Origin: an uncultured Candidatus Saccharibacteria bacterium
GTDB lineage: Bacteria; Patescibacteriota; Minisyncoccia; UBA6257; 2-01-FULL-56-20
Direction: 5' to 3'
Assembly (NCBI GenBank): GCA_965231155.1
Contig: OZ246418.1
Location: 746,194-808,089 of the forward strand
Length of the DNA: 61,896 bases
Notes under the pieces: generated by a model
Database searches by the model: none
The model's input: the letters and a program-made list of their open reading frames with translations, nothing else
Told to the model about the DNA's origin: nothing
Position numbers and translations under genes: made by a program
Shown here: one piece after another, positions 1-61,896 of the stretch
Numbering within the stretch: position 1 is the stretch's first letter
Layout: each line of letters opens with the position of its first letter

Positions 1-146
1 CTCGGGACATTACATCCCGGAGAGTCGTGAACTGAGCAACAATCTCCTTTTTCTTCCTCCTGCTGTCCGTTCGCTCCTCGCGGAACGAAACAAACAACAA
101 AGAACATTGCCACCAGGGCGGTGGCCGCCTTGAGATTAGTTCTCAT
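1..146 (-). CDS. GC-rich cassette ORF, partial (runs off the window edge); signal-peptide-like N-terminus followed by a Cys-rich segment
   Basis: ATG at 146-144 with AAGGAGGTG at 162-154. It translates to MRTNLKAATALVAMFFVVCFVPRGANGQQEEEKGDCCSVHDSPGC... It is too short or partial for the ORF track. Confidence 0.4.
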   Translation of the reverse strand, partial: MRTNLKAATALVAMFFVVCFVPRGANGQQEEEKGDCCSVHDSPGCNVP

Positions 147-217
147 ACCTGCCCACCTCCTTGAGGGCTGTCTTTTGTTTTTTTCTCTCTTATTTAGTTG
201 CAGTGAGAGCTGGGCAC

Positions 218-246
218 ATTCTACACTATATAGAAGTGTATGTCAA
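218..246 (-). promoter_or_regulatory. sigma-70-type promoter for the partial ORF at <1-146
   Basis: TTGACA (246-241), 17-nt spacer, TAGAAT (223-218); about 65 nt upstream of the ATG. Confidence 0.5.
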
Positions 247-260
247 TGCTTCTTCACACT

Positions 261-289
261 AAAAAACCCTGATTTTATAAGGGTTTTTT
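261..289. terminator. bidirectional intrinsic terminator hairpin at the msrB 3' end
   Basis: AAAAAACCCT-gattttata-AGGGTTTTTT, a perfect 10-bp stem with A/T runs on both sides. It overlaps the msrB stop codon. Confidence 0.6.
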
Positions 290-661
290 CTCTTCTTTTT
301 GGAGATCTAAACAGACCGAATTAATGCAGTATCTCTTTCCTCCTTTGTCGGTTGGGCCATCATCAAAAACATGTCCCAAATGGGCCCCACAACTCTTACA
401 CCGCACCTCTGTTCGAGACATCCCATGAGTTGAATCCTCTTTGAGTTCAATGTGCTCTAGGTTCGCTGGCTCCGTAAAACTTGGCCAGCCAGTTCCAGAA
501 TCAAACTTCGTGTCCGAAGAAAATAATTCGACGCCACAAATCGCACATTTAAACATTCCCTCCTCGTGACTATTCCAGTATTTTCCGGTAAATGGCGCTT
601 CTGTTCCACCATATCGAGCCACCTCAATGAGCTCCTTAGAAAGTTCTTTATCTTCTTTCAT
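275..661 (-). CDS. msrB: peptide-methionine (R)-S-oxide reductase MsrB
   Basis: Two CxxC pairs (CAICGVELF, CKSCGAHLGHVFDDGP) and GTGWPSF, all MsrB/SelR signatures. Confidence 0.95.
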   Translation of the reverse strand: MKEDKELSKELIEVARYGGTEAPFTGKYWNSHEEGMFKCAICGVELFSSDTKFDSGTGWPSFTEPANLEHIELKEDSTHGMSRTEVRCKSCGAHLGHVFDDGPTDKGGKRYCINSVCLDLQKEEKKPL

Positions 662-675
662 AATAATTAATGTAT

Positions 676-1218
676 TTATTTTTCTCCCGAATATTTTAAT
701 AACTCATTAAATCTTTCCTTAAGTTTCTCCAGTTTGGGATTAATCACAATCTGACAGTAAGGCGCATCGTTATTGTTTTTGTAATACTTTTGATGATACA
801 TTTCTGCTTCGTAGAACGCACCTAACGGACTAACCTCAGTTACCACTCTCGGACCATTTTCATTTAATTGCTGAATAAACTTTTCAACTTCTTCCTTCTG
901 TTCTTCAGTGGTATAGAAAACTGCTGAACGATATTGCGTTCCGGTATCCGCTCCCTGTCTATTTGGCGTAGTCGGATTATGAGTGGCAAAAAATACAGTT
1001 AATAAATCTGTATAAGTAATCTTTTCTGGATTGTACTCAATACGAATCACCTCTGCGTGTCCTGTATTTCCCATGCAAACTTCTTCGTATGTAGGGTTCT
1101 TTTTCGTGCCACCCGCATATCCTGGCATCACCGAAATAACTCCTTTTAATTCTTCAAATAATGCTTCGGTACACCAGAAACAACCTCCCCCAAAGACTGC
1201 GATTTGATGATTATCCAT
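676..1218 (-). CDS. msrA: peptide-methionine (S)-S-oxide reductase MsrA
   Basis: The GGGCFWC active-site motif plus GHAEVIRIEYNP and YHQKYY. Confidence 0.95.
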   Translation of the reverse strand: MDNHQIAVFGGGCFWCTEALFEELKGVISVMPGYAGGTKKNPTYEEVCMGNTGHAEVIRIEYNPEKITYTDLLTVFFATHNPTTPNRQGADTGTQYRSAVFYTTEEQKEEVEKFIQQLNENGPRVVTEVSPLGAFYEAEMYHQKYYKNNNDAPYCQIVINPKLEKLKERFNELLKYSGEK

Positions 1219-1232
1219 AACAATTATTGTAG

Positions 1233-2531
1233 TTATCCAAAGGTAAATGTATACACCTGCAACCCTGGCGAATCGATAATGAAGTCAAGAAGGTGCTCCT
1301 CGAGATTTTGTCTGTCGATTATTCGGTAGAGTCGATTTTCCTTCACGGTCAAATAACTTTTCCCATTTTTATAACTGATATCACTACCAGCGGCTCCAAT
1401 CGGAATAGGGTTCCCATCCTCCCGAACCTCAATAACGGTAACCTGATTATTCCGTGCACCAGCCACAACATATACTCCTTTTGCCTGATACTGATACTCT
1501 ATATGGTTTGGCCCAATTTGATTACTATCGGTAGTTGATTCTGGCGTTTCAGCGTACTCCGGAAAGATATTCCATACTCCGGAAAGATACAGTACGCCCG
1601 GGACAATCTTTTCTGGAATGATGAAGGTTTGGGTGCCTGACTGACCGACAACTCCTGAGCCAAGATTTGTATTTCGCGATGAACCGAAATATGTTTCCAA
1701 ACTCCGGGCCTCGGGAGAAGCTTTAATCCCAGGATCAACCATCCCTGTCTTCACGCTATCTGTTGATCCAAGAACCGAAAGGCGTTCCTTCAAAGCCTTC
1801 TGGATCTGCGTCTCAGTCTCAGCATATCCTCCCTCACCGATATGGTCGTAGATAATAAAACCGTCAATATCGATTAAATATTTTCTTGGCCAGTACCGGT
1901 TTTTATAACTTGTCCATGTTGAGTAGTCATTATCAAGAACAACTGGGAACTTGATGCCAGCTTTCTGTGTCGCAACTAAGACGTTTTGGTAGTTCTTTTC
2001 AAAATCAAACTCTGGAGTATGCACCCCCACAATCTCTAAACCTTGGTCTTTATATTTATCATACCAGGCATTCAGATATGGAGTGGTGCGTTGGCAGTTG
2101 ATACAACTGTATGTCCAAAAATCAACTAAGATCACCTTTTTCCCAACGATATCGACGAGCTTGAGGTCGGTTTTCCCTTCAGGCAAGTTAATGAATCCAT
2201 CCGGAGTCGAGATCTCTCTCGCCCTTTCGTACTTACTCTTTTTCGATGCAATGCGGCCTAACGAAGCAGTGATTGATGTCGGTGATATTTTCGAAACTGT
2301 ATTTGTTGTGGCACTTGCCTCCATGGAAGCACCGCGACTCACTCCCTCCGTACTGTTTTGAATTGCGACCTCAACGGGAATTGCATCGGCGTCTGAAGTC
2401 CCAGAAATTTTTGCTGGAGAAATTTTTCCCGACTGAAGATAAAGAATACTTCCTACAATAAATACGCCGGCGATTAAGAGGCTGATATTTTTATTCTGCA
2501 TCATTTTTTTCTTTAATGGAGGTAGTGGCAA
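1233..2531 (-). CDS. membrane-anchored thioredoxin-like (redoxin) protein, resembling the C-terminal part of DipZ
   Basis: N-terminal TM anchor, then FWTYSCINCQRT (a CxxC thioredoxin fold) and a ~150-aa C-terminal beta-rich domain. The start is uncertain; ATG at 2504 is an alternative. It overlaps the ccdA 3' end. Confidence 0.8.
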   Translation of the reverse strand: MPLPPLKKKMMQNKNISLLIAGVFIVGSILYLQSGKISPAKISGTSDADAIPVEVAIQNSTEGVSRGASMEASATTNTVSKISPTSITASLGRIASKKSKYERAREISTPDGFINLPEGKTDLKLVDIVGKKVILVDFWTYSCINCQRTTPYLNAWYDKYKDQGLEIVGVHTPEFDFEKNYQNVLVATQKAGIKFPVVLDNDYSTWTSYKNRYWPRKYLIDIDGFIIYDHIGEGGYAETETQIQKALKERLSVLGSTDSVKTGMVDPGIKASPEARSLETYFGSSRNTNLGSGVVGQSGTQTFIIPEKIVPGVLYLSGVWNIFPEYAETPESTTDSNQIGPNHIEYQYQAKGVYVVAGARNNQVTVIEVREDGNPIPIGAAGSDISYKNGKSYLTVKENRLYRIIDRQNLEEHLLDFIIDSPGLQVYTFTFG

Positions 2532-3255
2532 GGTAAGAAAGAAATCCAGGAACTAACGGCAACACACATGGAGAAAGGAATGAGCCTAGTCCAGCCAAGA
2601 ACGCGATCGCAAGATTTGCGATGTTTAAGGAGCTGATGTTGCCACCAGGGCCAGATACAAGATTCAGTCTGCCAAGGAGATCGGCAAGAATTTCAAAGTT
2701 TGCAATACGATTCAGCTGTCCCACAAAGATGAAGATACCGAGGATCACGAGAAGCGCTCCAAATACTCGTTCAACCCAGACGAGCCATGGACCCGCACGT
2801 TCGATATAACTGGTCGCTCGGTCGGCGAATAGACCAACTAAGAGAAAAGGAATACCAATTCCGAAGGTGTAGGCGACAAGCAAAAAGAAAGCACTTCCAG
2901 GCGTAGTCGCGGCAAGCGCCAGGATGGCTCCGAGGGCGGCCGAGACACAGGGCGTCCAGCCGACCGCAAACGCCGCACCGAAAAGAAAGGCTGAAAAATG
3001 ACGTGATCCGAAGTTGGTTCTGACTGATAACTTATGATCACGAGTGAGAAACTCTGGGGTAATAAGACCCATAGTGAATAACCCAAAAAGGATGATTATC
3101 ACTCCACCGATTCGACCCAACCACTCCTGCACGCTGTAAGCGACATTAGAAAGTATAGTCTGCAAAAGCACACCAACAAGCGAAAAAACAACTGAAAATC
3201 CCAATACAAAAAATACACTAGCCAGAAACATATTCCACCGATTTGGTTTTATCAT
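2491..3255 (-). CDS. ccdA: CcdA/DsbD-family thiol-disulfide electron transporter with permuted TM order
   Basis: AVGWTPCVSAALG (the canonical TM4 Cys motif) sits mid-protein, and FLSPCVLPLVPGFLSYLA (the canonical TM1 motif) is at the extreme C-terminus. The start is taken at MIKPNRWNMF (3255), which avoids overlap with the upstream gene. Confidence 0.8.
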   Translation of the reverse strand: MIKPNRWNMFLASVFFVLGFSVVFSLVGVLLQTILSNVAYSVQEWLGRIGGVIIILFGLFTMGLITPEFLTRDHKLSVRTNFGSRHFSAFLFGAAFAVGWTPCVSAALGAILALAATTPGSAFFLLVAYTFGIGIPFLLVGLFADRATSYIERAGPWLVWVERVFGALLVILGIFIFVGQLNRIANFEILADLLGRLNLVSGPGGNISSLNIANLAIAFLAGLGSFLSPCVLPLVPGFLSYLATTSIKEKNDAE

Positions 3256-3275
3256 TGATATAGTGATTAATTTTT

Positions 3276-3638
3276 CTATAACTTTGATTTTGCATATAAC
3301 AAGCCTGCTACCTTCCCCAGCACCATGGCAGCAAGTACAAAAATAAGCCAAGGATCTAAACTTCCTCGAAATTCTTGAATGATGACACCTATAAGTAATA
3401 ATGCCGATCCGATGAGATAGGCTACTCGATCAGCCAGTAGCCGATGAGCCGTTTCTCTTTCGTCACCACTACCCTCTCTCCATACAAAAACCGCAAATCC
3501 AATAAAAGATACGATTAACCCAGTAAGCAATGCCATAACCACATAATCAGGCATAACCATACTCCAAGGATTAAACACTATGCCTAAAAGTAAGACTAAA
3601 ACTAAGGATACAAAAAGCTCTCCTCGAATTTCTCTCAT
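3276..3638 (-). CDS. small 4-TM membrane protein co-transcribed with the XRE regulator (DUF2178-like arrangement)
   Basis: Hydrophobic segments, a 4-nt overlap with the upstream HTH gene, and no catalytic motifs. Confidence 0.55.
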   Translation of the reverse strand: MREIRGELFVSLVLVLLLGIVFNPWSMVMPDYVVMALLTGLIVSFIGFAVFVWREGSGDERETAHRLLADRVAYLIGSALLLIGVIIQEFRGSLDPWLIFVLAAMVLGKVAGLLYAKSKL

Positions 3639-3841
3639 AATGATAAATAAAAAATATCCTCAACCGACTTTTTAAAAAAACGACTAATTCTTAATGCCAA
3701 AGAGATCGACGGCAAATAGTGCCCCTTTTCAATTGCAATGATAGTTTGTCGAGATACGCCCACCTCTTTCGCCAAGTCCTCCTGAGTCATTTTTGAATGG
3801 ACTCTCACAGAATAAAGATTATTAGATACTTCTTCTTTCAC
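3635..3841 (-). CDS. XRE-family helix-turn-helix transcriptional regulator
   Basis: MTQEDLAKEVGVSRQTIIAIEKG is a typical Cro/C1 HTH. The start codon is GTG. Confidence 0.85.
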   Translation of the reverse strand: MKEEVSNNLYSVRVHSKMTQEDLAKEVGVSRQTIIAIEKGHYLPSISLALRISRFFKKSVEDIFYLSL

Positions 3842-3848
3842 TCTTCCT

Positions 3849-3876
3849 AGTATAAAGAAGGTTTTTTAAATGTCAA
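3849..3876 (-). promoter_or_regulatory. promoter of the XRE operon; predicts a leaderless mRNA
   Basis: TTGACA (3876-3871), 16-nt spacer, TATACT (3854-3849). Only 7 nt separate the -10 from the GTG start. Confidence 0.55.
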
Positions 3877-3904
3877 GCTTACTTTACATCTACGAAATAG
3901 GTAG

Positions 3905-5173
3905 TTATCGAGAGTATCTTCGAGGTGATTGATCTTCACCAAACTTCCTTGGAGTACGAAAGGTTGAAGAGGATCGTTGTCCATAAGTCCGATGGGGACG
4001 ACCAGTCGAAGATCTCGCTGGATACGGTGCACGTTCGAACGTATTCGCCACTGCTCGAGCTGGTGGCAGTTCTGGAATTGGCTTTAGTGGCAAGCTGACT
4101 CGAATCAAACGCTCGATATCTCGCACATCGCCTCGCTGATCTGGAGTGGCAAAAGAAATGGCGTGGCCGGCAGCACCGGCTCGTGCGGTTCGTCCGATGC
4201 GATGCACATAGTCTTCGGCATTGCTTGGTAAGTCGTAGTTGACCACCAACTCAATCCCTTTGACATCAATGCCCCGAGCGGCAATATCAGTTGCCACTAA
4301 AATTCTATATCGGCCATTACGGAAACCGTCTAAGGCCTCTCGGCGCTGGTTCAAGGACTTATTTGAGTGTAGCTCGGTGACGGTATGTCCGGCAGCTCGA
4401 ATTCCTGCTGAAATTCGTTTCGCGCCAAACTTAGTCCTCGAGAACACCAGCACAGAACCACGATAGTCCGACAGTAGTTTTTCCAGCAATCTCGATTTAT
4501 CCTGTCGAGCTAAAAAGAAAAGTTCCTGAGTAACTCGCGCGGCGGTCATGCCCGGTGGGGCAATCTCGATACGTACTGGAAGTTGCATATAAGACTTGGC
4601 CAAATTCACAATCTCATTCGGCATCGTTGCTGAAAAAAGCATGGTCTGTCGTTCTTTTGGCACGCCAGCTAATAGTCTTTTCAACTGAGGAGCAAATCCC
4701 ATATCGAGCATTCGGTCGGCTTCATCCAAGACCAGAATATTTACTTCAGAAAGGGAAAGGGTTCGTTGTTCAAGGTGATCAATCATCCGGCCTGGTGTTC
4801 CAATAAGAATCATTGGATTGGCACGTAAGCCTTGAATCTGTCGACCCATCGCCTCTCCGCCCACTAGAAGCACTGACCGAACTCCCAAAGGCCCACCGAT
4901 CTTTCTAAAAGTTTCCTGCACCTGGATAGCTAACTCCCGAGTCGGCAAAACCACAAGACCCCGCTTGCCCGCTAAGGCGGCCTGAATCATTGGAATCCCA
5001 AAAGCGAGGGTTTTTCCTGTGCCAGTCTGCGCCAGGCCCATCAAATCCTTCCCCTCAATGGCCGTGGGAATCGACTGTTCCTGAATAGGAGTCGGCGTTT
5101 TGAAGCCAATCTTATCAAGAACAGAAAGAACGTTCGGAGCGATTCCAAGATGATAAAAGCTTGATTCTGACAT
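3905..5173 (-). CDS. DEAD-box ATP-dependent RNA helicase
   Basis: AQTGTGKT, DEAD (VLDEADRM), SAT and HRIGRTARAG motifs, plus an Arg/Ser-rich C-terminal tail. Confidence 0.95.
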   Translation of the reverse strand: MSESSFYHLGIAPNVLSVLDKIGFKTPTPIQEQSIPTAIEGKDLMGLAQTGTGKTLAFGIPMIQAALAGKRGLVVLPTRELAIQVQETFRKIGGPLGVRSVLLVGGEAMGRQIQGLRANPMILIGTPGRMIDHLEQRTLSLSEVNILVLDEADRMLDMGFAPQLKRLLAGVPKERQTMLFSATMPNEIVNLAKSYMQLPVRIEIAPPGMTAARVTQELFFLARQDKSRLLEKLLSDYRGSVLVFSRTKFGAKRISAGIRAAGHTVTELHSNKSLNQRREALDGFRNGRYRILVATDIAARGIDVKGIELVVNYDLPSNAEDYVHRIGRTARAGAAGHAISFATPDQRGDVRDIERLIRVSLPLKPIPELPPARAVANTFERAPYPARSSTGRPHRTYGQRSSSTFRTPRKFGEDQSPRRYSR

Positions 5174-5216
5174 ATATGAATATACACTCTATCACAGATA
5201 TGCTAAAATAGCTCGT

Positions 5217-5963
5217 ATGTCGGAATCTAGCCCAAAAACACTCATCGTCGAAGACTCATTTGCGTTAGCTAAGAAAGGTGCTGAATTATTCTTAGAAATC
5301 AGTCGAGAAAGTATCCAGTCGAGAGGTCGTTTTCTCGTTGCACTCTCTGGTGGTAGTACACCTCTCAAAATGTATGACATTCTAGCCCAAGAACCATTTT
5401 CTTCACAGATAGACTGGGCAAAAATACATATCTTCCTGAGTGATGAACGTTTTGTGCTGGAAAGTGATGAGGCAAGTAACTTTGGTCCACTCAAAAAAAT
5501 ACTTTTGGACAAAATTAGTATCCCCCAAGAGAATATTCATCCGGTAGTCACCCAGATCACAACACCAGAGCTAGTCGCGCACGAATACGAAAATGAACTA
5601 AAGAAAATATCAGGAGTAGAAATCCCCTCTCTTGATGCCATCTTCCTGGGCATTGGACCTGATGGCCACACCGCCTCTCTATTTCCAGGAATCTATACCC
5701 CAGAAGAAAACGAACCGCTTGTCTTAGCTATTCACAACTCACCAAAACCACCTTCGGAACGCATCTCTTTTTCTATGAGACTCATTAATAACGCCCAAAA
5801 TGTTATCTTCCTCGCAAACGGAAGTGAAAAAGCCACGGTTCTCAAAGAAATACTGGAAAATGGAACTTCTGAGAAGATCCTGCCAGCACGTATGGCCAGG
5901 CCAAAAAATGGAAATCTCATCTGGCTTTTAGATAAAACAGTTGCTTCGTTATTGAGCAACTAA
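5217..5963 (+). CDS. pgl: 6-phosphogluconolactonase
   Basis: LSGGSTP, LSDERF and GIGPDGHTASLFPG motifs. Confidence 0.9.
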   Translation: MSESSPKTLIVEDSFALAKKGAELFLEISRESIQSRGRFLVALSGGSTPLKMYDILAQEPFSSQIDWAKIHIFLSDERFVLESDEASNFGPLKKILLDKISIPQENIHPVVTQITTPELVAHEYENELKKISGVEIPSLDAIFLGIGPDGHTASLFPGIYTPEENEPLVLAIHNSPKPPSERISFSMRLINNAQNVIFLANGSEKATVLKEILENGTSEKILPARMARPKNGNLIWLLDKTVASLLSN

Positions 5964-5966
5964 AGT

Positions 5967-6674
5967 TTAGATAACTTCGTAATCAAGAGCACCTTCTTCT
6001 GGTCCAGCGTACAACGGAATAATTTCAAGCTCGCCCTTGGGCTGAACTCGAATAACATCGATAACTTTTCCAAAAATTCGGAAATTACGATTCACAATGA
6101 TTGGTTTATACTGAGGGTCCGAGGAAACTGGCTTAAGAATGATAGCGTTATTCGCAAATTCTAATTTTTTAATAACCGCAAAACTCTCAATGATTGCCAC
6201 TACTAGATCATTTTCAGAAACTGATTCCGTCACTTCAACCAAGACATAGTCACCTTCTTTTATACCCGCATCGAGCATAGAGTCACCCACTGCTCGAATA
6301 CACACGACGTTATCCCGATCGACTCCCTGCAAGAGATCGACGGCCACACAGACATAATCACCAAAGTTCCGTTGCGCAAAAACACTGACGTTATCGCACC
6401 CAGCCGAAGCGATGACAGGAACATTTACCGTCTGTGGTTCGCCGTCTTTTCCACTTATCAAACGAATGCCACGACGTTCGTACCGTCGTCTCTCGATTAA
6501 TCCTTTTTTCTCTAGTGATTCTAAATACTGAGTGACTGCCCGAGGTGAAGAAAACTTCATTAATCGCACAAGTTCGGCCACTGTGGGCGACTCGCCTTTT
6601 TTCTCAATCAACTGACAAAGATTGTCGTAGAATTTTTTTTGTTTTTCCGTAAGATTATTCATTTTCGTATCCAT
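5967..6674 (-). CDS. lexA: LexA-like repressor (winged HTH plus S24 peptidase)
   Basis: N-terminal wHTH (SPTVAELVRLMKFSSPRAVTQYLESLEKKGLI), an A-G cleavage site (ASAGCD), GDSM and a downstream Lys (IKKL). Confidence 0.85.
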   Translation of the reverse strand: MDTKMNNLTEKQKKFYDNLCQLIEKKGESPTVAELVRLMKFSSPRAVTQYLESLEKKGLIERRRYERRGIRLISGKDGEPQTVNVPVIASAGCDNVSVFAQRNFGDYVCVAVDLLQGVDRDNVVCIRAVGDSMLDAGIKEGDYVLVEVTESVSENDLVVAIIESFAVIKKLEFANNAIILKPVSSDPQYKPIIVNRNFRIFGKVIDVIRVQPKGELEIIPLYAGPEEGALDYEVI

Positions 6675-6676
6675 TT

Positions 6677-6979
6677 TTATGATTCATCTAAAATTATTCG
6701 GTCATAGAACCTTCCTCGTTCTTCGGCCTTTTTCTCTTTAATTCCTCGAATCTGGTCAGAAGAAAATCTTTTGTATTTCATAATGGCATCAACCACTTCT
6801 AAAATATCAGCTAGCTCTTCGGGAGTCTCGTCACGGTTAAACTCTCCAACCTCTTCCAATAACTTCTCCTTTAGCTTCGGCCAGTACTCAAAATCCATCG
6901 CCCTGTGTGCAGAAACTGAGCCACCATCTCGGCGAATAACTTCTGGAATCCTATCTCTAACCAACTTGTGGTATGTCAT
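6677..6979 (-). CDS. MazG-like nucleoside triphosphate pyrophosphohydrolase (small, all-alpha)
   Basis: YHKLVRDRIPEVI...EExxEF...ELADILEV pattern. It lies immediately upstream of lexA and is co-oriented with it. Confidence 0.75.
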   Translation of the reverse strand: MTYHKLVRDRIPEVIRRDGGSVSAHRAMDFEYWPKLKEKLLEEVGEFNRDETPEELADILEVVDAIMKYKRFSSDQIRGIKEKKAEERGRFYDRIILDES

Positions 6980-7043
6980 ATTATGTATATTATAAATTGA
7001 TATCTATAACATATACAATATATACATTGTGCATAACTTTTTC

Positions 7044-7101
7044 GAACATATTTTATTTTCGTCCTATCCCAAAGGCATAACGACAAAAATAAAATATGTT
7101 C
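7044..7101. repeat. 20-bp-stem hairpin carrying the conserved loop CTATCCCAAAGGCATAAC (copy 1 of a recurring motif)
   Basis: GAACATATTTTATTTTCGTC (7044-7063) pairs with GACAAAAATAAAATATGTTC (7082-7101) at 19/20 positions. The loop matches the hairpin at 27879-27920. Confidence 0.6.
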
Positions 7102-7232
7102 TCATTGGTGGAAACATAATGTCGGAAGAAAAAACTGCTCCTCTAGAAAGGATGTCCTATTGAAGGGCATAAAAAACAAAGCGAAAATATATGCTCGTTA
7201 GAATAAAAAAACGCTCTCCTATAAAAAAGTTG

Positions 7233-8141
7233 TTATCCGTGGAGGTAGCGTCGGACTGCAATAAAACTAGAAATGGCACTGACGAGCACGCCAGTCAGTA
7301 GCTGATACAGGACAAGAATTGGCAGGTTCTCAAAGAAATAACGGAGGATGCTTGTTTCTGGTACCGCCTGGGATATATAGGGATCGACAGAAGATAAGGC
7401 CGGCAGGGCGATGATAATACTCAGTATCGCCGAAACAAAACCGACGATAATCCCCTCCACCACGTATGGCCCTCGCACAAAACGATTTGAAGCACCAACC
7501 GCGCGCATAATGCCAATCTCATCTCGGTTGGAATAGATAGCAAGCCTAATTGTATTGAAAACCACAAGACCGGAAACAATAACAAGAATGACAGTGACTA
7601 AAAAGCCTCCACGATTAATATTGCGGGCAATATCGTTAAGTCTATTTATAATAATCTGATTCTTGGCATAACTGACATGACTGACAAATCGTCCCAAGGT
7701 TGGGTTTTCAAAATAGTCGGCAATCACCTTGTACTGCTCAGGATCTTTGGCGCGAATATTCAGAGAAGCTTCCAAGGGATTATCACTCAGCTCCTGGAGG
7801 GCCTGGGAGATATCAGAACTATCAGCGTGCTGATCCTGAAACTTTTTCAGCGCGTCAGCACGAGAAACGTATTCTACTGACCTTACTTCTGGTAATCCTT
7901 CAAGCGATCGTTGAACGTTAAAAATCTCATCCTCTGGAGTGACCTTCTTGAAAGAAACTGAAATATCAATCTTATCCTGAATGGCCGTCACCGTCTGGCC
8001 AATTAATACATTAAAGAGAACGAGTCCAAGGAAAACCACGAGCGAAAGAGTAACAATGGCAACGGTTGTCGTCGAAAGTAATCCATTTCGGATAAAGTTC
8101 TTCCAGCCATACTGAATTATTCTGCTAAGGACGGTGACCAT
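7233..8141 (-). CDS. ftsX: cell-division permease-like protein FtsX
   Basis: Four TM segments with a large first extracytoplasmic loop; downstream of ftsE. Confidence 0.9.
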   Translation of the reverse strand: MVTVLSRIIQYGWKNFIRNGLLSTTTVAIVTLSLVVFLGLVLFNVLIGQTVTAIQDKIDISVSFKKVTPEDEIFNVQRSLEGLPEVRSVEYVSRADALKKFQDQHADSSDISQALQELSDNPLEASLNIRAKDPEQYKVIADYFENPTLGRFVSHVSYAKNQIIINRLNDIARNINRGGFLVTVILVIVSGLVVFNTIRLAIYSNRDEIGIMRAVGASNRFVRGPYVVEGIIVGFVSAILSIIIALPALSSVDPYISQAVPETSILRYFFENLPILVLYQLLTGVLVSAISSFIAVRRYLHG

Positions 8142-8147
8142 AATTTT

Positions 8148-8831
8148 TTAGACTAAAATATATCTTCCATTTTCTTCGTCACGAATCACTCGGCCATGAT
8201 CCAGGGTAATGACTCGCTTGTTTAAGCCATTCACCACCTCTTTGTCGTGTGTCGCAAGAATGACCGTAGTCCCTAACTGATTAATCTTCTGCAAGAGGCC
8301 AATAATTTCTGAAGTATGGAAAGGATCGAGGTTACCCGTTGGCTCGTCAGCGATAATCACCTCTGGACGATGGACCATAGCGCGAGCAATAGCCACACGC
8401 TGTTTCTCTCCGCCAGAAAGTTCATGGGGAAAATTATTCAGTTTATCGCCAAGACCAACCATATCCAGCACCTGCGGTACCAGCTCGTCAATCTCATACT
8501 GAGAACGTCCAGCCACCTCTAAAGCAAATGCAACATTTTCTCGGGCAGTCTTCATAGGTAGAAGACGGAAGTCTTGGAAAATAATACCGATATGACGGCG
8601 GAAGATTGGCAGTTCTTTGTCTTTCAGTTTATTCACCTCGAACTGGCCAAAAAAAATACGCCCACGTGATGGTTTTTCTTCGCCAATCAGAAGTGATATA
8701 GCCGTAGACTTCCCCGCACCAGACTTTCCCACTAAACACACAAACTCGCCCAAGTTAATTTGGAACGAAACATCCTCGAGCGCCACTGAATGGCTATTGT
8801 AAATTCTATAAACGTTCTGGAAGGCAATCAT
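8148..8831 (-). CDS. ftsE: cell-division ABC ATPase FtsE
   Basis: Walker [10 protein letters not shown], signature [14 protein letters not shown], Walker [13 protein letters not shown]. Confidence 0.95.
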
Positions 8832-9878
8832 CTGTTTTTTAATTGTAACTCACTTTCGATAAACATATCAATCTCTCCGTCGAGCACTTTATCCACTTGG
8901 CTTGTTTCTGTCTCGGTACGATGATCCTTGACCATCTGATACGGATTCAGGACATACGAACGAATCTGATTTCCCCACTCGGGCTTAATAGTCGTTCGCA
9001 ACTCTCCCAACTCTTTTACTTCTTTCTCTTCAAGTAGTTTGAAAATCTTGGCTTTCAGAAGTGCTAAAGCGCGTTCACGGTTCTGAGCTTGCGAACGTTC
9101 AACACGCGAACCCGCAGAAATTCCAGTCGGAATATGAATAATACGCACTGCGGTCTCCACCTTGTTCACATTCTGGCCACCGGGACCACCAGCTCGAGAG
9201 AACTCAACTTTCAGATCACTTTCTGGAATCTGAATTTTTTCTTCATCGATTTTCGGCAAGACCGGCAACACTTCAACCAAAGCGAAAGAAGTATGACGAA
9301 GTTGCTTGGCTGAAAATGGCGACATTCGTACTAAGCGATGCACGCCAATCTCGCCCTTCAGATATCCGTAGGCATAACTCCCCTGGATTTCCATAGTCCG
9401 ACGATTGGAGTTGTCGTCGATAAGTACCGTCTTCCAATCTCGACGCGCGGCGTATTTCTCGTACATCTCAAAAAGCATTCTCGCCCAATCATCAGCGTCA
9501 TCCCCTCCAGCGCCAGGAAAAATTGCCAGAGTTGCCGATTCCTTATCGTGAGCTTTCGTAAAAAGTTGTCGAAGCTCAAGTTGTTTTAACTGTCGCTTGG
9601 TCTCGTGAAAAAGATCCACCGACTGCTCTTCTGGTGATGTATTCAGTGTGACAAGTCCCGTTTCAACTTTATGATACTGATCGAGGAGCTCTTTTATTTC
9701 TCCTAACTCTTTTATTTTTTGATCGGCTACAATACGGTCCGCCCAAAAAGACGGCTCACTCATCGCGGTCTCCAATTCTTTTGCTCGTTTTTCTTTTGTG
9801 GAAAGGTCAAAGCCACCCGCCTACACGGCGGGCCTGTTCCTGCAACTCGTCTAGTTCTTTTTTGAAATCATTATTCAT
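8828..9878 (-). CDS. prfB: peptide chain release factor 2; requires a programmed +1 frameshift, join(9878..9810, 9808..8828)
   Basis: ORF0 is [23 protein letters not shown] followed by an in-frame TGA. The +1 frame continues [22 protein letters not shown]... SPF and GGQ motifs are present. Confidence 0.9.
9806..9821 (-). promoter_or_regulatory. RF2 autoregulatory +1 frameshift site
   Basis: The minus strand reads GGC GGG TGG CTT TGA C, with the CUU UGA C slippery/stop context (CTT 9812-9810, TGA 9809-9807). Confidence 0.85.
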
Positions 9879-10098
9879 TGATGTACTCAAATCGTGGCAT
9901 TATCTTACCATCCCGCTCGATAGTTTCCAAAAACATGGCTTTCGGCCGAATCCAGTAGTGTTTCTCGCTGGCTCGCTCACCTGAGATGTGATGATACACC
10001 ACGTACTCCTCCTGTGTTTCACTATGCAACGCAATGCCAATTACCTCCATGATATCTCCTTTAAAGTGGCGATATTTCCCGATTTTTATTTCATCCAT
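9871..10098 (-). CDS. DUF1653-like small protein
   Basis: GKYRHFKG....V..IA.HSET.EE.VVY pattern. TAGAAT lies 7 nt upstream of the ATG. Confidence 0.7.
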   Translation of the reverse strand: MDEIKIGKYRHFKGDIMEVIGIALHSETQEEYVVYHHISGERASEKHYWIRPKAMFLETIERDGKIMPRFEYINE

Positions 10099-10119
10099 AC
10101 TATGTATTCTAACAGATTC

Positions 10120-10195
10120 TGGAGCCGATGGTCGGAATCGAACCGACGACCCACACTTTACGAAAGTGTTGCTCTACCAACTGAGCTACATCGGC
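10120..10195 (-). tRNA. tRNA-Thr (anticodon CGU), CCA encoded
   Basis: The reverse complement GCCGATGTAGCTCAGTTGGTAGAGCAACACTTTCGTAAAGTGTGGGTCGTCGGTTCGATTCCGACCATCGGCTCCA folds as a cloverleaf by eye. Confidence 0.9.
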
Positions 10196-10272
10196 AAGTA
10201 CTCCACATACTACCTCGGTTCTTATTGAGTTTCAAATACCGATACCTAATAATGGAAAATTAGGAATGAGGG

Positions 10273-10830
10273 CTACTTCTCAGTCCATTCATATGGAATA
10301 TAGACTTCGGAACCCCAAGTCAATGAAAGCTCTCCGCCTCGATTGTCTATTCGAAATTCAGTTTTTAAGACATACTTCTTCCCATTTGATGTCTTAAAAA
10401 AAGTTAACCCCCGAAATTGATCAAACTTATCGATTCCTCCGCTTTGATTAATCATCTGCTCCAATGTTTGACCTCCTTTAATATCCCCAAAAATAGTACT
10501 CCCAGGAAGTATACTCGAATGACCATCCCGACTTATGCTCGTTTTCTGTAAAGCTGACCCGACATCTTCCTTGGTTATGGTGAATTGATAAAAATCAACC
10601 TTGGCCTTCCCTAAATTTGTGAATTTAAAACCTGTCTTCGGAGGGGTAGGACTCTCCCAGTCAACTCTTAAGTTTGGCTCATAATCACGATCTAATAAAT
10701 TCTGACTAATGGAGTTTTGGACAATACCGACATAGAGAGCTCCCAACAAAGCAAAGAAAGCAACTACTAAAGTAAGCCCCGAAATCACAGTCTGGACAAT
10801 GACTATGCAATTATCTTTTTTGCTATCCAT
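10273..10830 (-). CDS. hypothetical membrane-anchored protein
   Basis: The start is moved to MDSKKDN (10830), because the track ORF N-terminus runs into tRNA-Tyr. There is one TM segment. Confidence 0.6.
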   Translation of the reverse strand: MDSKKDNCIVIVQTVISGLTLVVAFFALLGALYVGIVQNSISQNLLDRDYEPNLRVDWESPTPPKTGFKFTNLGKAKVDFYQFTITKEDVGSALQKTSISRDGHSSILPGSTIFGDIKGGQTLEQMINQSGGIDKFDQFRGLTFFKTSNGKKYVLKTEFRIDNRGGELSLTWGSEVYIPYEWTEK

Positions 10831-10838
10831 AAAATTTG

Positions 10839-10922
10839 TGCGCCGGGTAGGATTCGAACCTACGTAGCCCATAGGGCACCAGATTTACAGTCTGGGGCAA
10901 TTGACCGCTCTGCCACCGACGC
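10839..10922 (-). tRNA. tRNA-Tyr (anticodon GUA) with long variable arm, no encoded CCA
   Basis: The reverse complement is GCGTCGGTGGCAGAGCGGTCAATTGCCCCAGACTGTAAATCTGGTGCCCTATGGGCTACGTAGGTTCGAATCCTACCCGGCGCA. Confidence 0.9.
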
Positions 10923-10934
10923 ATTTTCTTACCT

Positions 10935-11321
10935 CTAATCCTCCATCTCCTGGATATCAGAAAGGAGATCTCCTCGGCGAGGAGTTTGGGCCACCCGGCC
11001 CGTCATCTCCTTGAATTCAGTGAGAATTCCCTCCTCACCGCCCTTTAGTTTTGTCTTTTTTAGCCAGCCAGTCAAGTTATTATCAAAGCGCAACAAAAAC
11101 ACATGAACTCTCCTTAAAAATCGATGAATCAAACGAACGAGGAAAGTATCAAGTTTCTCTAAGAATCCCGAAGCTGTTAATCGCTTCCATAAACCGGATT
11201 GCTCGGGAACGAAGATCATCTCGTCTTCAAGTCGCGAGAGGCCACGAACACTCAGGTACAGTAATCCTCCAAAGGAGATCATGAGTGCCAGCGTGAACAC
11301 GAACTGGACAAAAACGAGCAT
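10935..11321 (-). CDS. hypothetical membrane protein
   Basis: N-terminal TM segment; no recognisable motifs. Confidence 0.5.
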   Translation of the reverse strand: MLVFVQFVFTLALMISFGGLLYLSVRGLSRLEDEMIFVPEQSGLWKRLTASGFLEKLDTFLVRLIHRFLRRVHVFLLRFDNNLTGWLKKTKLKGGEEGILTEFKEMTGRVAQTPRRGDLLSDIQEMED

Positions 11322-11345
11322 TTGAAAATGTATGTATAAAAGAAA

Positions 11346-11795
11346 CTAAACTGACATCCGAGAAAAACCACCAATGCGAATATTTTCACCAACGCGAGAA
11401 GCTACCTCTTTAATCAAGGCATCAATAGTTTTATTCTCATCACGAACATACGGCTGAGCAAGAAGTTCTTCGTTATTTTCTGGAGCGGCAGCGGCGATAT
11501 GCATCACCAACTCCTTAGCTAACTGCTGGAAGTCATCAGAACGCACAACAAAGTCGGTCTCGGCACGCAGATCGAGCAAAACACCGATTCGGCCATTATG
11601 CACATAAGACTCGATTAAACCGGCACCGGCCTCGCGACCAGAACGCTTTTCTACTTTGACCAATCCCCGTTCGCGAACAAGTTTCAGAGCTTCATCCACA
11701 TCGCCCTTGGCGTCATCCAATGCTTTTTTACACTCCATTACTCCGGCACCAGTCATATCTCGCAAACGTTGCACATCGCTCATTGAAATAGCCAT
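11346..11795 (-). CDS. tsf: elongation factor Ts, short form (149 aa)
   Basis: N-terminal UBA-like RLRDMTGAGVMECKKALDDAKGDVDEALKLVRERG. It is much shorter than the E. coli protein. Confidence 0.85.
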   Translation of the reverse strand: MAISMSDVQRLRDMTGAGVMECKKALDDAKGDVDEALKLVRERGLVKVEKRSGREAGAGLIESYVHNGRIGVLLDLRAETDFVVRSDDFQQLAKELVMHIAAAAPENNEELLAQPYVRDENKTIDALIKEVASRVGENIRIGGFSRMSV

Positions 11796-11895
11796 GGATT
11801 TATAAAATTATGTTAATTGATATTAGACACTCTCGAATTATAGACAACGGACCAGATGAAATGGCCGTTTCAAAAATCCGAGATACTTCTCTATT

Positions 11896-12669
11896 CTACT
11901 TTATTTCTGGACTGTGAGAAACAGAAGGCTGTGGAGAAACCGGTGGAACTGAGGAAACAGGAGCGGCTACTTTTACTTTGGCCAAAGCTTCGCTCACCTT
12001 TCCAATGAACCAACCGACACTCATCTTGGACTTGGTGTTTCCAAGAACCAAATAATCAACCATATCCGGATCGCTCATGGTATCACCAAAAGCTACCACC
12101 GGAATCTTCATCAACCGCGCCTCCTTAACTGCCGTTACGTGCAAATGAGGATCGATTACAATAAGAACTTTTGGCAGCTCAGTCATCTTTTCAATACCTC
12201 CAAAGAGTTCCTCCATGCGAATGATATCCCGTTCGATATCCAAACGCTCTTTTTTCTTCAGATGCTCAAAGGCATTTGCCTGAAAATCAGTACGAGTTTT
12301 TATGAAGTGATCCTTGCGACCAATCAAACTCTTAAAGTTGGTGAGAATACCACCAAGCCAGCGACGTAATACGCCTGGAAAACCGAACTGCTCCATAAAC
12401 GCCTTGACGGATTCCTGAGCAGCCGGCTGAGTACCGACGATAAGAATACCTCCACCAGCCTCTCGAATCTTCGACAGAAAGGCGATAGCTTCATCCATCG
12501 CATCAGCAGTCTTCGTGAGGTCGATCAACTCGATACCTCCACGATTCCCAAAAACCAAGTTCTTTACCTTGGGATTTGTCTTGCTCTTGTGGCAACCATA
12601 AAAAACACCGGCATCAACCATCTCCTGGATGCGGGCTTCGAGCACTGGGTTTTGTTCAGTAGTTTCCAT
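11896..12669 (-). CDS. rpsB: 30S ribosomal protein S2
   Basis: MVDAGVFYGCHKSKTNPKV aligns to the S2 N-terminus. The start is taken at METTEQ (12669), not the longer track ORF. Confidence 0.9.
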   Translation of the reverse strand: METTEQNPVLEARIQEMVDAGVFYGCHKSKTNPKVKNLVFGNRGGIELIDLTKTADAMDEAIAFLSKIREAGGGILIVGTQPAAQESVKAFMEQFGFPGVLRRWLGGILTNFKSLIGRKDHFIKTRTDFQANAFEHLKKKERLDIERDIIRMEELFGGIEKMTELPKVLIVIDPHLHVTAVKEARLMKIPVVAFGDTMSDPDMVDYLVLGNTKSKMSVGWFIGKVSEALAKVKVAAPVSSVPPVSPQPSVSHSPEIK

Positions 12670-12718
12670 AAACAGATATGGGACAGAGTATAGAGGAAAA
12701 GGCCTAGTTTGTAAACCC

Positions 12719-13432
12719 CTATTCCGAGATTCTGAAACTGGCAAGAATTTCCGAGTAAATGTTTCCTATACTCCCACTAAAAACAATTAAACCCTCTGAA
12801 ACGGTTGCCTTAAAGTCAGTGCTTCCACAAGAGAGATATTCATTCCCAGGGCTACAAACTGAGGTTGTTTTACAAAAATGCACACTACCAATCTGAACCT
12901 TTTCTCTTAACTCTCCATCTCCCTCCGAAGAAACTGACGAGATACAGTCTCGATTAGGGGCATAGCTTGAGAATGGATTGAACGCTATCAACACTTCATC
13001 TCCTAAAATATAGCCCTCCGGCCCACCTTGGAGAGGCTTTGGATGATCAATAAGGTAGTCGCAAGGGAAAATCGCAGCTACAATTTGTTCTTTCCCTAGT
13101 TTGATCTCTCCGCTCTCAACAATACATCGGTCTTTCGGATATGAAAGCTCAAACCCATACTCCTTATTTCTATACAACTTCCAAGTCGAAGTACTTGGAC
13201 TAGTCGGAACAGTGGAAGAACCTTGAACAACGGGGCGATTCTGGTTAAAGATTTTTTCGGTAGGAGTATTCTGAAGTGATCCAATGCTGACTGATTTTTG
13301 TTCTTCCCTCTGGCGATTATAAGGGGCGCTCTGTCTAGAATTTTTATAGTACCAAATCCCTCCTACGCAAATTACCATACCAGCAAGAACTAGAATGCCC
13401 ACTGCTGACGCAAAGCCCTTACGATTATTCAT
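12719..13432 (-). CDS. hypothetical signal-anchored secreted protein (shares the motif W-x-x-YRN-xx-YGFE with 56487-56960)
   Basis: N-terminal TM segment and WKLYRNKEYGFELSYPKD. TATAAT lies 6 nt upstream of the ATG. Confidence 0.6.
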   Translation of the reverse strand: MNNRKGFASAVGILVLAGMVICVGGIWYYKNSRQSAPYNRQREEQKSVSIGSLQNTPTEKIFNQNRPVVQGSSTVPTSPSTSTWKLYRNKEYGFELSYPKDRCIVESGEIKLGKEQIVAAIFPCDYLIDHPKPLQGGPEGYILGDEVLIAFNPFSSYAPNRDCISSVSSEGDGELREKVQIGSVHFCKTTSVCSPGNEYLSCGSTDFKATVSEGLIVFSGSIGNIYSEILASFRISE

Positions 13433-13478
13433 GTGAAAATTATAACGGATCCGTAAGAAATGTCCTAACTAAACCCAA

Positions 13479-14051
13479 CTAGAATTCCACAGCAATTTTG
13501 GCCAGACGGCCGTCGTTGAAAGGATGTTTTATTTCACGCATTTCGGTGGCTAGGTCGGCTCGATCGATAATCTCCTGTGGTGCGCCCCGGCCAGTCAAAA
13601 TGACCAACTTCTCATCGGCGACATCTTTTAGCGCCTCGAGAACTTCGGCAATTTCTACGAGATTCAATGATAAAGCGACATTCAACTCATCAAGCACAAT
13701 GAGATCAAAGTGATCGAGTTCTTCGCGGAACATCTTCAAGGCATTCCTGGCCGCCGCTTTATGATCCTCGAGTGGCAAGGAGTCACCAAGAATACCAACA
13801 AACCCTAAGCCCATCTTCCGAATCTCAAAACCATAGAGATTCTCAAGTCCTTCCATCAAACTGGAGTCGACTTTATCCAACTTCGATTTTTGATCCCTAA
13901 TTTTCTTGGTAATAAAATCCTCGCCTGACTTCCAAGGTCCTTTGATGAACTGGATCATCAAGGCTTTTTTATCGCGACCCAAAACCCGCACAACTTGTCC
14001 CAAGGCAGCTGTCGTTTTTCCCTTCCCATTGCCAGTAAAAACAATAATCAT
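13479..14051 (-). CDS. CobA/CobO/BtuR-family P-loop protein (cob(I)yrinic acid a,c-diamide adenosyltransferase-like)
   Basis: VFTGNGKGKTTAALG, IQFIKGPW, VLDELN, LTGRGAP and KHPF motifs. Confidence 0.8.
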   Translation of the reverse strand: MIIVFTGNGKGKTTAALGQVVRVLGRDKKALMIQFIKGPWKSGEDFITKKIRDQKSKLDKVDSSLMEGLENLYGFEIRKMGLGFVGILGDSLPLEDHKAAARNALKMFREELDHFDLIVLDELNVALSLNLVEIAEVLEALKDVADEKLVILTGRGAPQEIIDRADLATEMREIKHPFNDGRLAKIAVEF

Positions 14052-14055
14052 AATT

Positions 14056-14730
14056 TTAAAATTGGAATGACTCTCCTATCTCTAACGGTCTAAAGTCGGC
14101 CCAGCCACCATCGAAATATTTCTCCCACATCAAGTACTGTCGCTCACGAAACTGATCGAGCACAAATCCGTCATGACAAGGAATAATATGCTGGGCCTGA
14201 ATCGACTGGGCAAACTCGGCAATCTCTGAAACCTTTCCCCAGGGAGCAAGGATTGGCAAAGCCAACACCTTAATGCCCTTGAGCTCTCTTAACGAATAAC
14301 TCAAAGAATCGCCAGTCGTGAGGAAGGTTTCATTCACAAGGAAGGCGGTATTTTTAGGAGTCGGCATGAGAAGCTGTTCGTGATCGGCTTCAATAGCGCG
14401 TACCCGAAGACTGCCAATTTTTTTCTCCTCGCTTTCGAAAATTGTACACGCGATATTCTCTTTATTTAAAACTTCCTGCACGTCAGAGTTTGTAAAAACT
14501 AACGCACCAGGGTTATTCCTGAGGGTTTTTTTCAGGGCTTCGATATCGAGATGATCGGGATGACTGTGTGTGATAAAAACGGCCTGGATATCAGTGAAGA
14601 TATCTGGATTCACCCGGCCCTCCATAAAAGAAAATATTCCAGGGTCAAAAAGGATACGATCACTCCCCTCCTCAACCAAAAAACAGGAATGGAAATATTT
14701 TGTGAGTTGCATATCTGTCGAGTATATCAA
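14056..14730 (-). CDS. MBL-fold metallo-hydrolase
   Basis: HSHPDH (the HxHxDH motif), with further His/Asp ligands downstream. Confidence 0.8.
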   Translation of the reverse strand: MIYSTDMQLTKYFHSCFLVEEGSDRILFDPGIFSFMEGRVNPDIFTDIQAVFITHSHPDHLDIEALKKTLRNNPGALVFTNSDVQEVLNKENIACTIFESEEKKIGSLRVRAIEADHEQLLMPTPKNTAFLVNETFLTTGDSLSYSLRELKGIKVLALPILAPWGKVSEIAEFAQSIQAQHIIPCHDGFVLDQFRERQYLMWEKYFDGGWADFRPLEIGESFQF

Positions 14731-15842
14731 ACAATCACGCCACCGCCCAAAAGTTGCCCTTTAGTATCATAAAAAACCGCCGACTGACCTGGGGCCACAA
14801 ACCGTTGTGCCTCCTTGAAAGTCAGAGCAAACTCTTCTCCTTTCTTATACAATCGGGCAGGAGAAAGCTTCTGGCGATATCGAACCCTGGCGAACACTGC
14901 CAAACCGGTCTTAGGAATCGATACCTTTAGAGAAGTAGTACTGAAATTCCTGAAGAGTAGTTCTTTTTTATAAAGTGCTTCGTGATTCCCCCCTTCGGCG
15001 ACAACAAGAGTGTTTGTTTCTACGCTTTTTGAAACCACATAATGAGCCTTGGTGTCCACCTCACCATGAATCCCCAACTCACGATTCTTACTTTTCAGAT
15101 CTAGGCCATGTCGCTGACCAATCGTATAAAACGTCGCCCCTTCGTGCTCGCCAATCTTTTTTCCCTCAGTTGTAATAATTTCTCCTTTCTTTTCTGGAAT
15201 GTAATCTTTGAGAAACTCAACGATAGAAACCTTGCCTAAAAAGCAAATTCCCTGAGAGTCCTTTTTCTCGGCAGTTGAGAGCTTGGCCTTTTTGGCAATT
15301 ACCCGCACTTCCGATTTCAGGTACTCACCAATCGGAAAGATACAGTGCTTCAGTTGCTTTTGCGTCAGCGTCCACAAAAAATACGACTGATCTTTGTTTT
15401 TGTCTTTGGCTTCAAAAAGTTTGTAAACACTCTGATTCTTTATTTTTGTTTTTTTAACCCTTACGTAATGCCCAGTGGCCACGTAGTCCGCGCCCATCGA
15501 TAACGCCTTCTCTAAAAATAAACCGAACTTAATCTCCCGATTACACATGACATCCGGATTGGGCGTGAGGCCTTTGCGGTAGCCATCGATCATATATTCA
15601 ACGACACGTTTTTTATACTCGTCCTCGAAATCCCAGGTGTAAAAAGGAATTTCCAACTGACCAGCGACCCGACGCGCATCTTCGGCGTCTTCTTCGGCAC
15701 ACCCATCGATATTATAGGAACGCATGAATACGCCCACGAGGTTGTAGCCCTGCTTCTTTAAAAGATAGGCGGTAACGGAAGAATCCACGCCTCCCGACAT
15801 CCCCACGAAGACAGTTTTCTTATTTTTTATAGTTGACCGCAT
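14727..15842 (-). CDS. mnmA: tRNA-specific 2-thiouridylase MnmA
   Basis: PP-loop VGMSGGVDSS, the catalytic Cys context and DSQGICFLG. Confidence 0.95.
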   Translation of the reverse strand: MRSTIKNKKTVFVGMSGGVDSSVTAYLLKKQGYNLVGVFMRSYNIDGCAEEDAEDARRVAGQLEIPFYTWDFEDEYKKRVVEYMIDGYRKGLTPNPDVMCNREIKFGLFLEKALSMGADYVATGHYVRVKKTKIKNQSVYKLFEAKDKNKDQSYFLWTLTQKQLKHCIFPIGEYLKSEVRVIAKKAKLSTAEKKDSQGICFLGKVSIVEFLKDYIPEKKGEIITTEGKKIGEHEGATFYTIGQRHGLDLKSKNRELGIHGEVDTKAHYVVSKSVETNTLVVAEGGNHEALYKKELLFRNFSTTSLKVSIPKTGLAVFARVRYRQKLSPARLYKKGEEFALTFKEAQRFVAPGQSAVFYDTKGQLLGGGVIV

Positions 15843-15894
15843 TGGATGGTTATGGTACTAAATTTATAGCATACTAGGCAATGGGAGGCGGAGA

Positions 15895-16122
15895 ATGTCT
15901 GGAAACCGGAAAATCGACCTACTGGCCGAAGGGATCCAGGAGACTTCTCTCCGCGGGATTCCCCCAGCTATTGCTGGGAAGATTGCGAAAGCTCGAGCTC
16001 AGGCAGCGATTCGTCGTGGTGACGAACTGACCATTGTAACGGTTGGAACGCTTAATCCCACTCGCGATGGGGTTGGCGCACAAGTTCAACGCGTGGTAAG
16101 GAGGAAGACACAGTGCGATTAA
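15895..16122 (+). CDS. GC-rich hypothetical protein (75 aa)
   Basis: GGGAGGCGGAG box before the ATG; GC-rich relative to the flanks; no family recognised. Confidence 0.45.
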   Translation: MSGNRKIDLLAEGIQETSLRGIPPAIAGKIAKARAQAAIRRGDELTIVTVGTLNPTRDGVGAQVQRVVRRKTQCD

Positions 16123-16304
16123 TCGCCAGCGGAAAATGGGATAAGTCTAGTCGTGACTGGAAAATGGTGGTGGCACTACCGCCACCCAGCCCTCCGACTG
16201 ACTATGACCCGATCGAGGGATTCACGGGGTTGAAAGAATTCACCCCAGACGGAAAGGTCTTTCGCCTCGCTGACTACCGAAACAAAATCAAGCCCCTGAC
16301 GTAA
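16113..16304 (+). CDS. GC-rich hypothetical protein (63 aa), translationally coupled to the previous ORF
   Basis: GTG start preceded by AAGGAGG, overlapping the previous ORF by 10 nt. Confidence 0.45.
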   Translation: MRLIASGKWDKSSRDWKMVVALPPPSPPTDYDPIEGFTGLKEFTPDGKVFRLADYRNKIKPLT

Positions 16305-16338
16305 TGTCATGTGGGCTTTTTTTATTTGACTCTTCCTC

Positions 16339-16367
16339 TTGACTTATGTTTTCTGCGGGTGTGTAAT
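16339..16367 (+). promoter_or_regulatory. promoter for 16415-16801
   Basis: TTGACT (16339-16344), 17-nt spacer, TGTAAT (16362-16367). Confidence 0.45.
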
Positions 16368-16414
16368 TTTTCTTAGCCCATCAATCTCGGTGGAGGTGAA
16401 GAGGAGAGGGTCTG

Positions 16415-16801
16415 ATGAACAAATTGGATGTCTTGGTTTTGGTCCAGAAGGCCAGAACCAAAAAGGGGCTAAAAAAATCCCTTGAATGCTTCCGGGAGTC
16501 CTGGCTGACATTCACCGATCAGCAGAAACGTCACACATCAAGCGTCCTACTTATGATGCTCGATGATGCCAGTGACGAGATCGGTGAACTCTCGTCGAGG
16601 GACAGTCGTAGGTTGCGTTTGAGCGCCGTCAAGGAATTCAGTATTCTTGTCGGTCTTTGCGGAATGACTGGGGAGGTAGATCTCATTGCTCGAGCCGCTC
16701 AAATGACTCAACGAAGCCTGAGTCAGGCGAGTAGCTGGAAAAACCTCCTCTGGCAACCAGTTCAGCAAGTTCAGGCGCTAGTCACTCAGTACCTGAACTA
16801 A
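16415..16801 (+). CDS. GC-rich hypothetical protein (128 aa)
   Basis: GGAGG-rich leader and a terminator downstream; no family recognised. Confidence 0.5.
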   Translation: MNKLDVLVLVQKARTKKGLKKSLECFRESWLTFTDQQKRHTSSVLLMMLDDASDEIGELSSRDSRRLRLSAVKEFSILVGLCGMTGEVDLIARAAQMTQRSLSQASSWKNLLWQPVQQVQALVTQYLN

Positions 16802-16830
16802 TCTCATCGTTCTTTATTTTCCTTTTACAC

Positions 16831-16858
16831 AATCCCTGCAAATCGCATGGGATTTTTT
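16831..16858 (+). terminator. intrinsic terminator
   Basis: AATCCCTGC-aaatc-GCATGGGATT (1-nt bulge) followed by TTTTTTAT. Confidence 0.6.
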
Positions 16859-16889
16859 ATTCAAGTTGAGTGACGTATAATTGAAGACA

Positions 16890-18527
16890 ATGAATGTAGA
16901 TGAGATTAAAGAATTTTTCCGCGGTGAAATTATCGACGACCGAAAAGGTTTAGACTTCTACAGTCACGATGCCAGTATTTTCGAAGTGAGACCAGAACTG
17001 GTGGTGAAACCCAAAAATGTCTCCGACCTAAAAAATCTTGTGAGTTTCGTGAACGATCAAAAGAAAAAGAATCCATCACTTTCTCTCACGGCACGATCTG
17101 GTGGCACCGATATGAGTGGCGGATCTTTGAGCGAGTCAATCATTATCGACTTCACTGCCCATTTTAACCGCATCATCGAAATTGCAAACTCCGGAGCGAC
17201 TATTGAGCCAGGAGTTTTTTATCGTACTTTTGAAGTTGAGGCGAAGAAGAAGGGATTACTCCTCCCCTCTTATCCGGCTTCAAAAAATATCTGCACCCTA
17301 GGCGGTATGATCGCCAATAACTCCGGCGGAGAAAAATCTCTGGTCTATGGAAAAACCGAGGATTATGTGGAACGCCTCGAGATAGTGCTGAGCGACGGAG
17401 AGGAACATATTTTAGAACCTCTGAACAAACAGGAGTTGGCGAAGAAGAAAAGATCAAGGACTTTCGAGGGAAAGATATATCGTGAACTCTACGACCTCCT
17501 CGAAAAAAACTACGACTTAATTAAAGCAGCGAAGCCTCACGTTTCTAAAAATTCCGCGGGGTACTACCTCTGGGATATTTGGGACAGAGAAACATTTGAC
17601 CTCACAAAACTATTCGTCGGTTCACAAGGAACTTTGGGACTCGTTACTAAGGCCCGTCTTCGACTCGTCAAACCAAAGCCAAAATCTGAGCTCCTTGTCA
17701 TCTTCCTCAAGGATCTCAAACCACTTGGAGAACTGGCAAAAACAATCCTCAAACATCATCCAGAAAGTTTTGAGTCGTTTGACGATCATACTTTGAAGAT
17801 GGCAATGCGTTTCTTGCCAGAACTTATTAAACAGATGAAAGGAGGATTTATTAGCCTCGGGCTGAAGTTTCTCCCTGAGTTATGGATGACGCTTACTGGC
17901 GGTGTGCCAAAACTGATTCTTATCGCCGAGTTCACGGGCGAAACAGAGAAGGAAGTACGACTGAATCTTAAAAAAGCAGAAAAGGAAGTGCGCGAGAAAT
18001 ACCATCTGCCTACCCATATCACCAAAAACCGAAACGAAGCAGAAAAGTACTGGATTATGAGACGAGAGAGTTTCAACCTCTTACGGAAGCATGTGAGCGG
18101 AAGACACACCGCACCATTCATTGACGACTTCATCGTACGACCAGAACAACTCTCTGAATTTCTCCCTCGATTAAATGCCATTCTCGATCAGTATCCTCAA
18201 CTCATCTATACCGTGGCTGGTCATGTTGGCGATGGCAACTTCCACATCATCCCGTTGATGGATCTCAAAAATCCCGAAGATCGGGCGATTATCCCGCAAC
18301 TTTCTGAACAGGTTTATAGTCTGGTTCTTGAGTTCGGTGGTTCAATTACGGCCGAACACAATGACGGCTTAATTCGAACTCCTTATCTTGAGCGAATGTA
18401 CGGCAAGAAGATTTACGATCTATTTAAGCAGGTGAAGAAAATTCTAGATCCGAAAGGAATCTTTAATCCAGGCAAAAAAGTGAATGGCAACATAGAATAC
18501 ACCATGAGCCACATTATGAAAAAATAA
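16890..18527 (+). CDS. FAD-binding oxidoreductase (GlcD/FAD-linked oxidase family)
   Basis: An FAD-binding PCMH-type N-domain (RSGGTDMSGGS, GGMIANNSGGEKS) and an FAD-oxidase C-domain. ATG at 16890 is preferred over the track start TTG at 16881, because TATAAT (16876-16881) ends 8 nt before it. Confidence 0.9.
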   Translation: MNVDEIKEFFRGEIIDDRKGLDFYSHDASIFEVRPELVVKPKNVSDLKNLVSFVNDQKKKNPSLSLTARSGGTDMSGGSLSESIIIDFTAHFNRIIEIANSGATIEPGVFYRTFEVEAKKKGLLLPSYPASKNICTLGGMIANNSGGEKSLVYGKTEDYVERLEIVLSDGEEHILEPLNKQELAKKKRSRTFEGKIYRELYDLLEKNYDLIKAAKPHVSKNSAGYYLWDIWDRETFDLTKLFVGSQGTLGLVTKARLRLVKPKPKSELLVIFLKDLKPLGELAKTILKHHPESFESFDDHTLKMAMRFLPELIKQMKGGFISLGLKFLPELWMTLTGGVPKLILIAEFTGETEKEVRLNLKKAEKEVREKYHLPTHITKNRNEAEKYWIMRRESFNLLRKHVSGRHTAPFIDDFIVRPEQLSEFLPRLNAILDQYPQLIYTVAGHVGDGNFHIIPLMDLKNPEDRAIIPQLSEQVYSLVLEFGGSITAEHNDGLIRTPYLERMYGKKIYDLFKQVKKILDPKGIFNPGKKVNGNIEYTMSHIMKK

Positions 18528-18530
18528 ATT

Positions 18531-19103
18531 TTACTTTCCGGCGCGCTCCACGTACTCTCCTGTTTCCGTATTCACCCGAATCGTCTCTCCTTCCTCAATA
18601 AAAAGCGGAACGGAAACCTGAGTGCCATTTTCTAAAGTAACCACCTTCGAGCCACCCTGAGCGGTATTCCCCTTAATTCCCGGAGGAGCCTCTTTGACTA
18701 AAAGATCCATCTTGATTGGCACTTTGACCTGAATAACTTTCTCCTTAAAAATCATCGTTTTTACGATCGTCCCAGCTTTTAAAAATTTGGCTGGATCACC
18801 GGCCACCTCCTCCTTAATCGAGAAACGAGCCTTAGGATCACCTACCGGATGGAACCAGTACTCACCACGAGCCGCATAAATAAACTGGGCGTCTTTTTGT
18901 TCGATTTCGGCTTCTTCGAAGTTATCACTGCCCTGCCAATTACGGTCTAAAATCTTTCCCGTCATCAAGTTACGAATCTTTGTTTGTACCGTCGCTTTAC
19001 GCTGTTGCATACGCAAAAAATTAGACTCGATAACCTCGTACGGCTCTCCGTTTAAAATAAATAGCGTTCCCTTTTTGAGTTCGGTGTAGGCAAGTAATGA
19101 CAT
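18531..19103 (-). CDS. efp: elongation factor P
   Basis: The pattern ELKKGTLFILNGEPYEVIESNF...QQRKATVQTKIRNLMTGK plus the KVPIKMDL..EAPPGIKGNTAQGGSK segment. Confidence 0.95.
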   Translation of the reverse strand: MSLLAYTELKKGTLFILNGEPYEVIESNFLRMQQRKATVQTKIRNLMTGKILDRNWQGSDNFEEAEIEQKDAQFIYAARGEYWFHPVGDPKARFSIKEEVAGDPAKFLKAGTIVKTMIFKEKVIQVKVPIKMDLLVKEAPPGIKGNTAQGGSKVVTLENGTQVSVPLFIEEGETIRVNTETGEYVERAGK

Positions 19104-19166
19104 ATTGGGAACGATTGTAGCTCACAAAAATATTTTTTTCAAGTAAAAAAAGACACCCGAAGGTGT

Positions 19167-20768
19167 CTATTGCGTAATTTCTTTTACCTGATCCAGAGCT
19201 TCAGCCCAACGCTGGGTAGCCCGTGAATCCGGATATTTTTCGGCATACAGCGCCACGCAGTGCTCTGCAGCCTTGAGGAGATGTGGCAAGGACTCAGGGT
19301 CGAATTCCTGGGAGAACTTTGCTGCCTCCCAAAATTCTTCTGCCTGCCACCACCCCTTCTCTTCATCGGAGAAAGGAGTAGTGAGACCTGCGTACCCTTG
19401 TGCCACCATGAGCGCGGGCAAAACTTCGATCACGTCACTCATGAGCGAATCGAGATCCTCTCGGTTCTTCATCGCCCACCAGGTGAGCGAAATCCCGAGC
19501 TCTCGCTTGTTATTCGCGAGATCATTGGGATCCCACTGGTCGTGGTGGCGCCAGAGTGTCCGTCCCGCCTCGATCCAGTACCCGGTACACCGAGCGATCG
19601 CCTGGCTGAACATCTCGTCCTTCACTTCCGGTCGCCTCGTCACCTCTTTCAGGAGCTGAAGAATCTCCGGATGTGTGATGAGGCGTCCGAATCGGTTGAT
19701 GATGACCGACGTCGGGAAGAGCGCGTAGAGTTGCTCCACCGTCTCCCGAGTCTCCTGGATTGGAACGTTCGCCGACCGCAGAATCTCCTTGGTCGACTTC
19801 CTCACCGGATCCCGAGACTCCAAAAAGGCAATCTGGGATAGTCCGGGGAGATCGTTGATTTCGACGGGCTCGAGTGCATAAAACGTGAGGAAGGCTCGAT
19901 CATCGGGGATGGTTCTCTCCCACTGATCGAACGTGACTTGGAACTGAAAACCTTGGATGGCACCCTTGACTCGGGTGATGCCGAGGCGTTCCATTCCTCG
20001 AAAAACTTCCCACACCTGCTCGTAGGTCGTCCCGGGGAGCAGGCGGCAGTGGTACGGAATAGCCCCGTGTCCCGCGGGAGTGTGGCCGTGGTGGTGATCG
20101 TGATCATGGTGATGATCGTGGTCACAGCCGTGGTGGTGATCATGATCGTGGTGATGACCGTGGTCACAGCCGGCCCCATGGATATGCCCAGACTCGAGTA
20201 CCCACCCCGGCAGACCCGTCTCCCGTGGAATCAGGAAAACCGGAAGTCCCGGAGCATTCTCCTCGACATACTCCATGATGGCAGCCAGTCGAGGATCTTC
20301 GATCTCCAAAATATCCTCGGGGAACTTGGTGAGTCCAACACCAGCGGTTGCCGCTTGGAGCTGACTCCTCATGATCTCCCCAAAAACCTTCCGGTTGCGG
20401 TCGAAGTTCTCGACGTCGAGAAGCGCAACAATGCGGAATGCAATGCCGCATGACTTGAGGAACGTGAGCGTCTCGTTGCCCGAGACAAACCCGAACCCCT
20501 CGAGTACGATTCCCGCCGTCTCACCCTGCTTGTCCAGCTCCAAGAGGAGGCGCTGGAGTTCGCCCTCGTCGCTGCAGGTGAAGCAACCATTGGCCATCGG
20601 CAGCACTTCGGCCAGATCACGGAGCAACGCCCCGTCGATCGTGTCCGAACTCCCGTCGTCGTTGATGACATACTTCCAAGAACCGAAAAGTACTCCGGAC
20701 TTGAAAGTGTGCCGTGCAAGCGTCGTTTTGCCAGACCCCGGAGGGCCGACAAAGCCAAGAACGTCCAT
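19167..20768 (-). CDS. CobW/G3E-family GTPase metallochaperone with a His-rich insert and an extra ~230-aa C-terminal domain
   Basis: P-loop GPPGSGKTT, GCFTCS (a variant of the CobW CxCC motif) and HGHHHDHDHHHGCDHDHHHDHDHHHGH. It is GC-rich, has AAAGGAG before the ATG, and carries a Zur-like box in its promoter. Confidence 0.85.
   Translation of the reverse strand: MDVLGFVGPPGSGKTTLARHTFKSGVLFGSWKYVINDDGSSDTIDGALLRDLAEVLPMANGCFTCSDEGELQRLLLELDKQGETAGIVLEGFGFVSGNETLTFLKSCGIAFRIVALLDVENFDRNRKVFGEIMRSQLQAATAGVGLTKFPEDILEIEDPRLAAIMEYVEENAPGLPVFLIPRETGLPGWVLESGHIHGAGCDHGHHHDHDHHHGCDHDHHHDHDHHHGHTPAGHGAIPYHCRLLPGTTYEQVWEVFRGMERLGITRVKGAIQGFQFQVTFDQWERTIPDDRAFLTFYALEPVEINDLPGLSQIAFLESRDPVRKSTKEILRSANVPIQETRETVEQLYALFPTSVIINRFGRLITHPEILQLLKEVTRRPEVKDEMFSQAIARCTGYWIEAGRTLWRHHDQWDPNDLANNKRELGISLTWWAMKNREDLDSLMSDVIEVLPALMVAQGYAGLTTPFSDEEKGWWQAEEFWEAAKFSQEFDPESLPHLLKAAEHCVALYAEKYPDSRATQRWAEALDQVKEITQ
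20088..20171. repeat. 2 x 42-nt tandem repeat encoding the His/Asp-rich metal-binding stretch
   Basis: Units 20088-20129 and 20130-20171 are near-identical. Each encodes roughly GCDH(G/D)HHHDHDHHH on the minus strand. Confidence 0.8.
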
Positions 20769-20808
20769 TCGTATTCTCCTTTCACTGAGTGTGTGCTGCG
20801 CTTATACT

Positions 20809-20827
20809 AACGCGAATCTTTCGCGTT
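20809..20827. promoter_or_regulatory. 19-bp palindromic operator (putative Zur/Fur box) in the promoter of the CobW-like gene
   Basis: AACGCGAA-TCT-TTCGCGTT is a perfect 8-3-8 inverted repeat. It lies inside the spacer of TTGCAA-N17-TAGTAT on the minus strand. Confidence 0.6.
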
Positions 20828-20834
20828 TGCAAGT

Positions 20835-21656
20835 CTATCGTTTCAGAACCAAAGAATGCATGATCGTAGTCCGATCAGAAGCTTGAACACGTTCAATTAC
20901 CTCATATCGATCAAGAACTTTTTGCTCTAATCCCTCATAGAGCAATACTCTACTCTCCCGAACGGTCCGACAGACTACTTTGGCTTTTGGCGCCGTGGTA
21001 AAAATACGATCCAATACTGCGCCTTTGTTTTTTGTTAAAACTGCCATCCAGACAGTATCAAACTGATCATAGGACACCTTTTCTGCAATATTATTATGAA
21101 TTTCAATAGAGTCATCTAGTCCAAAATTTCTGTTTAGCTGACGCGATACTTTAACCGCCTCCTCATCATAATCAAAGCAAGAAACTCTACAACCAAAAGC
21201 AGAGTGTATAGCAATCGCAGATTCGTGAAATGGCCCACTTCCCACAAAAGCCACGCGTGATTCCTTGTGAAGACCAGCTGTCATGCCTTCCTCGCGAGCA
21301 AATCGCAAAGTTCTTTCTATTTGCTGATTTTCTATCAAGTTTTTTTTAGGATACGAAATTAAACGATTAGCCTCTTGGAATTCGAGAAGGGTTTCCCACT
21401 GCCCATATATTCTTCTCGATTGATGCGCCAAAGAATCAAACCAAGGCATTAAATATGCAATGGATACTTTTTCATGATCTCTCGCCAGTGATTCTAATTT
21501 GTGGATATTCTTTAAAATCAAAGGATGAGAAACGTTCTCCTGGGACAAGCGATACTCATTGAAAAACTTAATAATCTTCTCCAGGTCCTGCCTGTAGTCT
21601 TGTAAAGAAAAATCCACTACTCCTCGTATATCCAGGGACGTATGTGAGGTCTCCAT
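20835..21656 (-). CDS. nicotianamine-synthase-like (NAS/CntL family) SAM-dependent aminobutyryl transferase
   Basis: VAFVGSGPF, and the C-terminal half aligns by eye with plant NAS (VFLAALVGM...LVVRSAHG.R.FLYP...VINSVI.ARK against VWMAVLTKN...VVCRTVRESRVLLYE...IMHSLVLKR). Confidence 0.75.
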   Translation of the reverse strand: METSHTSLDIRGVVDFSLQDYRQDLEKIIKFFNEYRLSQENVSHPLILKNIHKLESLARDHEKVSIAYLMPWFDSLAHQSRRIYGQWETLLEFQEANRLISYPKKNLIENQQIERTLRFAREEGMTAGLHKESRVAFVGSGPFHESAIAIHSAFGCRVSCFDYDEEAVKVSRQLNRNFGLDDSIEIHNNIAEKVSYDQFDTVWMAVLTKNKGAVLDRIFTTAPKAKVVCRTVRESRVLLYEGLEQKVLDRYEVIERVQASDRTTIMHSLVLKR

Positions 21657-21667
21657 CTCGTTAACTT

Positions 21668-21686
21668 AACGCGAATCATTCGCATT
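21668..21686. promoter_or_regulatory. second copy of the 19-bp palindromic operator, in the divergent NAS-like / Fur-family promoter region
   Basis: AACGCGAA-TCA-TTCGCATT, with one mismatch to a perfect palindrome. The flanking bases TAACGCGAATC.TTCGC.TTTG are shared with 20809-20827. Confidence 0.6.
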
Positions 21687-21724
21687 TGTCAATAGGTCTC
21701 AATTTGTGCATAATAAGAGGCATA

Positions 21725-22156
21725 ATGGCGAAACAAAAGAACGTACAGGAGATTGCCGCAATCCTCAAGGAAAAACACTATAAAATCACTGGTCCTCGGT
21801 TGACGGTCTTTGAAATACTCCAAAAAGCCAAAGAACCGCTCACTATCCAGGAGATTCTCGGGGAAACTAAAAAAGATGAAGTGAATCAGGCAACGGTATA
21901 CCGGATCGTCTCGGCTATGGAAAAAATCGGCCTGATTCGAAGAATCGAATGGCACCATGGTCATGCGCACTACGAACTCGCTGATCAGAAAGACCACCAT
22001 CATTTAATCTGCCTTCAGTGTAATCGCACCGAGGATGTCGAGCACAAAGATGCCGGAGAGATGGAAAAAAGAGTCTTACGTAACTCCCAACATTTTTCTC
22101 TCATAAAAAAACATTCGCTAGAATTTTTTGGAATTTGTAAATCATGTCGAAAATAA
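21725..22156 (+). CDS. Fur-family metalloregulator (Zur-like by genomic context)
   Basis: A wHTH (ITGPRLTVFEIL....LTIQEI), HHGHAHYEL, HHHLICLQC and CKSC motifs. The start is taken at ATG 21725. Confidence 0.85.
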   Translation: MAKQKNVQEIAAILKEKHYKITGPRLTVFEILQKAKEPLTIQEILGETKKDEVNQATVYRIVSAMEKIGLIRRIEWHHGHAHYELADQKDHHHLICLQCNRTEDVEHKDAGEMEKRVLRNSQHFSLIKKHSLEFFGICKSCRK

Positions 22157-23319
22157 AATTCACATTTCTATTACCTTTCTGCCTGTTTGCCCTGAGTCTC
22201 TTCTTAGTCCTCTCCCCTACTCAGACTTCCGCGATCACTACTGAAGCACTTAATCAAGAAGCAACTATCGCTCGGGATTTCCCTCCGAATCAATTTTTCA
22301 TTGGTAAGATAGTAAAAATTGCATCTCCATCTTCATCTATAGACGGAACCGACGCTGACAATGGTCTCAAAACTGCTACCGTAGTCCTCCTTTATGGCTC
22401 AGATCAAAATCGACAGGTAGAAATTCCTTTCGGAGGGGACTTCGCCAATAAAACTCTTAGCCAGATGCATCCCGGAGAGTACGTTTTGATTATGAAGACT
22501 CAAGCAGCAGGAGAAGTCTCCTATTATGTTGCTGATAAGTTTCGACTACCGAGTATCATTCTTATTATTTTGATATTCTTTGGCGTTGTTGGATATCTCG
22601 GTGGGAAAAAAGGACTAGGAGCCGTTGTCGGCCTTGGTATCAGTATTCTGGCTATTATCTTTATAATTCTCCCCTCGCTTCTTGCCGGCTACAATCCTTA
22701 TCTCGTTGGACTCCTTGGAACTGGATTCATTGCCTGTCTCTCCATCTATGCTGCCCATGGTTTCAATCGAAGAACTACCATTGGCCTTCAGTCAACACTC
22801 ATCACCCTTACTATCTCCTTTGGACTTTCGATTCTCTCCGTCTGGGGAGCAAATCTTTTTGGACTGGGAAGCGAGGAGGCGCGCCTACTCAACTTCGGCC
22901 TGGAAAGCCCTATCAACCTACAGGGACTTTTAGTCTTAGCTATCATTCTTGGAACCCTAGGTGTCCTTGATGACACCACTATTAATCAGACTCATATTGT
23001 TTACGAATTATCCGAAGCGAATCCAAATCTGACAGAAAGAGAACTCTACAATCGAAGTCTGTCGATTGGCCGTGAGCATATCGCCTCGCTGGTAAACACC
23101 CTCTTTCTTGCCTATATCGGTGCTTTTCTACCACTCTTTGTCGCACTCACCCTTCTCGATGAACCATTCTGGGTCACTTTAAATCGGGAGATGATCGGTG
23201 AAGAGATAATCAGAAGTGTTATGGGAAGCTTGGCTTTGATTCTCGCAGTGCCTATTTCTTCGTATCTCGCCTCTCGTGCCGTTCATAAAACAAAATCACC
23301 CCAACCTGGGTTGGAGTGA
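22144..23319 (+). CDS. YibE/F-like polytopic membrane protein with an N-terminal extracytoplasmic domain
   Basis: Signal peptide, a ~120-aa soluble domain, then 7-8 TM segments. It overlaps the Fur-family gene by 13 nt, so they form an operon. Confidence 0.7.
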   Translation: MSKIKFTFLLPFCLFALSLFLVLSPTQTSAITTEALNQEATIARDFPPNQFFIGKIVKIASPSSSIDGTDADNGLKTATVVLLYGSDQNRQVEIPFGGDFANKTLSQMHPGEYVLIMKTQAAGEVSYYVADKFRLPSIILIILIFFGVVGYLGGKKGLGAVVGLGISILAIIFIILPSLLAGYNPYLVGLLGTGFIACLSIYAAHGFNRRTTIGLQSTLITLTISFGLSILSVWGANLFGLGSEEARLLNFGLESPINLQGLLVLAIILGTLGVLDDTTINQTHIVYELSEANPNLTERELYNRSLSIGREHIASLVNTLFLAYIGAFLPLFVALTLLDEPFWVTLNREMIGEEIIRSVMGSLALILAVPISSYLASRAVHKTKSPQPGLE

Positions 23320-23350
23320 TTTCTAAACAAAAACTCTTTTCACTTAACTT

Positions 23351-23626
23351 CTACTCGGCGTGTTCCGGGCGTGGACCACGACCACCTTCTGGTTCGTCAA
23401 TCTTCAGATTGACTCGCGCATTATTCTTGATCCCTACGATACGAAGGAGTGAACGAATGGCTTTCGCGGTCGAACCCTGACGTCCGACAATCTGTCCCAT
23501 ATCCATAGGATTCACTTTGAGTGTAAGGAGTACGCCCATCTCATCAACTCGTCGATCAACCGTGACATCGTCAGGATGATCAACGAGAGACTTGGCGAGC
23601 ATCGTTAAAAATTCTTGATCGGACAT
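23351..23626 (-). CDS. KH-domain RNA-binding protein (KhpA/YlqC-like)
   Basis: The GQIVGRQGSTAKAIRSLL GxxG KH motif, in the conserved position downstream of rpsP. Confidence 0.85.
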   Translation of the reverse strand: MSDQEFLTMLAKSLVDHPDDVTVDRRVDEMGVLLTLKVNPMDMGQIVGRQGSTAKAIRSLLRIVGIKNNARVNLKIDEPEGGRGPRPEHAE

Positions 23627-23741
23627 TTCTGGTAAGTATCTTCTTCCTTCCTACCCACACCGACTGGACCGGATGAAGAAAAGATATTCGACCTTTTCGG
23701 AGTTACTGGTTCGGATTGAGTGGCTTAAATTTAAGGAAAAA

Positions 23742-24035
23742 CTACGCAGTGGCTTCGGCTGTCTTCTTGGCTTTACCGATTCTTACCACCTGCTTCGGCA
23801 GGGTAATCACTCGATAACGAACTAAAAGATTGTGAGCAGTCGAGGTTGGCTGAGCGCCTACTTTCATCCAGTGAGAAACCCTGTCCTTCTTCACTTCGAA
23901 AGCTTTGGTTTCAGGATTATAGGATCCCAAATCTTCGATCGGTGGTCCCTGCATTTTTGAACGTCGCTCGGCCACCACCACACGGAAACTTGGCTGATGT
24001 TTTTTGCCGATTCGCTGTAATTTGATAGCTAACAT
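23742..24035 (-). CDS. rpsP: 30S ribosomal protein S16
   Basis: MLAIKLQRIGKKHQPSFRVVVAERRSKMQGPPIEDLGSYNP. Confidence 0.95.
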   Translation of the reverse strand: MLAIKLQRIGKKHQPSFRVVVAERRSKMQGPPIEDLGSYNPETKAFEVKKDRVSHWMKVGAQPTSTAHNLLVRYRVITLPKQVVRIGKAKKTAEATA

Positions 24036-24094
24036 AGGTTTATAAAAAGATGTAATACCATAACTGATTCTGACTCAAAAGGCAAGGGGTCTCG

Positions 24095-24186
24095 ACTTTT
24101 GCTTTCTGGAACTCGCGTAAAACCCTGCTGAGTTTTCGCTCTGCTCGAGCCGTCGCTCTCCCCAAGGTTCCAGAGAAGCAAAAGTC
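24095..24186. other. long imperfect inverted repeat (about 19-bp stem, ~54-nt interior) between the smc end and the rpsP start
   Basis: GACTTTTGCTTTCTGGAAC (24095-24112) pairs with GTTCCAGAGAAGCAAAAGTC (24167-24186), with one indel. The interior contains a GAGC-N4-GCTC mini-hairpin. Confidence 0.4.
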
Positions 24187-24215
24187 TCGATTAGGTGGTA
24201 AGCAACTATTGGATT

Positions 24216-26423
24216 TTAACCTTGGGTCGGAATGGCCTCCGACTGACGTGGTTCGAGCTTGAGAGACACCACCTTCGAGGTACCATCCGGATTCATAGTA
24301 ACGCCATAGAGCACGTTGGCGGCCTCCATGGTCGCTCGGTTGTGCGTCACGATCACAAACTGAGTCTGATGAGCAAACTTCTTCACCAACTCCGCGAAAC
24401 GACGGGCATTTCGTTCATCGAGTGGTGCATCAATCTCGTCCAGGACCAAAAATGGCGGTGGACTGACCGAGATAAGAGCAAATAAGGCCGCAATACCGAC
24501 CAAACTCCGTTCGCCACCGGACAACATCTCAAGTGAGGTGATTCGCTTCCGAGGAAGCTTCACGTCGATTTCCAAACCCTCCTCGCTCCGCTCATCCGCA
24601 ATAATCTCTTCGACAGCCGCCTCAACGCCTCCTTTCTCCTCTCCTTCATCACCCATCTCCTCGTGAGCCTTCTTCTTTTCTTTCTTCACTACATAAAGTT
24701 TGCCATGACCACCACCAAACATGAGCTCAAAAAAAGTAGCGAATTCTTTATTGATTTTCACTAATGCGGTATCAAATTCATTCCTAATCTTAGAACGAAG
24801 CTCGGCAATTAGTTGACGGAGATCCGCCTTACTCTGCTCAAGATCTGCCGATTCCTTTTCCAAAAAGGTGTAGCGCTCCTCAGCCTCGTTTGCCTCCTTA
24901 ATTAAAGCCTCATCAATCTCACCAATACTCGCCAGATCGCCTCGAAGCTTCAGGATCCGATACTCTGCTTCTGAAAGATTGAAAGTGCTATCAATAACCT
25001 GACCATGTTGAAACTCATGGAGTTTGCGTCCAGCCTGTTCGATGTGTCGATTGAGCTCATCTTCGTGTAGTTTAATTCTCTCTTTTTCTAGAGAAAGAGA
25101 CTGCCCGGCACGTTCCCACGCCTGGAAACGATTCTTGGCCGTCTCCACTTCGTTCACTGCAGATTTAAAGGCTCCATAAAAATCAGACTGCCCCTGTTCA
25201 AGCTCCTGTTCCTCTTTCTGAAGAAGACTGAGATCCTGAGAGAGTTTGGCGAGCTGTTCCTCGATCTTTCTTAAATCCTCCTCGAAGCCAACGTGTTTTG
25301 GTTCAACTTTCTGAGAAGAGGCGAAGAGACTATCAATGCTCTTGAGCGCTTTTCCGACGACAGTCTTTAATAGTTCAAAATCTCCAGAAAGACCTTTCTC
25401 GAGCTCCTGTCGAACAAGGACTACCACCTCGGCGAGCTCCTTATGAGAAGGCAAAGTACCTTGCGGAAGTTCCTTATGATCCTCAAGACGAACCTCTAAG
25501 CGACCGAGATCTTTTTGCAGTCGCCCACGATCCTCAAGGAGAATCTGAATACGACGCTTCACTTCCTGTAACCGTGTTCGTTCCTCTGGCTCTCGTGCTT
25601 CAGTATCTTTTAATTTTTGCTCAGCCGTCTTCTGCTGAGATTCAAGAATGACTCGTTCCTTTTCTCTCTCATCGAGTGCGGTCTGGATCTTCTTCTCCTC
25701 CTCTTTGAGTTTCTGGAACTGCACACTAAAAAACTGATCTTCTAATAATTTCAGTTCAGCCTCTAAAGAACCTCGCTTCTCCCAACGTGCAGTCTGTCGT
25801 TTGAGCGAACGGAGGTGGGGCAAGATTTCCTGAACAAGTGCGGTCACCTTTTCTAAGTTCGCTTCAGCGCTTACCAAGCGTCGCTCAGCATCGGTTTTTT
25901 TGAGCTGGTACTCCCGTAGCCCTAGAATCTCTTCGATCATCCCTCGTCGTTCGAGTGGTGTAGCTCGGATGAACATATCGCTATTGCCCTGAGTGATGAC
26001 CACTAATCCTCGAGCACCTAAACGAGACTGAGCAAAAAAATCTATCAAGTCCTTCAGGCGAACTTCAGCCTTATTAATAAAATACTGGTTACTGCCATCA
26101 CGACTGGCCTGACGAGTGACGATAATGTCCTCGAAATCAACCGGAAAAAACTGATTGGCATTTGAAAACTGCAAAGAAGCCTGCGCTAAGCCCATGCGAG
26201 GTTTTTCTTTGGTGCCAGCGAAAATCAGATCCTCACTTTTAGCACCCCGTAAATTACGCGCTTCTCGTTCTCCCAAGAGCCAACGAATGGCATCAATAAT
26301 ATTCGACTTCCCTGAGCCATTCGGCCCGACAACTGCTGTAATTCCCTCTGGCAACTCCAGGACCGTACGCTGGGCAAATGATTTAAAACCATTCAGTTCA
26401 AGGGATTTAAGGAGTCGGGACAT
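24216..26423 (-). CDS. smc: SMC-family chromosome partition ATPase, unusually short (735 aa)
   Basis: N-terminal head LELNGFKSFA...VVGPNGSGKSNIIDAIRWLLGE and C-terminal head LSGGERSLVGIAALFAL...LVLDEIDAPLD. Only ~385 aa lie between the heads. Confidence 0.85.
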   Translation of the reverse strand: MSRLLKSLELNGFKSFAQRTVLELPEGITAVVGPNGSGKSNIIDAIRWLLGEREARNLRGAKSEDLIFAGTKEKPRMGLAQASLQFSNANQFFPVDFEDIIVTRQASRDGSNQYFINKAEVRLKDLIDFFAQSRLGARGLVVITQGNSDMFIRATPLERRGMIEEILGLREYQLKKTDAERRLVSAEANLEKVTALVQEILPHLRSLKRQTARWEKRGSLEAELKLLEDQFFSVQFQKLKEEEKKIQTALDEREKERVILESQQKTAEQKLKDTEAREPEERTRLQEVKRRIQILLEDRGRLQKDLGRLEVRLEDHKELPQGTLPSHKELAEVVVLVRQELEKGLSGDFELLKTVVGKALKSIDSLFASSQKVEPKHVGFEEDLRKIEEQLAKLSQDLSLLQKEEQELEQGQSDFYGAFKSAVNEVETAKNRFQAWERAGQSLSLEKERIKLHEDELNRHIEQAGRKLHEFQHGQVIDSTFNLSEAEYRILKLRGDLASIGEIDEALIKEANEAEERYTFLEKESADLEQSKADLRQLIAELRSKIRNEFDTALVKINKEFATFFELMFGGGHGKLYVVKKEKKKAHEEMGDEGEEKGGVEAAVEEIIADERSEEGLEIDVKLPRKRITSLEMLSGGERSLVGIAALFALISVSPPPFLVLDEIDAPLDERNARRFAELVKKFAHQTQFVIVTHNRATMEAANVLYGVTMNPDGTSKVVSLKLEPRQSEAIPTQG

Positions 26424-26427
26424 TCTT

Positions 26428-27150
26428 CTATGAAGTAGTTTCTTCTGTTTTGTACTCTTCTAATGCCTTCTTAGCCGCATCAACCTCTGCTTCCTGTTTT
26501 GAGTTTCCCTGGCCTTCGCTGATAAACTCACTGCCAAAGTAAACTCCCACCTTAAATATTCTATCATGAGCCGGCCCTTGCTCCTCTAAAACCTTATAGG
26601 TCGGTGTGAGCCTCTTCTCTTCCTGGATGATTTCCTGCAACTCACTCTTCGGATCTTTATAGCTTTTTGTCTTCAAAACTTCCTCAAGATGTGTGAAGAC
26701 CACCTGTTCAATAAATGAATGTGCCACCTTAAATCCTTGATCGAGGTAGATTGCTCCCACCACTGATTCAAAGGCATTGGCCAGAATTACTTCGTGTGCA
26801 CGACCACTATCTTTTGCCTCACCCCGAGACATCAGAATAAATTTATGTAGATTAATTTCGCTGGCCACCTTCGCTAAGCGCTGGTAGTTCACTAGAGCAG
26901 CACGTAGCATCGTCATCTGCCCCTCAGGAGCATCTGGAAATTTCTTGAACAACAAAACGGAAACGGAAAGTTCTAACACCGCATCGCCCAAAAACTCTAA
27001 CCGTTCGTTATGACGAAACGGCCAACTATGATTCTCGTTTAAATAAGAACGATGCGTAATAGCCTCTCGAAGAAGATCCTTGTTGACGAATTTTACATTC
27101 AGTTTTTCTTCGAGCGCCGTAGTGTCGGTTGTTGTTTTACTAGAACTCAT
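26428..27150 (-). CDS. rnc: ribonuclease III
   Basis: ERLEFLGDAVLE signature plus a C-terminal dsRBD. Confidence 0.95.
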   Translation of the reverse strand: MSSSKTTTDTTALEEKLNVKFVNKDLLREAITHRSYLNENHSWPFRHNERLEFLGDAVLELSVSVLLFKKFPDAPEGQMTMLRAALVNYQRLAKVASEINLHKFILMSRGEAKDSGRAHEVILANAFESVVGAIYLDQGFKVAHSFIEQVVFTHLEEVLKTKSYKDPKSELQEIIQEEKRLTPTYKVLEEQGPAHDRIFKVGVYFGSEFISEGQGNSKQEAEVDAAKKALEEYKTEETTS

Positions 27151-27164
27151 TTTGAAAATTACTT

Positions 27165-27596
27165 TTATTGCTTTTTCTCTCCCTGCATCTCCTTATAAAC
27201 CGTCCCTAAAACTCCATTAATAAAACGTCCGGCATTAGGACCTCCGTAGTTTTTGGCCAACTCAATCGATTCGTTGATGGCTACTTTTGGTGGAACCTCT
27301 TCTGGATTCGCATACATCAGCTCGTAAAGTCCAAGACGGAGAATATTACGGTCGATCACGGCAATACGATCCAGGGGCCATTCTGGTGCTACCTCACCGA
27401 TTTTTCCGTCGACATCTTTTAAATGTTCAGCTACTCCCTTCAGAATCTTCCAGGCAAACTCTGGCTCATCAACGTCTGGTGCGAAATCCTTCATATTCCG
27501 TTCTAAGATCTCGGTGATATCTTTTTTCCCACCATAAAAATCCCACTCATAAAGAGTCTGGAGAATTACTGCGCGGAGAAGGTGCCGGGTAGCCAT
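27165..27596 (-). CDS. nusB: transcription antitermination factor NusB
   Basis: Length and helical pattern fit NusB, with ...[12 protein letters not shown]...FINGVLG. Confidence 0.9.
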
Positions 27597-27653
27597 AGTT
27601 GTAAAAAGAGCGAAAGTTTGTAGGTACTAAGGGTTAGATCATTGGCAACCGAT

Positions 27654-27803
27654 CTACTTGCCACACTGCGGACAGGTTCGGTGCGCGAGCTTCGGACCGT
27701 TGCAGTGAGGGCACACGAAGACTCTCTGCTTCTTCATGGCCATATGCGATCGGCGTCGGCCTACTTTACCTTTGGTATGATGTTTAATTGGTACTCCTCC
27801 CAT
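27654..27803 (-). CDS. rpmF: 50S ribosomal protein L32 (49 aa; absent from the supplied ORF track)
   Basis: The reverse strand translates to MGGVPIKHHTKGKVGRRRSHMAMKKQRVFVCPHCNGPKLAHRTCPQCGK, with an L32 KRRSH-like motif and a CxxC...CxxC zinc ribbon. Confidence 0.85.
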   Translation of the reverse strand: MGGVPIKHHTKGKVGRRRSHMAMKKQRVFVCPHCNGPKLAHRTCPQCGK

Positions 27804-27834
27804 GGGTTTTTATATGCCTTATTTAATAGGAATT

Positions 27835-27863
27835 ATAGTAGCGTAATTATTGGGATAGGTCAA
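27835..27863 (-). promoter_or_regulatory. promoter of rpmF
   Basis: TTGACC (27863-27858), 17-nt spacer, TACTAT (27840-27835); about 31-nt leader. Confidence 0.5.
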
Positions 27864-27878
27864 CTTACTCCGTCTTCA

Positions 27879-27920
27879 CTTATTTTTTCCCTATCCAAAA
27901 GGCATAACGGAAAAAATAAG
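27879..27920. repeat. 12-bp-stem hairpin with the conserved loop CTATCCAAAAGGCATAAC (copy 2 of the recurring motif)
   Basis: CTTATTTTTTCC (27879-27890) pairs perfectly with GGAAAAAATAAG (27909-27920). The loop matches 17/18 positions of the loop at 7064-7081, while the stems are unrelated in sequence. Confidence 0.6.
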
Positions 27921-27937
27921 GAAAGCCCTCACTGGGG

Positions 27938-28531
27938 TTAATGCAAGAAGCTCAAGCGATGCGTCGGGGAAGGACCAAATTTTTTAATAGCCTTCATATG
28001 GGCTTTGGTGCCGTATCCTTTATGCACCTCAAACCCATACACTGGATATTTTTTTGCCAACTGGGTCATATATCGATCCCTTGTGACTTTAGCGATGATC
28101 GAGGCCATCATAATAGGCAAATGTTTTTCGTCACCCTTCACAATTGTTTTCGCTCCCAAGCCAAGACTATATTTTTTATTTTTTAGATAAAGTCCCCCAT
28201 CAAGCAGAACTTTATGACTCCTCTCTATTTTTTTATCTTTTTTTAAAACGACTTCATACGCTCGTAAGGCTGCTCTATTGGCGGCCGCGGAAATATTTAT
28301 AGCATCAATTCTTTTTGGATATACCCTGGCCACGCCAAAAACTACTTCTGGATAGTTCTGAAAAATTTCAAACCAGCCCTCTCGCGAAGAAGTAGAAAGC
28401 TGCTTTGAGTCCCTTAAATCCCTCGAATTTTTCTTCAACCGAAAATTGCGAGGAATCGCCACCGCCACTACCATGACAGGACCAGCTAAGGGACCCCGTC
28501 CGACTTCATCAATGCCGATAATGTAATCCAC
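27938..28531 (-). CDS. rnhB: ribonuclease HII
   Basis: IGIDEVGRGPLAGPV N-terminal motif, plus DSKQL and ASIIAKVTRD. Confidence 0.9.
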   Translation of the reverse strand: MDYIIGIDEVGRGPLAGPVMVVAVAIPRNFRLKKNSRDLRDSKQLSTSSREGWFEIFQNYPEVVFGVARVYPKRIDAINISAAANRAALRAYEVVLKKDKKIERSHKVLLDGGLYLKNKKYSLGLGAKTIVKGDEKHLPIMMASIIAKVTRDRYMTQLAKKYPVYGFEVHKGYGTKAHMKAIKKFGPSPTHRLSFLH

Positions 28532-28551
28532 TTAGTTATTCTACTTGACCA

Positions 28552-29106
28552 CTACCGCAAGTACGAAGTATGAGCAAGTTTATAAATGAGATATTCAGTG
28601 AGATCGTGTCCGATTTCTCCTTTCTCGATCAGACGCATAGCTTCTTTCAAATTCAGAAAAGCGATCTCGATATCTTCGTCCTCATCCTCGAGCAACTTTG
28701 AAGAAGAAAGTTCCTGGGCTAAAAAGACGTATCGTTGCCAATCGAGTGTCTGCCCCATTCTTGTTTCGTGAAACAACTTTAACTGCTTTGCCCTTAGTCC
28801 GGTCTCCTCGCGAAGTTCCCTCTGTGCCGCAACGCGAGCCGACTCTCCCTTCTCGATTGTGCCACCTGGTAAACGCCAGACACGTTTCTTGTATATCGGA
28901 CGATACTCGCGATTGAGTAAAAGTTTATTCTGATCGTCCAGCGCCATCACAGTGACAGATGGTGCGCGAACTACTACCTCAAACTTACCCTTGTGACCGC
29001 TCGGCAACACCACTTCTGCCTCTCGAACTTTAAAAAGTGAGCCATCAAAAACCGTCTCAAACTTCCCAATCTTTGACTCTTCTTTTTTATTTTTCAAATT
29101 TTTCAT
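28552..29106 (-). CDS. NUDIX hydrolase
   Basis: Nudix box GGTIEKGESARVAAQRELREETG. Confidence 0.85.
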   Translation of the reverse strand: MKNLKNKKEESKIGKFETVFDGSLFKVREAEVVLPSGHKGKFEVVVRAPSVTVMALDDQNKLLLNREYRPIYKKRVWRLPGGTIEKGESARVAAQRELREETGLRAKQLKLFHETRMGQTLDWQRYVFLAQELSSSKLLEDEDEDIEIAFLNLKEAMRLIEKGEIGHDLTEYLIYKLAHTSYLR

Positions 29107-29120
29107 CGACTAATAATCTT

Positions 29121-29206
29121 TGGTGCGCGGGAGAGGAGTCGAACCTCCATGCCCTTACGGGCGCTACCACCTCAAGGTAGTGCGTCTGCCATTTCGCCAC
29201 CCGCGC
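29121..29206 (-). tRNA. tRNA-Leu (anticodon GAG), long variable arm, CCA encoded
   Basis: The reverse complement is GCGCGGGTGGCGAAATGGCAGACGCACTACCTTGAGGTGGTAGCGCCCGTAAGGGCATGGAGGTTCGACTCCTCTCCCGCGCACCA. Confidence 0.9.
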
Positions 29207-29243
29207 AAATACTGGTCTTGAGGATTATATGGATAAACCCTGA

Positions 29244-30670
<1,427 letters not shown>

Positions 30671-30675
30671 AGAAT

Positions 30676-31065
30676 TTAGCCAAGAATCTCCTTAACTCGG
30701 GAGACGAGCTTGGTATCAATTTCTGATTTATTAATGTAATCCGTGGCTCCCGACTCCTTAGCAAAATGGACATCAACTTCCCGGCCAGCTTCACGAAGAT
30801 CGCCAAAATTGCTTAGAAAAACTACCTTGATATCCTTAACCTCATCTTTACTCTTTAGCTTGGCCAAAGTTTCAGCGCCATCCATACCTGGCATCTTCAT
30901 ATCGAGAAGAATCAGATCTGGTTTGAGCTGTTCGGCATGAACTAAGGCTTGTTCACCATTCTCGGCTGTCGCGATTCGGAAACCGCTCGCACCTAACTGA
31001 GCGGATATAATCTCTCGGAAATTAGCTTCGTCATCTACCACTAAAACCAGTGGTGCTTCACTCAT
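30676..31065 (-). CDS. single-domain response regulator (receiver only)
   Basis: VLVVDDE...LILLDMKMPGMDG...; no output domain. Confidence 0.85.
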   Translation of the reverse strand: MSEAPLVLVVDDEANFREIISAQLGASGFRIATAENGEQALVHAEQLKPDLILLDMKMPGMDGAETLAKLKSKDEVKDIKVVFLSNFGDLREAGREVDVHFAKESGATDYINKSEIDTKLVSRVKEILG

Positions 31066-31167
31066 ATGGATAGATTATAGCATAGGAGTCTTCAAATAAG
31101 GCAATAGCAAACTGAATATACCCCTATTGGCCAGAAGGAAGTTTGTGGTTTAAAATAGGGAACAACT

Positions 31168-31890
31168 ATGAATAAGATCATTTTAGAAGTTCGAGCAGGA
31201 ACCGGCGGTGATGAGGCGGGACTTTTTGCAGGCGACTTAGGAAGAATGTATCAGCGCTACTGCCAGATGAAGGGCTGGAAGTTCAACGTAATCGACTCAA
31301 GCGAAAATACTCAGGGTGGATTTAAAACCTTAATTGCTGAGGTTGTTGGTGATGGCGCGTATGAAGCTTTAAAACAAGAGTCGGGCGTTCATCGAGTCCA
31401 GCGTGTCCCCAAAACAGAACGAGCTGGTCGCGTGCACACCTCAACTGCCTCAGTGATTGTGCTCCCTATCGTGGAAGCCAAAGAGGTAGACATTAAAGAT
31501 AGCGAACTCGAAGTAACCTTTTCTCGGGCTGGTGGACCAGGCGGGCAAAACGTTAACAAAATTGAAAGTGCGGTCCGCGTCCTTCATAAACCAACTGGCA
31601 TCGTGGTCTCCTCTCGTACCGAGCGTCAGCAACATGCCAATCGTGAAAAAGCCATGGACGTCTTACGTGCCAAACTTTTCGAGATGAATAAACTCGAAGC
31701 AGAATCGAAAATCGGCGGAATCCGGCGAGAGCAAGTTTCGAGCGCCGATCGCTCAGAAAAAATCCGCACCTACAACTTTCCTGAAGATCGTATTACGGAC
31801 CACCGGATTGGCAAGAAGTTCCACAACATCGAAAAAATCCTCGACGGCGATATGGAACCGATCGTGAAGGCGTTCGCCAAGACTCAGTAG
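31168..31890 (+). CDS. prfA: peptide chain release factor 1, N-terminally truncated form (240 aa, lacks domain 1)
   Basis: It starts at [20 protein letters not shown], which aligns to about residue 110 of E. coli RF1. It has a P-K-T tripeptide (the RF1 PxT motif) and GGQ ([11 protein letters not shown]). The upstream 100 nt are non-coding. Confidence 0.85.
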
Positions 31891-31897
31891 AAAGATT

Positions 31898-33796
31898 CTA
31901 TTCCACCACTCCTCGAATACGCCGCACACCAGCCGCGACGGCTTCTTCCTTGGCAATTTTAAACTTCAGAACCTCGCCGGTGTGATTGACGTGTGGTCCA
32001 CCACAAAACTCTTTACTCCAGGCAGTCTCTAACGTATCTCCCATAAAATAGACATTCACTGGATCGGGATATTTTTGCTTGAAGAAAAACAAAGCGCCCG
32101 TTTTTTCGGCTTCAGCTTTTGGCATGACTACTTTCTGCACCTTAAGATCTTCTTCAATTTTTTCATTCACTCGTGCCTCTACCTTCTGAATCTCTTCTGG
32201 GGTAAGTTTCCGAGAAAAAGTGAAATCAAATCGTGTTCGCTCAACAGTAATATCCGAACCGGCCTGCTTCACTTCTGAGCCAAGCACGTCACGGAGGGCC
32301 TGCTGGAGCATATGCGTGGCGGTGTGAAGACGGGTCACAACCACCAACTCCTTCTCATCGCGCGCTTTAATTTCTCCGGTATCAAGAAGCAAGCCATGTC
32401 CCCCAAATTTTTTCTCCTGACCAGCCCGCGAAATCTCCTGATGTTTTTCGAATTCTTTTTTAAAATCTGAGTCATCCACCACCTTTCCGGCTTCCACACC
32501 CAACTCCTTTGTAAGTTCAAATGGAAACCCATATGACTGATGAAGGTCAAAGGCATCCTTCCCCGTAATCGTGGCAAGTTTTTTAAATTCCCCAAATCCC
32601 CGTTCCAGAGTTCTCGAAAACTTTTCGTATTCAGCATTGAGGGTATCTAAAATTTCTTTTTCTTTCACCTTCAGTTCTGGATAAGCCTCCTTATAAGAAT
32701 CGGCAACTGACTTCACGAGCGATTCAACCCAGCCAGATCGAAGCCCTAAAATACGTCCATGCGCCATAGCTCGACGTATCAAACGACGCAAGACATACCC
32801 CTGTCCCTTATTGGAAGGCAGAATGCCATCACTGACCAAGAAAGTCGCTCCTCGAAGGTGATCTAAGATAACTCGAATGCGCCGAGTATCTTCATCTTTA
32901 AAGGTCTGCTCAGAAAAACTCTTCAGTCGTTCTCGCATCTTCTGAAAGATATCGAGATGAAATACATCAGGATCATTATTAGAAGCCGCAGTAATACGCT
33001 CTAACCCAGATCCATGATCAATATTTTTTGATTTTAGTGGTACAAATTTTCCTTCGGCTTCTTTGCGATACGCCATAAAGACATTGTTACCAACCTCCAT
33101 AAAGCGACCACAGTCGCAGTTAGGATGGCAGTGCTCTCCAAATTTTGGATCATGCGGCGTGCCAAAATCAAAAAACATCTCTGAATCTGGTCCGCATGGA
33201 TCGGCGATCGGCGTCGTTGCCGGTCCGGTCTTTCCACGATTCCACCAGTTCTTTGATCCATCATAGAAAAAGATGCGCTCACCTGGCTTCATCCCTCGCG
33301 TATATCCATCAGCCTCCGAGCCAATGTCTGCCTCCGAAGCCGGAATCCCCTGCCTTTCAAATTCTTTTTTCCAGAGCGCGGCCGCCTCAGTATCTTTCGG
33401 AATGTTGTACTCCGGGGCGCCAATAAAACAGGTCACGTACAACTTATTCGGATCAAGACCAATTTCTTTAGTTAAAAATTCAAACATCCACGGAATCTGT
33501 TCCTCCTTAAAATAATCGCCAAGCGACCAGTTTCCGAGCATTTCAAAAAACGTCGTATGACGATTATCGCCAATTTCTTCAATGTCCTCAGCGCGAAAAC
33601 TTTTCTGCGAATCAGTCAGACGTTTTCCTCCTGGATGCGTCTCGCCTAAAAGATATGGCAGGAGCGGTTGCATCCCCGAACCAGTGAAAAGCGTAGTGGC
33701 ATCCCCTTCGGGAATCAAAGAGGCCGAAGGAATAATCTGATGTCCCTGTTTTTTAAAAAACTCAAGATATTTGCTCCGTACTTCGTTCAGTGTCAT
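31898..33796 (-). CDS. alaS: alanine--tRNA ligase, short form (632 aa, no C-Ala domain)
   Basis: N-terminal RSKYLEFFKKQGHQIIPSASLIP, and editing-domain motifs HTATHMLQQAL and CGGPHV. Confidence 0.9.
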   Translation of the reverse strand: MTLNEVRSKYLEFFKKQGHQIIPSASLIPEGDATTLFTGSGMQPLLPYLLGETHPGGKRLTDSQKSFRAEDIEEIGDNRHTTFFEMLGNWSLGDYFKEEQIPWMFEFLTKEIGLDPNKLYVTCFIGAPEYNIPKDTEAAALWKKEFERQGIPASEADIGSEADGYTRGMKPGERIFFYDGSKNWWNRGKTGPATTPIADPCGPDSEMFFDFGTPHDPKFGEHCHPNCDCGRFMEVGNNVFMAYRKEAEGKFVPLKSKNIDHGSGLERITAASNNDPDVFHLDIFQKMRERLKSFSEQTFKDEDTRRIRVILDHLRGATFLVSDGILPSNKGQGYVLRRLIRRAMAHGRILGLRSGWVESLVKSVADSYKEAYPELKVKEKEILDTLNAEYEKFSRTLERGFGEFKKLATITGKDAFDLHQSYGFPFELTKELGVEAGKVVDDSDFKKEFEKHQEISRAGQEKKFGGHGLLLDTGEIKARDEKELVVVTRLHTATHMLQQALRDVLGSEVKQAGSDITVERTRFDFTFSRKLTPEEIQKVEARVNEKIEEDLKVQKVVMPKAEAEKTGALFFFKQKYPDPVNVYFMGDTLETAWSKEFCGGPHVNHTGEVLKFKIAKEEAVAAGVRRIRGVVE

Positions 33797-33823
33797 GTTG
33801 TACAGAATATAACGAAATTTAAG

Positions 33824-33856
33824 AAAATAAAAACCCCGAGTAGTAAGCTACTGGGG
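33824..33856 (-). terminator. intrinsic terminator of the 33848-34396 gene
   Basis: The minus strand reads CCCCAGTAG-cttA-CTACTCGGGG followed by TTTTTATTTT. The stop codon lies inside the stem. Confidence 0.65.
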
Positions 33857-34396
33857 CAAGGAAACTGGAATCTCAGGGTTGACGGCGATGAACACTTCCC
33901 GACCGAATTGCCAGGCTTCATAGCGAAGATATTCGATGGCACTACCAAGAGAGCCACCCCACTCATAGTTCGCCGGACTGACGTCATCCCTCATTGAGGA
34001 GAAGCGAAGAAGTTGACCTAGGGTGTAAGTGATGACTGGATTCTCTGGCAACGAAAAAGAAAATCGTTGCTGATCCTCTGATAACGACTCCCCTGACTGT
34101 CCTCGCTGGAATGACTCCCAGCAGGCGATTCGAATCATCTCGCCCAGAGTCGTCTCTTCAATCGGAAGTTGGAAGAGAAGAAATAGAACATCCATAGTTT
34201 CGTCCTGTCGCGGACAAACATGGGCGCCCATCCTCCTTCTCTCCCAGGTCACAAAGTAATCTCTCTGCTTCTGACTAGACGGCAGTCGAAGAAGCAAGAA
34301 CTGCTCCTCTTCGCCATCCTTCACGTATCCAAAAACAAACATCATGGCCTCCTGTGCTGCCAAAAAAATGCCACAAAAAAGAAATGTGGTCAACAT
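33848..34396 (-). CDS. hypothetical protein (start uncertain; possibly MMFVFGYVKDG)
   Basis: An ORF with its own terminator and intermediate GC; no motif recognised. Confidence 0.45.
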   Translation of the reverse strand: MLTTFLFCGIFLAAQEAMMFVFGYVKDGEEEQFLLLRLPSSQKQRDYFVTWERRRMGAHVCPRQDETMDVLFLLFQLPIEETTLGEMIRIACWESFQRGQSGESLSEDQQRFSFSLPENPVITYTLGQLLRFSSMRDDVSPANYEWGGSLGSAIEYLRYEAWQFGREVFIAVNPEIPVSLPQ

Positions 34397-34420
34397 TCTC
34401 CCCTACTACCCTCCCGTGGA

Positions 34421-34474
34421 GTAGACACCTTTTGAAAACAATAAAGGAAGTCCTTGTTTTCAGGAGGTGTCTAC
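34421..34474 (-). terminator. long nested hairpin at the rpoD stop codon
   Basis: GTAGACACCT...GAAAACAA-N12-TTGTTTTC...AGGTGTCTAC. There is no clear T-run. Confidence 0.5.
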
Positions 34475-35745
34475 GTAAGATTCTCGAATCCCTCGAGCGC
34501 CTTGGCGTGACGGTGATCACGAATCTTTTCCAAAGCCTTGGCTTCAATCTGTCGGATACGCTCGCGAGTGACGCCAAATACCTTACCCACTTCTTCTAAA
34601 GTATGAGTCACACCGTCCTCGAGTCCAAAACGCATGGAAAGAATCTTCTGCTCGCGCTCAGATAAATCGTTCATAATATCCTTAATCAGATCCTGTAAAA
34701 GTGAGCGAGCGGTACTCTGAGCCGGAGTGACGTTTTTCTCATCAGCAATAAAATCGGAAAGCGTGGAATCCTCCTCGTCGCCAACTGGCGCTTCGATAGA
34801 AAGCACTTCTTGGGAAATCTTCTGAATTTGGTGAACTTTTTCGACATCGATACCCATCTCCACGGCGATTTCTTCCGGCAGCGGATCGCGGCCAAGCTCC
34901 TGAAGTAAGGCGCGACGAGCCTGAGTGTATTTCGACATTGTCTCCACCATGTGCACTGGAATACGGATTGTACGAGAGAAGTCAGCCAGGGCACGGGTGA
35001 TAGCCTGACGAATCCACCAAGTGGCGTAGGTTGAAAATTTGAAACCCTTGCGATAATCAAACTTATCTACGGCACGAGAGAGACCAATATTTCCTTCCTG
35101 AATCAAATCCAGAATACTCAAATTTGGCGTGCGATTCACATATCGCTTGGCGATGGAAACCACGAGACGCAAGTTGGCCTTCATTAAGGCCTGGCGAGCA
35201 TCCTCATCGCCTTTTTCAGCGCGCTTAGCCAGATCTTTTTCTTCGTCTTTAGTTAAAAGTGGTGTACGACCAATTTCTTTAAGATAGACCTGGACCGCGT
35301 CCGGCACATCTCCTTCAATACGCGACGCATTCTCTAGCTCCTTCTGAGTTACTTCATTCTCCTTCGAAGTAATATCCAAAAGACTTCCCGTCTCAATAAT
35401 TTTTATATTTGCCTTGTCGAGGCGATCGTAAATCTGGTCAAGCAGAAGAATGTTGTCCTCAATATTGGGAAATGAAAAAAGAATTTCGTTATCGGTGACG
35501 AATCCACGAGGACGACCGCGTTCGATAAGTTCGGTCAGTGCCTGCTCATCAAGCTTCCCACCTCCCTTAGAAGATTTTTTAGAAGCTTTTGAGGCAACTT
35601 TCTTGGTCGCTTTTTTGACTACTTTTTTGGCCGGCTTTTTAACCGCCTTTTTCTTTTTGACAACCACTTTCTTTTTGGCCGGCTTTTTTATTTTCTTCAC
35701 CGCACTCTTCTTCACAATCTTTTTATTCTTTTTTTTCATTTTCAT
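34471..35745 (-). CDS. rpoD: primary sigma-70 factor RpoD with a lysine-rich N-terminal tail
   Basis: Regions 1.2-4 are recognisable ([55 protein letters not shown]). The first ~60 aa are K/A/V repeats. An alternative leaderless start is ATG at 35739. Confidence 0.95.
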
Positions 35746-35834
35746 TATTTTAACAACTCACGAGCGAGGAAACATTTTAGTAACGGATTGTGAAAGATAT
35801 AAAAGATGTCCTATCTTTCACAATCCGTTACGTT

Positions 35835-37559
35835 TTATATACTCCACGACTCTTTCAATTCTTCTAGTGCTTTTCGAAGCGAGACCTCGTCCCCATCTCG
35901 TTCTGCATTCTTCACCTCCCATTCCAATTTCTTTCGGTACTCCTTCAGAAACTCATGTTTTAAATTTTTCTGTAACTCTGCGAATTCTTTTTCGCTTACC
36001 TCACCGCCTGGCAGGAAGTAGATCGTATTTAAAAGTTCATCCAATCCGGGATCGGTCGAGTACTTCTCCCCTTTTTCTAAAAGAGCAAACACTCCCTGAT
36101 ACTCTTCTGGCAAAAAACGTAGATTCTCTTTAATCATCTCTAGTCGCTTCAGCGTAATCGCTCCTGACAACAAGTGAATACTCAGAAGCTCTCGACGAGA
36201 AAGAGATTTTAGATTGATGGCGACCAGTGGCACCGCTTCTACCTTCCGTTCATTTTCGGTCGAAACCGAAGAAAGTTGAGCCATCTCTTCGGAAAGGGTA
36301 GTAGGATCGATACTGACTCGACGACCCAGTTCACGTAGCCAAGCCTCACGTTCAATCGGACTCGAAAGATTTTTTATTTTCGCCAGAGCAAGGCGTACTC
36401 CCTTTTTCAGTTGGGATATATGAGCACTCCCCGTCGCGCCACCATGGCTCGTAGGAAGATAACGGTCAAAGTAAAACTGAATCGCTGGCGCCGCGTTATT
36501 GATAAGGGTGAGAAACCCCTGGGGGTCTTTCTGCACCGCTTCGGCAGCATCTTTAAAAGTGCCGGGCGCGAACGTCACAACTCTTACATTAAAGTCATTT
36601 GCGAGCGCCAAGTCAATAGCCCGCTCCCCGGCCTGGAGTCCCGCTTCATCACTATCGAAATTCAAAATCAGTTGATCGGTGAGTTTATGGAGAAGTTTTA
36701 GATGATCCAACGTCATCGCCGTTCCCGAAGTGGCTACCACATTTTTCACCCCAGCTTGATAACTCATAATACAGTCCATCTGACCTTCAACCAGAATCGC
36801 CTTTCCCTGCTCACGAATAGCTGACTTAGCCTTGTGGAGACCGTACAAAACTCGAGACTTCACAAAAATTGGTGTCTCGGGAGAGTTCACATACTTACCC
36901 ATCTCGCCAGTGTCGAACTGTGGCAAAATCCGGCCAGTGAAGCCAACGGTCTTTCCCACTTGGTTCAAGATCGGAAACATAATTCGACCGCGGAATCGAT
37001 CGAGATGCATGCCGTTGGCATTGCGAAACACCAAACCAGCACGAATCAACGCTTCCTGACGAAAACCAAGATTCACCAAATGAAGCGTCAGCGCTTCTGG
37101 CTTATTCGGCGCCCAACCAATATCGAACTCATCAATCGTTTCTTCTTTCAGTCCACGCTCTTTGAGATATACCTTTGCCACCTCCGCAGTCTGCAACTGA
37201 TTTTTGAAAAATCGGCGCGCTTCATCGTTGATGTCATACAAAAGTCCAAACTGCTCATAGTCCGCCGGGCTCATTTTTTTCAGCTCCACACCTGCTTTCT
37301 CAGCCAGAACTCTTAAGGCCTCGCCAAACTCCAAGTTGTCGTGACGCATCACAAAAGAAAAAATGTCGCCACCTAAAGAGCAGCCGAAGCAGTGCCAGGT
37401 CTGACGATCGGGAGAGATGCTAAAAGAAGGACTCTTTTCGTGATGGAAGGGACAGAGCGCCTTAAAATTCTTGCCGGCCGGCATAACCGTCAGATACCCG
37501 CGGAGGACATCAACGATATCCAACTTGGCCTTAATCTCTTCAGTGGAGGAACGCATCAT
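35835..37559 (-). CDS. dnaG: DNA primase DnaG
   Basis: Zinc finger CPFHHEKSPSFSISPDRQTWHCFGC and a TOPRIM domain (ILVEGQMD...). Confidence 0.9.
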   Translation of the reverse strand: MMRSSTEEIKAKLDIVDVLRGYLTVMPAGKNFKALCPFHHEKSPSFSISPDRQTWHCFGCSLGGDIFSFVMRHDNLEFGEALRVLAEKAGVELKKMSPADYEQFGLLYDINDEARRFFKNQLQTAEVAKVYLKERGLKEETIDEFDIGWAPNKPEALTLHLVNLGFRQEALIRAGLVFRNANGMHLDRFRGRIMFPILNQVGKTVGFTGRILPQFDTGEMGKYVNSPETPIFVKSRVLYGLHKAKSAIREQGKAILVEGQMDCIMSYQAGVKNVVATSGTAMTLDHLKLLHKLTDQLILNFDSDEAGLQAGERAIDLALANDFNVRVVTFAPGTFKDAAEAVQKDPQGFLTLINNAAPAIQFYFDRYLPTSHGGATGSAHISQLKKGVRLALAKIKNLSSPIEREAWLRELGRRVSIDPTTLSEEMAQLSSVSTENERKVEAVPLVAINLKSLSRRELLSIHLLSGAITLKRLEMIKENLRFLPEEYQGVFALLEKGEKYSTDPGLDELLNTIYFLPGGEVSEKEFAELQKNLKHEFLKEYRKKLEWEVKNAERDGDEVSLRKALEELKESWSI

Positions 37560-37603
37560 GCTCCTATCTTACGCTGAACAAAGCCGGAATGACAATTCCG
37601 AAG

Positions 37604-38557
37604 CTAAAGTTCAGCTAACCCTTCTTGCAATACCTTCAGGAAATCTTCATGGGGAATCTGGGAGGGTTTTACGCCAACTGGGTTTAGTCCGCCATTCTGG
37701 ATGGAGTTCGTAGCTGGATCATAGTACCAGTCTGGTACTTCCTTAATTCTTCCGCGACTCGTCAGTTGTCGCATATCGAGAGGATAGATCTTTTTCTGAT
37801 ACTGCATCTCAGCGGCGCGAATTTTCGCGGCGAGCATTCGCAAATCGATTCTCTTCGTTGGTCGAGTAAGCACATTTACATGACCAGAAGAAAGCTTCTG
37901 CACTACCACATCGTAACGGCCCCCCTGACCCGAACGAAGATAGCCAGCTAGACTACTATTGTCTGAAGCGATGAGAACTACTTTTAACTTCTTATCACGT
38001 TGGTGAACGGTCAATTCTTCGGCCTCACCGCTCAACATCTTGTTCGCAAACTCTTCTGGAAGTTCTTTCGTTCTTCGATACTCCTCCGCATAGTGTGCTT
38101 CAAAAAAAGGCAAAACAAGTTCCACCACACGAGATGGGTTCTCGGCGAAATGACGGTTCAGAGCTACCACCAACCCAGAAAGACCAAACGCACGATCTAA
38201 CGCATCAGTAGAGATAATTCCTTTACCGTAGAAATCATCGCGACGCGCATACTCGAAAAGTTTGGCGAGGGCGGGATCGTCGGTGAGACTTAGTGCGGCG
38301 GCAATAAGATCGGTCGCCGTTGTCTGCACCTTCGAAGCGTGATGATCGAAAGGACCAGCTCCGATATCAATCAGAAAATATCCTTGAGCGCGAAGTTTCT
38401 CTTCAGTCTCTCCTTCCGGCATTAACTGCCAGAAATCCATTTTTGCAGTCGAAACTCCCGGAAAAAATTTCTCGCCGAACTTCTTCAGCAAAAAAACAGC
38501 GATCAGCGTATCTGGCTGCGCCCTATTGGGTAGAACAATTGTGGTATACTTCTCCAT
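37604..38557 (-). CDS. hypothetical protein (317 aa; a GAGPFDHH motif hints at a metal-dependent phosphoesterase)
   Basis: A clean ORF, but I cannot assign a family from sequence alone. Confidence 0.55.
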   Translation of the reverse strand: MEKYTTIVLPNRAQPDTLIAVFLLKKFGEKFFPGVSTAKMDFWQLMPEGETEEKLRAQGYFLIDIGAGPFDHHASKVQTTATDLIAAALSLTDDPALAKLFEYARRDDFYGKGIISTDALDRAFGLSGLVVALNRHFAENPSRVVELVLPFFEAHYAEEYRRTKELPEEFANKMLSGEAEELTVHQRDKKLKVVLIASDNSSLAGYLRSGQGGRYDVVVQKLSSGHVNVLTRPTKRIDLRMLAAKIRAAEMQYQKKIYPLDMRQLTSRGRIKEVPDWYYDPATNSIQNGGLNPVGVKPSQIPHEDFLKVLQEGLAEL

Positions 38558-38622
38558 TTTTGTTTTCTGGATTATAACGAAATATTTGATTCTTGTCTAT
38601 GTTTGGTTTATTATCATGACAC

Positions 38623-39156
38623 ATGAAACGCGTATTTTTCTCTTTCCACGTCCCACAGGAGAGGGCCGAGAAGTTAATCGAAGGACTCAATGCTAAAAAT
38701 CTGCCGATAGTTCTTTATCCTTCAGAAAATCTCCACATCACACTGAAGTTTATCGGCGAAGTGACCGATCTTGATTTAGAAAAAGTCATCGCTCTTGGCG
38801 AGTCGGTAGCAAAAAATGCGCCAAGTCGAAAGATTGATTTTATCCCACGACATTTCTCTATTGAAAATGGCCGATTGCGAATTGGCGTAAAGCTTAATGA
38901 CGATATGATTAATCTTCATCGCAGTATGACCGAAGCACTTTTAAATGCACGGATTGGAAAGATTGATAACCGACCATACGCACCACACATCACGATTGGC
39001 CGACCGGGAGAACGTTTCAATATTGATGAGTTAAATATGTTTGAGACCGAACGATTTTTGTTTCCACTCACCGAGTTTGGCCTCTACGAAAGTCAGCCGG
39101 GTTCGCAGAATCTTGGTGAGTACTCTTTGATTCGTAGTTTCGGACTACAGAAATAA
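38623..39156 (+). CDS. 2H-phosphoesterase: RNA 2',3'-cyclic phosphodiesterase / 2'-5' RNA ligase (LigT/ThpR family)
   Basis: Two HxT/S motifs: HITLKF and HITIGR. Confidence 0.8.
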   Translation: MKRVFFSFHVPQERAEKLIEGLNAKNLPIVLYPSENLHITLKFIGEVTDLDLEKVIALGESVAKNAPSRKIDFIPRHFSIENGRLRIGVKLNDDMINLHRSMTEALLNARIGKIDNRPYAPHITIGRPGERFNIDELNMFETERFLFPLTEFGLYESQPGSQNLGEYSLIRSFGLQK

Positions 39157-39245
39157 AAAGAGCCTCGATCCCGAAGGAAAGAAGCTCTAATGGTTTTGGA
39201 GAGAGTTTATAAAGAGTCTCTCCGTTCTCTTGCGCTCAACTGCGC

Positions 39246-39998
39246 TTAGGCCGCCACCTCGACGCTAGCCGACTTCATCCGCTGAATCCCTTCGAGGATC
39301 CCCGGGACGAAGCCGTTGTTGTCGCGGTCGAGTCCTGAAGTGGGCGTCTGTGCCAGCAACGATTCCTCGGACGGATCCGAGAAGTCGTACTGACTCATGA
39401 AGCGCCGCTCCAACAGCACGTAGTGGGCAGTGCCGTTCTGGATTCTCACTCCGAGATTCCAGATCACGACCTTGCCATTCGACTCGACCTTGACCAGGTA
39501 GCTCCCCAACTTGGCGTCGGGAATCTTGTCCTCGGTCTGCGCCTTCTTGTTGCGGTCGAGGACGACGAACGCACAGCCGTTGGTCGACGCCGGCAGTCCG
39601 AGATCGAACCCGCGGAAACGGTTACCGCCGACGTAGTAGGCGCGAAACGCCCCCTGCTCGGTCTTGGCCGTTACGGTCGGCGTGAGGATGTCCGTCCCCA
39701 CCCGCATCCGCCCCAGAACATCGAGGTGAATCGGAATGAATTCCTGGGACTCGCAGAATCCACGCTGGTCCGGAGTGGCGCGGGTTACGCCAGTCTCGGA
39801 AAGCGGAGCCACATTCATGGCCTGCCACTTGCCTTCGACTTCTTTCGGGACGAACTCGACCTTCCAGCCAGCCATCAGGAAACGAAGCCCCTGAGACTGC
39901 CGGATTTTCGACTCGTGAGCGAAGTACGTTTTACCGTCGTCGCCCTCGATGAAGAAAACGCCCTTGGTGTTGTTGGCGATCTTTACGGTACCTTTCAT
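39246..39998 (-). CDS. GC-rich hypothetical protein with an N-terminal cold-shock/OB-like domain (250 aa)
   Basis: GTVKIANNTKGVFFIEGDDGKTYFAHESKI resembles the CspA GTVKWFN..KGFGFI....D.FVH pattern. The remaining 180 aa are unrecognised. GAAGGAG precedes the ATG. Confidence 0.6.
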   Translation of the reverse strand: MKGTVKIANNTKGVFFIEGDDGKTYFAHESKIRQSQGLRFLMAGWKVEFVPKEVEGKWQAMNVAPLSETGVTRATPDQRGFCESQEFIPIHLDVLGRMRVGTDILTPTVTAKTEQGAFRAYYVGGNRFRGFDLGLPASTNGCAFVVLDRNKKAQTEDKIPDAKLGSYLVKVESNGKVVIWNLGVRIQNGTAHYVLLERRFMSQYDFSDPSEESLLAQTPTSGLDRDNNGFVPGILEGIQRMKSASVEVAA

Positions 39999-40095
39999 GA
40001 CTCGACTCCTTCTGGCTTACGACTCTACGCCGCAGCCTGTCTATAGGGTTGATGCCGCTTTTAACTAGTTGAGCACTTCTCGATGATCTGAATAT

Positions 40096-40123
40096 ATTAT
40101 AGCATTTATTATGCAAATGTCAA
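40096..40123 (-). promoter_or_regulatory. consensus sigma-70 promoter for 39246-39998
   Basis: TTGACA (40123-40118), 16-nt spacer, TATAAT (40101-40096); about 90-nt 5' UTR. Confidence 0.6.
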
Positions 40124-40161
40124 TAATAGGAAATCTTCCTACTACTGAATAGAAAACAAAG

Positions 40162-40197
40162 AAAAAAGGCCTAGCTGGATTGCTCCAGGCTAGGCCT
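40162..40197 (-). terminator. intrinsic terminator of 40225-41295
   Basis: The minus strand reads AGGCCTAGCCTGG-agcaat-CCAGCTAGGCCT followed by TTTTTT. Confidence 0.75.
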
Positions 40198-40224
40198 TGT
40201 GGGGTGGGGTTGTATCTGAAACCC

Positions 40225-41295
40225 CTAGTTCCTCCTTTCCGTAAGATTGATGAAAGCGCGACGCAGGTCGCGGTGGAATCGCGCCGCGAGACGCTGTTTC
40301 GCGGGCGGCAGGGCGCTGATGGCCGGCGCCTCGAAGCGCAGCCACTTGGCGGGGAGCCAAGTCCCAGATCGGACGATCTCGGTGTAGTCGATGTTGAAGG
40401 CTTCCAAGGGGGCAACGATCGCTCCCTTCTCCGTCTTCCGGACTTCGACAAGCAGCCCAAACGGCTGCCGGTACGCGACCCCGACCTTCTCGCCAGGGAC
40501 GTACAACGCGACCTTCCCCGCTTCGGCCTTCAAGGCGTCGAACAGGGTTGCCGTTGCCTTCTTCGCGAACGGCTGAAAGCCCGCACGGAACTTCTCGCGC
40601 TCCGCCTTCTGCCGAGCTTCCTCGGCATCACGTTCGGCCTTGATCTTCTCGAACTCGGCGTTCCAGAAGACATCGGCCTTCGCCTTCAACGTCTGGATGA
40701 CGAGGTCGCCACCCGGACAGTGAGAGATGAAGCGCTTCGCCTTGCCACCGAGAACCGGCAACTTGACCGTCAGGTGCTTGTTGGTCGGCGACACCTCGAA
40801 CACTTCCTGAAGGAAGGGCTGGTTGACGTAGGAGACGTCTCCCGGGCGAAGCCACTTGAGACACTCCGTGCCGAGATGGGCCAACTGTCGCAACCCGAAC
40901 ACGTTCGCCGGGTACATCTCGATGGCCGCGGTCATGAACTTCAGGACCATCAAGTTTCGCTTGATCGCGACCTCGGCCGGGGCGATCGTCGGTGGGTTCG
41001 GGTTGCGGGGATCGAAGTACTCACAGATCTGACCTCCCGCATCCTTTTCCCACTGCGCGATTTCCGGCAAGTAGGCATCCCGGACTTCGGCATCTTCTAG
41101 TCCGAGCTGGTCGGCGTTCTTCTCGAACTCCTCGCGTCCGACAAGCAGATTGTCAGCTACCGATTCCTCGATCTCCTTCCGGTCCTGCCTGCTCGGAACC
41201 CTGGAACGACTGATCGTCTTCTTCGGACGGGCAGTTTGGTTGTCCGCAGACGGTTCAGTAATTGCTGCTGCACGCAGAGATGTGACTTTCGACAT
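40225..41295 (-). CDS. GC-rich hypothetical protein (356 aa) with a central charged coiled-coil segment
   Basis: GAAGGAG lies 6 nt before the ATG, and the gene has its own promoter and terminator. No family recognised. Confidence 0.6.
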   Translation of the reverse strand: MSKVTSLRAAAITEPSADNQTARPKKTISRSRVPSRQDRKEIEESVADNLLVGREEFEKNADQLGLEDAEVRDAYLPEIAQWEKDAGGQICEYFDPRNPNPPTIAPAEVAIKRNLMVLKFMTAAIEMYPANVFGLRQLAHLGTECLKWLRPGDVSYVNQPFLQEVFEVSPTNKHLTVKLPVLGGKAKRFISHCPGGDLVIQTLKAKADVFWNAEFEKIKAERDAEEARQKAEREKFRAGFQPFAKKATATLFDALKAEAGKVALYVPGEKVGVAYRQPFGLLVEVRKTEKGAIVAPLEAFNIDYTEIVRSGTWLPAKWLRFEAPAISALPPAKQRLAARFHRDLRRAFINLTERRN

Positions 41296-41429
41296 GACGT
41301 TCTCCTTCGATGGTTGAGGTTCGCTTTTGAGAGCGAAGTCCTAGGGTTGCGTAACTTCTGGCGTGTGCGTTTTCCTCCTTTTATTTCGCACGGTTAGGTA
41401 TTCAGTTGTGGCAATTCTGACTGTTTATT

Positions 41430-41458
41430 ATTATAAACTAAAATAAAAAGCCTGTCAA
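41430..41458 (-). promoter_or_regulatory. consensus sigma-70 promoter for 40225-41295
   Basis: TTGACA (41458-41453), 17-nt spacer, TATAAT (41435-41430); about 128-nt 5' UTR. Confidence 0.6.
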
Positions 41459-41477
41459 TACAATGTATCGCAGGCTT
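41441..41477 (-). terminator. hairpin terminator of the beta-CASP gene, overlapping the next promoter's -35
   Basis: The minus strand reads AAGCCTG-N16-CAGGCTT followed by TTTATTTT. The TTGACA lies in the loop and 3' arm. Confidence 0.5.
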
Positions 41478-42894
41478 ATAACGTATAAACTTCTCCTAAC
41501 TGAACGGCAGTTGTCGGTCTTGGGGATTCAGAAACGATGTCCTCCATCGCCTCTTTATCTCCGTGGACCGTCAGTACACGTCCATTCGGAACCACCTCCT
41601 CAATTGTCTGGAGGATCTCCTGCCCATCCATATGGGCGGAGAGATGGAATCTAAGAATTCGAGCGTTCACTCGAATCTCTTCCCCATCAATCATCATGCT
41701 ATCTCCAGGTCGCATCTTTGAGAGATGGTGACCGGTCGAGCATGGATCCTGATGGGCGGTCAGAGAAATTCGATTCGAAGGATCTGGAGCAAGACGCTTC
41801 AGATACCCGCGCGAATACCCATGACTATACATGCCGTGCGGAGCGATGAGCACCGCCGGCTGGGAGTCTCGGAGGACACGCTCTCTCATTGCGTGACTCC
41901 GCATGAAGTAACGCTCGAGTCGACGCTCCTCTTTTTCCACGCCCATGGCATAGAGCTTGGTAACATGCCGAGCGGCGCCGTCGATATAGACCGGCCACCT
42001 CTCGGTGATTCCATAGGCTTCGAGGATTGCCAGGATCTCCTGCGACCGACCGATGGTCAGTGCACCGAAGAGAAACTTCCCACCTCCTCGGAGACACTGC
42101 TCGACTTCAGTTGCAAGATAGTCACAGACTTCGAACCGAGGTGGCGCTGAACGACCACCATAGGTCGACTCAGTGATGAGATAGTCAACAGACTGTCCCT
42201 TCGGCATCTCGGCCGGGGCAACGGTCTGCTGTGAACTCCGACTCATATCTCCGGTGACGAAGATACGGACCGGCGAACCACCTGTCTGGATTGTCACCAA
42301 AGCACTCACTGCCCCTCGAATGTGTCCAGCCCCGAAGAACTGAATCGAAAGCCAGGACTCTGGTTCAACGATCTGCCCTTCGCTCACGTAGCGAATTCGA
42401 GGATAGAGCCACTGTACATCTTCCTCTTCGAAGAGTGGTTTCTGTCCTCGACTCCGAGCGATGCGGATCCCATCATTCCAGATCCATTCACTGATTTGAT
42501 GTGTTCCCCGCGTCATGAAAAACTGCGCCTCAGGAAACTTCCTTCCAAGCCAGGGAAACGCCGCGATGTGATCAACATGAGGATGCGTCCCCACGACGTA
42601 AAGCCGTTTCAGACTCTTCAGTACATCATACGTCGGGAGATGATCCCGACCGGCAAGCGCCAGATACTCCGACGAACCTTCGATTGGTAAGTCGGCTCTC
42701 CGGATAATCCTTTTTGGGGAAAGTTCCGGGGCTGTGATGATTTTTCGCTCTTCTCTTTCAACCCGGTCTGGGTAAAGACCGAAGTCGAACAGCACCCCCA
42801 CATCACCACACCGCAGAAGATGAGCGCTCCCTCCAATTCCGGGCAGGACTCCTCGAGGATCGAGGGCTCCACCCAAAGCAATGAACTCGACCAT
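41476..42894 (-). CDS. beta-CASP family metallo-beta-lactamase nuclease (RNase J / CPSF73-like)
   Basis: HPHVDHIAAF (HxHxDH), GAGHIRGA, ITESTYG, HLSAHMDGQE and TVHGD motifs. The start is taken at ATG 42894, with GGAGG 6 nt upstream, rather than the track GTG at 42924. Confidence 0.8.
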   Translation of the reverse strand: MVEFIALGGALDPRGVLPGIGGSAHLLRCGDVGVLFDFGLYPDRVEREERKIITAPELSPKRIIRRADLPIEGSSEYLALAGRDHLPTYDVLKSLKRLYVVGTHPHVDHIAAFPWLGRKFPEAQFFMTRGTHQISEWIWNDGIRIARSRGQKPLFEEEDVQWLYPRIRYVSEGQIVEPESWLSIQFFGAGHIRGAVSALVTIQTGGSPVRIFVTGDMSRSSQQTVAPAEMPKGQSVDYLITESTYGGRSAPPRFEVCDYLATEVEQCLRGGGKFLFGALTIGRSQEILAILEAYGITERWPVYIDGAARHVTKLYAMGVEKEERRLERYFMRSHAMRERVLRDSQPAVLIAPHGMYSHGYSRGYLKRLAPDPSNRISLTAHQDPCSTGHHLSKMRPGDSMMIDGEEIRVNARILRFHLSAHMDGQEILQTIEEVVPNGRVLTVHGDKEAMEDIVSESPRPTTAVQLGEVYTL

Positions 42895-42947
42895 AGACGA
42901 CCTCCAAGAAACACTTTTTTGCACGACAGAATCGTGTGGCTTGTCTA

Positions 42948-42976
42948 TAAATACAATAAATTATACTATAGGTCAA
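42948..42976 (-). promoter_or_regulatory. promoter for the beta-CASP gene (divergent from the suhB-like promoter)
   Basis: TTGACC (42976-42971), 17-nt spacer, TATTTA (42953-42948). Confidence 0.45.
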
Positions 42977-42978
42977 TA

Positions 42979-43806
42979 ATGGAACAGCCAAGCCGTCTAG
43001 AGAAAAAACTACCCCCGGAATACCGAACTTTCGCGACTAATCTTGCTCGTCAGGCCGGAGAAATTATCCGCACTAATTTTAAGTTAGGAATGGCCAAGGA
43101 ATGGAAGCGAGGAGAAATTGATTCTCCGGTTACGGCCACGGATATTGCTATTAACCAACTGATTATTGATCAGGTGAAATCCAGATTTCCAGATCATGGG
43201 ATCATTGGCGAAGAACAGAGCGATTTTGAAGAAAGTCAGGAGTTTAAGTGGATCTGCGATCCAGTTGATGGGACAACTCCCTTCTCTCATGGAGTGCCCA
43301 CTTGCGCTTTCTCGCTTGCGCTCACAAAAAATGGAGAAAGCCTCCTTGGCGTAGTCTATGACCCGTTTATCGACCGTCTCTTCACAGCCGAAAAAGATGG
43401 TGGTGCATTTTTGAACGACTCGCCTATCCACGTTTCTACGGAGACCACTCTTAGTAGAAATGTGATGGGATTAGAGTTGCCACCTGTACTATCATATAAG
43501 TTTCCACAACTCCGCAGTGAACTCTCAAAAAGAAATATGAAAGTTTTAACTGTTGGTTCAACTATCTACATGGGCGCTCTGGTGGCAAGTGGTGAATTCG
43601 TAGCCAATATTTTCTCTGGAGATAGACCACATGACGCCGCGGCTTTAAAGATTTTAGTCGAAGAAGCTGGTGGCAAAGTAACCAATCTTTGGGGAGAGGA
43701 TCAGCGTTACGACCACGATATCCAAGGAATTCTGGTCAGCAACGGTCTGGTCCACGATCAATTACTAGAAATAATTAGGGATAGCAAAGGGGAAGAGGTC
43801 GTTTAG
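42979..43806 (+). CDS. inositol monophosphatase family protein (SuhB/CysQ-like)
   Basis: Motifs GEE...DPVDGT..F and a WD-like C-terminal motif. The start is taken at MEQPSRLEKK, with TACTAT ending 9 nt upstream. Confidence 0.85.
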   Translation: MEQPSRLEKKLPPEYRTFATNLARQAGEIIRTNFKLGMAKEWKRGEIDSPVTATDIAINQLIIDQVKSRFPDHGIIGEEQSDFEESQEFKWICDPVDGTTPFSHGVPTCAFSLALTKNGESLLGVVYDPFIDRLFTAEKDGGAFLNDSPIHVSTETTLSRNVMGLELPPVLSYKFPQLRSELSKRNMKVLTVGSTIYMGALVASGEFVANIFSGDRPHDAAALKILVEEAGGKVTNLWGEDQRYDHDIQGILVSNGLVHDQLLEIIRDSKGEEVV

Positions 43807-43854
43807 ATACACTTCTCGTGGTGAATCATTAAAGTAGATCTTGTTTATTTTATT

Positions 43855-43873
43855 TCCGCGAATATTTCTCATT
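43855..43873. promoter_or_regulatory. degenerate third copy of the putative Zur box, over the -35 region of the metal ABC transporter operon
   Basis: TCCGCGAATATTTCTCATT matches AACGCGAATCATTCGCATT at 14/19 positions. The TATACT -10 is at 43889-43894. Confidence 0.4.
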
Positions 43874-43903
43874 TAAAAAAGAATAGGGTATACTCATTCC
43901 ATC

Positions 43904-44632
43904 ATGCCAGCTGTCCTTACCGTAAAAAAACTCAACGTAACATTCGAAGACAATCTCGTTCTTGGAGATGTCAGCTTCACCCTCGCCAAAGGAGAAAGCT
44001 TGGCAATCATTGGACCCAACGGCTCGGGAAAAAGTGTTCTCATAAAATCACTACTCGGACTACTCCCCTATAAAGGAGAGATTGCCTGGGCGAAAGATAT
44101 AAGAATTGGTTATGTGCCTCAGAAAATCGACGCCGACCGTCACCTCCCCATCACGCTCACAAACCTCCTCGAAGCCAAAGCGCGTGTTCTTGGTATTCAG
44201 AAAGAAGAAGTTCTCGAAACTTGCAAAACAGTCGGTCTCACCCCTCAGGCTCTTCAAACTCCAGTCGGTCATCTTTCCGGTGGTCAGTTTCAAAAAGGGT
44301 TGATCGCCTTAGCCTTGCTCGGTAACCCTCAGGTCATCATTCTTGATGAACCGACCGCAAGTTTAGATCAGTCGTCAGAGGAACATGTCTACGAACTCAT
44401 CCATCGCCTCCAAGGTCAGTACCACCTTACAGTGATCATCGTCTCTCACGATCTGAGTATGGTCTACCACAAAACCCACAAAGTCCTCTGCCTTAATAAG
44501 CAGATGCTCTGTTTCGGCGAGCCGCAAAAAGTTCTTGATCCGAAAAATCTAAAACAAGCATTCGGGGCACCGATGGATTATTACGATCACCTCCACCCAA
44601 CAAAGAAGATAACGAATCAAAAAACAAAATGA
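43904..44632 (+). CDS. metal (Zn/Mn-type) ABC transporter ATP-binding protein
   Basis: Walker A GPNGSGKS, LSGGQFQK and ILDEPTASLD motifs, coupled to an ABC-3 permease. Confidence 0.85.
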   Translation: MPAVLTVKKLNVTFEDNLVLGDVSFTLAKGESLAIIGPNGSGKSVLIKSLLGLLPYKGEIAWAKDIRIGYVPQKIDADRHLPITLTNLLEAKARVLGIQKEEVLETCKTVGLTPQALQTPVGHLSGGQFQKGLIALALLGNPQVIILDEPTASLDQSSEEHVYELIHRLQGQYHLTVIIVSHDLSMVYHKTHKVLCLNKQMLCFGEPQKVLDPKNLKQAFGAPMDYYDHLHPTKKITNQKTK

Positions 44633-45399
44633 TTATAAACGGCGAAATATACTCAGTTGTCCTGGCGCTGGCCGTGGCTGTGGCCGCCGGATTGGTCGGT
44701 AGCTTCGCGCTCATGAAGCGAATGAGTCTGGCTGGTGATGTGGTTTCTCATATCGCCCTTCCGGGGTTGGGATTAGCGTTTCTTTTCCAGGCAAATCCTT
44801 TGATCGGCGGAGGCATATCTCTTTTCCTTGGCACCCTCCTTGTCTGGCAACTTCAGAAATCATCAAGTCTCTCTACGGAAACTGCCATAGGAACTATCTT
44901 TGTGGGATCAATCGCCATCGGTACCCTTCTCACTCCTGAAGAAGAATTAATCGAAGCGCTCTTTGGTGGCTTTGCGCCAATCGATATCACCGGATTTATG
45001 CTTGGGCTTTTTGCAGTGATGGTGATTATCAGTTTCATTCTCGCCTATCGAGACGAGTTAATCCTGAGTCTCTTCTCTCCCGAGCTTGCAACTACCAGCG
45101 GTATCAATGTAAATCGCCTCAATCTTCTCTATCTTCTAATTTTTAGCTTAACAATTCTCGTCGCTCTACAGTTCCTTGGTGCGTTATTGGTGGGAGCGCT
45201 GATCATCGTCCCGGCAGCCATTGGACGACAACTCACCCACACCCTCGATGCGTTTCTCTCCGCCTCAGCGCTATCTGCTATCTTATCTGTCGCTCTCGGC
45301 TTCCTGTTTAGTCACAACTTCCAGATTGAACTCGGCCCAACAATCGTCAGTGTGTCGGCTGTTCTTTTTGCCCTCAGCCTTCTCAAGAAGAAGCAATAA
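44629..45399 (+). CDS. metal ABC transporter permease (ABC-3 / ZnuB-TroCD family)
   Basis: Eight or so TM segments, typical length, and a 4-nt overlap with the ATPase gene. No substrate-binding protein gene is adjacent. Confidence 0.85.
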   Translation: MIINGEIYSVVLALAVAVAAGLVGSFALMKRMSLAGDVVSHIALPGLGLAFLFQANPLIGGGISLFLGTLLVWQLQKSSSLSTETAIGTIFVGSIAIGTLLTPEEELIEALFGGFAPIDITGFMLGLFAVMVIISFILAYRDELILSLFSPELATTSGINVNRLNLLYLLIFSLTILVALQFLGALLVGALIIVPAAIGRQLTHTLDAFLSASALSAILSVALGFLFSHNFQIELGPTIVSVSAVLFALSLLKKKQ

Positions 45400-45420
45400 T
45401 TAATCGCACGGAGCGAAAAA

Positions 45421-45494
45421 TGGAGCGGGGTACGGGAATCGGACCCGCGTCTATAGCTTGGGAAGCTATCGTACTACCACTGTACTAACCCCGC
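45421..45494 (-). tRNA. tRNA-Gly (anticodon CCC), CCA encoded
   Basis: The reverse complement is GCGGGGTTAGTACAGTGGTAGTACGATAGCTTCCCAAGCTATAGACGCGGGTCCGATTCCCGTACCCCGCTCCA. Confidence 0.9.
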
Positions 45495-45539
45495 GTTACA
45501 AACCCAAATTACTCTACGGTTTTTTCGAAAATTCAGCAA

Positions 45540-46121
45540 TTATCGCACTCTTACCTCGCGTCCATCCCAGTAGAACACCTGGGAGAATATTGTGACTGAG
45601 GTGGTCTTTTTCTGCTCTAACAACCAATCCTCAAGTCGCATTGATTTTAGAAATAACCGACCCGAAAAAAGATCCCGAGTAACCTGGGGTTCTAAAATCT
45701 CTTTCTTAAACTGATCAAGATTGAATCCATATTTTTTCCCCTCCTCTTCCATTACTGCCTTTTGAGTCATAAAATCACTCAACCTCTGAGCTCTCAGTGA
45801 TCCTAAGCGATCAGCGAACTCAAGACGAGCACCCCTTTCTATGAACTGTGCCTCAATCAGTCCTTCGAGTACGGAAACAACAAGATCTTTATCTTTCAGT
45901 ACAGAGTTAATCGTTGAAGTCGATTGCTTCTGACTTTCATAATTTTCTGCAGCACTGAGATGTAGCCTAAACTTTCTGGCGGTAACCCATTCACCGTTCA
46001 CTATAGCGATCGGATAAAAACCAGTGTAGCCAATAATAATAACGAGGGCGAGCAAGATGCTCGAACCAATGAGGAAAGGCCGACGATATAATCTAGTTAG
46101 TTCTCGGAGTCGTGCTCTCAT
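45540..46121 (-). CDS. hypothetical membrane-anchored protein
   Basis: One N-terminal TM segment followed by a helical soluble part; family not recognised. Confidence 0.55.
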   Translation of the reverse strand: MRARLRELTRLYRRPFLIGSSILLALVIIIGYTGFYPIAIVNGEWVTARKFRLHLSAAENYESQKQSTSTINSVLKDKDLVVSVLEGLIEAQFIERGARLEFADRLGSLRAQRLSDFMTQKAVMEEEGKKYGFNLDQFKKEILEPQVTRDLFSGRLFLKSMRLEDWLLEQKKTTSVTIFSQVFYWDGREVRVR

Positions 46122-46386
46122 GAGGAGGAATTATAATTAATACTTTTTCATCTGGTCGACGGTAATTAAACTGTTCTCGAACGGCCTGCTCAATGTTCGC
46201 TGGCTGATCATAATTTCTTAATTTTTCTTTCAGTTCATCTCGGGCAACAGTCGCCTTCTCCAGTTTTTCCTTGGTAGTCTGAAATTCTTGATTCAGGGCC
46301 TCTTCACGACTCTTAAAAATCGCTACCTGCATAATTAAAAAACCAGCGACTAGAGTAAAGACCACAATAGCAATTGCTCTCATCAT
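46093..46386 (-). CDS. septum formation initiator-like protein (FtsB/DivIC family)
   Basis: N-terminal TM segment, a coiled coil, then ...REQFNYRRPDEKVLII. Confidence 0.65.
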   Translation of the reverse strand: MMRAIAIVVFTLVAGFLIMQVAIFKSREEALNQEFQTTKEKLEKATVARDELKEKLRNYDQPANIEQAVREQFNYRRPDEKVLIIIPPHESTTPRTN

Positions 46387-46447
46387 TACCTATAAAAGAA
46401 TAGTCGAAGTCTCTGAAAATATCGAGTCTGACAAATTCATCTCCCCC

Positions 46448-48220
46448 CTACTTCTTCAGAATCTCGCGGATAACCTCTGGACTGATCGTGACCCTTCCTG
46501 ATTCCTGAAGTTTTTCCTTACCGCGTTTCTGTTTTTTCCATAACTTCATCTTACGAGTAATGTCACCACCATTTTTTCCGAAATCTCCAAGTTTTTTCTT
46601 CATGGCCGGGATAGTTTCCCGCGCAATGATTCTTCCCCAGGCTTTGGCTTGAATCGGCTGACTGAACTGCTGTTTCGGCAGTAAATCCTTCAGGCGCTCC
46701 ACCATCTCCCGACCTTCTCGTTCGGCATCTTTGCGTGGCACAATTCGAGATAGTGCTGGCACTACATCATCCTTTACTAAAATTTCCAACTTCTCCACCT
46801 CAGCCTCTTCAGCCTCGATGAGTTCATAGTGGAACGAAGCATAGCCCGCTGTAACCGACTTCATCGTATTATCAAACCCACGCATCAACTCGGCCAGCGG
46901 CATCTTGCCAATGAGAAGCAAGTCGTCACCAAAATTCTTGGTTTCTACAATTTCAAGGCTATAGATCTTAGTCAGTCCCAAGACGCCGTTCAGATACTCA
47001 GCGGGAGTGACTATATCCAACTGAATCATCGGCTGGAAAACTTTATCTGGTTTTTCTGGAAACTCGGCCGGTTGCTTAATAATTCGCTCGACTCCTTTCT
47101 CAATAATACGGTAGGCCACTGAAGGCAAGCTAGTCGAAAAATCAGCATGGAACTCATCTTCCAACCGACTAGCGGTGATTTCAAAATGGAGCTGTCCCAA
47201 AAAACCAACTTTAAACCCACGACCAAGTACTTCATTTGTTTCTGGCTCAAAACTTAAGGCGGCATCATTCAAACGTAACCGCCCCAAGGCTTGGCGAAGA
47301 TCCTCAAACGAGGTCTGTCCCTGAGGATAGAACGATACGAAGACGACTGGTGAGGGCTCACGATATCCCTGTAAAGCTCCTGAGCCAGATTCTGGGGAGA
47401 TCAAGGTATCACCAATAGTCACGGCAGCTGGCTCTTTGAGACCAGTGGCCACATAGCCGATTTCACCGGCCAAGAGTTCTTTGCCCGGAGTAAGACGCGG
47501 ACTAAATGTACCAACTTCTTTTACTTCAAATGTTTTTCCAGTGGCCGCGAGAGTAATCTTGTCACCAGGACGAATCCTTCCACCCATAATACGCACAAAA
47601 GCGACGATACCTTTGTGATCATCGTAGAGAGAATCAAAAATTAATCCTTGCAACTTATCAGACACAACTACTGGCGATGGAACATTTTCCACCACTTTTT
47701 GTAAAACCTCCGCCACACCTTCTCCAGTCTTTGCGGAAACCCGCACGATATCTTCCGGTCTCTGGTCAATTAGCTTAGCCAAGAGCGAGATAATTTTCTC
47801 GGCATTTGGCGAAGGCATATCAATTTTATTTACGGCCCCGACAATCTTTAGCCCTAAATTTTTGGCAAACCGAAAGTTGGCCAAGGTCTGAGCCTGGATG
47901 CCTTTAGTAATATCAACGAGAAGAAGCGCACCTTCGACGGCCTTCAGCGCACGCGAGACTTCATACGAGAAATCGGAATGCCCTGGTGTATCGATGAGAT
48001 GCAACGCATATCGTTCGCCGTTCAGCTCATAGTTCATCCGGACTGGTGCCATCTTAATGGTAATTCCCCGCTCTCGCTCTAAAGAAAGCTGGTCGAGATA
48101 CTGCGCCTTCATAAGACGAGCTTCCACGGTCTTGGTCGTCTCTAAGAGCCGATCCGCGAGGGTCGACTTGCCACTATCAATATGAGCAATAATCACAAAG
48201 TTCCTGATTTTTTCGAGCAT
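46448..48220 (-). CDS. lepA: elongation factor 4 (LepA)
   Basis: IRNFVIIAHIDSGKSTLADRLL, DTPGHSDF and NKID motifs plus the LepA C-terminal domain. ATG at 48220 is preferred over TTG at 48226. Confidence 0.95.
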   Translation of the reverse strand: MLEKIRNFVIIAHIDSGKSTLADRLLETTKTVEARLMKAQYLDQLSLERERGITIKMAPVRMNYELNGERYALHLIDTPGHSDFSYEVSRALKAVEGALLLVDITKGIQAQTLANFRFAKNLGLKIVGAVNKIDMPSPNAEKIISLLAKLIDQRPEDIVRVSAKTGEGVAEVLQKVVENVPSPVVVSDKLQGLIFDSLYDDHKGIVAFVRIMGGRIRPGDKITLAATGKTFEVKEVGTFSPRLTPGKELLAGEIGYVATGLKEPAAVTIGDTLISPESGSGALQGYREPSPVVFVSFYPQGQTSFEDLRQALGRLRLNDAALSFEPETNEVLGRGFKVGFLGQLHFEITASRLEDEFHADFSTSLPSVAYRIIEKGVERIIKQPAEFPEKPDKVFQPMIQLDIVTPAEYLNGVLGLTKIYSLEIVETKNFGDDLLLIGKMPLAELMRGFDNTMKSVTAGYASFHYELIEAEEAEVEKLEILVKDDVVPALSRIVPRKDAEREGREMVERLKDLLPKQQFSQPIQAKAWGRIIARETIPAMKKKLGDFGKNGGDITRKMKLWKKQKRGKEKLQESGRVTISPEVIREILKK

Positions 48221-48306
48221 ATTCAAACAAAAACCGCCTATGGCGATATAGGCTCAGAATAGCACTTGAGGAGGTCTCGAATCAACTAAGACGAGATAAA
48301 TATATA

Positions 48307-50376
48307 CTAGATCTTCTCTAACGTGAGATTAATAGTCACACGGCCTGGAATATCCTCGGTCTTATATTCATAAATCGGCAGTTGATTCTCTTTGAAGTGG
48401 TAGCCTACTGGAGCATCAATTTCGAAGTTATAACTCCCCTCAGTTCCGGCCTGCTTCTCAAAAACAAAGGTATACGGCATTCCCTCAGCCACTGGTTGCG
48501 GAAGTCGATATTCATAATCCAAAACCACTTTTGTTTCCTTCCCTGCTTCGGTCACATTCCAACCGGCGACACCCATCTTTCCTGACTCCTCGAAAGTCTG
48601 AATAGCTGGCATCGCGATAAGATTTTTGAAAGTTGCCTCGAACGCGCTTAATGTCTGATCGAGCGCGAACTCACTCCCGTATGATCGAGTAGAAGGAGTA
48701 CGCTCAGTGAAACCGCTCGATCCCAAGATCTGACTCCCAGCCGGAATCAAAGCTCGGAAATAGTTGCGATTCGGGACCTTGTACCATCGTTCTGTTTCTT
48801 TATTGCCAGCATGCTTGCGGAGAATAGTCAGATTGTGACTGACTCGACCGTCAGCTTCGATCTGGGCTCGCAAAGAAACAGTTCGTCTCATCACATAGTT
48901 GGTCTTCTCTCCACCAATCGTGCTATCAACAAGGGCCAGATAGTCATTATTCTGGGTTGGCGCCTCCGAAGTAACCATGCCATCAGCACCAGCAAACCGA
49001 ATGATTGATTGCAGTTCTGGATCACGACTAAACACTTGGATATCCTTATACCGAATCCAATCCACGAAAGTTCCAGAAAGATCAGAACGTTCTTGTTCTG
49101 ATAAATTAAGAAGTCGTTCGCGAATAACCGCAACAACCTCTCCAAGAATACTCTTCGGTGCCTCTGCTGAGGCAGCACGCTCCTTCACCACGTCATTCTG
49201 GATTTCTCTTAGGAAATTTTCTGCGGTGAGGGTTAACTTTCTCTCTTCGAGTTCAATTGGTCCTGTGGTCGCTAAAATATCCTCAAGCACCCGAGGCGAG
49301 ATGGCGATGAAGGTATCGAACTGCGTTCCAGAAGCCTTATATAAATCCGACTTACCTAAAAAGGCTAACGTTTGAGATGCGGACTGAGGAAAATCAAAAA
49401 ACCAGTTGGCATCAGCAGCTCGCCAGTTCTTCACAATATACTGCAATGGTTTTGGTGGAACAATTGATTCAGAGAACTCCTTATCAGCCTCCGTCACATC
49501 TCGAACTTGAATATCCTGCACGGTACCATTTTCTAATGTCACCTCAGCATAGCTTCCAAAGAATCCTCCCGCGGGACGCATCTCTGAGGAATTATAGAAG
49601 GCCAGAACAACGCGATGAGGCTTTTCTAGCCAGCTAATACCACTCTTCAAGAGATCCGACATTCGATTAAGACTTGCTCCTAATACGAGATATTCGGAAA
49701 AATCTAAAGGCAAGGCGTCACGCACAGAACTTAAGGCAGAGGATAGCTCCTTATTATTCCCTTCTAAACTTGCCAGTTGAGCTTGAATTTTCTTGAGAGT
49801 CGGCAAAGGCCCTGGTTCTTTTTCAAAAAAGATCCCAGGCATCCGATCAAACAAGTCGGAGGTCTCAGTAGCTAACGACTTGTAGTTCTCGAAAGTACTT
49901 CGAAAACGATCGAGCACCTCACCACCACGAACAAAAAATGTCCAGATATCAGAAAGGTTGGCTTTCTTTATCAATGAGCCAACGGATGGTGGCGCGGAGG
50001 ATTCACTGCTACCATCAGTTCCACCACTCACTGATGTCTCTGCGCCAAAAGGCAGCGCAAAGGAAAAATTATGTGTGGATATCTCTCGCGCGGCAACAAT
50101 CGCTTGAGCTGCTCGTTCTCCCAGTAGACTGAAACGCATCACCACAAAGCCAATCACGAGAACCGTCACCAGAGAACCTAGTAAAAAAAATGCCCGTTTC
50201 ATTTCTGGAATGGTCTTTTTTACTTTCGTCGCTGGACGTAGTTCGGGTACCGCATCACTCGGAGTTTTTGGCTTGAGTAAAATCGGCGCCAGTTCTCCTT
50301 CTCCGGGAAGAGCTTGTGGTGGACGCACATCAGAAAGTTGCTGTGGCCGTGGGGGTTGCACTTTTGATTCTGCCAT
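48307..50376 (-). CDS. DUF4012-like large extracytoplasmic protein with an N-terminal TM anchor
   Basis: Pro-rich cytoplasmic N-terminus, one TM segment, and a ~600-aa domain (NSSEMRPAGGFFGSYAEV...). Confidence 0.65.
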   Translation of the reverse strand: MAESKVQPPRPQQLSDVRPPQALPGEGELAPILLKPKTPSDAVPELRPATKVKKTIPEMKRAFFLLGSLVTVLVIGFVVMRFSLLGERAAQAIVAAREISTHNFSFALPFGAETSVSGGTDGSSESSAPPSVGSLIKKANLSDIWTFFVRGGEVLDRFRSTFENYKSLATETSDLFDRMPGIFFEKEPGPLPTLKKIQAQLASLEGNNKELSSALSSVRDALPLDFSEYLVLGASLNRMSDLLKSGISWLEKPHRVVLAFYNSSEMRPAGGFFGSYAEVTLENGTVQDIQVRDVTEADKEFSESIVPPKPLQYIVKNWRAADANWFFDFPQSASQTLAFLGKSDLYKASGTQFDTFIAISPRVLEDILATTGPIELEERKLTLTAENFLREIQNDVVKERAASAEAPKSILGEVVAVIRERLLNLSEQERSDLSGTFVDWIRYKDIQVFSRDPELQSIIRFAGADGMVTSEAPTQNNDYLALVDSTIGGEKTNYVMRRTVSLRAQIEADGRVSHNLTILRKHAGNKETERWYKVPNRNYFRALIPAGSQILGSSGFTERTPSTRSYGSEFALDQTLSAFEATFKNLIAMPAIQTFEESGKMGVAGWNVTEAGKETKVVLDYEYRLPQPVAEGMPYTFVFEKQAGTEGSYNFEIDAPVGYHFKENQLPIYEYKTEDIPGRVTINLTLEKI

Positions 50377-50436
50377 AACTGTTTAATTGTAAACGACAAC
50401 AAGAACTTAGGCGAGTCTGAAACAATACTATTTTTT

Positions 50437-51999
50437 TTATTTTAAACTCAGGAGTTTGAGTACTTGCGCTCGATCAACGGCCCAAAGAAAAGTTCCGAGC
50501 CGAGGACCAGTATCTTTTCCGATAAGTAGGTGATAGACATCTTTAAAAAACTCTCGCTGTTCTTTTTTCAGTTCTGCCTCACTCATGTTCTGATCTTTTG
50601 GTATCTGATAGGCCAAGAATTCCAGGTCGGCAATACTGGCTTCCGGTTTGGCCGTAAGTTCTTCGTGTAAACGTTGAATGAATTTTTTTCGTTTATCATC
50701 CATTCCTTCAAAATACTCTTTGTTCGGTTGATCATTCAGAACCACCACTTCATCGGGGTTGTACTTCATTAACCAGTTTTTAGCCAATGGAAGTCGCTGG
50801 GAAATTATATTTTTGTCATAGTCCAGTCCGAGTTCCCTTAAGACGGTCGCCAACTTGTCCTCCTGCCACTGCACGATCTGACCAAAACCAACTAACTGGC
50901 GAAAAGAAACTGCTTGATTGATGCCATGATCTTTATCGTACTCGTCGTACTGTCGATAGATTTCAGAATCGAACGCTAGCTCGAACGACTGATCTGGATC
51001 CTTGCGCTGATACAACCACAACAAAAGTTTGGGGTCATAGATATCAAGTAAATCGAGCGGGGAAACCGCATTACCTTTTGAACCTGACATCTTCGCACCT
51101 AATCCCCTGATTCCCACGAACATGTAGCCAACAAATATCGGTGGAATAATTTTAAAAATATCTTCCGCCAGACGAGAGGACACGTCATAACTGCCTCCGG
51201 GAGAGGCATGATCAACTCCGCCAGGTTCAAAACGAACTTTTTCGTAGCCCCAGCGCATTGGCCAGTCAACTTTCCAGCTCAACTTGGCGATATGATCTTT
51301 CCTTAAATCCACCGTGTCTTCTTTCTTGGCTTCAGCACAGTAATAAGTCACGGTCATATCTCCATCGTATTTTAAGATCTTGGTCGAATCTTTCCCCGTG
51401 AACCGAGAGTAAATCGAAATCGGGTAGAAATTTTCGCGGTAGACATTAGCATCAATTCCTTTCTCCTTCATAGCTTTTTCGGTCATAAAGGAAAGGAGGA
51501 CGTCGGCAATCTTTTGTCGCTCATTCATTGCCAACTTGATGTGCTCATCATATGTTCCGCTCTCATAAAGTTCGGTCTGATTCCGATATTCGATCTCTAT
51601 ACCAAGTTTTTGCATGGCTTCCATAAACGGCTGCTGGAACCGTTCGGCGTAGGAAGATAACTCGCCAAATGGATCGGGAATCTTCGAAAGTGGTTTTCCA
51701 ATGTGTTCGGCAAAACTTTCTGGCACACCTGCGGGCACTTTGCGCAAGCGATCAAAGTTATCCCAAGAAAAAATCAGTCGGGCTTTCTTACCTTTTTCTT
51801 TGAGCGCCTCACGAACCATATGCGCGGTGATGACGTCGCGGAAGTTTCCAAAGTGCACCACGCCCGAAGGACTGATGCCCGCCGCCACGGTATAGAGATC
51901 TTCATCTTTGTGCCGTGCAAGAACCTCCTCGGCGACCGCCGAAGCCCAGGGTTTGCCGTTCTTCATAGTTGATAGATTGAATCGGTGAGAATCTGGCAT
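50437..51999 (-). CDS. lysS: lysine--tRNA ligase, class I
   Basis: A HIGH-like GVVHFGNFRDV motif, KMSGSKGN (KMSKS) and class I LysK architecture. Confidence 0.9.
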   Translation of the reverse strand: MPDSHRFNLSTMKNGKPWASAVAEEVLARHKDEDLYTVAAGISPSGVVHFGNFRDVITAHMVREALKEKGKKARLIFSWDNFDRLRKVPAGVPESFAEHIGKPLSKIPDPFGELSSYAERFQQPFMEAMQKLGIEIEYRNQTELYESGTYDEHIKLAMNERQKIADVLLSFMTEKAMKEKGIDANVYRENFYPISIYSRFTGKDSTKILKYDGDMTVTYYCAEAKKEDTVDLRKDHIAKLSWKVDWPMRWGYEKVRFEPGGVDHASPGGSYDVSSRLAEDIFKIIPPIFVGYMFVGIRGLGAKMSGSKGNAVSPLDLLDIYDPKLLLWLYQRKDPDQSFELAFDSEIYRQYDEYDKDHGINQAVSFRQLVGFGQIVQWQEDKLATVLRELGLDYDKNIISQRLPLAKNWLMKYNPDEVVVLNDQPNKEYFEGMDDKRKKFIQRLHEELTAKPEASIADLEFLAYQIPKDQNMSEAELKKEQREFFKDVYHLLIGKDTGPRLGTFLWAVDRAQVLKLLSLK

Positions 52000-52032
52000 A
52001 AGTCCCTGAATTCTAGCGGATTTTTAATAAAT

Positions 52033-52061
52033 AAAAAAGTCTCGCGATGTTCTGCGAGACT
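52033..52061 (-). terminator. intrinsic terminator of 52117-52533
   Basis: The minus strand reads AGTCTCGC-agaacatc-GCGAGACT followed by TTTTTTATTT. Confidence 0.7.
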
Positions 52062-52116
52062 AGTAGCAAGATTACCACTCTGAATGTACTACCGTCGCCT
52101 TCAGAGAGATGGGAGT

Positions 52117-52533
52117 TTAGGCGGCATCAGCGTCGGCGATGCGAGTCGGCAATGGACGAACGTACGGCGGGGGTATGCGCCCCTCGAGCACATCGATGAC
52201 GAGGTTAAACTCTGGCCCGAATCGGACCTGGGTATCACTACCCGCCTCCGTCCACCACTGACCAAGAACAGAAATGTTGGTCGTTGAACAACCCAACTCT
52301 TTCGCCAGCTTCATAAGAAGCGCTTCGTACTCATCCCTCTCTAAGGGGAAGGTCTGCGGTGCGAGAAACTGACAGACCCCCGGATACTGACGGGAAAGTT
52401 GCGCCCGACGGCTCATGGGCATACTCGCCCAATGAAGTCGCGCGTCAGCGATGCTCATCCCTGGAGGGAAGCCCCCAGCATCCAGGAACTGAGCAAAGCG
52501 CTGGTAGTCCCCGACCGTTTTCAACTTTTTCAT
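52117..52533 (-). CDS. GC-rich hypothetical protein (138 aa)
   Basis: GAAGGAAAG before the ATG, with its own promoter and terminator; no family recognised. Confidence 0.55.
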   Translation of the reverse strand: MKKLKTVGDYQRFAQFLDAGGFPPGMSIADARLHWASMPMSRRAQLSRQYPGVCQFLAPQTFPLERDEYEALLMKLAKELGCSTTNISVLGQWWTEAGSDTQVRFGPEFNLVIDVLEGRIPPPYVRPLPTRIADADAA

Positions 52534-52588
52534 ACCTGACTTTCCTTCTGTCGGGCTCCGAACCGACTAGACATTAGTTGCTGTCAAA

Positions 52589-52617
52589 TATTATGCAAAA
52601 TAATTCTACTTTGTCAA
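52589..52617 (-). promoter_or_regulatory. promoter for 52117-52533
   Basis: TTGACA (52617-52612), 16/17-nt spacer, CATAAT/ATAATA (52595-52589). Confidence 0.5.
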
Positions 52618-52620
52618 TAT

Positions 52621-52648
52621 AAAAAACCAGCCTATAAACTGGTTTTTT
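52621..52648. terminator. bidirectional terminator hairpin; terminates 52672-53025 and abuts the next promoter
   Basis: AAAAAACCAG-cctataaa-CTGGTTTTTT, a perfect 10-bp stem. Confidence 0.7.
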
Positions 52649-52671
52649 ATAAACAATATTCAAAGTAAAAA

Positions 52672-53025
52672 CTAATTACCTGACATCCCCGGAATAGAGT
52701 TCGCAGGCATAATATCAATCCACGCACCAGGAATCTCAAGATGTGGATGCTTCTCAAATGCCTTAGCTGCGATCTCTGGTGATTCAGCTTCGATAATTGA
52801 ATAGAGCATTATGTCGTTTTTCACGCTCGCGACCCCCTCTTTGGTCACTCTCTGAGTTGCACCTGCACCAGAAGTTTCTTTCAAAAGATCCTTGTGTTCA
52901 GTAGCCCACGCCTGCCACTCCTTCTGCATCTTTTCCTCCGCCTCCTTCCGTTCTTCCGCAGGCTTCTGCATCCACTCCGCCATCCCCGCTGCCGGCATCA
53001 TATAGAGAACAATAAATTTTTTCAT
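52672..53025 (-). CDS. hypothetical small protein (about 117 aa)
   Basis: The start is taken at MKKFIVLYMMP; family not recognised with confidence. Confidence 0.55.
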   Translation of the reverse strand: MKKFIVLYMMPAAGMAEWMQKPAEERKEAEEKMQKEWQAWATEHKDLLKETSGAGATQRVTKEGVASVKNDIMLYSIIEAESPEIAAKAFEKHPHLEIPGAWIDIMPANSIPGMSGN

Positions 53026-53066
53026 ACGGTAAAGTATACTCCACTTTCTTACCAAAACTAAATGAA

Positions 53067-53095
53067 TTGACTAAATTGATTATTCCTCGTATAAG
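53067..53095 (+). promoter_or_regulatory. promoter for 53123-53617
   Basis: TTGACT (53067-53072), 17-nt spacer, TATAAG (53090-53095). Confidence 0.55.
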
Positions 53096-53122
53096 TGAAT
53101 CAGTTTCAAGAAAGGAGGGGCA

Positions 53123-53617
53123 ATGGAATTCGGAAACGAGTTTCTAGCCCAATTCGTCGGCGGACAATTCGCCACGTCGGGGAGAAACAACACACTGGAA
53201 CTGTGGGGAGAGATCTCCACAATCACATACGATGGCAGGAGTCTTCGAGTCGAATTCACCTGGTTGGCACGACACGACCCAGTCAGGAAGATTTGGCGCG
53301 AAGAAGATCCCGTTCCATTCACGACACCACTGCAAATCGTCGGACAAGCACCGAACATGATCGGTAGGCCAGTTGTCTTGCATGGAGATGACCATTCCTT
53401 CTGTCTCCTGTCCCCGGACTGTCCGGAGCTCCTCGAAAAGCGAGAAGTTCTTCCCAGAAAGAGCGAAGATCTCGGAGCTCTCGCCAGAGAGCTCGAAACT
53501 CTTCCTCTCGAGGAACTGGATAGACGCGCGAACGATGCCCTATTCCACGAAGGACAGGAGTTGGTTGACGTCTATATCTCAGAATATCGGCGGAGAAACA
53601 TCCCTCTGCCCGCCTGA
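53123..53617 (+). CDS. GC-rich hypothetical protein (164 aa)
   Basis: AAAGGAGGGG lies 4 nt before the ATG and a terminator lies downstream; no family recognised. Confidence 0.55.
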   Translation: MEFGNEFLAQFVGGQFATSGRNNTLELWGEISTITYDGRSLRVEFTWLARHDPVRKIWREEDPVPFTTPLQIVGQAPNMIGRPVVLHGDDHSFCLLSPDCPELLEKREVLPRKSEDLGALARELETLPLEELDRRANDALFHEGQELVDVYISEYRRRNIPLPA

Positions 53618-53622
53618 ATCCC

Positions 53623-53650
53623 AGCGAATGATAAACTCATTCGCTTTTTT
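53623..53650 (+). terminator. intrinsic terminator of 53123-53617
   Basis: AGCGAATG-ataaact-CATTCGCT followed by TTTTTTATTT. Confidence 0.7.
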
Positions 53651-54242
53651 ATTTCCGTCGACGAGATTCGAGCCACTCCGGCACAGGACCAAACAAAATT
53701 GGACAGGTTGATATCTCGGTTCTCGTCACATCGAATATTTTTAAATAAAGACCGTCAGTACTATCAAAAATTGCTTCGCTCCATTCAAGTCCCAATCGAG
53801 ATGATATCTCTTGTACTGCCGTCTCATCTTTCCCTTCGACTTCGATAATCGAATCCAGCCAGGGCCAGGTGTCGAGCATAAGTTCGACGCCATCAAGTTT
53901 CCACAATTCGCGCTTTGTCTCCTGCTCTGATTTCACAATAAGTCCAATAGCCAGCATCAAGGCTTTGGTTTTCTCGTAGTCACTAACTACAACTTCAATT
54001 TCCACCATGCCGTCTATGGTCTCCGCATTTCGCTGCTTAAAAGTAAGTGTAATTTTATCGCCCTCGTCTCGCAACCGCACCCAGGCCGCTTTCTTATCAA
54101 GCCGAAGATCTTCGTAATCAAAAATAGTTCGGCGGATTGATCGCTCGGGATAAACCAACTCCCCTCCTAAACTCTTGAGTTTCTCCCGCAAAACATCGTG
54201 ATTTACACCAACAAATGTAGCTTCAATCTCTTTTTGCATCAT
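53649..54242 (-). CDS. CYTH-domain protein (class IV adenylate cyclase / triphosphatase family)
   Basis: An N-terminal EIEATF (ExExK-like) strand, and the RLRDEGDKITLTFK...E.E... pattern of the triphosphate tunnel fold. The start is taken at MMQKEIEA. Confidence 0.7.
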   Translation of the reverse strand: MMQKEIEATFVGVNHDVLREKLKSLGGELVYPERSIRRTIFDYEDLRLDKKAAWVRLRDEGDKITLTFKQRNAETIDGMVEIEVVVSDYEKTKALMLAIGLIVKSEQETKRELWKLDGVELMLDTWPWLDSIIEVEGKDETAVQEISSRLGLEWSEAIFDSTDGLYLKIFDVTRTEISTCPILFGPVPEWLESRRRK

Positions 54243-54291
54243 AGAAGCATACTCGGAGTTCCAAAATAAAAAAAGATCTCCAATTGGAGAT

Positions 54292-54573
54292 CTAGTTGAT
54301 AACTTCACACACGTTGCGTTCGAAAAGAAGTCCCGGCGCCTGACTTCCTCCGGGAGTCGCTCGCATATGCCGAAAAAAGTTTGCGTAATCCGGATCCTTC
54401 GGAGTCATCTGGGCAACCACCTGCTCATAACTCACCCAGTAGTACTTATCCGAAATCTGCTCCATCGGTTCATCGGGGTCAGGCTCGACTGTATCGAGCT
54501 CCATCCCAATGAATAACTTCCGCTGAGCCTCCGGATCGCCCGCCCGCGGCAGACCAGTAATTCTGACTTTCAT
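54292..54573 (-). CDS. GC-rich hypothetical protein (93 aa)
   Basis: Starts 3 nt after the stop of 54576-54764, so the two form a pair; no family recognised. Confidence 0.5.
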   Translation of the reverse strand: MKVRITGLPRAGDPEAQRKLFIGMELDTVEPDPDEPMEQISDKYYWVSYEQVVAQMTPKDPDYANFFRHMRATPGGSQAPGLLFERNVCEVIN

Positions 54574-54575
54574 GA

Positions 54576-54764
54576 CTAGTCCTTGAAAGCCGAGAACTTG
54601 AGATCTGTCGGCAGCTCACCGAACTCTGCCTCAAGCGCTCTGATCTTGACCCACATAGCATCCTCGCCACCAGGACCGGAGCAGTTCCAGCGTGGATCCT
54701 TCTCGCTCGAAAGATTCCAGCTGGTACTCCCAGTGTTCGCGTAGAAGTCAGAAATTGCACCCAT
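54576..54764 (-). CDS. GC-rich hypothetical protein (62 aa)
   Basis: TAAGGAGG (54778-54771) lies 6 nt before the ATG. Confidence 0.45.
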   Translation of the reverse strand: MGAISDFYANTGSTSWNLSSEKDPRWNCSGPGGEDAMWVKIRALEAEFGELPTDLKFSAFKD

Positions 54765-54787
54765 CGCAGACCTCCTTAGCTGTCAAG

Positions 54788-54816
54788 AAACTACCACTCC
54801 AATATCAAAGTGTCAA
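54788..54816 (-). promoter_or_regulatory. promoter for the 54764/54573 gene pair
   Basis: TTGACA (54816-54811), 17-nt spacer, TAGTTT (54793-54788). Confidence 0.45.
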
Positions 54817-54859
54817 AAAGGAAATAAAAAAAGCCCGTTGAGATTATCGCGGGGCAATA

Positions 54860-55222
54860 CTACTGACGGTACAAAGTAAATCCCTTCGCAAACCCAAACT
54901 CACGACGAACACGAAAACTTCCAGAGGCGAATAGATCTTCGATCGCTTTCTGGTCCTCGGCACTGATTGGGCAGGAGTACTTTCCCGCAGAGGAAAACCC
55001 CCAAACCCCAGTTCCGCTCTCCGACTCACCCATCAAGACTCCACCGTGAACGAAAGTGATGGACCCTTCCTCGAACTTAACGTCACCTTTCCCAAGATTG
55101 ATGGCGGTTGGAAAGGAAACGCAAAACGCCTCCGCCTCATGTTGTCCACATCCAGTCAGACTGAAACCAGTCACAGTTTCTCCGTCCCGCTGGACTTTGA
55201 ATTCAATACGTCGAGTGTCCAT
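54860..55222 (-). CDS. GC-rich hypothetical protein (120 aa)
   Basis: CAGGAGGG before the ATG; no family recognised. Confidence 0.5.
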   Translation of the reverse strand: MDTRRIEFKVQRDGETVTGFSLTGCGQHEAEAFCVSFPTAINLGKGDVKFEEGSITFVHGGVLMGESESGTGVWGFSSAGKYSCPISAEDQKAIEDLFASGSFRVRREFGFAKGFTLYRQ

Positions 55223-55247
55223 TGATCACCCTCCTGTTCTGCCGCTG

Positions 55248-55276
55248 AAACTATCACCTCTCTCCTAGCGTGTCAA
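55248..55276 (-). promoter_or_regulatory. promoter for 54860-55222
   Basis: TTGACA (55276-55271), 17-nt spacer, TAGTTT (55253-55248). This is the same -10 as the neighbouring cassette. Confidence 0.45.
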
Positions 55277-55374
55277 AATAAAAACCCCGGCGAGATCGTC
55301 GCTGGGATTTTCAATTACAAAATAATTAATCGGTGGATCATCTTTATTCTAAAACATATTAGATTAAACAATGT

Positions 55375-55746
55375 CTAAAAACTTCTCCTAATTTGATTAA
55401 ACTTCCAAAAAACAAGAGCACCTATTGTAGATAATGCAATCCCAGAAACAATGCTTTCAAGAGGTATACTGATTCCCAATATAAATGGTTGGAAGGTGCC
55501 TATTATCCCAAAAATCCAAAGAGCAAAAATCATCTTATCGCTAAGAAACTTCGCTGTTTTCAACTGTTGTTTCTTTTTTGAAGGAAGCCCTTCCAAAAAA
55601 GGAGAGAGGAAATAAAAACTAATCAAAAATAAGGAAATTACAACCACAGTCCCCAACCAACTTCTTGCAAAATCAGGAAAGAACAAAGCATTCACAAGAA
55701 TGAGAAGGAGGGGCGCAAAATACGGAATAGCGTATTTTGATTTCAT
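55375..55746 (-). CDS. hypothetical 4-TM membrane protein (AT-rich)
   Basis: Hydrophobic profile only. Confidence 0.55.
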   Translation of the reverse strand: MKSKYAIPYFAPLLLILVNALFFPDFARSWLGTVVVISLFLISFYFLSPFLEGLPSKKKQQLKTAKFLSDKMIFALWIFGIIGTFQPFILGISIPLESIVSGIALSTIGALVFWKFNQIRRSF

Positions 55747-55794
55747 TTTTCCATTATATCAAATAACAGAAACCCTGCCCAAGGGTATCAAAAT

Positions 55795-55821
55795 AAAAAA
55801 GCCACTAGTTTTTCTAGTGGC
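55795..55821 (-). terminator. intrinsic terminator of the histidine-phosphatase gene
   Basis: The minus strand reads GCCACTAG-aaaaa-CTAGTGGC followed by TTTTTTATTTT. Confidence 0.7.
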
Positions 55822-56366
55822 TATAGATCAAGCTCGTGAATTGAAGCATTGGGGATATGAATCATCCTCTCCAACCCTCCGTAGAAATAATAAAGACACC
55901 TCATCGCTCCGCCATGCGAAACTACAAGGGGTTTCTTGAAGGGCTGCGTCTTCGCATAAGCAATGAAACTGTCGAGGCGAGCCCGAACATCTCCTATCGA
56001 TTCCCCTCCATAGGGCCGGTAGTCATATTCCTGCTCCCCATCAGCGATCCTTAGGTCGAAAGACGCGCCACTCAGGATCTGCATCTCCTCCCAGCTCCTG
56101 CCGGCCAGAAACCCGAAATCTCGTTCCTGGAGTCCGTCGTGAAATTCGATCGGAATACCCAGTGCTGGGCTAAGAATTTCTCCGGTTTCCCGTGCACGAG
56201 CTAGCGGTGAGGAAAAGATGATGTCAAAACCTTTCCCCCGAAGCTGAGGAATCAACGCTCTCGCCTGATCCCTACCCCGATCGTTCAAAGACTTATCGAC
56301 CCTTCCCGCCAGCCTGCGGTCCAAATTATCCTCAGTCTCTCCGTGACGGACGATCGTGAATTTCAT
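55821..56366 (-). CDS. histidine phosphatase family protein (phosphoglycerate-mutase-like)
   Basis: The RHGETEDN catalytic motif at the N-terminus and a downstream SHGG motif. Confidence 0.85.
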   Translation of the reverse strand: MKFTIVRHGETEDNLDRRLAGRVDKSLNDRGRDQARALIPQLRGKGFDIIFSSPLARARETGEILSPALGIPIEFHDGLQERDFGFLAGRSWEEMQILSGASFDLRIADGEQEYDYRPYGGESIGDVRARLDSFIAYAKTQPFKKPLVVSHGGAMRCLYYFYGGLERMIHIPNASIHELDL

Positions 56367-56486
56367 ATTTTCCTCTCTTGCTGGCTACAGCTTCCATTAT
56401 AAATTGAGAGATGTCAAAACTCCCAGGCGATAGACCGCTCCTCCTGAGTTCTTCTTTATAGTAGTAAGTATCTTTGTAGCTCGAGC

Positions 56487-56960
56487 TTAAAAGAACTTGA
56501 AGGAGGAAATGATCTGATTCGTCACCTCCATATCCTCTGTCGGACGGACATAGATTCTAAGAGTGCTGCTTCCACGCTGTATGAAATAAGCATTCTGATT
56601 CTGAATAGCACTCAATCCTGCAAATGTGGCTTCCGTACCAGTAATTGGAGAATCTGCGGTGACAATGGCTTCATCAATATCAATAATTGATCCACTCTCT
56701 GATATCCCACTTGAAGCATAGTAAACACTTAGGTTCTTGCTCTGAGAAGTTGCGGATACAAAACCATTAGGATCATACCCTCCTACCTTCGCATCTTTCG
56801 GAGACTGAAACTCAAAACCATACGTGTCGTTTCGGTAAGTCTGCCAATCAGATTGAGTAACTGGGGACTGACCCAATGGCATCGCTGGACGAGAAGTGTA
56901 ATACCAAACACCAGCTCCTAAAATTAATAAAACTACCAGGATAATAAGTATTTTTTTCAT
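56487..56960 (-). CDS. hypothetical signal-anchored secreted protein (paralog-like to 12719-13432)
   Basis: MKKILIILVVLLILGAG is a TM segment, and WQTYRNDTYGFEFQSPKD matches WKLYRNKEYGFELSYPKD in the other protein. Confidence 0.6.
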   Translation of the reverse strand: MKKILIILVVLLILGAGVWYYTSRPAMPLGQSPVTQSDWQTYRNDTYGFEFQSPKDAKVGGYDPNGFVSATSQSKNLSVYYASSGISESGSIIDIDEAIVTADSPITGTEATFAGLSAIQNQNAYFIQRGSSTLRIYVRPTEDMEVTNQIISSFKFF

Positions 56961-57052
56961 ACTAGTAAGTATACCAAACCAACCGAACCACATACGCCTC
57001 TCTCGGTCAAACCGGAAAATAAAAAAGCCGCGTAGATACCTAGCGACTTTGA

Positions 57053-57211
57053 TTAGCAGGAATAGTGCTCGGCCATGTAGCGAGCAACTCCTTCGCCGGA
57101 GTTGCCGTTAGCCAAACAGGCTTCCCGATAGATGTCTCATTGATCGCGCTTGCCCGATTCGGCCCAATACTTGATCTGTTCGTGAAGACTCCGAGGAACA
57201 CTAAGCTTCAC
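57053..57211 (-). pseudogene. ribbon-helix-helix-like small ORF interrupted by an in-frame TGA (57139-57137)
   Basis: GTG-KLSVPRSLHEQIKYWAESGKRDQ-TGA-DIYREACLANGNSGEGVARYMAEHYSC-TAA. The beta-strand plus two-helix pattern resembles CopG/Arc-type proteins. A terminator-like hairpin with a T-run follows. Confidence 0.3.
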
Positions 57212-57258
57212 GTTTTTTCCGTTGCAATCAGGAAAACTGACAACGATTGGAGTTTCAT

Positions 57259-57273
57259 GGAAGGACGAAGGGT
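57259..57273. repeat. direct repeat GGAAGGACGAAGGGT (copy 1)
   Basis: An exact 15-nt match to 57944-57958. Confidence 0.8.
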
Positions 57274-57295
57274 ATGATGAAAATCGATTCAATAT

Positions 57296-57332
57296 AAAAA
57301 GAAAAGGCCTTGCGATTGTTTCGCAAAGCCTT
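57296..57332 (-). terminator. intrinsic terminator of 57335-57856
   Basis: The minus strand reads AAGGCTTTGCGA-aacaa-TCGCAAGGCCTT (one mismatch) followed by TTCTTTTT. Confidence 0.65.
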
Positions 57333-57334
57333 GA

Positions 57335-57856
57335 TTACTTCTTCTGTCCGGCGATCTCTTCGTTGATCTCGTCGACCACCTCCTGGACAATCCCGGCGAA
57401 ATCCGCCGGAAAAATCGCTCGGGCGATCTCGGAAATGTACTTCTGGATGATGAGGTACACAAACGGCGACTGACCGACCAATGGATGATTGATGGGCTTG
57501 CCGGTGAAACCATTCACGCCATTCTCGAGGTCGTAAAGAGCAAGTGTCGCCCCCATGATGAACCCGTGCGGAACGAGTTCACCGTTTACGTAGTCAGCGA
57601 GGAATTCCCCGAATTTGTAGATGACCTCAGTCTGACCAGGTAGGTGCTCGCGAAGGTTTCGGAGACAATCCCGGATCACACCGTCAGGCGCCGCAACTGT
57701 GGCCGTGGCCGTCTTCAGAGCTTTCCGTGGATTCTTCTCGTCAAGGAATGGCATGGAGGGTTGGCGTCCGCGCTTCCCCTTTTCATGAGCGTGATCCACC
57801 ACCTTCTCGGCGTAGGTCGTCGGAAAAACCGGCAACGAATCGAGATTTCTCTTCAT
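57335..57856 (-). CDS. GC-rich hypothetical protein (173 aa)
   Basis: AGAGAGGA before the ATG, with its own promoter and terminator; no family recognised. Confidence 0.55.
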   Translation of the reverse strand: MKRNLDSLPVFPTTYAEKVVDHAHEKGKRGRQPSMPFLDEKNPRKALKTATATVAAPDGVIRDCLRNLREHLPGQTEVIYKFGEFLADYVNGELVPHGFIMGATLALYDLENGVNGFTGKPINHPLVGQSPFVYLIIQKYISEIARAIFPADFAGIVQEVVDEINEEIAGQKK

Positions 57857-57911
57857 CGAGCTGTCCTCTCTTTTTGGGTTTGCGAATTGAATCGCTTCAA
57901 ACGCTAATTTT

Positions 57912-57940
57912 TTTATAAAGCATTATTATAATATTGTCAA
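57912..57940 (-). promoter_or_regulatory. promoter for 57335-57856
   Basis: TTGACA (57940-57935), 17-nt spacer, TATAAA (57917-57912). Confidence 0.5.
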
Positions 57941-57943
57941 ACC

Positions 57944-57958
57944 GGAAGGACGAAGGGT
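57944..57958. repeat. direct repeat GGAAGGACGAAGGGT (copy 2), part of a 23-nt junction sequence at 57936-57958
   Basis: An exact 15-nt match to 57259-57273. The adjacent GTCAAACCGGAA (57936-57947) recurs at 57006-57017. Confidence 0.8.
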
Positions 57959-58027
57959 GCGGCAAAAATCCTTTATCATAAAGCTTTAACATACCGAACC
58001 AGCAAAAACTCACCCCCCGAATGTCTA

Positions 58028-58918
58028 CTAATTTATTAGTACGGGATCTTCGCCAATCAGTAGTAATTTAGATTTGAATTCTCTTTTTAACTCATTGATT
58101 TCTCGATTGATGTTTGGCCTAAAGTATTCAGTCATTTTTTGTGCAGTTTCTACAGAGAAAGGTTTTGAGAAGCTGAATGTTTTTTTCCACTTCCTAATTC
58201 CCATATCTATTCTTGTCCGGATCGCAACTTTTGCCTGAACAAGTATTCTGAGGTAAACAGGAATATTATTGCCAAAAACTTGAAGATCTAAAAAATTTTC
58301 AAACTCTAAAAGATTATCTCTCAAGGTTTGATTATGAACGTTTGGTGTATTTAACTTCATAAGGCCGATCTGAGTATTGAGTGTCAAAGTTCTATCAAAT
58401 TGTCTACTAATATCTTCTAAGAGAATAGGCATCTCTTGAGAAATACTAATCACTTGCAACATGAGGTTTTCTAAGTATGCGCTTCCGGTGGTTTGTTTAA
58501 ATAAGTCCTTATCGAAAGTAAAAGTCCATGATAGGGGTACAAAAACTTGACCTACAGAGATTTGTCCTAAAGCATTCTCTTTTTCTACTCTTTCCTTAAG
58601 TCGTTTTAAATTATTATCTTTGAATGTGTGGAGCATGGTGTCTATTTCTATTAAATTATTAATTGCTGTGACCAAATTCTTCTCTAATAAAAGCAAGTAC
58701 TCTTCTTGATCATTCTTTTTTCTATACCAGGTTGTTATAAAAAATACGGCCAAAGGAGTGGCTGCTCCAATTAATGCTCCGATTAATTCTTGCCATTCGT
58801 AAACAATATCTTTGATCTCATTAGGGTTGATCAGGCCACAACAAATCAAAAGGATAAGTATGCACCCCGTTATTGATAGAGTAATTATTCCTGTAGTCCA
58901 TGTCGGCAGCTTCTTCAT
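58028..58918 (-). CDS. AT-rich hypothetical protein: 2 N-terminal TM segments plus a ~220-aa helical cytoplasmic domain
   Basis: Hydrophobic N-terminus. Sample line 58981-59040 in the adjacent gene has 19/60 G+C, lower than the backbone. No family recognised. Confidence 0.6.
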   Translation of the reverse strand: MKKLPTWTTGIITLSITGCILILLICCGLINPNEIKDIVYEWQELIGALIGAATPLAVFFITTWYRKKNDQEEYLLLLEKNLVTAINNLIEIDTMLHTFKDNNLKRLKERVEKENALGQISVGQVFVPLSWTFTFDKDLFKQTTGSAYLENLMLQVISISQEMPILLEDISRQFDRTLTLNTQIGLMKLNTPNVHNQTLRDNLLEFENFLDLQVFGNNIPVYLRILVQAKVAIRTRIDMGIRKWKKTFSFSKPFSVETAQKMTEYFRPNINREINELKREFKSKLLLIGEDPVLIN

Positions 58919-58922
58919 AGAA

Positions 58923-59603
58923 CTAACGAGGTTTTTGAAGTCTAATTTTGTAGTAAGAAAATAAAAGAAAAATAAAGTACAAAGTTAAATAAATTACCCC
59001 CCAACTTTCAAGATTTTGGAATAAGTTCCAAAATCTTCCCACATAGATGGGAAGGATGCTGGCCAAGGCTGCTAAAGGTACTCCCGAAATTGCCGCGTAG
59101 ATGAAGGGGGAGATTTTTTCTTTTAGAGTATCTATTTTATTGGATATAAAAATGAAAGAAAAAATTAAAACAAGAGGATAATGATCTTGCACAAATGTAT
59201 TTAACGGCTTTTCATACAGTGCAATAAAATAATTCCAAAGGTTTATTGAAAACCAAATATCAACTGCAACTAGTCCCCATGCGAGTCCGCTACCAAACCA
59301 CATTTCCTTAACACTTTTATTAATAAAAGAAAGAAAAGTACTGGTTAAAATAAAAGTGACCAGTATCATGAGTGAAAACCAAAAAAGCTTGAGATTCACG
59401 AGGGCACTATTAGCATCGGAATTTTCTGCTGACGGGATACCTAGAAAGAATGATCCTACGACAAAAATAAAACCGGTTATCTCTAATATGGGTTTTTTCT
59501 CACGCCAAAATTTTTCGAGCATATCAGACATATGCCCATAGCATACGCCTTTCATGAAGGTTCGCAAGCCAGAAAGATTGCTCGAGAAAATGATCAGGTA
59601 CAA
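58923..59603 (-). CDS. AT-rich hypothetical polytopic membrane protein
   Basis: About 6 TM segments. The start is uncertain, and the gene lies 4 nt upstream of the next gene. Confidence 0.55.
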   Translation of the reverse strand: MYLIIFSSNLSGLRTFMKGVCYGHMSDMLEKFWREKKPILEITGFIFVVGSFFLGIPSAENSDANSALVNLKLFWFSLMILVTFILTSTFLSFINKSVKEMWFGSGLAWGLVAVDIWFSINLWNYFIALYEKPLNTFVQDHYPLVLIFSFIFISNKIDTLKEKISPFIYAAISGVPLAALASILPIYVGRFWNLFQNLESWGVIYLTLYFIFLLFSYYKIRLQKPR

Positions 59604-59697
59604 GGCTTATCCGAGCACCGGAAAGAGCCGTACAAACGTACGGCGATTGAGGAGAAAAGGATATAACGTAGCAGATGATTATTTAATCGAGCAAGAT

Positions 59698-60156
59698 TTA
59701 CTCGATCTTGGAGATGGTATAGGTAATATCCCCCTTCGGCGTCATCACCTTCGCCTCCTCGCCCACACGGCGTCCTAAAAAGGCCTTGCCCATTGGTGAC
59801 TCATTCGAGATCATACCTTCGGCTGGATTGGACTCGCTGGAACCAACCAAATGATAGGTGAAACTCTTGCCATTTGTTTTGACCGTAAAGGTGCAGCCCA
59901 CAGAGACGGTTTCGCCTCCGGTGGTCTTCTTGATAATAGAAGCATTCTTGATGACATCCTCAAGCTCCATGATCCGTTTTTCAACGGCGGCCTGCTCATC
60001 CTTAGCTTCGCTATACTCGGAGTTCTCAGAGAGATCGCCAAACTCCTTAGCCCGCTTTAGGCGCTCAGCCACTCGGCGTCGGCCTTCGTGGATTAAATCA
60101 TTCAATTCATCCTTCAACTCCTCGAGACGCTCCTTGCTTACATAAAATTTATCCAT
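59698..60156 (-). CDS. greA: transcription elongation factor GreA
   Basis: N-terminal coiled coil with AKEFGDLSENSEYSEAKDEQ and a C-terminal FKBP-like domain. Confidence 0.95.
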   Translation of the reverse strand: MDKFYVSKERLEELKDELNDLIHEGRRRVAERLKRAKEFGDLSENSEYSEAKDEQAAVEKRIMELEDVIKNASIIKKTTGGETVSVGCTFTVKTNGKSFTYHLVGSSESNPAEGMISNESPMGKAFLGRRVGEEAKVMTPKGDITYTISKIE

Positions 60157-60280
60157 AGGTGGATTAAAAAAATAAAAAGTGAGAAAGTGGATTAGTAAGG
60201 GGCTAACACGGAATGCCTTAATTTTAAGGGCAGAAACCCCAAAAGTAAAACAAAGTTATAAAGACCGTTTTAGTGAGAAA

Positions 60281-60586
60281 TTAGAGCGAAACACCCAACT
60301 TCTTCCTAATACGACTGCCGGACATATCCCGGACAAAGTAAAGTTTCGAACGATGTGGTTTCTTTGGGCTAGAGATAATCTCCACCTTGGTAATCATTGG
60401 GGTGTTGATTGGATAGACCTTCTCTACGCCAACGGCGGCTACCATGGCGCGGACGGTAAAGGTACCACCAACCTCATTGCCATGCTTTCGGGCAATCACC
60501 AGACCCTCAAAACGCCCACCTTCTTTCTCGTGGACACGAATCCTGGCTCCGGCTTTGATTTGTTCTAATACTTTTGCGTCAATCAT
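60281..60586 (-). CDS. rplS: 50S ribosomal protein L19
   Basis: The pattern GARIRVHEKEGGRFEGLVIARKHGNEVGGTFTVR....GVEKVYPINTP. Confidence 0.9.
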   Translation of the reverse strand: MIDAKVLEQIKAGARIRVHEKEGGRFEGLVIARKHGNEVGGTFTVRAMVAAVGVEKVYPINTPMITKVEIISSPKKPHRSKLYFVRDMSGSRIRKKLGVSL

Positions 60587-60618
60587 GTTTTTTTATATAA
60601 ATAGGTGATTTCAGGGCC

Positions 60619-61002
60619 TTAGGAGGCCTTGGCCATCAATTGTTTCACTAATTTGATGACTTCGTCAAGTGAGGCATGAACTTTTACGAAATATCCCGCC
60701 GCTCCCAGACTCTTGGCTTTTTCAACATCGCTATCCTGACTGAGGTTGGACATGATGATTACCGGTATCCGATTATACTGCGGATCTGAGGCCAGAGTCT
60801 GTAAAAGCTCTAGTCCGGAGATGCGAGGCATAATCAGATCGAGAATCACTACTTGAGGCCGCATCGTTTCCAACATATGAAGCGCCTCCTCGCCATCAAA
60901 CGCCTGTTTGACAGTCAGGCCCTCTTTCTCTAGCCGACTTCGCAGAAGAGGCGAGAGAAAACGGTCGTCTTCAATAATGAATACGTTGACAGTTTCAATC
61001 AT
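60619..61002 (-). CDS. single-domain response regulator (receiver only)
   Basis: VFIIEDD...VILDLIMPRISG...MSNL...K; no output domain. Confidence 0.85.
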   Translation of the reverse strand: MIETVNVFIIEDDRFLSPLLRSRLEKEGLTVKQAFDGEEALHMLETMRPQVVILDLIMPRISGLELLQTLASDPQYNRIPVIIMSNLSQDSDVEKAKSLGAAGYFVKVHASLDEVIKLVKQLMAKAS

Positions 61003-61235
61003 GAGTTCTCGTTAGGTAATACATACAACACACCACACGAGGTGGTGTTCCACTCTTAATCAGTATATCGGGAAACAACAAAAAAACAAAATGAATTATT
61101 CTTTTGTGACTTCCATGAATTAAAAGAGCTTTTTAGTTATCCCAATCGCCTTCCATCTTTCTTGAAAAGATTAAAGAAGGGCTTGCTCAACTCGAAAGTT
61201 GAGATCGCCTAACAAAAAATAAATTTTTTGTATAG

Positions 61236-61896
61236 TTTAATTGTTCCACGCACAGCTTCCGCTACGCGTGCCTTGTTACGACTTAGTCCTCATTACTAAG
61301 CTTAGGCTAGCTCCACCGAAATGGGTCTTCACCTACTCCCAGCTCTGCTGACTTGACGGGCAGTGAGTACAGGACTCGAGAACGTATTCACCGCGGCGTG
61401 GCTGATCCGCGATTACTAGCAATTCCGGCTTCATGGGGGCGAGTTGCAGCCCCCAATCCGTACTGGGGTCGGGTTTAAGGGATTAGCTCCACCTTGCGGT
61501 TTGGCAACCCGTTGTCCCGACCATTGTAACACGAGTGTCGCCCAGGGTATCAAGGGCCACGCTGATTTGACGTCATCCTCTCCTTCCTCCCCCGTTAGAA
61601 ACCGCGAACCATTGCTGGCTCTCGAACTCTAACGGGGGCAGTTTCCAGTGACACTTGTAACACCGGATAAGGGTTGCGCTCGTTACCCCAATTAAGGGAA
61701 CATCTCAAGACACGAGCTGACGACAACCGTGCAACACCTGTCCTAGTAGTCCTTGCGGAGGGCCAACGTTTCTGCCGGCTTACTACTAAGATTTCTAACC
61801 CTGGTAAGGTTCCTCGCTTAACGTCGAATTAAACCTCATGTTCCACTGCTTGTGCGAGTCCCCGTCTATTCCTTTGAGTTTTAAGCTTGCGCTCGT
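61236..61896 (-). rRNA. 16S rRNA, 3' portion (partial; continues beyond the window)
   Basis: The reverse complement contains AAGTCGTAACAAGG, ...CUGCCCGUCA..., GGAUGACGUCAA and ACGAGCGCAACCC-type blocks. Helix 45 is CACGCGTAGC-GGAA-GCTGTGCGTG (61256-61247 is the 3' arm). The 3' boundary is approximate. Confidence 0.9.

Follow-up and report, generated by a model that had tools for sequence, protein, structure and literature searches.

How does a bacterium that has lost the anti-SD sequence from its 16S rRNA come to carry a set of genes led by canonical SD boxes? This question is raised by the window, i.e. the whole 61,896-nt stretch of DNA analysed here, which belongs to a Patescibacteria genome (Paceibacteria/Parcubacteria) of 46% GC; a groundwater origin and a tiny cell size are given for the source bacterium. 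Aligned against the consensus GGAUCACCUCCUUU, the 16S tail GGAACAAUUAAACU lacks the anti-SD, and no CCUCC was found in the 100 nt beyond it, in agreement with the suggestion in an earlier note on this DNA that SD boxes cannot pair with the organism's own 16S rRNA. Loss of the anti-SD has been published for about half of Parcubacteria (PMC9297842).

The same note had described an AT-rich backbone interleaved with 14 GC-rich genes, each in its own unit of promoter, SD box, coding region and terminator (here, cassette). This observation holds, and more strongly than the note had put it. Mean GC3 was 0.61 for the 14 genes and 0.44 for the 61 others (Mann-Whitney p=2e-7), nearest-centroid classification by tetranucleotides assigned 71 of 75 genes to the correct class, and the G+C counts that had been made by hand (43/60, 37/60 and 25/60) were exact on recount. 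The backbone, about 59 genes with 44-45% GC and GC3 ~0.44, is AT-rich only relative to the cassettes. Cassette genes have GC3 values of 0.5-0.8 and a GC1>GC2<GC3 profile, and their products contain less K, N and I and more R, P, A and G. The original list of GC-rich genes stands as a class; however, three of its members (<1-146, 15895-16122 and 54860-55222) have GC3 <= 0.51 and are distinct mainly by GC1/GC2 and their signals, and two members had been omitted (33848-34342 and 55821-56366), giving a class of 16 genes.

With start codons taken from the ORFs, the duplex energy to the canonical anti-SD was <= -6 kcal/mol for 13 of the 14 listed genes and for 6 of the 61 others (Fisher p=3e-9). The cassette SD (AAGGAGG) lies 4-9 nt upstream of the start codon; variants include GGAGGT, which matches the classical ACCUCC tail. 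TTGAC[ACT] is present <=170 nt upstream of 13/17 cassette genes and 5/59 backbone genes (p=1e-7), two cassette promoters match TTGACA-N16/17-TATAAT at 12/12 positions, and cassette 5'UTRs span 15-135 nt. A hairpin with a T5-8-A-T3-4 tail, in the cassette style T6AT4, follows 11/16 cassette genes and 3/59 backbone genes; moreover, the cassette -35 TTGACA is frequently located directly next to, or within, the hairpin of the preceding terminator. Thus, the SD boxes, near-consensus promoters and terminators were described correctly, and the two classes differ in regulation as well as in composition. By contrast, the claim that both classes have regulatory DNA of identical style does not hold: in backbone genes, the SD box is absent, the -35 is weak, terminators are rare, and the -10 box lies 5-13 nt upstream of ATG, which is the leaderless style. 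Most genes of the window genome appear to be read from leader-free messages, and both leaderless translation and the transcript ends are predicted here. The gene 56487-56993, which scored as SD-led in the duplex-energy test, is likely a low-GC, leaderless gene whose start is at 56957. The genes for S16 and EF-P are neither GC3-rich nor SD-led, and the L19 gene (60281-60586) has neither a TTGAC-type -35 nor a cassette terminator; all three are backbone-like, and the GC-rich class does not correspond to the highly expressed genes.

Table 1. Positions, coding sequences and expression signals of the features in the window.
Feature	Positions	Strand	Coding sequence or content	Expression signals
16S rRNA gene, 3' part	61234..61896	-	tail GGAACAAUUAAACU	
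Cassette 1	1..246	-	CDS <1-146, cut by window edge; N-terminus of product signal-peptide-like	promoter TTGACA-17-TAGAAT 246-218; SD AAGGAGG 162-156
Cassette 2	15833..16327	+	CDS 15895-16122 overlapping CDS 16113-16304	-35 TTGACC at 15833; GGGAGG-N6-ATG (15895-16122), AAGGAGG-N8-GTG (16113-16304); hairpin and T8ATTT tail from 16317
Cassette 3	16339..16861	+	CDS 16415-16801	-35 TTGACT at 16339; hairpin about 16833-16852; tail TTTTTTATT 16853-16861
Cassette 4, CobW530	19144..20832	-	CDS 19167-20768; GC3 0.68	promoter TTGCAA-17-TAGTAT 20832-20804; SD AAAGGAG; terminator 19168-19151, then T7
Cassette 5	33824..34420	-	CDS 33848-34342; longest ORF extends to 34396	AGGAGG-N5-ATG; hairpin and TTTTTATTTT tail at 33833
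Cassette 6, protein Y	39151..40123	-	CDS 39246-39998; GC3 0.79	promoter TTGACA-16-TATAAT (12/12) 40123-40096; 5'UTR about 90 nt; SD GAAGGAG; terminator tail at 39159
Cassette 7, protein X	40158..41458	-	CDS 40225-41295; GC3 0.78	promoter TTGACA-17-TATAAT (12/12) 41458-41430; 5'UTR about 130 nt; second SD GAAGGAG 6 nt upstream of ATG; terminator tail from 40167
Cassette 8, beta-CASP/RMMBL nuclease	41440..42976	-	CDS 41476-42894; GC3 0.55	GGAGGT-N5-ATG; terminator hairpin about 41475-41450
Cassette 9	52028..52617	-	CDS 52117-52533; GC3 0.64; ORFan	promoter TTGACA-16-CATAAT 52617-52590; SD AGAAGGAA; terminator 52061-52038 and T6ATTT
Cassette 10	53067..53655	+	CDS 53123-53617; ORFan	-35 TTGACT at 53067; SD AAAGGAGG-N4-ATG; terminator 53623-53645 and T6ATTT
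Cassette 11	54262..54816	-	CDS 54576-54764, then CDS 54292-54573	-35 TTGACA at 54816; SD TAAGGAGG; terminator 54293-54274 and T8ATTTT
Cassette 12	54822..55276	-	CDS 54860-55222	-35 TTGACA at 55276; SD CAGGAGG-N7-ATG; terminator tail at 54832
Cassette 13, histidine phosphatase (His_Phos_1)	55789..56417	-	CDS 55821-56366; GC3 0.56	-35 TTGACA at 56417; SD GAGAGGA; terminator 55822-55800 and T6ATTTT
Cassette 14	57259..57970	-	CDS 57335-57856; GC3 0.67; ORFan	-35 TTGACA at 57940; -10 TATAAA; SD GAGAGGA; terminator 57332-57304
Variable island 1	37604..43806	.	between dnaG (35835-37559) and ABC ATPase gene (43904-44632); 317-aa ORF, LigT-like gene, Y, X, beta-CASP, IMPase-like gene	
Variable island 2	52000..59697	.	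between lysS (50437-51999) and greA (59698-60156); cassettes 9-14, few backbone-style genes, 34% GC pair 58028-59603	

Cassettes are mostly single-gene units, as had been proposed, except that two pairs look bicistronic: the overlapping genes of cassette 2, of which 16113-16304 is a candidate gene, and those of cassette 11, where the downstream CDS begins 2 nt past the stop codon of the upstream CDS. In cassette 12, the -35 directly continues the T-tail of the preceding terminator. Searches of Pfam, NCBIfam, PHROGs and PADLOC identified no family beyond CobW, beta-CASP and CSD for the 14 listed genes, in agreement with the note, and no protein family match was found for cassette 5. Most cassettes lie in two variable islands at the conserved junctions ABC/dnaG and greA/lysS, in line with the accessory nature suggested for many of these genes. 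The dnaG and ABC ATPase genes directly adjoin in at least eight related genomes (L006, L009, L011, L013, L017, L021, L024 and L026), and lysS and greA do so in nine related metagenome contigs. In the close siblings L004, L005, L084 and L087, other SD-led, GC3-rich ORFs occupy corresponding slots; cassette 9 is missing at the corresponding position in L084, and the slot of cassette 5, between the sigma-70 and AlaRS genes, contains a different SD-led ORF of 80 aa in L005.

CobW530, a GTPase of the COG0523 type, has a His-rich tract and is extended at the C-terminus by roughly 250 aa. The spacer of its promoter contains a perfect Fur-box palindrome (20809-20827), and a second copy is present at NAS/FUR, supporting that CobW530 is wired into native regulation; in the explanation proposed below, it would be a zinc-chaperone-like protein controlled by a Fur/Zur box. 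Its orthologues (77%, 37% and 36% identity) always adjoin NAS and FUR, have GC3 values 0.10-0.24 above those of their neighbours, and are led by AAGGAG-like boxes, whereas the neighbours look leaderless. GC3 is unequal in close relatives (0.68 vs 0.54), indicating that the trait drifts.

Protein Y consists of an N-terminal cold-shock domain and a C-terminal domain of no recognised family, while X is a 356-aa ORFan; together with the beta-CASP nuclease, they look like an intracellular RNA-handling module. In the 5'UTR of X, a conserved upstream AAAAGGAGG (41383-41375) is not followed by a start codon. The beta-CASP terminator hairpin encloses the -35 of the X promoter, as it also does in L136 and L138. 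The beta-CASP-X-Y order recurs, SD-led, in L136, L137 and L138, and the promoter/UTR layout of X is kept across genomes although the X proteins are 22-29% identical. In six genomes, GC3 of X is 0.65-0.80 against a background of 0.25-0.52. In L136, X (0.72) is flanked by beta-CASP (0.29) and Y (0.25) genes that are SD-led yet not GC-rich and, therefore, the SD and GC-richness are separable. When the refuting condition named in the note was checked, syntenic orthologues of CobW530 and of beta-CASP-X-Y were found, so that these families are not simply strain-level accessory genes; they are nevertheless far from a phylum-wide core.

At residues that are conserved, the identity of fourfold sites between the window and either L131 or L005 is 33-44%, i.e. 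these sites are saturated; still, GC4 of cassette genes is 0.65-0.91. Moreover, across 80 related loci, GC3 of SD-led ORFs deviates from the locus median by +0.036 and that of other ORFs by -0.005 (p=3e-6). Saturated synonymous sites together with a recurring GC excess and SD support that the trait is being maintained and is not a mere residue.

In total, we propose that two expression regimes exist side by side in the window genome and in related Patescibacteria, and that the second is maintained and not freshly imported, an explanation to which we give an even chance of being correct. In the default regime, -10-dominated promoters close to the ATG would generate leaderless or nearly leaderless, SD-free mRNAs from genes organised in operons and with the host-typical GC3 of about 0.44; such mRNAs fit with a 16S rRNA that lost the anti-SD. 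The second regime would comprise about 16 genes, i.e. CobW530, beta-CASP/X/Y, the histidine phosphatase and ORFans, in insulated units of one, sometimes two, genes, each with a TTGACA -35, a leader, AAGGAGG, a GC-enriched coding region and an intrinsic terminator with a T6AT4 tail. These genes would be lineage-restricted and probably used conditionally, and most of them lie at conserved junctions, in slots whose content varies. Both the SD and the GC enrichment would be heritable properties of gene families; of the two origins offered by the note, a lineage-specific gene class fits best.

The other origin, horizontal acquisition from high-GC donors, is not supported. A recent, un-ameliorated import from SD-using bacteria outside the phylum, with the SD as an inert fossil, would account for the GC1>GC2<GC3 profile and the amino-acid shift, which are typical of proteins from ~60% GC genomes, as well as for canonical SDs including GGAGGT and for the location of cassettes in variable islands. 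However, a search of 5.8 billion proteins gave no match to X but X itself, and one of 1.84 billion representatives gave a single match, weak and partial, in a sibling Patescibacteria contig; homologues of the ORFans were not found outside Patescibacteria-type contexts; full-length relatives of CobW530 and beta-CASP were found only in Patescibacteria-type contexts with conserved local synteny; the trait recurs in orthologues past synonymous saturation; and the cassettes have a terminator tail in common, as well as a terminator/-35 overlap that is kept in distant Patescibacteria. For X, Y, CobW530 and beta-CASP, import is already largely refuted, and overall we consider it improbable. A more serious possibility, although still on the unlikely side, is a mobile "moron-like" pool of portable promoter-gene-terminator units that move within Patescibacteria or their unsampled phages or plasmids and enter permissive slots located between operons of the core; GC content and SD would then reflect the source pool, maybe anti-SD-using lineages or elements, and not selection in the present host. 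The units are self-contained, the ORFans lack homologues, close siblings have islands of different content at both junctions, and other Patescibacteria have been published as the source of most of the HGT that is detectable in this phylum (PMC12455944). Moreover, cassette 14 has a perfect direct repeat of 15 nt on either side (GGAAGGACGAAGGGT; 57259-57273 and 57944-57958), the longest repeat among 400 random flank pairs being 14 nt, and the remnant of a decayed cassette, including an orphan terminator, is present at about 57016-57260. Given the sibling turnover and this repeat, mobile cassettes explain the ORFans at least as well as maintained regimes do. On the other hand, flanking repeats were found in just 1/14 units, and no integrase, transposase, attC-like repeat or phage gene was found near the cassettes; CobW530 and beta-CASP-X-Y retain their neighbours over deep divergence, CobW530 has an operator in common with the leaderless NAS gene, and the L136 module is GC-rich in its middle gene only. 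GC-rich relatives of the same clade are also SD-poor and, thus, not an obvious source pool.

It is very unlikely that the cassettes are meant for expression in the bacterial host of a presumed episymbiont after DNA or RNA transfer, similarly to T-DNA genes, which carry plant expression signals. The "universal" grammar of consensus sigma-70 promoter, strong SD, intrinsic terminator and GC-rich codons would be readable by an anti-SD-bearing bacterium while the own 16S rRNA cannot pair with it, the units are insulated, and most products are ORFans; however, CobW530 is under the Fur-box operator of a leaderless neighbour in a native metal-homeostasis cluster, X, Y and beta-CASP resemble a module for RNA handling inside the cell, the cassettes lack associated transfer machinery and border repeats, and there is no evidence for nucleic-acid delivery by these bacteria. 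We give even less credence to a chimeric assembly of two organisms or spurious ORFs in GC-rich non-coding DNA. Long chance ORFs are expected in such DNA and the public gene caller omitted 16113-16304, but cassettes and backbone genes alternate gene by gene, the arrangement was obtained in separate assemblies of at least four sequencing runs and is also present in MAGs of unrelated studies, and the X, Y, CobW530 and beta-CASP orthologues are homologous at the protein level.

If two regimes are indeed maintained, selection would be the maintaining force, most likely acting at the RNA level for structured, stable and separately controlled leadered transcripts. Compared to synonymous shuffles preserving protein and dinucleotides, excess mRNA structure was detected in the window for Y (z=-4.3), X (-3.9), 16415 (-3.2) and 53123 (-2.5) and in relatives for L136_X (-6.1), L137_X (-4.6) and L005_Y (-3.9); the excess is confined to a minority of genes and was absent from L004_X, L005_X and several small cassettes. 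The mean z was -1.24 for the cassette class vs -0.11 for the backbone (p=0.011). Retention of the SD without an anti-SD is proven in the window genome and probably extends to its near relatives. The GGAGG box would function without anti-SD pairing; its possible roles are that of a purine-rich loading or standby site and that of a site bound by a trans-acting factor.

The window (61,896 bp, 46% G+C) contains the 3' part of a 16S rRNA gene, four tRNA genes and a backbone of housekeeping genes (for aminoacyl-tRNA synthetases, DnaG, sigma-70, SMC, RNase III, NusB, EF-P, S16, L19, GreA and others). The relatives of its DnaG are all from Patescibacteria MAGs labelled Parcubacteria, Paceibacteria or 'Liptonbacteria', and contigs identical to the window DNA were recovered from several separate sequencing runs. 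The earlier note had separated 14 GC-rich cassette genes from this backbone and had given three hand counts of G+C, which were exact on recount. G+C at third codon positions (GC3) is 0.40-0.50 in almost all backbone genes. Among the listed genes, it is 0.79 in 39246-39998 (Y, a CSD joined to another domain), 0.78 in 40225-41295 (the ORFan X), 0.68 in 19167-20768 (CobW530) and 0.67 in 57335-57856, followed by 0.65, 0.64, 0.61 and 0.60 and then by values of 0.47-0.57; the mean is 0.61 for the listed genes vs 0.44 for the others (p=2e-7). Similarly, a tetranucleotide nearest-centroid test assigned 71/75 genes to the correct class, and the cassette class uses less Lys (0.61x), Asn (0.72x) and Ile (0.77x) than the backbone and more Arg, Pro, Ala and Gly. 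Thus, the proposed compositional separation holds in GC3 as well as in k-mers; the list misses 33848-34342 and a histidine phosphatase gene (55821-56366).

The two classes also differ in their expression signals. In the backbone, SD boxes are essentially absent from the 30 nt upstream of starts, the DNA upstream of internal operon genes is A/T-rich, and the best sigma-70 match of 20/59 genes has its TAnAAT box 5-13 nt from the ATG and a weak -35; no cassette gene has its best promoter match at this distance. Cassette start codons are preceded at 4-9 nt by an AAGGAGG-type box, and 13/14 cassette genes vs 6/61 others have an SD duplex energy of <= -6 kcal/mol (p=3e-9). Moreover, a -35 of the form TTGAC[ACT] is found for 13/17 cassette genes vs 5/59 backbone genes, and a hairpin followed by a T5-8-A-T3-4 tail for 11/16 vs 3/59. 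Two cassette promoters match the consensus at 12/12 positions, the predicted 5'UTRs are 15-135 nt long, and the units are stacked head to tail in such a way that the next -35 adjoins the terminator tail or sits within the hairpin. The SD, -35 and terminator counts therefore confirm the division of signals, which is sharper than originally described; the description of the cassettes as one-gene units applies to most of them, each with its own promoter and terminator, but two pairs are bicistronic.

In 80 related SD-poor loci, SD-led ORFs are shorter than other ORFs, and their GC3 relative to the locus median is +0.036 vs -0.005 (p=3e-6). We conclude that the association of SD boxes with GC3 is a lineage trend, which is unusually strong in this genus. 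High expression was rejected as the cause of the cassette traits because the genes for S16 and EF-P have a GC3 like that of the backbone and no SD box. In a relative with 38% GC, purD (L134 18338-19666), which encodes an enzyme of known function, bears cassette-type traits, i.e. a GC3 of 0.52 vs a background of ~0.28 and AAAGGAG upstream.

We considered 56487-56993 as a further SD-led cassette gene and dropped it; it is more likely a leaderless backbone-class gene with its start at 56957. The 5' ends at 53005-53039 and 56940-56974 share 74% identity over 35 nt (TATACT -10, 7 nt, ATG AAA AAA ...), and the small genes 52672-53022 and 56487-56957 encode hydrophobic N-termini. As judged from their sequences, these two genes are probably leaderless paralogues with ORFs shorter than the longest-ORF calls.

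The 16S tail encoded in the window is GGAACAAUUAAACU where the Rfam consensus has GGAUCACCUCCUUU (Rfam alignment; short form AACAAUUAAAC), and no CCUCC was found downstream of this tail. Roughly half of Parcubacteria are published as having lost the anti-SD motif (PMC9297842). The sibling loci retrieved contained no 16S gene. SD-led ORFs make up 0-30% of ORFs in related loci vs 55-70% in Chloroflexota control loci obtained in the same search, and duplex energies between upstream regions and the 16S tail of the organism itself gave no signal. A 16S tail without anti-SD together with an SD-poor backbone implies that the backbone grammar fits the ribosome while the cassette grammar does not. The downstream sequence CCCUUCUUU, ~65 nt past the 16S end, was considered as a displaced anti-SD; this is unlikely because it lies in a hairpin and GGAGGT boxes fit the classical tail better. 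In the whole window, RAAGGAG occurs 51 times vs 28.6 +/- 5.6 expected from shuffles that control for dinucleotides but not for codon effects, and 38/51 copies are on the - strand, the main coding strand. This excess indicates that SD-like heptamers are not avoided inside genes, in line with what might be expected for an anti-SD-less ribosome.

CobW530 encodes a G3E GTPase domain (PF02492, E=1e-11) and a His-rich tract; it lacks a CobW_C domain and has a family-specific extension of ~250 aa instead. With its GTPase domain, His-rich tract and link to a Zur/Fur regulon, the protein is a predicted metallochaperone of the COG0523/CobW type. It has ~20 full-length relatives, and the gene is located beside a nicotianamine-synthase-like (NAS-like) gene and a FUR gene in the related genomes L131 (77% identity), L132 (37%) and L134 (36%). 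In all three, the orthologue exceeds its neighbours in GC3 by 0.10-0.24 and is preceded by an AAGGAG-like box, and the neighbours have a -10 box at the ATG. Moreover, the perfect Fur/Zur-box-like palindrome AACGCGAAnnnTTCGCGTT is present in the window only at 20809-20827, in the spacer of the CobW530 promoter, and at 21668-21686, between the divergent NAS-like and FUR genes (0.07 expected by chance). Thus, the GC-rich SD-led CobW530 gene and its AT-rich leaderless neighbour are predicted to have a common operator.

The NAS-like gene (20835-21656) is 87% identical at fourfold sites to its counterpart in L131 (1033-1854); its neighbours EF-P, CobW530 and FUR are saturated in the same comparison (35-44%). 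The value of 87% suggests a recent one-gene exchange or an unusual constraint.

The beta-CASP gene (41476-42894) has four full-length relatives, and in three genomes (L136, L137 and L138) an X homologue and then a third ORF come after it, with SD boxes. X has a GC3 of 0.78, 0.65, 0.80, 0.72, 0.71 and 0.68 in six genomes with a background GC3 of 0.25-0.52; in L136, a genome of 40% GC, X alone is GC-rich. The X proteins are 22-29% identical, yet the promoter, the terminator/-35 hairpin and the upstream element GAAAGGAGG are conserved. In this hairpin, the 3' arm of the beta-CASP terminator holds the -35 TTGACA of the X promoter, which is paired with an upstream TGTCAA.

Positions of the two conserved features between beta-CASP and the X start codon
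Feature	Position	Genomes
beta-CASP terminator/-35 overlap	window 41450-41475; L136 9476-9506; L138 about 2650-2690	three distant genomes
GAAAGGAGG in the X leader, ~45 nt into the 5'UTR	window 41375-41383 (- strand); L136 9569-9577; L005; L004	four genomes

No start codon follows GAAAGGAGG in the X leader, and the window has an in-frame stop between this element and the X ATG. As read from its sequence, GAAAGGAGG is an SD-like box that would be unable to position a ribosome on an adjacent start. AlphaFold2 single-sequence models had pLDDT values of 42 for X and 38 for Y, too low to support a fold search. Unlike the window, L136 has the classical 16S anti-SD tail sequence, CCACCTCCTTTC, at 11096-11107, directly 3' of the X stop codon and ~140 nt before the SD of the gene that follows.

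We compared native mRNAs with synonymous third-position shuffles that left the protein, the codon usage and the numbers of dinucleotides unchanged. The native mRNA folds much more stably than the shuffles for Y (z=-4.3), X (-3.9), 16415-16801 (-3.2) and 53123-53617 (-2.5). An excess was also present in the orthologues L136_X (-6.1), L137_X (-4.6) and L005_Y (-3.9), and none was found in L004_X and L005_X. For 44 backbone genes, z is distributed around zero (mean -0.11; EF-P +3.0), and the mean z of -1.24 of the cassette class differs from the backbone significantly yet modestly (p=0.011). These data are suggestive, and not proof, of RNA-level selection in part of the cassette class, which is a possible reason for its GC enrichment. 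Long inverted repeats were considered as a source of the folding excess, and none were found. Similarly, overlapping antisense genes were rejected as the basis of the high GC3 and folding because antisense frames are as long as the synonymous shuffles predict, except in L004_X. In this homologue (L004 1518-2558), the antisense strand is open for 340/346 codons vs 196 expected, 0/300 shuffles reached 340, and among the X and Y genes compared it is the only one with such a long open antisense frame.

Several cassettes are located at junctions that are closed in relatives, as seen in a comparison that covered cassettes 5-14. The ABC ATPase gene adjoins dnaG in at least eight related genomes and is separated from it in the window by 6.2 kb (37604-43806) with, among others, Y, X and beta-CASP; greA adjoins lysS in nine related contigs, and the corresponding gap of 7.7 kb (52000-59697) includes six cassettes and a gene pair of 34% GC. 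Close siblings, in which the flanking proteins are 73-94% identical, have other SD-led, GC3-rich ORFs in the same slots. Moreover, the cassette 57335-57856, alone among the units, is flanked by direct repeats, in this case a perfect 15-nt repeat (in 400 random flank pairs, repeats reached 14 nt at most). The differences among siblings, this repeat and an apparently decayed unit beside it argue that part of the class turns over like accessory DNA. A moron-like pool of mobile cassettes within the phylum is the main rival to the idea that the class is a maintained trait, and it may be the better account of the small ORFans. However, no integrase or transposase domains were found near the cassettes in the window, and the only repeats between units are terminator tails and -35 boxes without attC-type sites; as an account of the class, we consider such a pool possible but on balance doubtful. 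The unit taken as decayed, at 57016-57260, contains short, disrupted ORFs, a GAAGGAG box with a 7-codon ORF behind it (ATG ~57075) and an intact orphan T6ATTTT terminator, and from this sequence it looks like the remnant of a cassette.

As one of two alternatives, the earlier note proposed acquisition from high-GC donors. Composition-based HGT detectors would mark CobW530, X and other conserved native genes as foreign. Among 5.8 billion proteins, X (356 aa) matched only itself, and among 1.84 billion representatives it had one weak match, which proved to be X on a sibling contig, again in the slot beside dnaG. Searches of PHROGs, PADLOC and NCBIfam gave no family for the ORFans, the only domains matched being CSD, CobW and beta-CASP, and in phage tblastn X was unmatched and Y matched via its CSD domain only. 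No homologues of the window's SD-led proteins were found among the SD-led ORFs of 120 related loci. The relatives of cassette proteins, including those of CobW530 and beta-CASP, were in Patescibacteria-type contexts only, and no donor lineage of matching composition was found. These results speak against the proposal, and we regard import from outside the phylum as highly improbable. At conserved residues, fourfold-degenerate sites of the window share only 33-44% identity with those of L131 or L005, in the backbone as in the cassettes, i.e. synonymous sites are saturated. G+C at these sites (GC4) is nevertheless 0.65/0.53 for CobW530, 0.80/0.73 for Y and 0.91/0.71 for X in the window and L131 or L005, respectively. 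A foreign composition under decay would have ameliorated over this distance; either selection holds the composition, or a pool of similar composition keeps supplying the genes anew. The argument for a maintained trait draws on three gene families.

In the reading that we put forward as the most likely, backbone genes would give leaderless mRNAs that are translated without SD pairing. Cassette genes would be transcribed from strong consensus promoters into insulated mRNAs that have a leader, are GC-rich and in many cases highly structured, and end at intrinsic terminators. These mRNAs could not take the default route to translation and would depend on the 5'UTR and the GGAGG box in a way that does without the missing anti-SD. 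The recognizable cassette members suggest conditional roles in zinc limitation and in RNA processing or cold-shock-type RNA binding. The evidence leaves this two-regime reading, taken as a whole, evenly poised between right and wrong. The further proposal that anti-SD-less ribosomes or a trans-acting factor read AAGGAGG, as a second, pairing-independent translation regime for conserved GC-rich, structured and insulated mRNAs in Paceibacteria, is one that we advance as unlikely; in its favour, the conservation of this box in the X 5'UTR without a start codon points to recognition other than by a start-site-positioning duplex.

Phage morons are reportedly autonomous promoter-gene-terminator insertions in the lambdoid phages HK97/HK022. 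The window units resemble them as single genes with their own sigma-70 promoter and intrinsic terminator (two units being bicistronic), located between genes that adjoin one another in relatives and differing from their flanks in base composition. By contrast, the window units are chromosomal and have housekeeping neighbours and no phage genes nearby, some families are syntenic across distant genomes, the composition offset outlasts synonymous saturation, and the mode of translation initiation also differs from that of the host. In Bacteroidota, the anti-SD is present but sequestered, and a few genes, e.g. rpsU, keep an SD; there, as here, the SD is rare genome-wide yet retained on a specific minority of genes, but in the window the anti-SD sequence itself is gone and the SD-led genes are accessory or conditional and compositionally distinct. 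Genomic islands and integron arrays share with the window variable content at fixed junctions, head-to-tail single-gene units and atypical composition, and the cassettes, like islands, are missing from close relatives. However, the window has no integrase, attC/attI or tRNA-linked att and only one unit with direct repeats, and integron cassettes are promoterless whereas each window unit carries its own promoter.

Mycobacterium and Deinococcus combine leaderless and SD-led initiation ('group C' of GeneMarkS-2, PMC6028130). These genomes are similar in having many -10 boxes directly before starts and SD boxes on the leadered remainder, but they keep a canonical anti-SD and have no GC split between gene sets; unlike in group C, the window SD boxes cannot pair with the organism's own 16S tail. 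The lack of CCUCC in this tail agrees with the anti-SD loss in Parcubacteria as described in the consulted passages of Tsurumaki et al. 2022 (PMC9297842), in which SD helices are treated as not forming and a retained SD-led GC-rich class is not mentioned. Likewise, we found no description of such a class in the sections of the literature searched. We conclude that the window units have the anatomy of phage morons outside a phage, and that the window combines a leaderless/SD duality without anti-SD with a split in composition.

Should the class prove to be maintained, it would offer a natural experiment on the role of the SD box where SD:anti-SD pairing is impossible, and one of the rare cases of base composition, transcript architecture and initiation mode co-varying gene by gene in one genome. 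Gene finders trained on one grammar alone would mis-start or miss genes of the other class in Patescibacteria. Moreover, the class would define a small, recognizable set of probably conditionally expressed genes, including those for zinc starvation and RNA handling, ORFans and the conserved beta-CASP-X-Y module.

Three minor observations concern other parts of the window. The gene 23351-23626, which encodes a KhpA-like KH-domain protein, is the sole backbone gene with a tetranucleotide profile nearer to the cassette class; it has excess mRNA structure (z=-2.7) and no clear SD box. The ORF pair 58028-59603 (296 aa and ~210-226 aa), inside the greA/lysS variable island, has a G+C content of 34-35%, far under the backbone, and neither a Pfam match nor an SD box; it makes up a third composition class and is possibly a low-GC import. 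Finally, the 16S gene contains an extra stem-like segment (cccgttagag...ctaacggggg) at 61590-61650 (- strand) in the region of the 3' major domain, which may be a lineage-specific expansion.

Follow-up and report, generated by a model that had tools for sequence, protein, structure and literature searches.

Genes of the cluster and their transcription signals

The window, i.e. the whole 61.9-kb stretch of DNA that was analysed, carries three consecutive open reading frames on the minus strand (39246-39998, 40225-41295 and 41476-42924), as in the original prediction. In the direction of transcription these are a predicted CPSF73/aCPSF1-like beta-CASP ribonuclease gene (41476-42894, minus strand, 472 aa), recognized by Pfam, NCBIfam and PDB matches and by the alignment of its clade, a gene for a 356-aa protein, here called the partner (40225-41295, minus strand), which has no database match and whose remote homologues adjoin the same nuclease clade, and a gene encoding a 250-aa cold-shock domain (CSD) fusion protein (39246-39998, minus strand). 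The adjacent gene at 38623-39156 had been read as a LigT/ThpR-type enzyme, and its product indeed scores above the TIGR02258 cutoff. The host is described as a tiny groundwater bacterium.

The nuclease reading frame is open up to a GTG at 42924, from which a 482-aa protein had been predicted. The start is most likely the ATG at 42894, giving 472 aa: a GGAGG box is found 7 nt ahead of this codon, all homologues of the nuclease share an equivalent beginning, M-x-F/L-x-ALGGALDP, and the protein is 472 aa long in public gene calls. The 47-nt leader noted originally also fits this start. As had been claimed, each of the three genes has a GGAGG or GAAGGAG box, placed 6-8 nt ahead of its ATG.

Each gene was also noted to have its own promoter. 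A consensus scan found perfect sigma-70 promoters for two of them, namely the partner gene (TTGACA-17-TATAAT, 41430-41458, minus strand) and the CSD gene (TTGACA-16-TATAAT with TG before the -10 box, 40096-40123, minus strand), and these are the only promoters matching 12 of 12 consensus positions in the whole window. The candidate nuclease promoter (TTGACC-17-TATTTA, 42948-42976, minus strand) can be read directly in the sequence, but it is weak and failed the criteria of the scan. At related loci in other genomes (labelled here L004, L005 and so on) the partner promoter has a perfect or near-perfect equivalent in every case (6/6 loci), and the nucleases of L004 and L006 have, at the equivalent place, promoters stronger than that of the window, the one in L004 being perfect.

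A hairpin followed by a T-run closes each of the three genes, in agreement with the terminators noted earlier. The nuclease terminator (41448-41477, minus strand; -15.4 kcal/mol, z -6.4) is fused with the next promoter, as the 3' arm of its hairpin is the -35 box of the partner promoter. The same design is present in L004, L005, L006 and L164, and in each of the five loci the junction has a strong fold (z -5.4 to -7.2). The partner terminator (40160-40198, minus strand, z -5.6) pairs 14 bp in a GC-rich stem that is interrupted by a single bulge and runs into T6, and the CSD gene, which is convergent with the LigT gene, ends in two hairpins with a T-run after the second (39159-39223, minus strand, z -3.5). 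Judging from these signals, the nuclease, partner and CSD genes are separate transcription units, each with a promoter and a terminator of its own.

The leaders of the CSD and partner genes are long, as predicted (about 91 and 128 nt). The proposal to look for conserved folds in the 5' UTRs led to a negative result: none of the three folds better than its shuffles (z -0.01, +0.67 and +0.55), and an Rfam search gave no match at E 0.6 or better, so a structured cis-regulatory leader (riboswitch or thermosensor) was rejected. The unstructured partner leader (41296-41423, minus strand, z +0.67) contains a non-initiating Shine-Dalgarno (SD)-like box, AAGGAGG, at 41374-41380 (minus strand). Such a box occurs at +16 to +45 of the partner leaders in five of six loci, with a chance probability of 0.01-0.15 each.

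The nuclease

Pfam detects the Beta-Casp (E 7.5e-14; 52.7 bits, cutoff 27.7) and RMMBL (E 4.5e-9; 36.6 bits, cutoff 21.6) domains in the nuclease. The RMMBL domain, together with a histidine at motif C (VHG), places it in the RNA-acting branch of the CPSF73/RNase J type. [quoted passage not shown] From these motifs the protein is predicted to be a catalytically intact CPSF73/aCPSF1-like beta-CASP enzyme. Its nearest kin are aCPSF1, FttA, CPSF73, Cas14 and TTHA0252. The original assignment to the beta-CASP family (RNase J, CPSF73, Artemis) is thus upheld at the level of the family and can be narrowed to the aCPSF1/CPSF73 group, away from RNase J.

The best matches are to 3af5, FttA and CPSF73 in the PDB (E 1e-37 to 1e-29) and to the NCBIfam aCPSF1 model (E 1.8e-46), the latter covering model positions 214-609 only. 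The protein nevertheless differs from aCPSF1 in being bacterial and in lacking the N-terminal pair of KH domains (Pfam found no KH domain in it), and its score of 158.7 bits is far below the aCPSF1 cutoff of 580. Membership in the aCPSF1/FttA family was therefore rejected. The nuclease itself carries no accessory domain for RNA binding. It further departs from aCPSF1 and CPSF73 in a clade-specific N-terminus (ALGGALDPxG..IGGS), in a variable insert at about aa 40-95, and in its association with the partner protein, for which archaea and eukaryotes have no equivalent.

RNase J models and structures are absent from the NCBIfam and PDB matches at the thresholds used, and for this reason we do not regard the nuclease as an RNase J orthologue. 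Its C-terminus lies directly after motif C, which leaves no C-terminal domain of the RNase J kind.

The five nucleases associated with a partner gene form one clade, within which they have diverged to 33-43% identity. TTHA0252-type enzymes, including the common beta-CASP proteins of Patescibacteria (about 430-460 aa), share the fold family, the similar length and the lack of accessory domains, but constitute a separate clade, only 24-28% identical, and have no partner-family neighbour.

Cas14 of the type VII CRISPR-Cas systems, likewise a CPSF-like beta-CASP nuclease acting with partner proteins, is also similar (8yhd, E 4e-29; NCBIfam cas14, E 8e-34). However, the window nuclease reaches 116.9 bits against a cutoff of 800 and is devoid of the C-terminal Cas14 extension. 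A search for spaced repeats in the 30-52 kb part of the window revealed no CRISPR array, and no Cas7, Cas5 or other Cas domains were found among the neighbours. A type VII CRISPR-Cas assignment was rejected on these grounds.

The partner protein

Both termini of the partner are basic, and the protein further has a long charged helix in its centre, likely a coiled coil, and a beta domain. No match was obtained in Pfam, NCBIfam, PHROGs, PADLOC or the PDB, no structure or domain evidence tying it to RNA or to the nuclease was found, and the AlphaFold models are poor (pLDDT 46 and 38). The family was delineated by direct comparisons (W_356 of the window against L004_474, E 9e-7; L004 against L006, 9e-37; window against L165, 2e-17). 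Among about 165 fetched loci, its members were found only beside this nuclease clade.

Between the window and its close relative L165, the partner is 26% identical and the CSD protein 46%, compared with 67-94% for the neighbours (RpoD 94, AlaRS 84, DnaG 73). A similar gradient separates L004 from L006 (FtsH 60%, nuclease 36%, partner 28%). On these comparisons the partner appears as a hypervariable, very fast-evolving and clade-specific protein.

The CSD-fusion protein and other third genes

The cold-shock-like N-terminus claimed for the 250-aa protein was confirmed by Pfam (PF00313 at aa 1-64, E 8e-9; 35.7 bits, cutoff 27), although the window copy has a degenerate RNP1-like motif. The remaining part, about 185 aa, is a beta-rich domain without a recognised fold, an orphan in the homology search, with a conserved tail (ESLLAQTPTSG...SASVE). 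One orthologue, 46-49% identical over the full length, was found (L163/L165). With the CspA family the protein shares the CSD in its N-terminal 64 aa, and the long 5' UTR and very strong promoter of its gene are typical of csp genes; the fusion to a second domain and tail, and scores far below the Csp equivalog cutoffs, set it apart from them.

The third gene is not of one family across loci. In the window and in L165 it encodes a CSD protein; the product matches CSD weakly in L004 (E 0.003), is a NUDIX protein in L006 (E 1.6e-4) and otherwise belongs to no recognised family. A CSD-type gene is thus present in two or three loci. Where identifiable from domain matches, the third genes are RNA-related, usually with products predicted to bind RNA or to work on its ends.

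Synteny and distribution

The cluster is rare and patchy, and as the known loci number only six or seven, statistics of co-occurrence are thin. The nuclease precedes the partner in all five loci where both sides are visible. These belong to different Patescibacteria and have different flanks (dnaG-rpoD, ftsH or dprA-topA), and the neighbours are housekeeping genes rather than defence or mobile-element genes. The neighbourhood comparison suggested originally is thus positive for the nuclease-partner pair. The trio turns up again in a small number of related bacteria; its third gene varies, and one locus has no nuclease.

This locus, L165, comes from a close relative (RpoD 94% identical) and carries the partner and CSD genes between an ABC transporter and dnaG-rpoD, i.e. 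in the position they occupy in the window. The nuclease, the suhB-like gene, LigT and the 317-aa gene are missing from the site; no nuclease occurs within 20.8 kb, and the protein search returned no orthologue from the L165 population. The partner and CSD genes, retained there without the nuclease, are hence not strictly dependent on it, and the trio is not obligate. The L165 arrangement also implies that the adjacency of LigT is incidental and that, contrary to the proposal, the trio does not form an inserted island between LigT and the suhB-like gene. The suggested RNA-repair theme shared with LigT fails as well, since LigT is absent from all other loci.

Base composition and mRNA folding

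The reported jump in composition is real (GC of 0.55-0.63 across the cluster against about 0.45 in the flanks), but it is not uniform: the intergenic regions are AT-rich, and GC at third codon positions (GC3) is 0.80 in the CSD gene and 0.78 in the partner gene, compared with only 0.54-0.55 in the nuclease gene and a window mean of 0.47. Across loci, partner and CSD genes have a GC3 of 0.65-0.80 against host values of 0.19-0.58 (rpsB, tsf and efp, 0.41-0.48). In L004 and L164, from sister low-GC hosts, only the partner is GC3-rich (about 0.7), the nuclease being at the host value of 0.25-0.29, which is at odds with a uniform foreign island. The GC-richness tracks the partner gene, and often also the third gene, at synonymous sites, whatever the composition of the host.

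Measured against dinucleotide-preserving synonymous shuffles, excess mRNA structure was found in three of five partner genes, both CSD genes and the window nuclease (z -4.3 to -5.6), while 17 housekeeping controls gave z values of +1.05 to -3.2. The partner genes of L165 and L006 lack this excess (z -0.3 and -1.5).

Interpretation and alternatives

Taken together, the original observations are confirmed in part, and their interpretation is likewise partly supported. The idea of a nucleic-acid-directed gene cluster is borne out by the nuclease-partner pair in five loci with its conserved junction, and by the CSD-type third gene in two or three loci. The cluster matches no named system, as had been stated: a PADLOC-DB v2 search with nine proteins from four loci yielded nothing but a weak generic CSD_V match. 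Our preferred reading, to which we give a probability of about 0.45, is that the nuclease, the partner and the third gene form a gene cluster for RNA metabolism that is restricted to one lineage, a small group of Patescibacteria, and not an inserted island. The separate transcription of the genes counts against this reading, as it is unusual for a tight complex. So do the retention of the partner and CSD genes without a nuclease in L165, the mixed families of the third gene and the ordinary mRNA folding of the L165 and L006 partner genes.

It is unlikely, in our estimation, that the cluster is instead a conflict system (anti-phage defence or toxin-antitoxin-like), with the nuclease as effector, the partner in excess as inhibitor or sensor of the invader, and the CSD or NUDIX protein as an accessory. 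The extremely fast divergence of the partner relative to its neighbours, the patchy distribution with loss of the nuclease in L165, the atypical codon composition and the similarity to Cas14 would suit such a system, and in the window the strong partner promoter beside the weaker nuclease promoter resembles an antitoxin excess. On the other hand, the perfect nuclease promoter in L004 does not suit a tightly repressed toxin, the cluster keeps its chromosomal place from one species to another, it lies among housekeeping genes and its own genes are not co-transcribed. Searches of viral collections with the partner and the CSD C-terminal domain found no homologue, so that with the negative PADLOC and CRISPR searches no positive evidence supports the defence or toxin role considered earlier. 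Quite improbable, too, is that the three genes are unrelated neighbours, the partner and CSD proteins being abundant products with their own role (e.g. general RNA or nucleoid binding) and the nuclease an ordinary RNase encoded upstream. The individual promoters and terminators, the varying third gene and the L165 pair without a nuclease would be expected in that case. It is difficult to reconcile with the adjacency of nuclease and partner in five loci with differing flanks, with nucleases so diverged, with the confinement of the partner family, among about 165 fetched loci, to this nuclease clade and with the conserved fused junction.

The recent acquisition of a GC-rich foreign three-gene island, functionally linked to LigT, has very little probability left. 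The GC contrast and the orphan status of the partner and the CSD C-terminal domain speak for it, but it is largely refuted by L165, in which the partner and CSD genes lie at the same dnaG-rpoD-proximal site without LigT, suhB or the nuclease. Moreover, the host-like GC3 of the nuclease in L004 and L164 is unlike a single recent transfer, no LigT is present at any other locus, no integrase, transposase, flanking tRNA or direct-repeat boundaries were found at the locus, and a search of 5.8 billion protein clusters and of viral collections revealed no donor.

If the cluster serves RNA metabolism, as we prefer, two known systems invite comparison. In Bacillus, STAB-SD is a stabiliser, and the SD-like boxes of the partner leaders, far 5' of the start codon and non-initiating, resemble it; their stabilising role is suggested by sequence. 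The likeness to the Bacillus set of RNase J, the NUDIX protein RppH and STAB-SD extends, at one locus, to a beta-CASP endo/5'-3' exo RNase near a NUDIX gene, with the difference that the nuclease of the window is not an RNase J orthologue. The other is aCPSF1, which has endo- and 5'-3' exonucleolytic activity and whose KH domains determine the choice of site (PMC3553952).

In the proposed mechanism, production of the partner and CSD proteins would be uncoupled from that of the nuclease, which they would probably far outnumber. The partner may act as an adaptor, scaffold or regulator, while the CSD protein may serve as a chaperone for RNA, and together they could supply in trans the substrate binding that the KH domains of aCPSF1 provide in cis. 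Their very high GC3, their internal folding in excess of shuffles, the strong hairpins at their 3' ends and the STAB-SD-like 5' box suggest long-lived mRNAs. The partner and CSD transcripts may thus be built to last in the presence of an active endo/5'-3' exo RNase.

Gene layout and transcription signals

The three minus-strand ORFs of the original prediction are present: a gene for a 250-aa cold-shock-domain (CSD) fusion protein (39246-39998), a gene for a 356-aa protein, here termed the partner (40225-41295), and a beta-CASP nuclease ORF (41476-42924). The start codon of the nuclease is almost certainly the ATG at 42894, giving 472 aa, because a GGAGG box lies 7 nt upstream, every homologue has an equivalent start and the public gene calls are the same. 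A GGAGG or GAAGGAG box was found at each of the three genes, and each ends in a hairpin with a T-run that folds far better than shuffled sequences (z -6.4, -5.6 and -3.5).

A consensus scan placed TTGACA-17-TATAAT ahead of the partner gene (41458-41430, minus strand) and TTGACA-16-TATAAT ahead of the CSD gene (40123-40096, minus strand); these are the only two promoters in the whole 61.9-kb window with a 12/12 match. The third promoter originally proposed, TTGACC-17-TATTTA (42976-42948), does exist in the sequence but is weak. The long 5' UTRs were no more structured than shuffles and had no match in Rfam. A bacterial 16S rRNA gene, of which the window contains the 3' part (61234-61896, minus strand; Rfam 566 bits), runs off its end. 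The proteins of the window are also present on a public NCBI contig of 808 kb, suggesting that the Patescibacteria genome is close to complete.

Identity and relatives of the nuclease

The nuclease contains Beta-Casp and RMMBL domains, and its catalytic motifs THPHVDH, AGH, TGD, ESTYG, SAH and VHG all align to aCPSF1/FttA structures. RNase J identity was rejected, the best matches being aCPSF1/FttA, CPSF73, Cas14 and TTHA0252, and the score is far under every equivalog cutoff. In contrast to aCPSF1, in which KH domains set the choice of cleavage site (PMC3553952), the window protein contains no KH domains.

Four full-length relatives (33-42% identity in BLASTP), encoded at other Patescibacteria loci (L004, L005, L006 and L164), form one clade with the window nuclease in a tree. 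This clade stands apart from the common Patescibacteria beta-CASP of ~460 aa, beside which no partner-type neighbour was found. Scanning genomes and metagenomes with a profile of the nuclease added zero close members, as the generic HxHxDH motif dominated the matches, and a full-text literature search for beta-CASP in Patescibacteria gave no result. Taken together, the data point to a distinct clade of CPSF73-like nucleases with a dedicated partner family that has not been described before.

A more distant beta-CASP protein (595 aa, 32% identical), encoded at locus L007 (8001-9788), has no partner gene. Encoded 5 kb from it (14705-15442), among genes of transposase, ParA-like and duplicated sigma-factor type, is a 245-aa protein whose C-terminal part is a CSD. 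The two may represent another kind of nuclease/CSD association, carried on a mobile element.

Recurrence of the nuclease-partner pair

The next same-strand gene after the nuclease encodes, in all four relatives, an unannotated protein of 370-500 aa that is a remote homologue of the 356-aa partner (W_356 versus L004_474, E 9e-7; L004 versus L006, 9e-37; L005 linked to both; L164 fragment versus the L004 N-terminus, 5e-8). The nuclease-partner pair is the core of the recurring cluster. The third gene differs by locus: its product is the CSD fusion in the window, in L004 a protein of 264 aa whose C-terminal CSD match is weak (E 0.003, under the Pfam cutoff), in L005 an unannotated protein and in L006 a NUDIX protein. 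Homology of the L004, L005 and L006 third genes to the C-terminal domain of the window CSD protein was rejected. Between L004 and L006 identity is 60% for FtsH, 36% for the nuclease and 28% for the partner, and the module evolves far faster than the neighbouring genes. Only six or seven loci make up the sample, and the sibling-sample contigs are 100% identical, leaving no population variation to use. The public call of the L006 partner (start 2705) opens inside a perfect promoter (2678-2706, in the region 2627-2816); the true start is probably the ATG at 2816, with GAGGAGG just before it.

The junction between the two genes is conserved as well. A hairpin follows the nuclease stop codon in the window, L004, L005, L006 and L164; the -35 hexamer TTGACA forms its 3' arm and pairs with an upstream TGTCAA, and the T-run of the hairpin doubles as the promoter spacer ahead of TATAAT (TACAAT in L164). 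In most loci the transcript is predicted to start at a conserved CAG. Folding z-scores range from -5.4 to -7.2 across the five hairpins, whose stems vary by compensatory changes, e.g. CAGGC/GCCTG versus CAAGC/GCTTG.

Between +16 and +45, five of the six partner leaders contain a strong SD-like box, which lies 60-170 nt ahead of the real ribosome-binding site and has a chance probability of 0.01-0.15 per leader. In 4/5 no usable start codon follows the box; the exception, L005, has a mini-ORF of three codons after it. The box resembles the STAB-SD element, which shields Bacillus mRNAs from 5'-3' decay, and by analogy it may stabilise the partner mRNA.

The same site in a close relative

The genome GCA_964360585.1 (contigs L163 and L165-167) is closely related to that of the window, with identities of 94% for RpoD, 84% for AlaRS, 80% for ABC-3, 73% for DnaG and 67% for the ABC ATPase. 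Both share a backbone of LepA, an ABC transporter and then dnaG-rpoD-alaS. In the relative, the interval between the ABC transporter and dnaG holds only a 360-aa partner (26% identical to that of the window) and a CSD fusion of 276 aa (full-length identity 46-49%). The nuclease, the suhB-like gene, the LigT/ThpR gene (38623-39156 in the window) and a gene for a 317-aa protein are all missing within 20.8 kb. The perfect partner promoter is retained, with no nuclease ahead of it.

As the position is the same, the partner and CSD genes are resident at this site in the lineage, and the absence of the nuclease indicates that this pair does not depend on it to exist. The GC-rich island had been proposed to be an insertion between the LigT and suhB-like genes, which is contradicted by the presence of partner and CSD at the same site without those flanking genes. 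The suggested functional link with LigT also fails, its adjacency being conserved neither in the relative nor in L004-L006.

The 317-aa protein (37604-38557, minus strand), which gave only a sub-threshold match to DUF6687, has its own 11/12 promoter (38599-38571) and is, like LigT and the suhB-like gene, missing from the syntenic L165 region. RpoD (34471-35745, minus strand) carries a long lysine-rich N-terminal extension, also found in its L165 orthologue; the 94% identity applies outside this extension.

The partner and CSD fusion proteins

The partner had no match in Pfam, NCBIfam, PHROGs, PADLOC or PDB. A word-indexed search of 5.8 billion protein clusters matched the query alone, exhaustive HMMER against 1.84 billion representatives returned only the query and one weak relative (P0043), and comparison of the partner profile with PDB gave only noise. 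Dual coding of the gene was rejected, the long antisense ORF not being conserved (93 codons in L005).

In the 250-aa protein a cold-shock domain (aa 1-64) precedes a domain of ~185 aa with no detectable relatives, for which the word-indexed search again matched the query alone; matches of the CSD profile in IMG/VR were confined to the generic CSD part. Neither the partner nor this C-terminal domain had a tblastn match in the phage collection. AlphaFold2 models reached pLDDT 46 for the partner (2-sequence alignment) and 38 for the CSD protein (single sequence). Across its final ~40 residues (39246-39380, minus strand; the L165 gene spans 10001-10831), with the sequence ESLLAQTPTSG...VP.I..GIQ...SASVE, the CSD fusion is nearly invariant between the two species, even though the whole proteins are only 46-49% identical. 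This tail could be a docking peptide.

Composition and mRNA folding

Partner GC3 is 0.78 in the window, 0.72 in L004, 0.71 in L005, 0.68 in L006, 0.69 in the L164 fragment and 0.65 in L165, against 0.19 to 0.58 for host genes. The nucleases of L004 (0.29) and L164 (0.25) are at host level. Since these two are tree sisters with 43% identity, the partner bias must have lasted through substantial divergence, which speaks against a single recent transfer. Codon bias linked to expression was rejected as the cause: rpsB, tsf, efp and rpoD are average (0.41-0.48). The favoured explanations are either that selection acts on the nucleotide sequence itself or that the gene was replaced repeatedly from a GC-rich pool. 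Against replacement, the protein, phage and viral collections yielded no donor, and with AT-rich conserved junctions it would need ORF-precise swaps.

Folding was expressed as the mean MFE of 150-nt windows relative to synonymous shuffles, in which third bases were permuted among synonymous codons with the same first two bases and the same next base, so that protein, codon usage and dinucleotides were kept. The partners of the window (z -5.6), L004 (-5.4) and L005 (-5.0), the CSD genes of L165 (-5.05) and the window (-4.3), and the window nuclease (-4.95) lay below 17 housekeeping controls (+1.05 to -3.2). The partners of L165 (-0.3) and L006 (-1.5) and the nucleases of L004, L005 and L006 (-1.6 to -2.7) did not; excess mRNA structure is thus frequent but not universal. 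Plain codon shuffles agreed with the dinucleotide-preserving result, native MFE was about -52 to -60 kcal/mol per 150 nt versus -30 to -40 for typical host genes, and a single long hairpin or repeat was rejected as the source.

A second GC-rich patch in the window (GC 0.57, GC3 0.68) is a 533-aa ORF (19167-20768, minus strand) whose N-terminal domain is a GTPase of the CobW/HypB/UreG type (Pfam E 1e-11) and whose mRNA has excess structure (z -3.8 to -4.6). Two further minus-strand ORFs, of 138 aa (52117-52533, GC3 0.64) and 173 aa (57335-57856, GC3 0.68), had no Pfam match and lie just downstream of 11/12 consensus promoters (52617-52590 and 57940-57912), the first with its -35 box directly after a terminator T-run. 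Orphan genes that are GC3-rich and strongly promoted seem to form a class in this genome.

Possible role and alternative explanations

The most economical reading, to which we assign a probability of about 45%, is that the cluster is a lineage-specific one for RNA metabolism. An RNase of the CPSF type (endo/5'-3' exo), devoid of its own RNA-binding domain, would be adjoined by the partner as a clade-specific adaptor, scaffold or regulator, and the third gene would supply an RNA binder (CSD) or an RNA-end enzyme (NUDIX). Separate transcription units with a fused terminator and promoter would allow partner and CSD to reach a much higher level than the nuclease, and the mRNAs of both look hardened, through an elevated GC3, excess structure, hairpins at the 3' end and an SD-like box at the 5' end. 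Domain identities, intact motifs, the conserved adjacency and junction, the promoter and terminator sequences and the statistics on composition and folding are shown directly; we infer the interaction of the proteins, the substrate RNA, the ratio of expression and the stabilising role.

A conflict system, of a defence or toxin-antitoxin-like kind, would suit the hypervariability of the partner, the patchy distribution and a layout with partner in excess, but it is unlikely given the lack of PADLOC matches, defence-island context, operon structure and mobile-element genes. That the three genes are unrelated neighbours is more doubtful still: they are transcribed separately, and L165 has partner and CSD without the nuclease, yet five independent nuclease-partner adjacencies share a conserved junction. 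A recent foreign island, as the composition had suggested, is largely refuted by the residence of partner and CSD at the same site in the close relative, and we regard it as highly improbable.

The RNA-metabolism reading can be extended to a Patescibacteria-specific RNA-decay machine of nuclease, hypervariable adaptor and RNA chaperone, in which the adaptor and chaperone mRNAs would escape the nuclease through GC3 of ~0.7-0.8, extra structure and the STAB-SD-like box, the recoding being maintained by selection even at a host GC3 of ~0.25. This bolder proposal is a long shot; if true, it would amount to self-protection by codon choice.

The nuclease fold and the CSD are of known kinds. Undescribed so far appear to be the partner family, the C-terminal domain of the CSD fusion together with the conserved nuclease-partner junction, and the host-independent GC3/structure signature. 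A partner with GC3 of ~0.7 (host ~0.25) beside a host-equilibrated nuclease is an unusually clean natural example of a single-gene synonymous-site anomaly, and this contrast offers a testable handle on selection for mRNA structure and stability. Patescibacteria have tiny genomes, and their RNA turnover is poorly understood; if the partner regulates or targets the nuclease, it would represent a new way for bacteria to organise an enzyme of the CPSF type.

Follow-up and report, generated by a model that had tools for sequence, protein, structure and literature searches.

A probable integrase-free flexible islet of promoter-gene-terminator units between greA and lysS in an uncultured CPR bacterium

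The window, a stretch of 61,896 nucleotides to whose positions the coordinates below refer unless stated otherwise, belongs to the 808-kb genome (G000, GC 0.453) of a CPR bacterium with a tiny genome. In this genome greA and lysS were separated by a variable block of 7.6 kb (52024-59574), whose flanks were RR-rplS-greA and, at the other end, lysS-DUF4012. The same flanks were found in the sister species G001 (locus L004), in the closest relative, L087, and in L095, and in all four cases a block of 4-11 kb lay between greA and lysS. A fifth locus, L048, covered such a block only on its lysS side, its contig stopping short of greA. The islet-bearing group corresponded to one Parcubacteria genus. 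The original prediction had placed a head-to-tail array of single-gene cassettes at 52033-57958; that span was indeed variable, but the block was larger and included two AT-rich membrane-protein genes, which were missing from all four related blocks. The following features were distinguished, with promoters and terminators as predicted.

59574-59612, minus strand: left boundary element GGATAAGCCTTGTACCTGATCATTTTCTCGAGCAATCTT, directly after the greA terminator
58028-59603, minus strand: AT-rich pair of genes for membrane proteins of 226 and 296 aa, GC 0.34-0.35
57936-57958, minus strand: composite repeat A.B, ACCCTTCGTCCTTCCGGTTTGAC, whose TTGAC is the -35 of the o173 promoter
57940-57935 and 57917-57912, minus strand: o173 promoter, TTGACA-N17-TATAAA
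57304-57856, minus strand: o173 cassette, 173-aa ORF at 57335-57856, GC 0.548
57304-57332, minus strand: o173 terminator, strong, dG -17.7
57040-57292, minus strand: RHH-like pseudogene with an in-frame TGA at 57137-57139, which is TGG in the intact L048 homolog (77 aa)
57006-57050, minus strand: weak terminator (hairpin dG -9.9), then repeat B
57006-57017, minus strand: repeat B, TTCCGGTTTGAC, a relic -35 with no -10 to go with it
56487-56960, minus strand: gene for a secreted or membrane-anchored protein, GC 0.41
55800-56366, minus strand: histidine phosphatase gene (His_Phos_1, E 5e-43)
55800-55822, minus strand: histidine phosphatase terminator, dG -13.5
55286-55781, minus strand: 4-TM protein unit, GC 0.35, CDS at 55375-55746
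55781-55753, minus strand: 4-TM "type-2" promoter, TGGGCA-N17-TGnTATAAT, 6 nt before the ATG
55286-55310: 4-TM terminator, bidirectional
55231-55278, minus strand: P module copy 1, TTTTGACAC-N12-GTGATAGTTT-CAGCGG-CAG-AAC-AGGAG, promoter and SD-bearing leader of o120
54833-55222, minus strand: o120 cassette body, 120-aa ORF at 54860-55222
54833-54855, minus strand: T1 terminator hairpin GCCCCGCGATAATCTCAACGGGC, 3' end of the o120 cassette
54772-54818, minus strand: P module copy 2, before o62, a chimera
54274-54764, minus strand: two-gene unit, o62 (54576-54764) and o93 (54292-54573)
54274-54293, minus strand: terminator of the o62 and o93 unit
53649-54251, minus strand: CYTH-domain gene (PF01928, E 4e-12)
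53123-53645, plus strand: o164, GC 0.535, SD AAGGAGG, terminator at 53623-53645
52620-53025, minus strand: o117 unit, ORF at 52672-53025, leaderless-type promoter, bidirectional terminator
52038-52617, minus strand: o138 unit, promoter TTGACA-N16-CATAAT at 52617-52590
52117-52533, minus strand: o138 ORF, GC 0.576, with a terminator at 52038-52061 (dG -12.5)
52005-52024, minus strand: right boundary AAAATCCGCTAGAATTCAGG, a leaderless-type lysS promoter, where similarity to L087 restarts

All predicted ORFs (138, 62 and 93, 120 and 173 aa, and 164 aa on the plus strand) were recovered, as were the 117-aa, CYTH, 4-TM, histidine phosphatase and secreted proteins and the alternation of GC-rich with AT-rich genes (0.35 to 0.58). 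Judged by sequence, autonomous promoter-ORF-terminator units were formed by o173, the histidine phosphatase (hisphos), the 4-TM protein (tm123), o120, o62 with o93, o117 and o138; the description as single-gene cassettes did not apply to o62 and o93, which form a two-gene unit. Most units of the block carried a promoter-like element and a terminator of their own, unlike the promoterless, Pc-driven cassettes of an integron, and from these elements we infer promoter and terminator activity. For the secreted-protein gene the real promoter is predicted to be an extended -10, TGGTATACT, of the leaderless type, 7 nt before the ATG, and the 4-TM mRNA is predicted to be leaderless because its promoter lies so close to the start codon. 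The hairpin of the CYTH gene was a shared, convergent one that lacked a T-run on the strand of this gene. The RHH-like pseudogene had lost its promoter and N-terminus, and repeat A (57259-57273) stood in their place.

Orthologs of o117 were found in G001 and L048 (73-76% identity) and one of o164 in G001 (43% identity). Homologs of o173 were found on archaeal (DPANN-type) contigs only, and o93 had none among 5.8e9 proteins. In the annotated frame, omega was 0.22 for o120 and 0.17 for o62 (the latter against L087); of the four shifted-frame controls, three gave 1.27-2.14 and one, o62 +2, gave 0.48. These ratios indicate that o120 is under purifying selection and that the cassettes are real genes. 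A confident fold (pLDDT 96.9) was predicted for o120, and the model had no match in the PDB.

The four claimed runs of a terminator into a TTGACA-type element were all present on the minus strand, namely CTGGTTTTTTATATTGACA (52630-52612), CCGGGGTTTTTATTTTGACA (55290-55271), CGGGCTTTTTTTATTTCCTTTTTGACA (54837-54811) and GCGGCTTTTTTATTTTCCGGTTTGACC (about 57031-57005). The TTGACC at 57010 had no usably spaced -10 and resembled a relic. The hairpins also differed in strength: two of the four were weak (dG -7.7 at 54832 and -9.9 at 57026), while the others ranged from -12 to -18. The shared TTGACA-N17-TAGTTT promoter was seen, as described, at 55276-55248 before the 120-aa ORF and at 54816-54788 before the 62-aa ORF.

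A simple consensus scan of the 50-62 kb region gave 20 promoter-like sites (15.6 +/- 4.4 in shuffles) and 15 terminator-like ones (12.0 +/- 3.3 in shuffles), neither being above the shuffled background. The tail T(4-8)AT(2-4) was generic as well, occurring in 59 of 134 terminators. Terminators were further counted over the 808-kb genome (non-coding, dG <= -7, in 6-kb intervals). The 6-kb region, 0.75% of the genome, contained 12 of them against a mean of 1.76 (sd 1.93) per 6 kb, a number reached in only 0.19% of intervals and at one other locus. A perfect TTGACA within 21 nt after a terminator was found eight times in the genome, three of them here, so that such junctions were not generic. Further, among 444 genes with at least 40 nt of non-coding sequence upstream, 29 had a perfect TTGACA within 80 nt, including four in this region.

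The P module was a promoter-leader of about 50 nt, TTTTGAC-N14-GTGRTAKTTT-N5-7-CAG-N3-AGGAG, which was lineage-specific and preceded unrelated ORFs. An alignment of six copies with unrelated ORFs downstream had 27 invariant columns, and a seventh copy was found in G001. G000 contained the pattern at two sites, both in this block, and no copy was found in 400 further genomes of the order or on any viral contig; the similarity of the junctions was therefore more than a generic consensus. The 5' half of copy 2 corresponded to the L087 P before a 74-aa gene and its 3' half to the L087 P before the o62 homolog. The T1 hairpin occurred three times (twice in L087) and a T2 hairpin twice, and repeat A.B was split around the o173 cassette and the truncated RHH-like gene. 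The claim that attC-like repeats were missing held for attC-type imperfect inverted-repeat hairpins, none of which was found at the junctions, where only G+C-rich terminator stems and T-runs were seen; repeats did exist, but as promoter and terminator modules.

The boundaries of the block were sharp and conserved. Similarity to the relatives ended at the 3' end of GGATAAGCCTTGTACCTGATCATTTTCTCGAGCAATCTT, an element which was conserved in G001 (L004 4908-4946) and L087 (1781-1819) and had no other copy in the G000 genome. Between G000 and L087 the nucleotide identity was 95% up to 59574, similarity was back from 52024, and inside the block only about 520 nt were common. AAAATCCGCTAGAATTCAGG was also the promoter ahead of a class II lysS in L095. 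No tRNA gene was found at the block ends, the nearest (45421-45494) lying outside the block, and no terminal or att-like direct repeats were found there. In outgroups greA lay immediately upstream of class I lysS at 15 other loci; such adjacent arrangements included the uncultured-bacterium contigs L006, L049 and L051 and many Clostridia. This distribution indicates that direct adjacency of greA and lysS is the ancestral state and that the block was inserted within the genus. Contigs from four metagenome runs spanned the region with zero differences, so the assembly was sound; the four runs represented one clonal arrangement, and ongoing turnover was not observed in them.

The predicted hotspot of modular units was supported by the comparison of the five blocks, in which the four relatives with the same flanks carried almost entirely different genes. 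The locus was hypervariable: 63 genes fell into 48 families. Eight of these were present in at least two genomes, no family was common to all of them, and the G000 block had 13 genes, 8 of which were unique to it. A one-cassette indel was seen between L087 and G000: L087 had exactly one additional cassette (the 74-aa ORF with T2 and half a P). A direct repeat of 27 nt, nearly identical and situated within P, bordered this cassette on both sides, so that both breakpoints lay in P, and P copy 2 of G000 was the corresponding chimera. A three-cassette segment of 1,539 nt was 91.7% identical between L087 and L095 and ended at terminator T-tails, while the greA, rplS and RR genes of the same pair were only 71-78% identical. 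Such identities point to horizontal exchange of cassette segments between lineages. The DNA of o120 was 83% identical between G000 and L087, below the 95% of the left flank. GC-richness was not good evidence for recent import.

In G001 a 36-nt repeat, ATGCAAGAATCCATCGGGAAAACGAAAAATGATTCYGT, was present in 11 copies, one per cassette, all in a single orientation regardless of that of the cassette gene. It was confined to the block, with no copy elsewhere in the 1.1-Mb genome, and the 36-mer was not found in G000. As single-stranded DNA its folding did not surpass that of shuffled sequences (z -0.56 and -0.10), and it formed no hairpin. Duplicated cassette parts lay beside the repeats. The 11 co-oriented copies look more like dedicated sites than accidental homology. 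The G001 block appears to contain HicAB, a possible HEPN-type gene and three NYN-like genes.

The absence of a linked integrase or recombinase was confirmed for the G000 array and the G001 array contig. Elsewhere in the G000 genome a search gave one PF00589 match, a Xer-like tyrosine recombinase (genome positions 357727-358647) about 440 kb from the block and the only one of its kind, with none in the window around the block, and a single serine recombinase at the opposite contig end (81.4-81.9 kb). Both PF00589 matches of G001 were on a different contig from the array. The G000 genome encoded one RecA and one ComEC. No PHROGs match went beyond E 0.016, which is noise level, and PADLOC gave two sub-threshold matches for one membrane protein and no defence-gene cluster in the G000 block.

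We proposed that the block is probably a flexible islet without an integrase, specific to this lineage and of the minimal-mobile-element type, whose moron-like units recombine at their junctions. The units, single-gene and occasionally two-gene, would each carry a promoter of the sigma-70 type together with an intrinsic terminator. Their gain, loss, duplication and replacement would occur through recombination at short sequences common to all of them, namely the T-rich tail of the terminator, the -35 TTGAC and, in one subset, the P module. Each terminator would abut the next promoter because the junction acts both as an insulator and as a recombination joint, and larger segments would be swapped between lineages via the conserved flanks. 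Incoming DNA would most likely enter through the competence machinery (ComEC) and be integrated by RecA; we infer this route and the direction of each event. The P module might also be kept by selection for regulation, and recombination there would then be a by-product. Breakpoints inside repeats fit homologous recombination but would also suit a site-specific enzyme that recombines DNA at such repeats, and for RecA by itself microhomologies of only 10-27 nt are short.

Such an enzyme is central to an integron-like gene-capture platform, in which a recombinase encoded elsewhere (Xer-like tyrosine, serine or other) would act on dedicated double-stranded junction sites, namely the 36-nt repeat in G001 and P or the T-tail/-35 core in G000 and L087. 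The one-orientation, array-restricted ATGCAAGAATCCATCGGGAAAACGAAAAATGATTCYGT copies, the exactness of the L087 cassette indel and the split of A.B, which with TTCC common at the joint resembles an occupied beside an empty site, all speak for this mechanism. It is nevertheless unlikely, as neither array has a linked recombinase, the 36-nt repeat forms no single-stranded hairpin, the junctions of the sister lineages differ (36-mer against P module, the former absent from G000), and the duplicated cassette parts in G001 fit unequal crossing-over. A regulatory role of the shared junction modules was also considered: one promoter/operator would co-express a set of accessory genes, and the variability would have arisen by ordinary deletion and drift from an ancestral block that was larger. 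Selection for expression predicts the invariant -35, -10-like block and AGGAG of all P copies, and the near-lysS orthologs o117, o138 and o164, common with G001 at 31-73% identity, would be old residents; but loss alone explains neither the 48 families in five blocks nor a 92% identical cassette segment between 71-78% identical flanks, an incongruence already seen once (L087/L095), and the adjacency of greA and lysS in outgroups is also against it, which makes this account quite improbable.

A remnant prophage or another integrated mobile element would agree with the moron-like architecture, the mixed composition of the units and the HicAB, possible HEPN-type and NYN-like genes of G001. It is very improbable given that PHROGs and PADLOC returned nothing beyond noise, that neither an integrase nor a tRNA nor att-like direct repeats were found at the block ends, and that viral contigs yielded no copy of the modules. 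Finally, a compact 808-kb genome could bring terminators and promoters close together at every gene boundary, as the generic terminator tail and the unremarkable consensus scan would allow. This explanation is scarcely tenable and was already refuted by the genome-wide counts and the comparison with relatives: the terminator density was in the top 0.2%, 3/8 junctions and 4/29 upstream TTGACA fell into less than a hundredth of the genome, and the modules were locus-specific.

The islet of recombining units proposed here shares features with several known systems. Phage morons are autonomous promoter-gene-terminator units, and the cassettes resemble them in that a single ORF stands between a predicted promoter and an intrinsic terminator and in that the composition often departs from that of the neighbours; unlike morons, they are stacked head to tail in large numbers on a bacterial chromosome without phage genes. 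Chromosomal integron arrays and CALINs likewise contain co-oriented, unrelated, strain-variable small genes with a repeat at each junction, the clearest case here being the G001 36-mer, which is array-specific as VCRs are. In contrast to them, the block has no IntI and no attC-type imperfect hairpins, its cassettes bear their own promoters and terminators, and the junction sequence differs between sister lineages. Flexible islands of streamlined genomes and of Patescibacteria (PMC12455944) are similar as strain-specific accessory blocks at a fixed chromosomal site, with exchange mostly among close relatives and with gene families shared between CPR bacteria and DPANN archaea. The islands of PMC12455944 were predicted by composition-based tools, and the excerpted text of that paper describes no junction modules or cassette-level breakpoints such as those seen here. 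The block also differs from a classical genomic island, having no tRNA/tmRNA insertion, integrase or flanking direct repeats, and from a defence island, as no known defence genes were clustered in G000 (PADLOC).

The closest model is that of minimal mobile elements (MMEs), which have reportedly been described in Neisseria. By the definition quoted in PMC3082526, they have conserved flanking genes and whole-gene cassettes that differ between strains, and the same source gives them no mobility genes of their own, exchange being thought to proceed via transformation and homologous recombination. The islet corresponds to this in its two conserved flanks, in the different cassettes between them, and in having no mobility genes of its own. 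Incorporation by homologous recombination after DNA uptake may apply to it too: the genome encodes RecA and ComEC, and breakpoints were seen in repeats and at conserved boundaries. Its host, unlike that of the MMEs, is an uncultured CPR bacterium whose competence is suggested by ComEC only. Where an MME site holds one or few cassettes, 13-18 genes are stacked here, and they are separated by repeated, locus-specific promoter and terminator modules which are themselves breakpoints.

The genome under study (G000) was recovered as a single contig of 808,089 bp with a GC content of 45.3%, both ends of which lay within the 16S rRNA gene, and 814 genes were called on it. The window covers its final 61.9 kb. 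The encoded DUF4012 protein and class I LysRS, together with the small size of the genome, are consistent with Patescibacteria. The assembler contigs from four bioreactor runs were identical to the window sequence. The features from greA to lysS, in which ORFs are named by their length in amino acids, were as follows:

59698-60156, minus strand, greA, followed by its own terminator
58028-59603, minus strand, two AT-rich membrane genes (gene calls)
57335-57856, minus strand, o173 (gene calls)
57040-57292, minus strand, RHH-like remnant
56487-56960, minus strand, secreted protein gene (gene calls)
55821-56366, minus strand, histidine phosphatase gene (profile match to His_Phos_1)
55375-55746, minus strand, 4-TM protein gene (gene calls)
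54860-55222, minus strand, o120 (gene calls)
54292-54764, minus strand, o62 and o93 (o62 at 54576-54764)
53649-54251, minus strand, CYTH protein gene (profile match)
53123-53617, plus strand, o164 (gene calls)
52672-53025, minus strand, o117 (gene calls)
52117-52533, minus strand, o138 (gene calls)
50437-51999, minus strand, class I lysS (gene calls)

In scans with Pfam, NCBIfam, PHROGs and PADLOC, CYTH and His_Phos_1 were the only domains recognized, and no ORFan paralogs were found by tblastn across the G000 genome. Apart from the 16S rRNA gene with which the window ends, the Rfam and tRNA scans detected no RNA gene for the block.

In 15 other loci, among them three contigs of uncultured bacteria (L006, L049 and L051) and many Clostridia, greA immediately preceded class I lysS, and a variable block separated the two genes in the genus of G000. 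The closest relative, L087, was 95% identical to G000 in DNA from the 16S end down to position 59574, the end of a 39-nt element also present in the sister species G001, and the similarity returned at 52024, 25 nt before the lysS ATG. The identities between the two were 99% for RR, 97% for both rplS and greA and 90% for LysRS, and only o120 (84%) and o62 (66%) were common to G000 and the 18-gene block of L087. In G001 (LysRS 79% identical) approximately 10 kb lay between greA and lysS, where reading of the ORFs suggested a possible HEPN-type gene, HicAB, three NYN-like genes and several ORFans, along with orthologs of o164, o117 and o138. The related contig L048 (LysRS 80% identical) appeared to encode histidine-phosphatase-like, HD-like, deoxyribosyltransferase-like and Ndk-like proteins, besides an intact 77-aa RHH-like gene, a zinc-ribbon ORFan and o117, and the block of another related contig, L095, consisted of 8 genes. 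The 63 genes of the five blocks fell into 48 families, eight of which occurred in at least two genomes and none in all of them. An identical gene order and content in the relatives, which would have refuted the hotspot interpretation, was thus not observed; the block content between conserved boundaries was almost unshared. The lysS gene of another genome, G002, was uninformative for synteny, because its gene context was unrelated.

It was also observed that the LysRS class was swapped in place. The L095 contig keeps the RR-rplS-greA...DUF4012 frame and carries a 483-aa class II lysS at 6113-7627, where G000, G001, L048 and L087 carry class I lysS instead. The same putative leaderless-type promoter, AAATCCGCTAGAAT, precedes both LysRS classes (window 50437-52024 and L095), and of 31 related genomes just three yielded a class I LysRS. 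Such a swap behind one promoter is of interest for the evolution of aminoacyl-tRNA synthetases.

The original prediction described the block as an array of promoter-gene-terminator units, each terminator running into the next promoter. All four terminator-to-promoter junction strings were found on the minus strand where they had been placed, and both putative TTGACA-N17-TAGTTT promoters were present as claimed. The hairpins of two of the four junctions were weak (dG −7.7 and −9.9), and the TTGACC at 57010, though present, had no usable −10 element. A scan of 50-62 kb with generic promoter and terminator consensus sequences gave counts not above those of shuffled controls. Further, hairpins followed by a T-run were scanned genome-wide with energies computed by ViennaRNA. 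The tail T(4-8)AT(2-4) was generic (59 of 134 genome terminators), and 12 non-coding terminators were counted in the 6-kb region, the genome averaging 1.76 (sd 1.93) per 6 kb. Only 0.19% of the genome windows had as many as 12, and a single other locus, at 262-271 kb, reached this density. A perfect TTGACA within 21 nt after a terminator occurred eight times in the genome, three of them in the region. Of the 444 genes preceded by 40 nt or more of non-coding DNA, 29 had a perfect TTGACA within 80 nt upstream, four of the 29 being in the region, and the reverse-complement control gave 9. Both the terminator density and the TTGACA counts were above the background, and therefore the pattern was not merely the generic consensus of ordinary gene boundaries.

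The locus outside the window (C1:262000-271000), the only comparable one in the genome, had 13 terminators per 6 kb. Beside it, very short genes followed one another at 248-261 kb, and both the histidine phosphatase and the secreted protein had paralogs in the vicinity.

Both TAGTTT promoters of G000 belonged to a promoter-leader module (P) with the consensus TTTTGAC-N14-GTGRTAKTTT-N5-7-CAG-N3-AGGAG, followed after 6-10 nt by ATG. Six copies preceding unrelated ORFs (two in G000, three in L087 and one in L048) shared 27 invariant aligned columns; a seventh was found in G001 and a diverged one in L095. The exact pattern was limited to two occurrences in G000, while 400 other genomes of the order lacked it and viral contigs did not contain it. 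The terminator hairpins recurred as well: L087 had two copies each of T1 (GYCCCGCGATAATMTCAACGGGC) and T2, and G000 had a single T1. In both G000 and L087, a second putative promoter type, TTGAYA...GGGTTTCTG...TGnTATAMT, recurred before genes of AT-rich or intermediate composition; its distance of 6-8 nt from the ATG would make it leaderless. A diverged P-like module, TTGACC-N14-GTGGCATTTT-TTTGG-CAG-CAC-AGGAG, was also observed before a 165-aa ORF (GC 0.50) at window 33848-34393 on the minus strand, which ends in a hairpin and T-run and is a solitary cassette of the islet type outside the islet.

The possibility that the ORFans were not genes was dropped on the basis of omega values of about 0.2 and a confidently predicted fold. 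In the annotated frame, omega was 0.22 for o120 and 0.17 for o62, and shifted-frame controls gave 1.27-2.14, save for the +2 frame of o62 (0.48); dN of both ORFs was roughly tenfold higher than in greA and rplS. HMMER searches over 1.84 billion representatives returned 45 relatives of o120, mostly of 105-145 aa, and o120 belongs to an uncharacterised family of ~120-aa proteins with 45 representative clusters. The AlphaFold2 model of o120, based on an alignment with 26 relatives, predicted an alpha/beta fold (pLDDT 96.9, pTM 0.88), to which Foldseek found no similar solved fold in PDB (best E 0.058, TM ~0.35). One family member stood alone between dprA and serS on a contig of 58% GC. The predicted structure of o173 was confident in the C-terminal domain alone (mean pLDDT 68.7) and had no PDB match. 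Three o173 homologs were 48-55% identical over this conserved domain, which contains the motif LRNLREHMP...GFTGKPI...DFA. The contigs of two of them (L088 and L091) were examined and both were archaeal, as shown by a uS10 of archaeal type (143 bits) on one and a thermosome (763 bits) on the other. No homolog of o93 was found.

The 16S rRNA of G000 ended in ...GTGCGTGGAACAATTAAAC without the CCUCC anti-Shine-Dalgarno (SD) tail, a loss reported for a subgroup of Parcubacteria (PMC9297842). A strong SD motif lay between −18 and −4 upstream of 32 of the 814 genes, namely 16 of 51 genes with a GC content of at least 0.52 versus 16 of the 763 others (Mann−Whitney p = 2e-11), and a positional peak at −20 to −11 was seen in the GC-rich class only. 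This class included o120, o62 and o164, window 39246-41295 being another example, and in the AT-rich and intermediate islet genes a −10 element mostly preceded the ATG at a distance of 6-10 nt. The view that a high GC content marked recent import was abandoned, since orthologs only 31-43% identical keep it (0.576 and 0.614 for o138, 0.535 and 0.532 for o164) and the archaeal homologs of o173 are AT-rich (0.33-0.36 versus 0.55 in G000). One idea is that GC-biased gene conversion at a recombination hotspot might account for the minority of GC-rich genes with an SD motif. SD-bearing GC-rich genes despite a 16S rRNA lacking the anti-SD are of interest for translation research.

A global alignment of G000 55330-54560 with L087 9600-10760 resolved one rearrangement. 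The two were collinear from P through o120 and T1 to the 5′ half of the following P; at that point L087 had 315 extra nt, comprising the remainder of that P, a 74-aa ORF, T2 and, once more, the 5′ half of a P, the third copy, after which collinearity continued from the 3′ half of P through o62. The extra cassette was bracketed by a near-identical 27-nt direct repeat, GTGGTATTTTTTYGGCAGTAAAGGAGG, and the P copy before o62 in G000 was the matching chimera of the L087 copies. The difference is a one-cassette indel with both breakpoints within the repeated P module. A second rearrangement was located around o173, where the 23-nt ACCCTTCGTCCTTCCGGTTTGAC (57958-57936) was split: its first 15 nt recurred at 57273-57259, where the RHH-like gene had lost its promoter and N-terminus, and its last 12 nt at 57017-57006 as a relic −35 element. 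The RHH-like remnant has a TGA at 57137-57139 where the intact 77-aa L048 homolog has TGG (Trp).

Additionally, L087 and L095, only 71-78% identical in greA, rplS and RR, had in common a 1,539-nt segment of three cassettes with 91.7% nucleotide identity, bounded by terminator T-tails at both ends. Between G000 and L087, o120 was 83% and the left flank 95% identical, and dS rose from 0.11 (RR), 0.34 (greA) and 0.45 (rplS) to 2.06 for lysS. Given this jump across the islet (window 50437-61002), the two flanks therefore have different histories.

As the contents differed between relatives and the junctions exceeded the genome background, the interpretation of the region as a hotspot of modular units was upheld. 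We proposed that the locus is best explained, with fair probability, as an integrase-free flexible islet, the cassettes of which would turn over via recombination at the flanking sequences and at the junction modules. The main rival, in which a recombinase encoded at another place in the genome would capture cassettes site-specifically, was considered unlikely. G000 encodes one tyrosine recombinase, Xer-like (357727-358647), and one serine recombinase (81422-81856), besides one ComEC and one RecA; the recombinases of G001 were on contigs other than that of the array, and neither a tRNA nor terminal direct repeats were present at the block flanks. The G001 block (L004 4500-11160) contained 11 copies of a 36-nt repeat, ATGCAAGAATCCATCGGGAAAACGAAAAATGATTCYGT, all on the same strand, one per cassette and nowhere else in the 1.1-Mb genome, and some cassette portions beside the repeat were duplicated within the array. 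No copy of it was found in G000, L087 or L048; it showed no ssDNA fold and no Rfam match and was not in viral contigs, and the array as a whole had no credible match in Rfam. A segment of ~125 nt with a 13-nt inverted repeat at its ends (TCTTGAATCCCGG ... CCGGGATTCAAGA) was also observed in G001 after the greA stop and before the first cassette (L004 3733-3857).

It is likewise improbable, though conceivable, that Patescibacteria possess an undescribed gene-capture platform with no linked integrase, in which an unlinked enzyme recombines array-specific double-stranded junction sites. In the sister species the 36-nt repeat would serve as such a site, and in G000 the promoter-leader/T-tail core would do so; self-expressed cassettes of one gene each would thereby be stacked, excised and shuffled by the enzyme at one fixed chromosomal position. 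If true, the platform would be a functional integron analogue made from different parts.

The genomes of CPR/Patescibacteria are tiny and contain few classical mobile elements, and therefore the acquisition and testing of new genes in these bacteria is a question of interest. The locus is a sequence-resolved case of gene turnover in a tiny genome, with a fixed site between housekeeping genes, self-insulated one-gene units, breakpoints at the promoter/terminator junctions that the units share and exchange of a cassette segment between diverged lineages. It also yields testable parts, namely the ~50-nt promoter-leader module, the array-specific repeat of 36 nt and the few unlinked recombinases of these genomes.

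No integron-like array in CPR came up in the literature search. For Patescibacteria, a published study already reports genomic islands, competence and exchange with DPANN archaea (PMC12455944), and a modular junction architecture was not described in its searched passages. Unlike an integron or CALIN, the G000 block had neither IntI nor attC hairpins and its cassettes carry putative promoters of their own, features by which it falls outside that class. The minimal mobile element, as defined in the literature, has a pair of conserved genes that enclose differing whole-gene cassettes, which are incorporated through homologous recombination (PMC3082526). The G000 locus resembles this in its conserved flanking genes and differing whole-gene cassettes; however, it stacks many moron-like units, and its shared terminator-promoter junctions serve as breakpoints.
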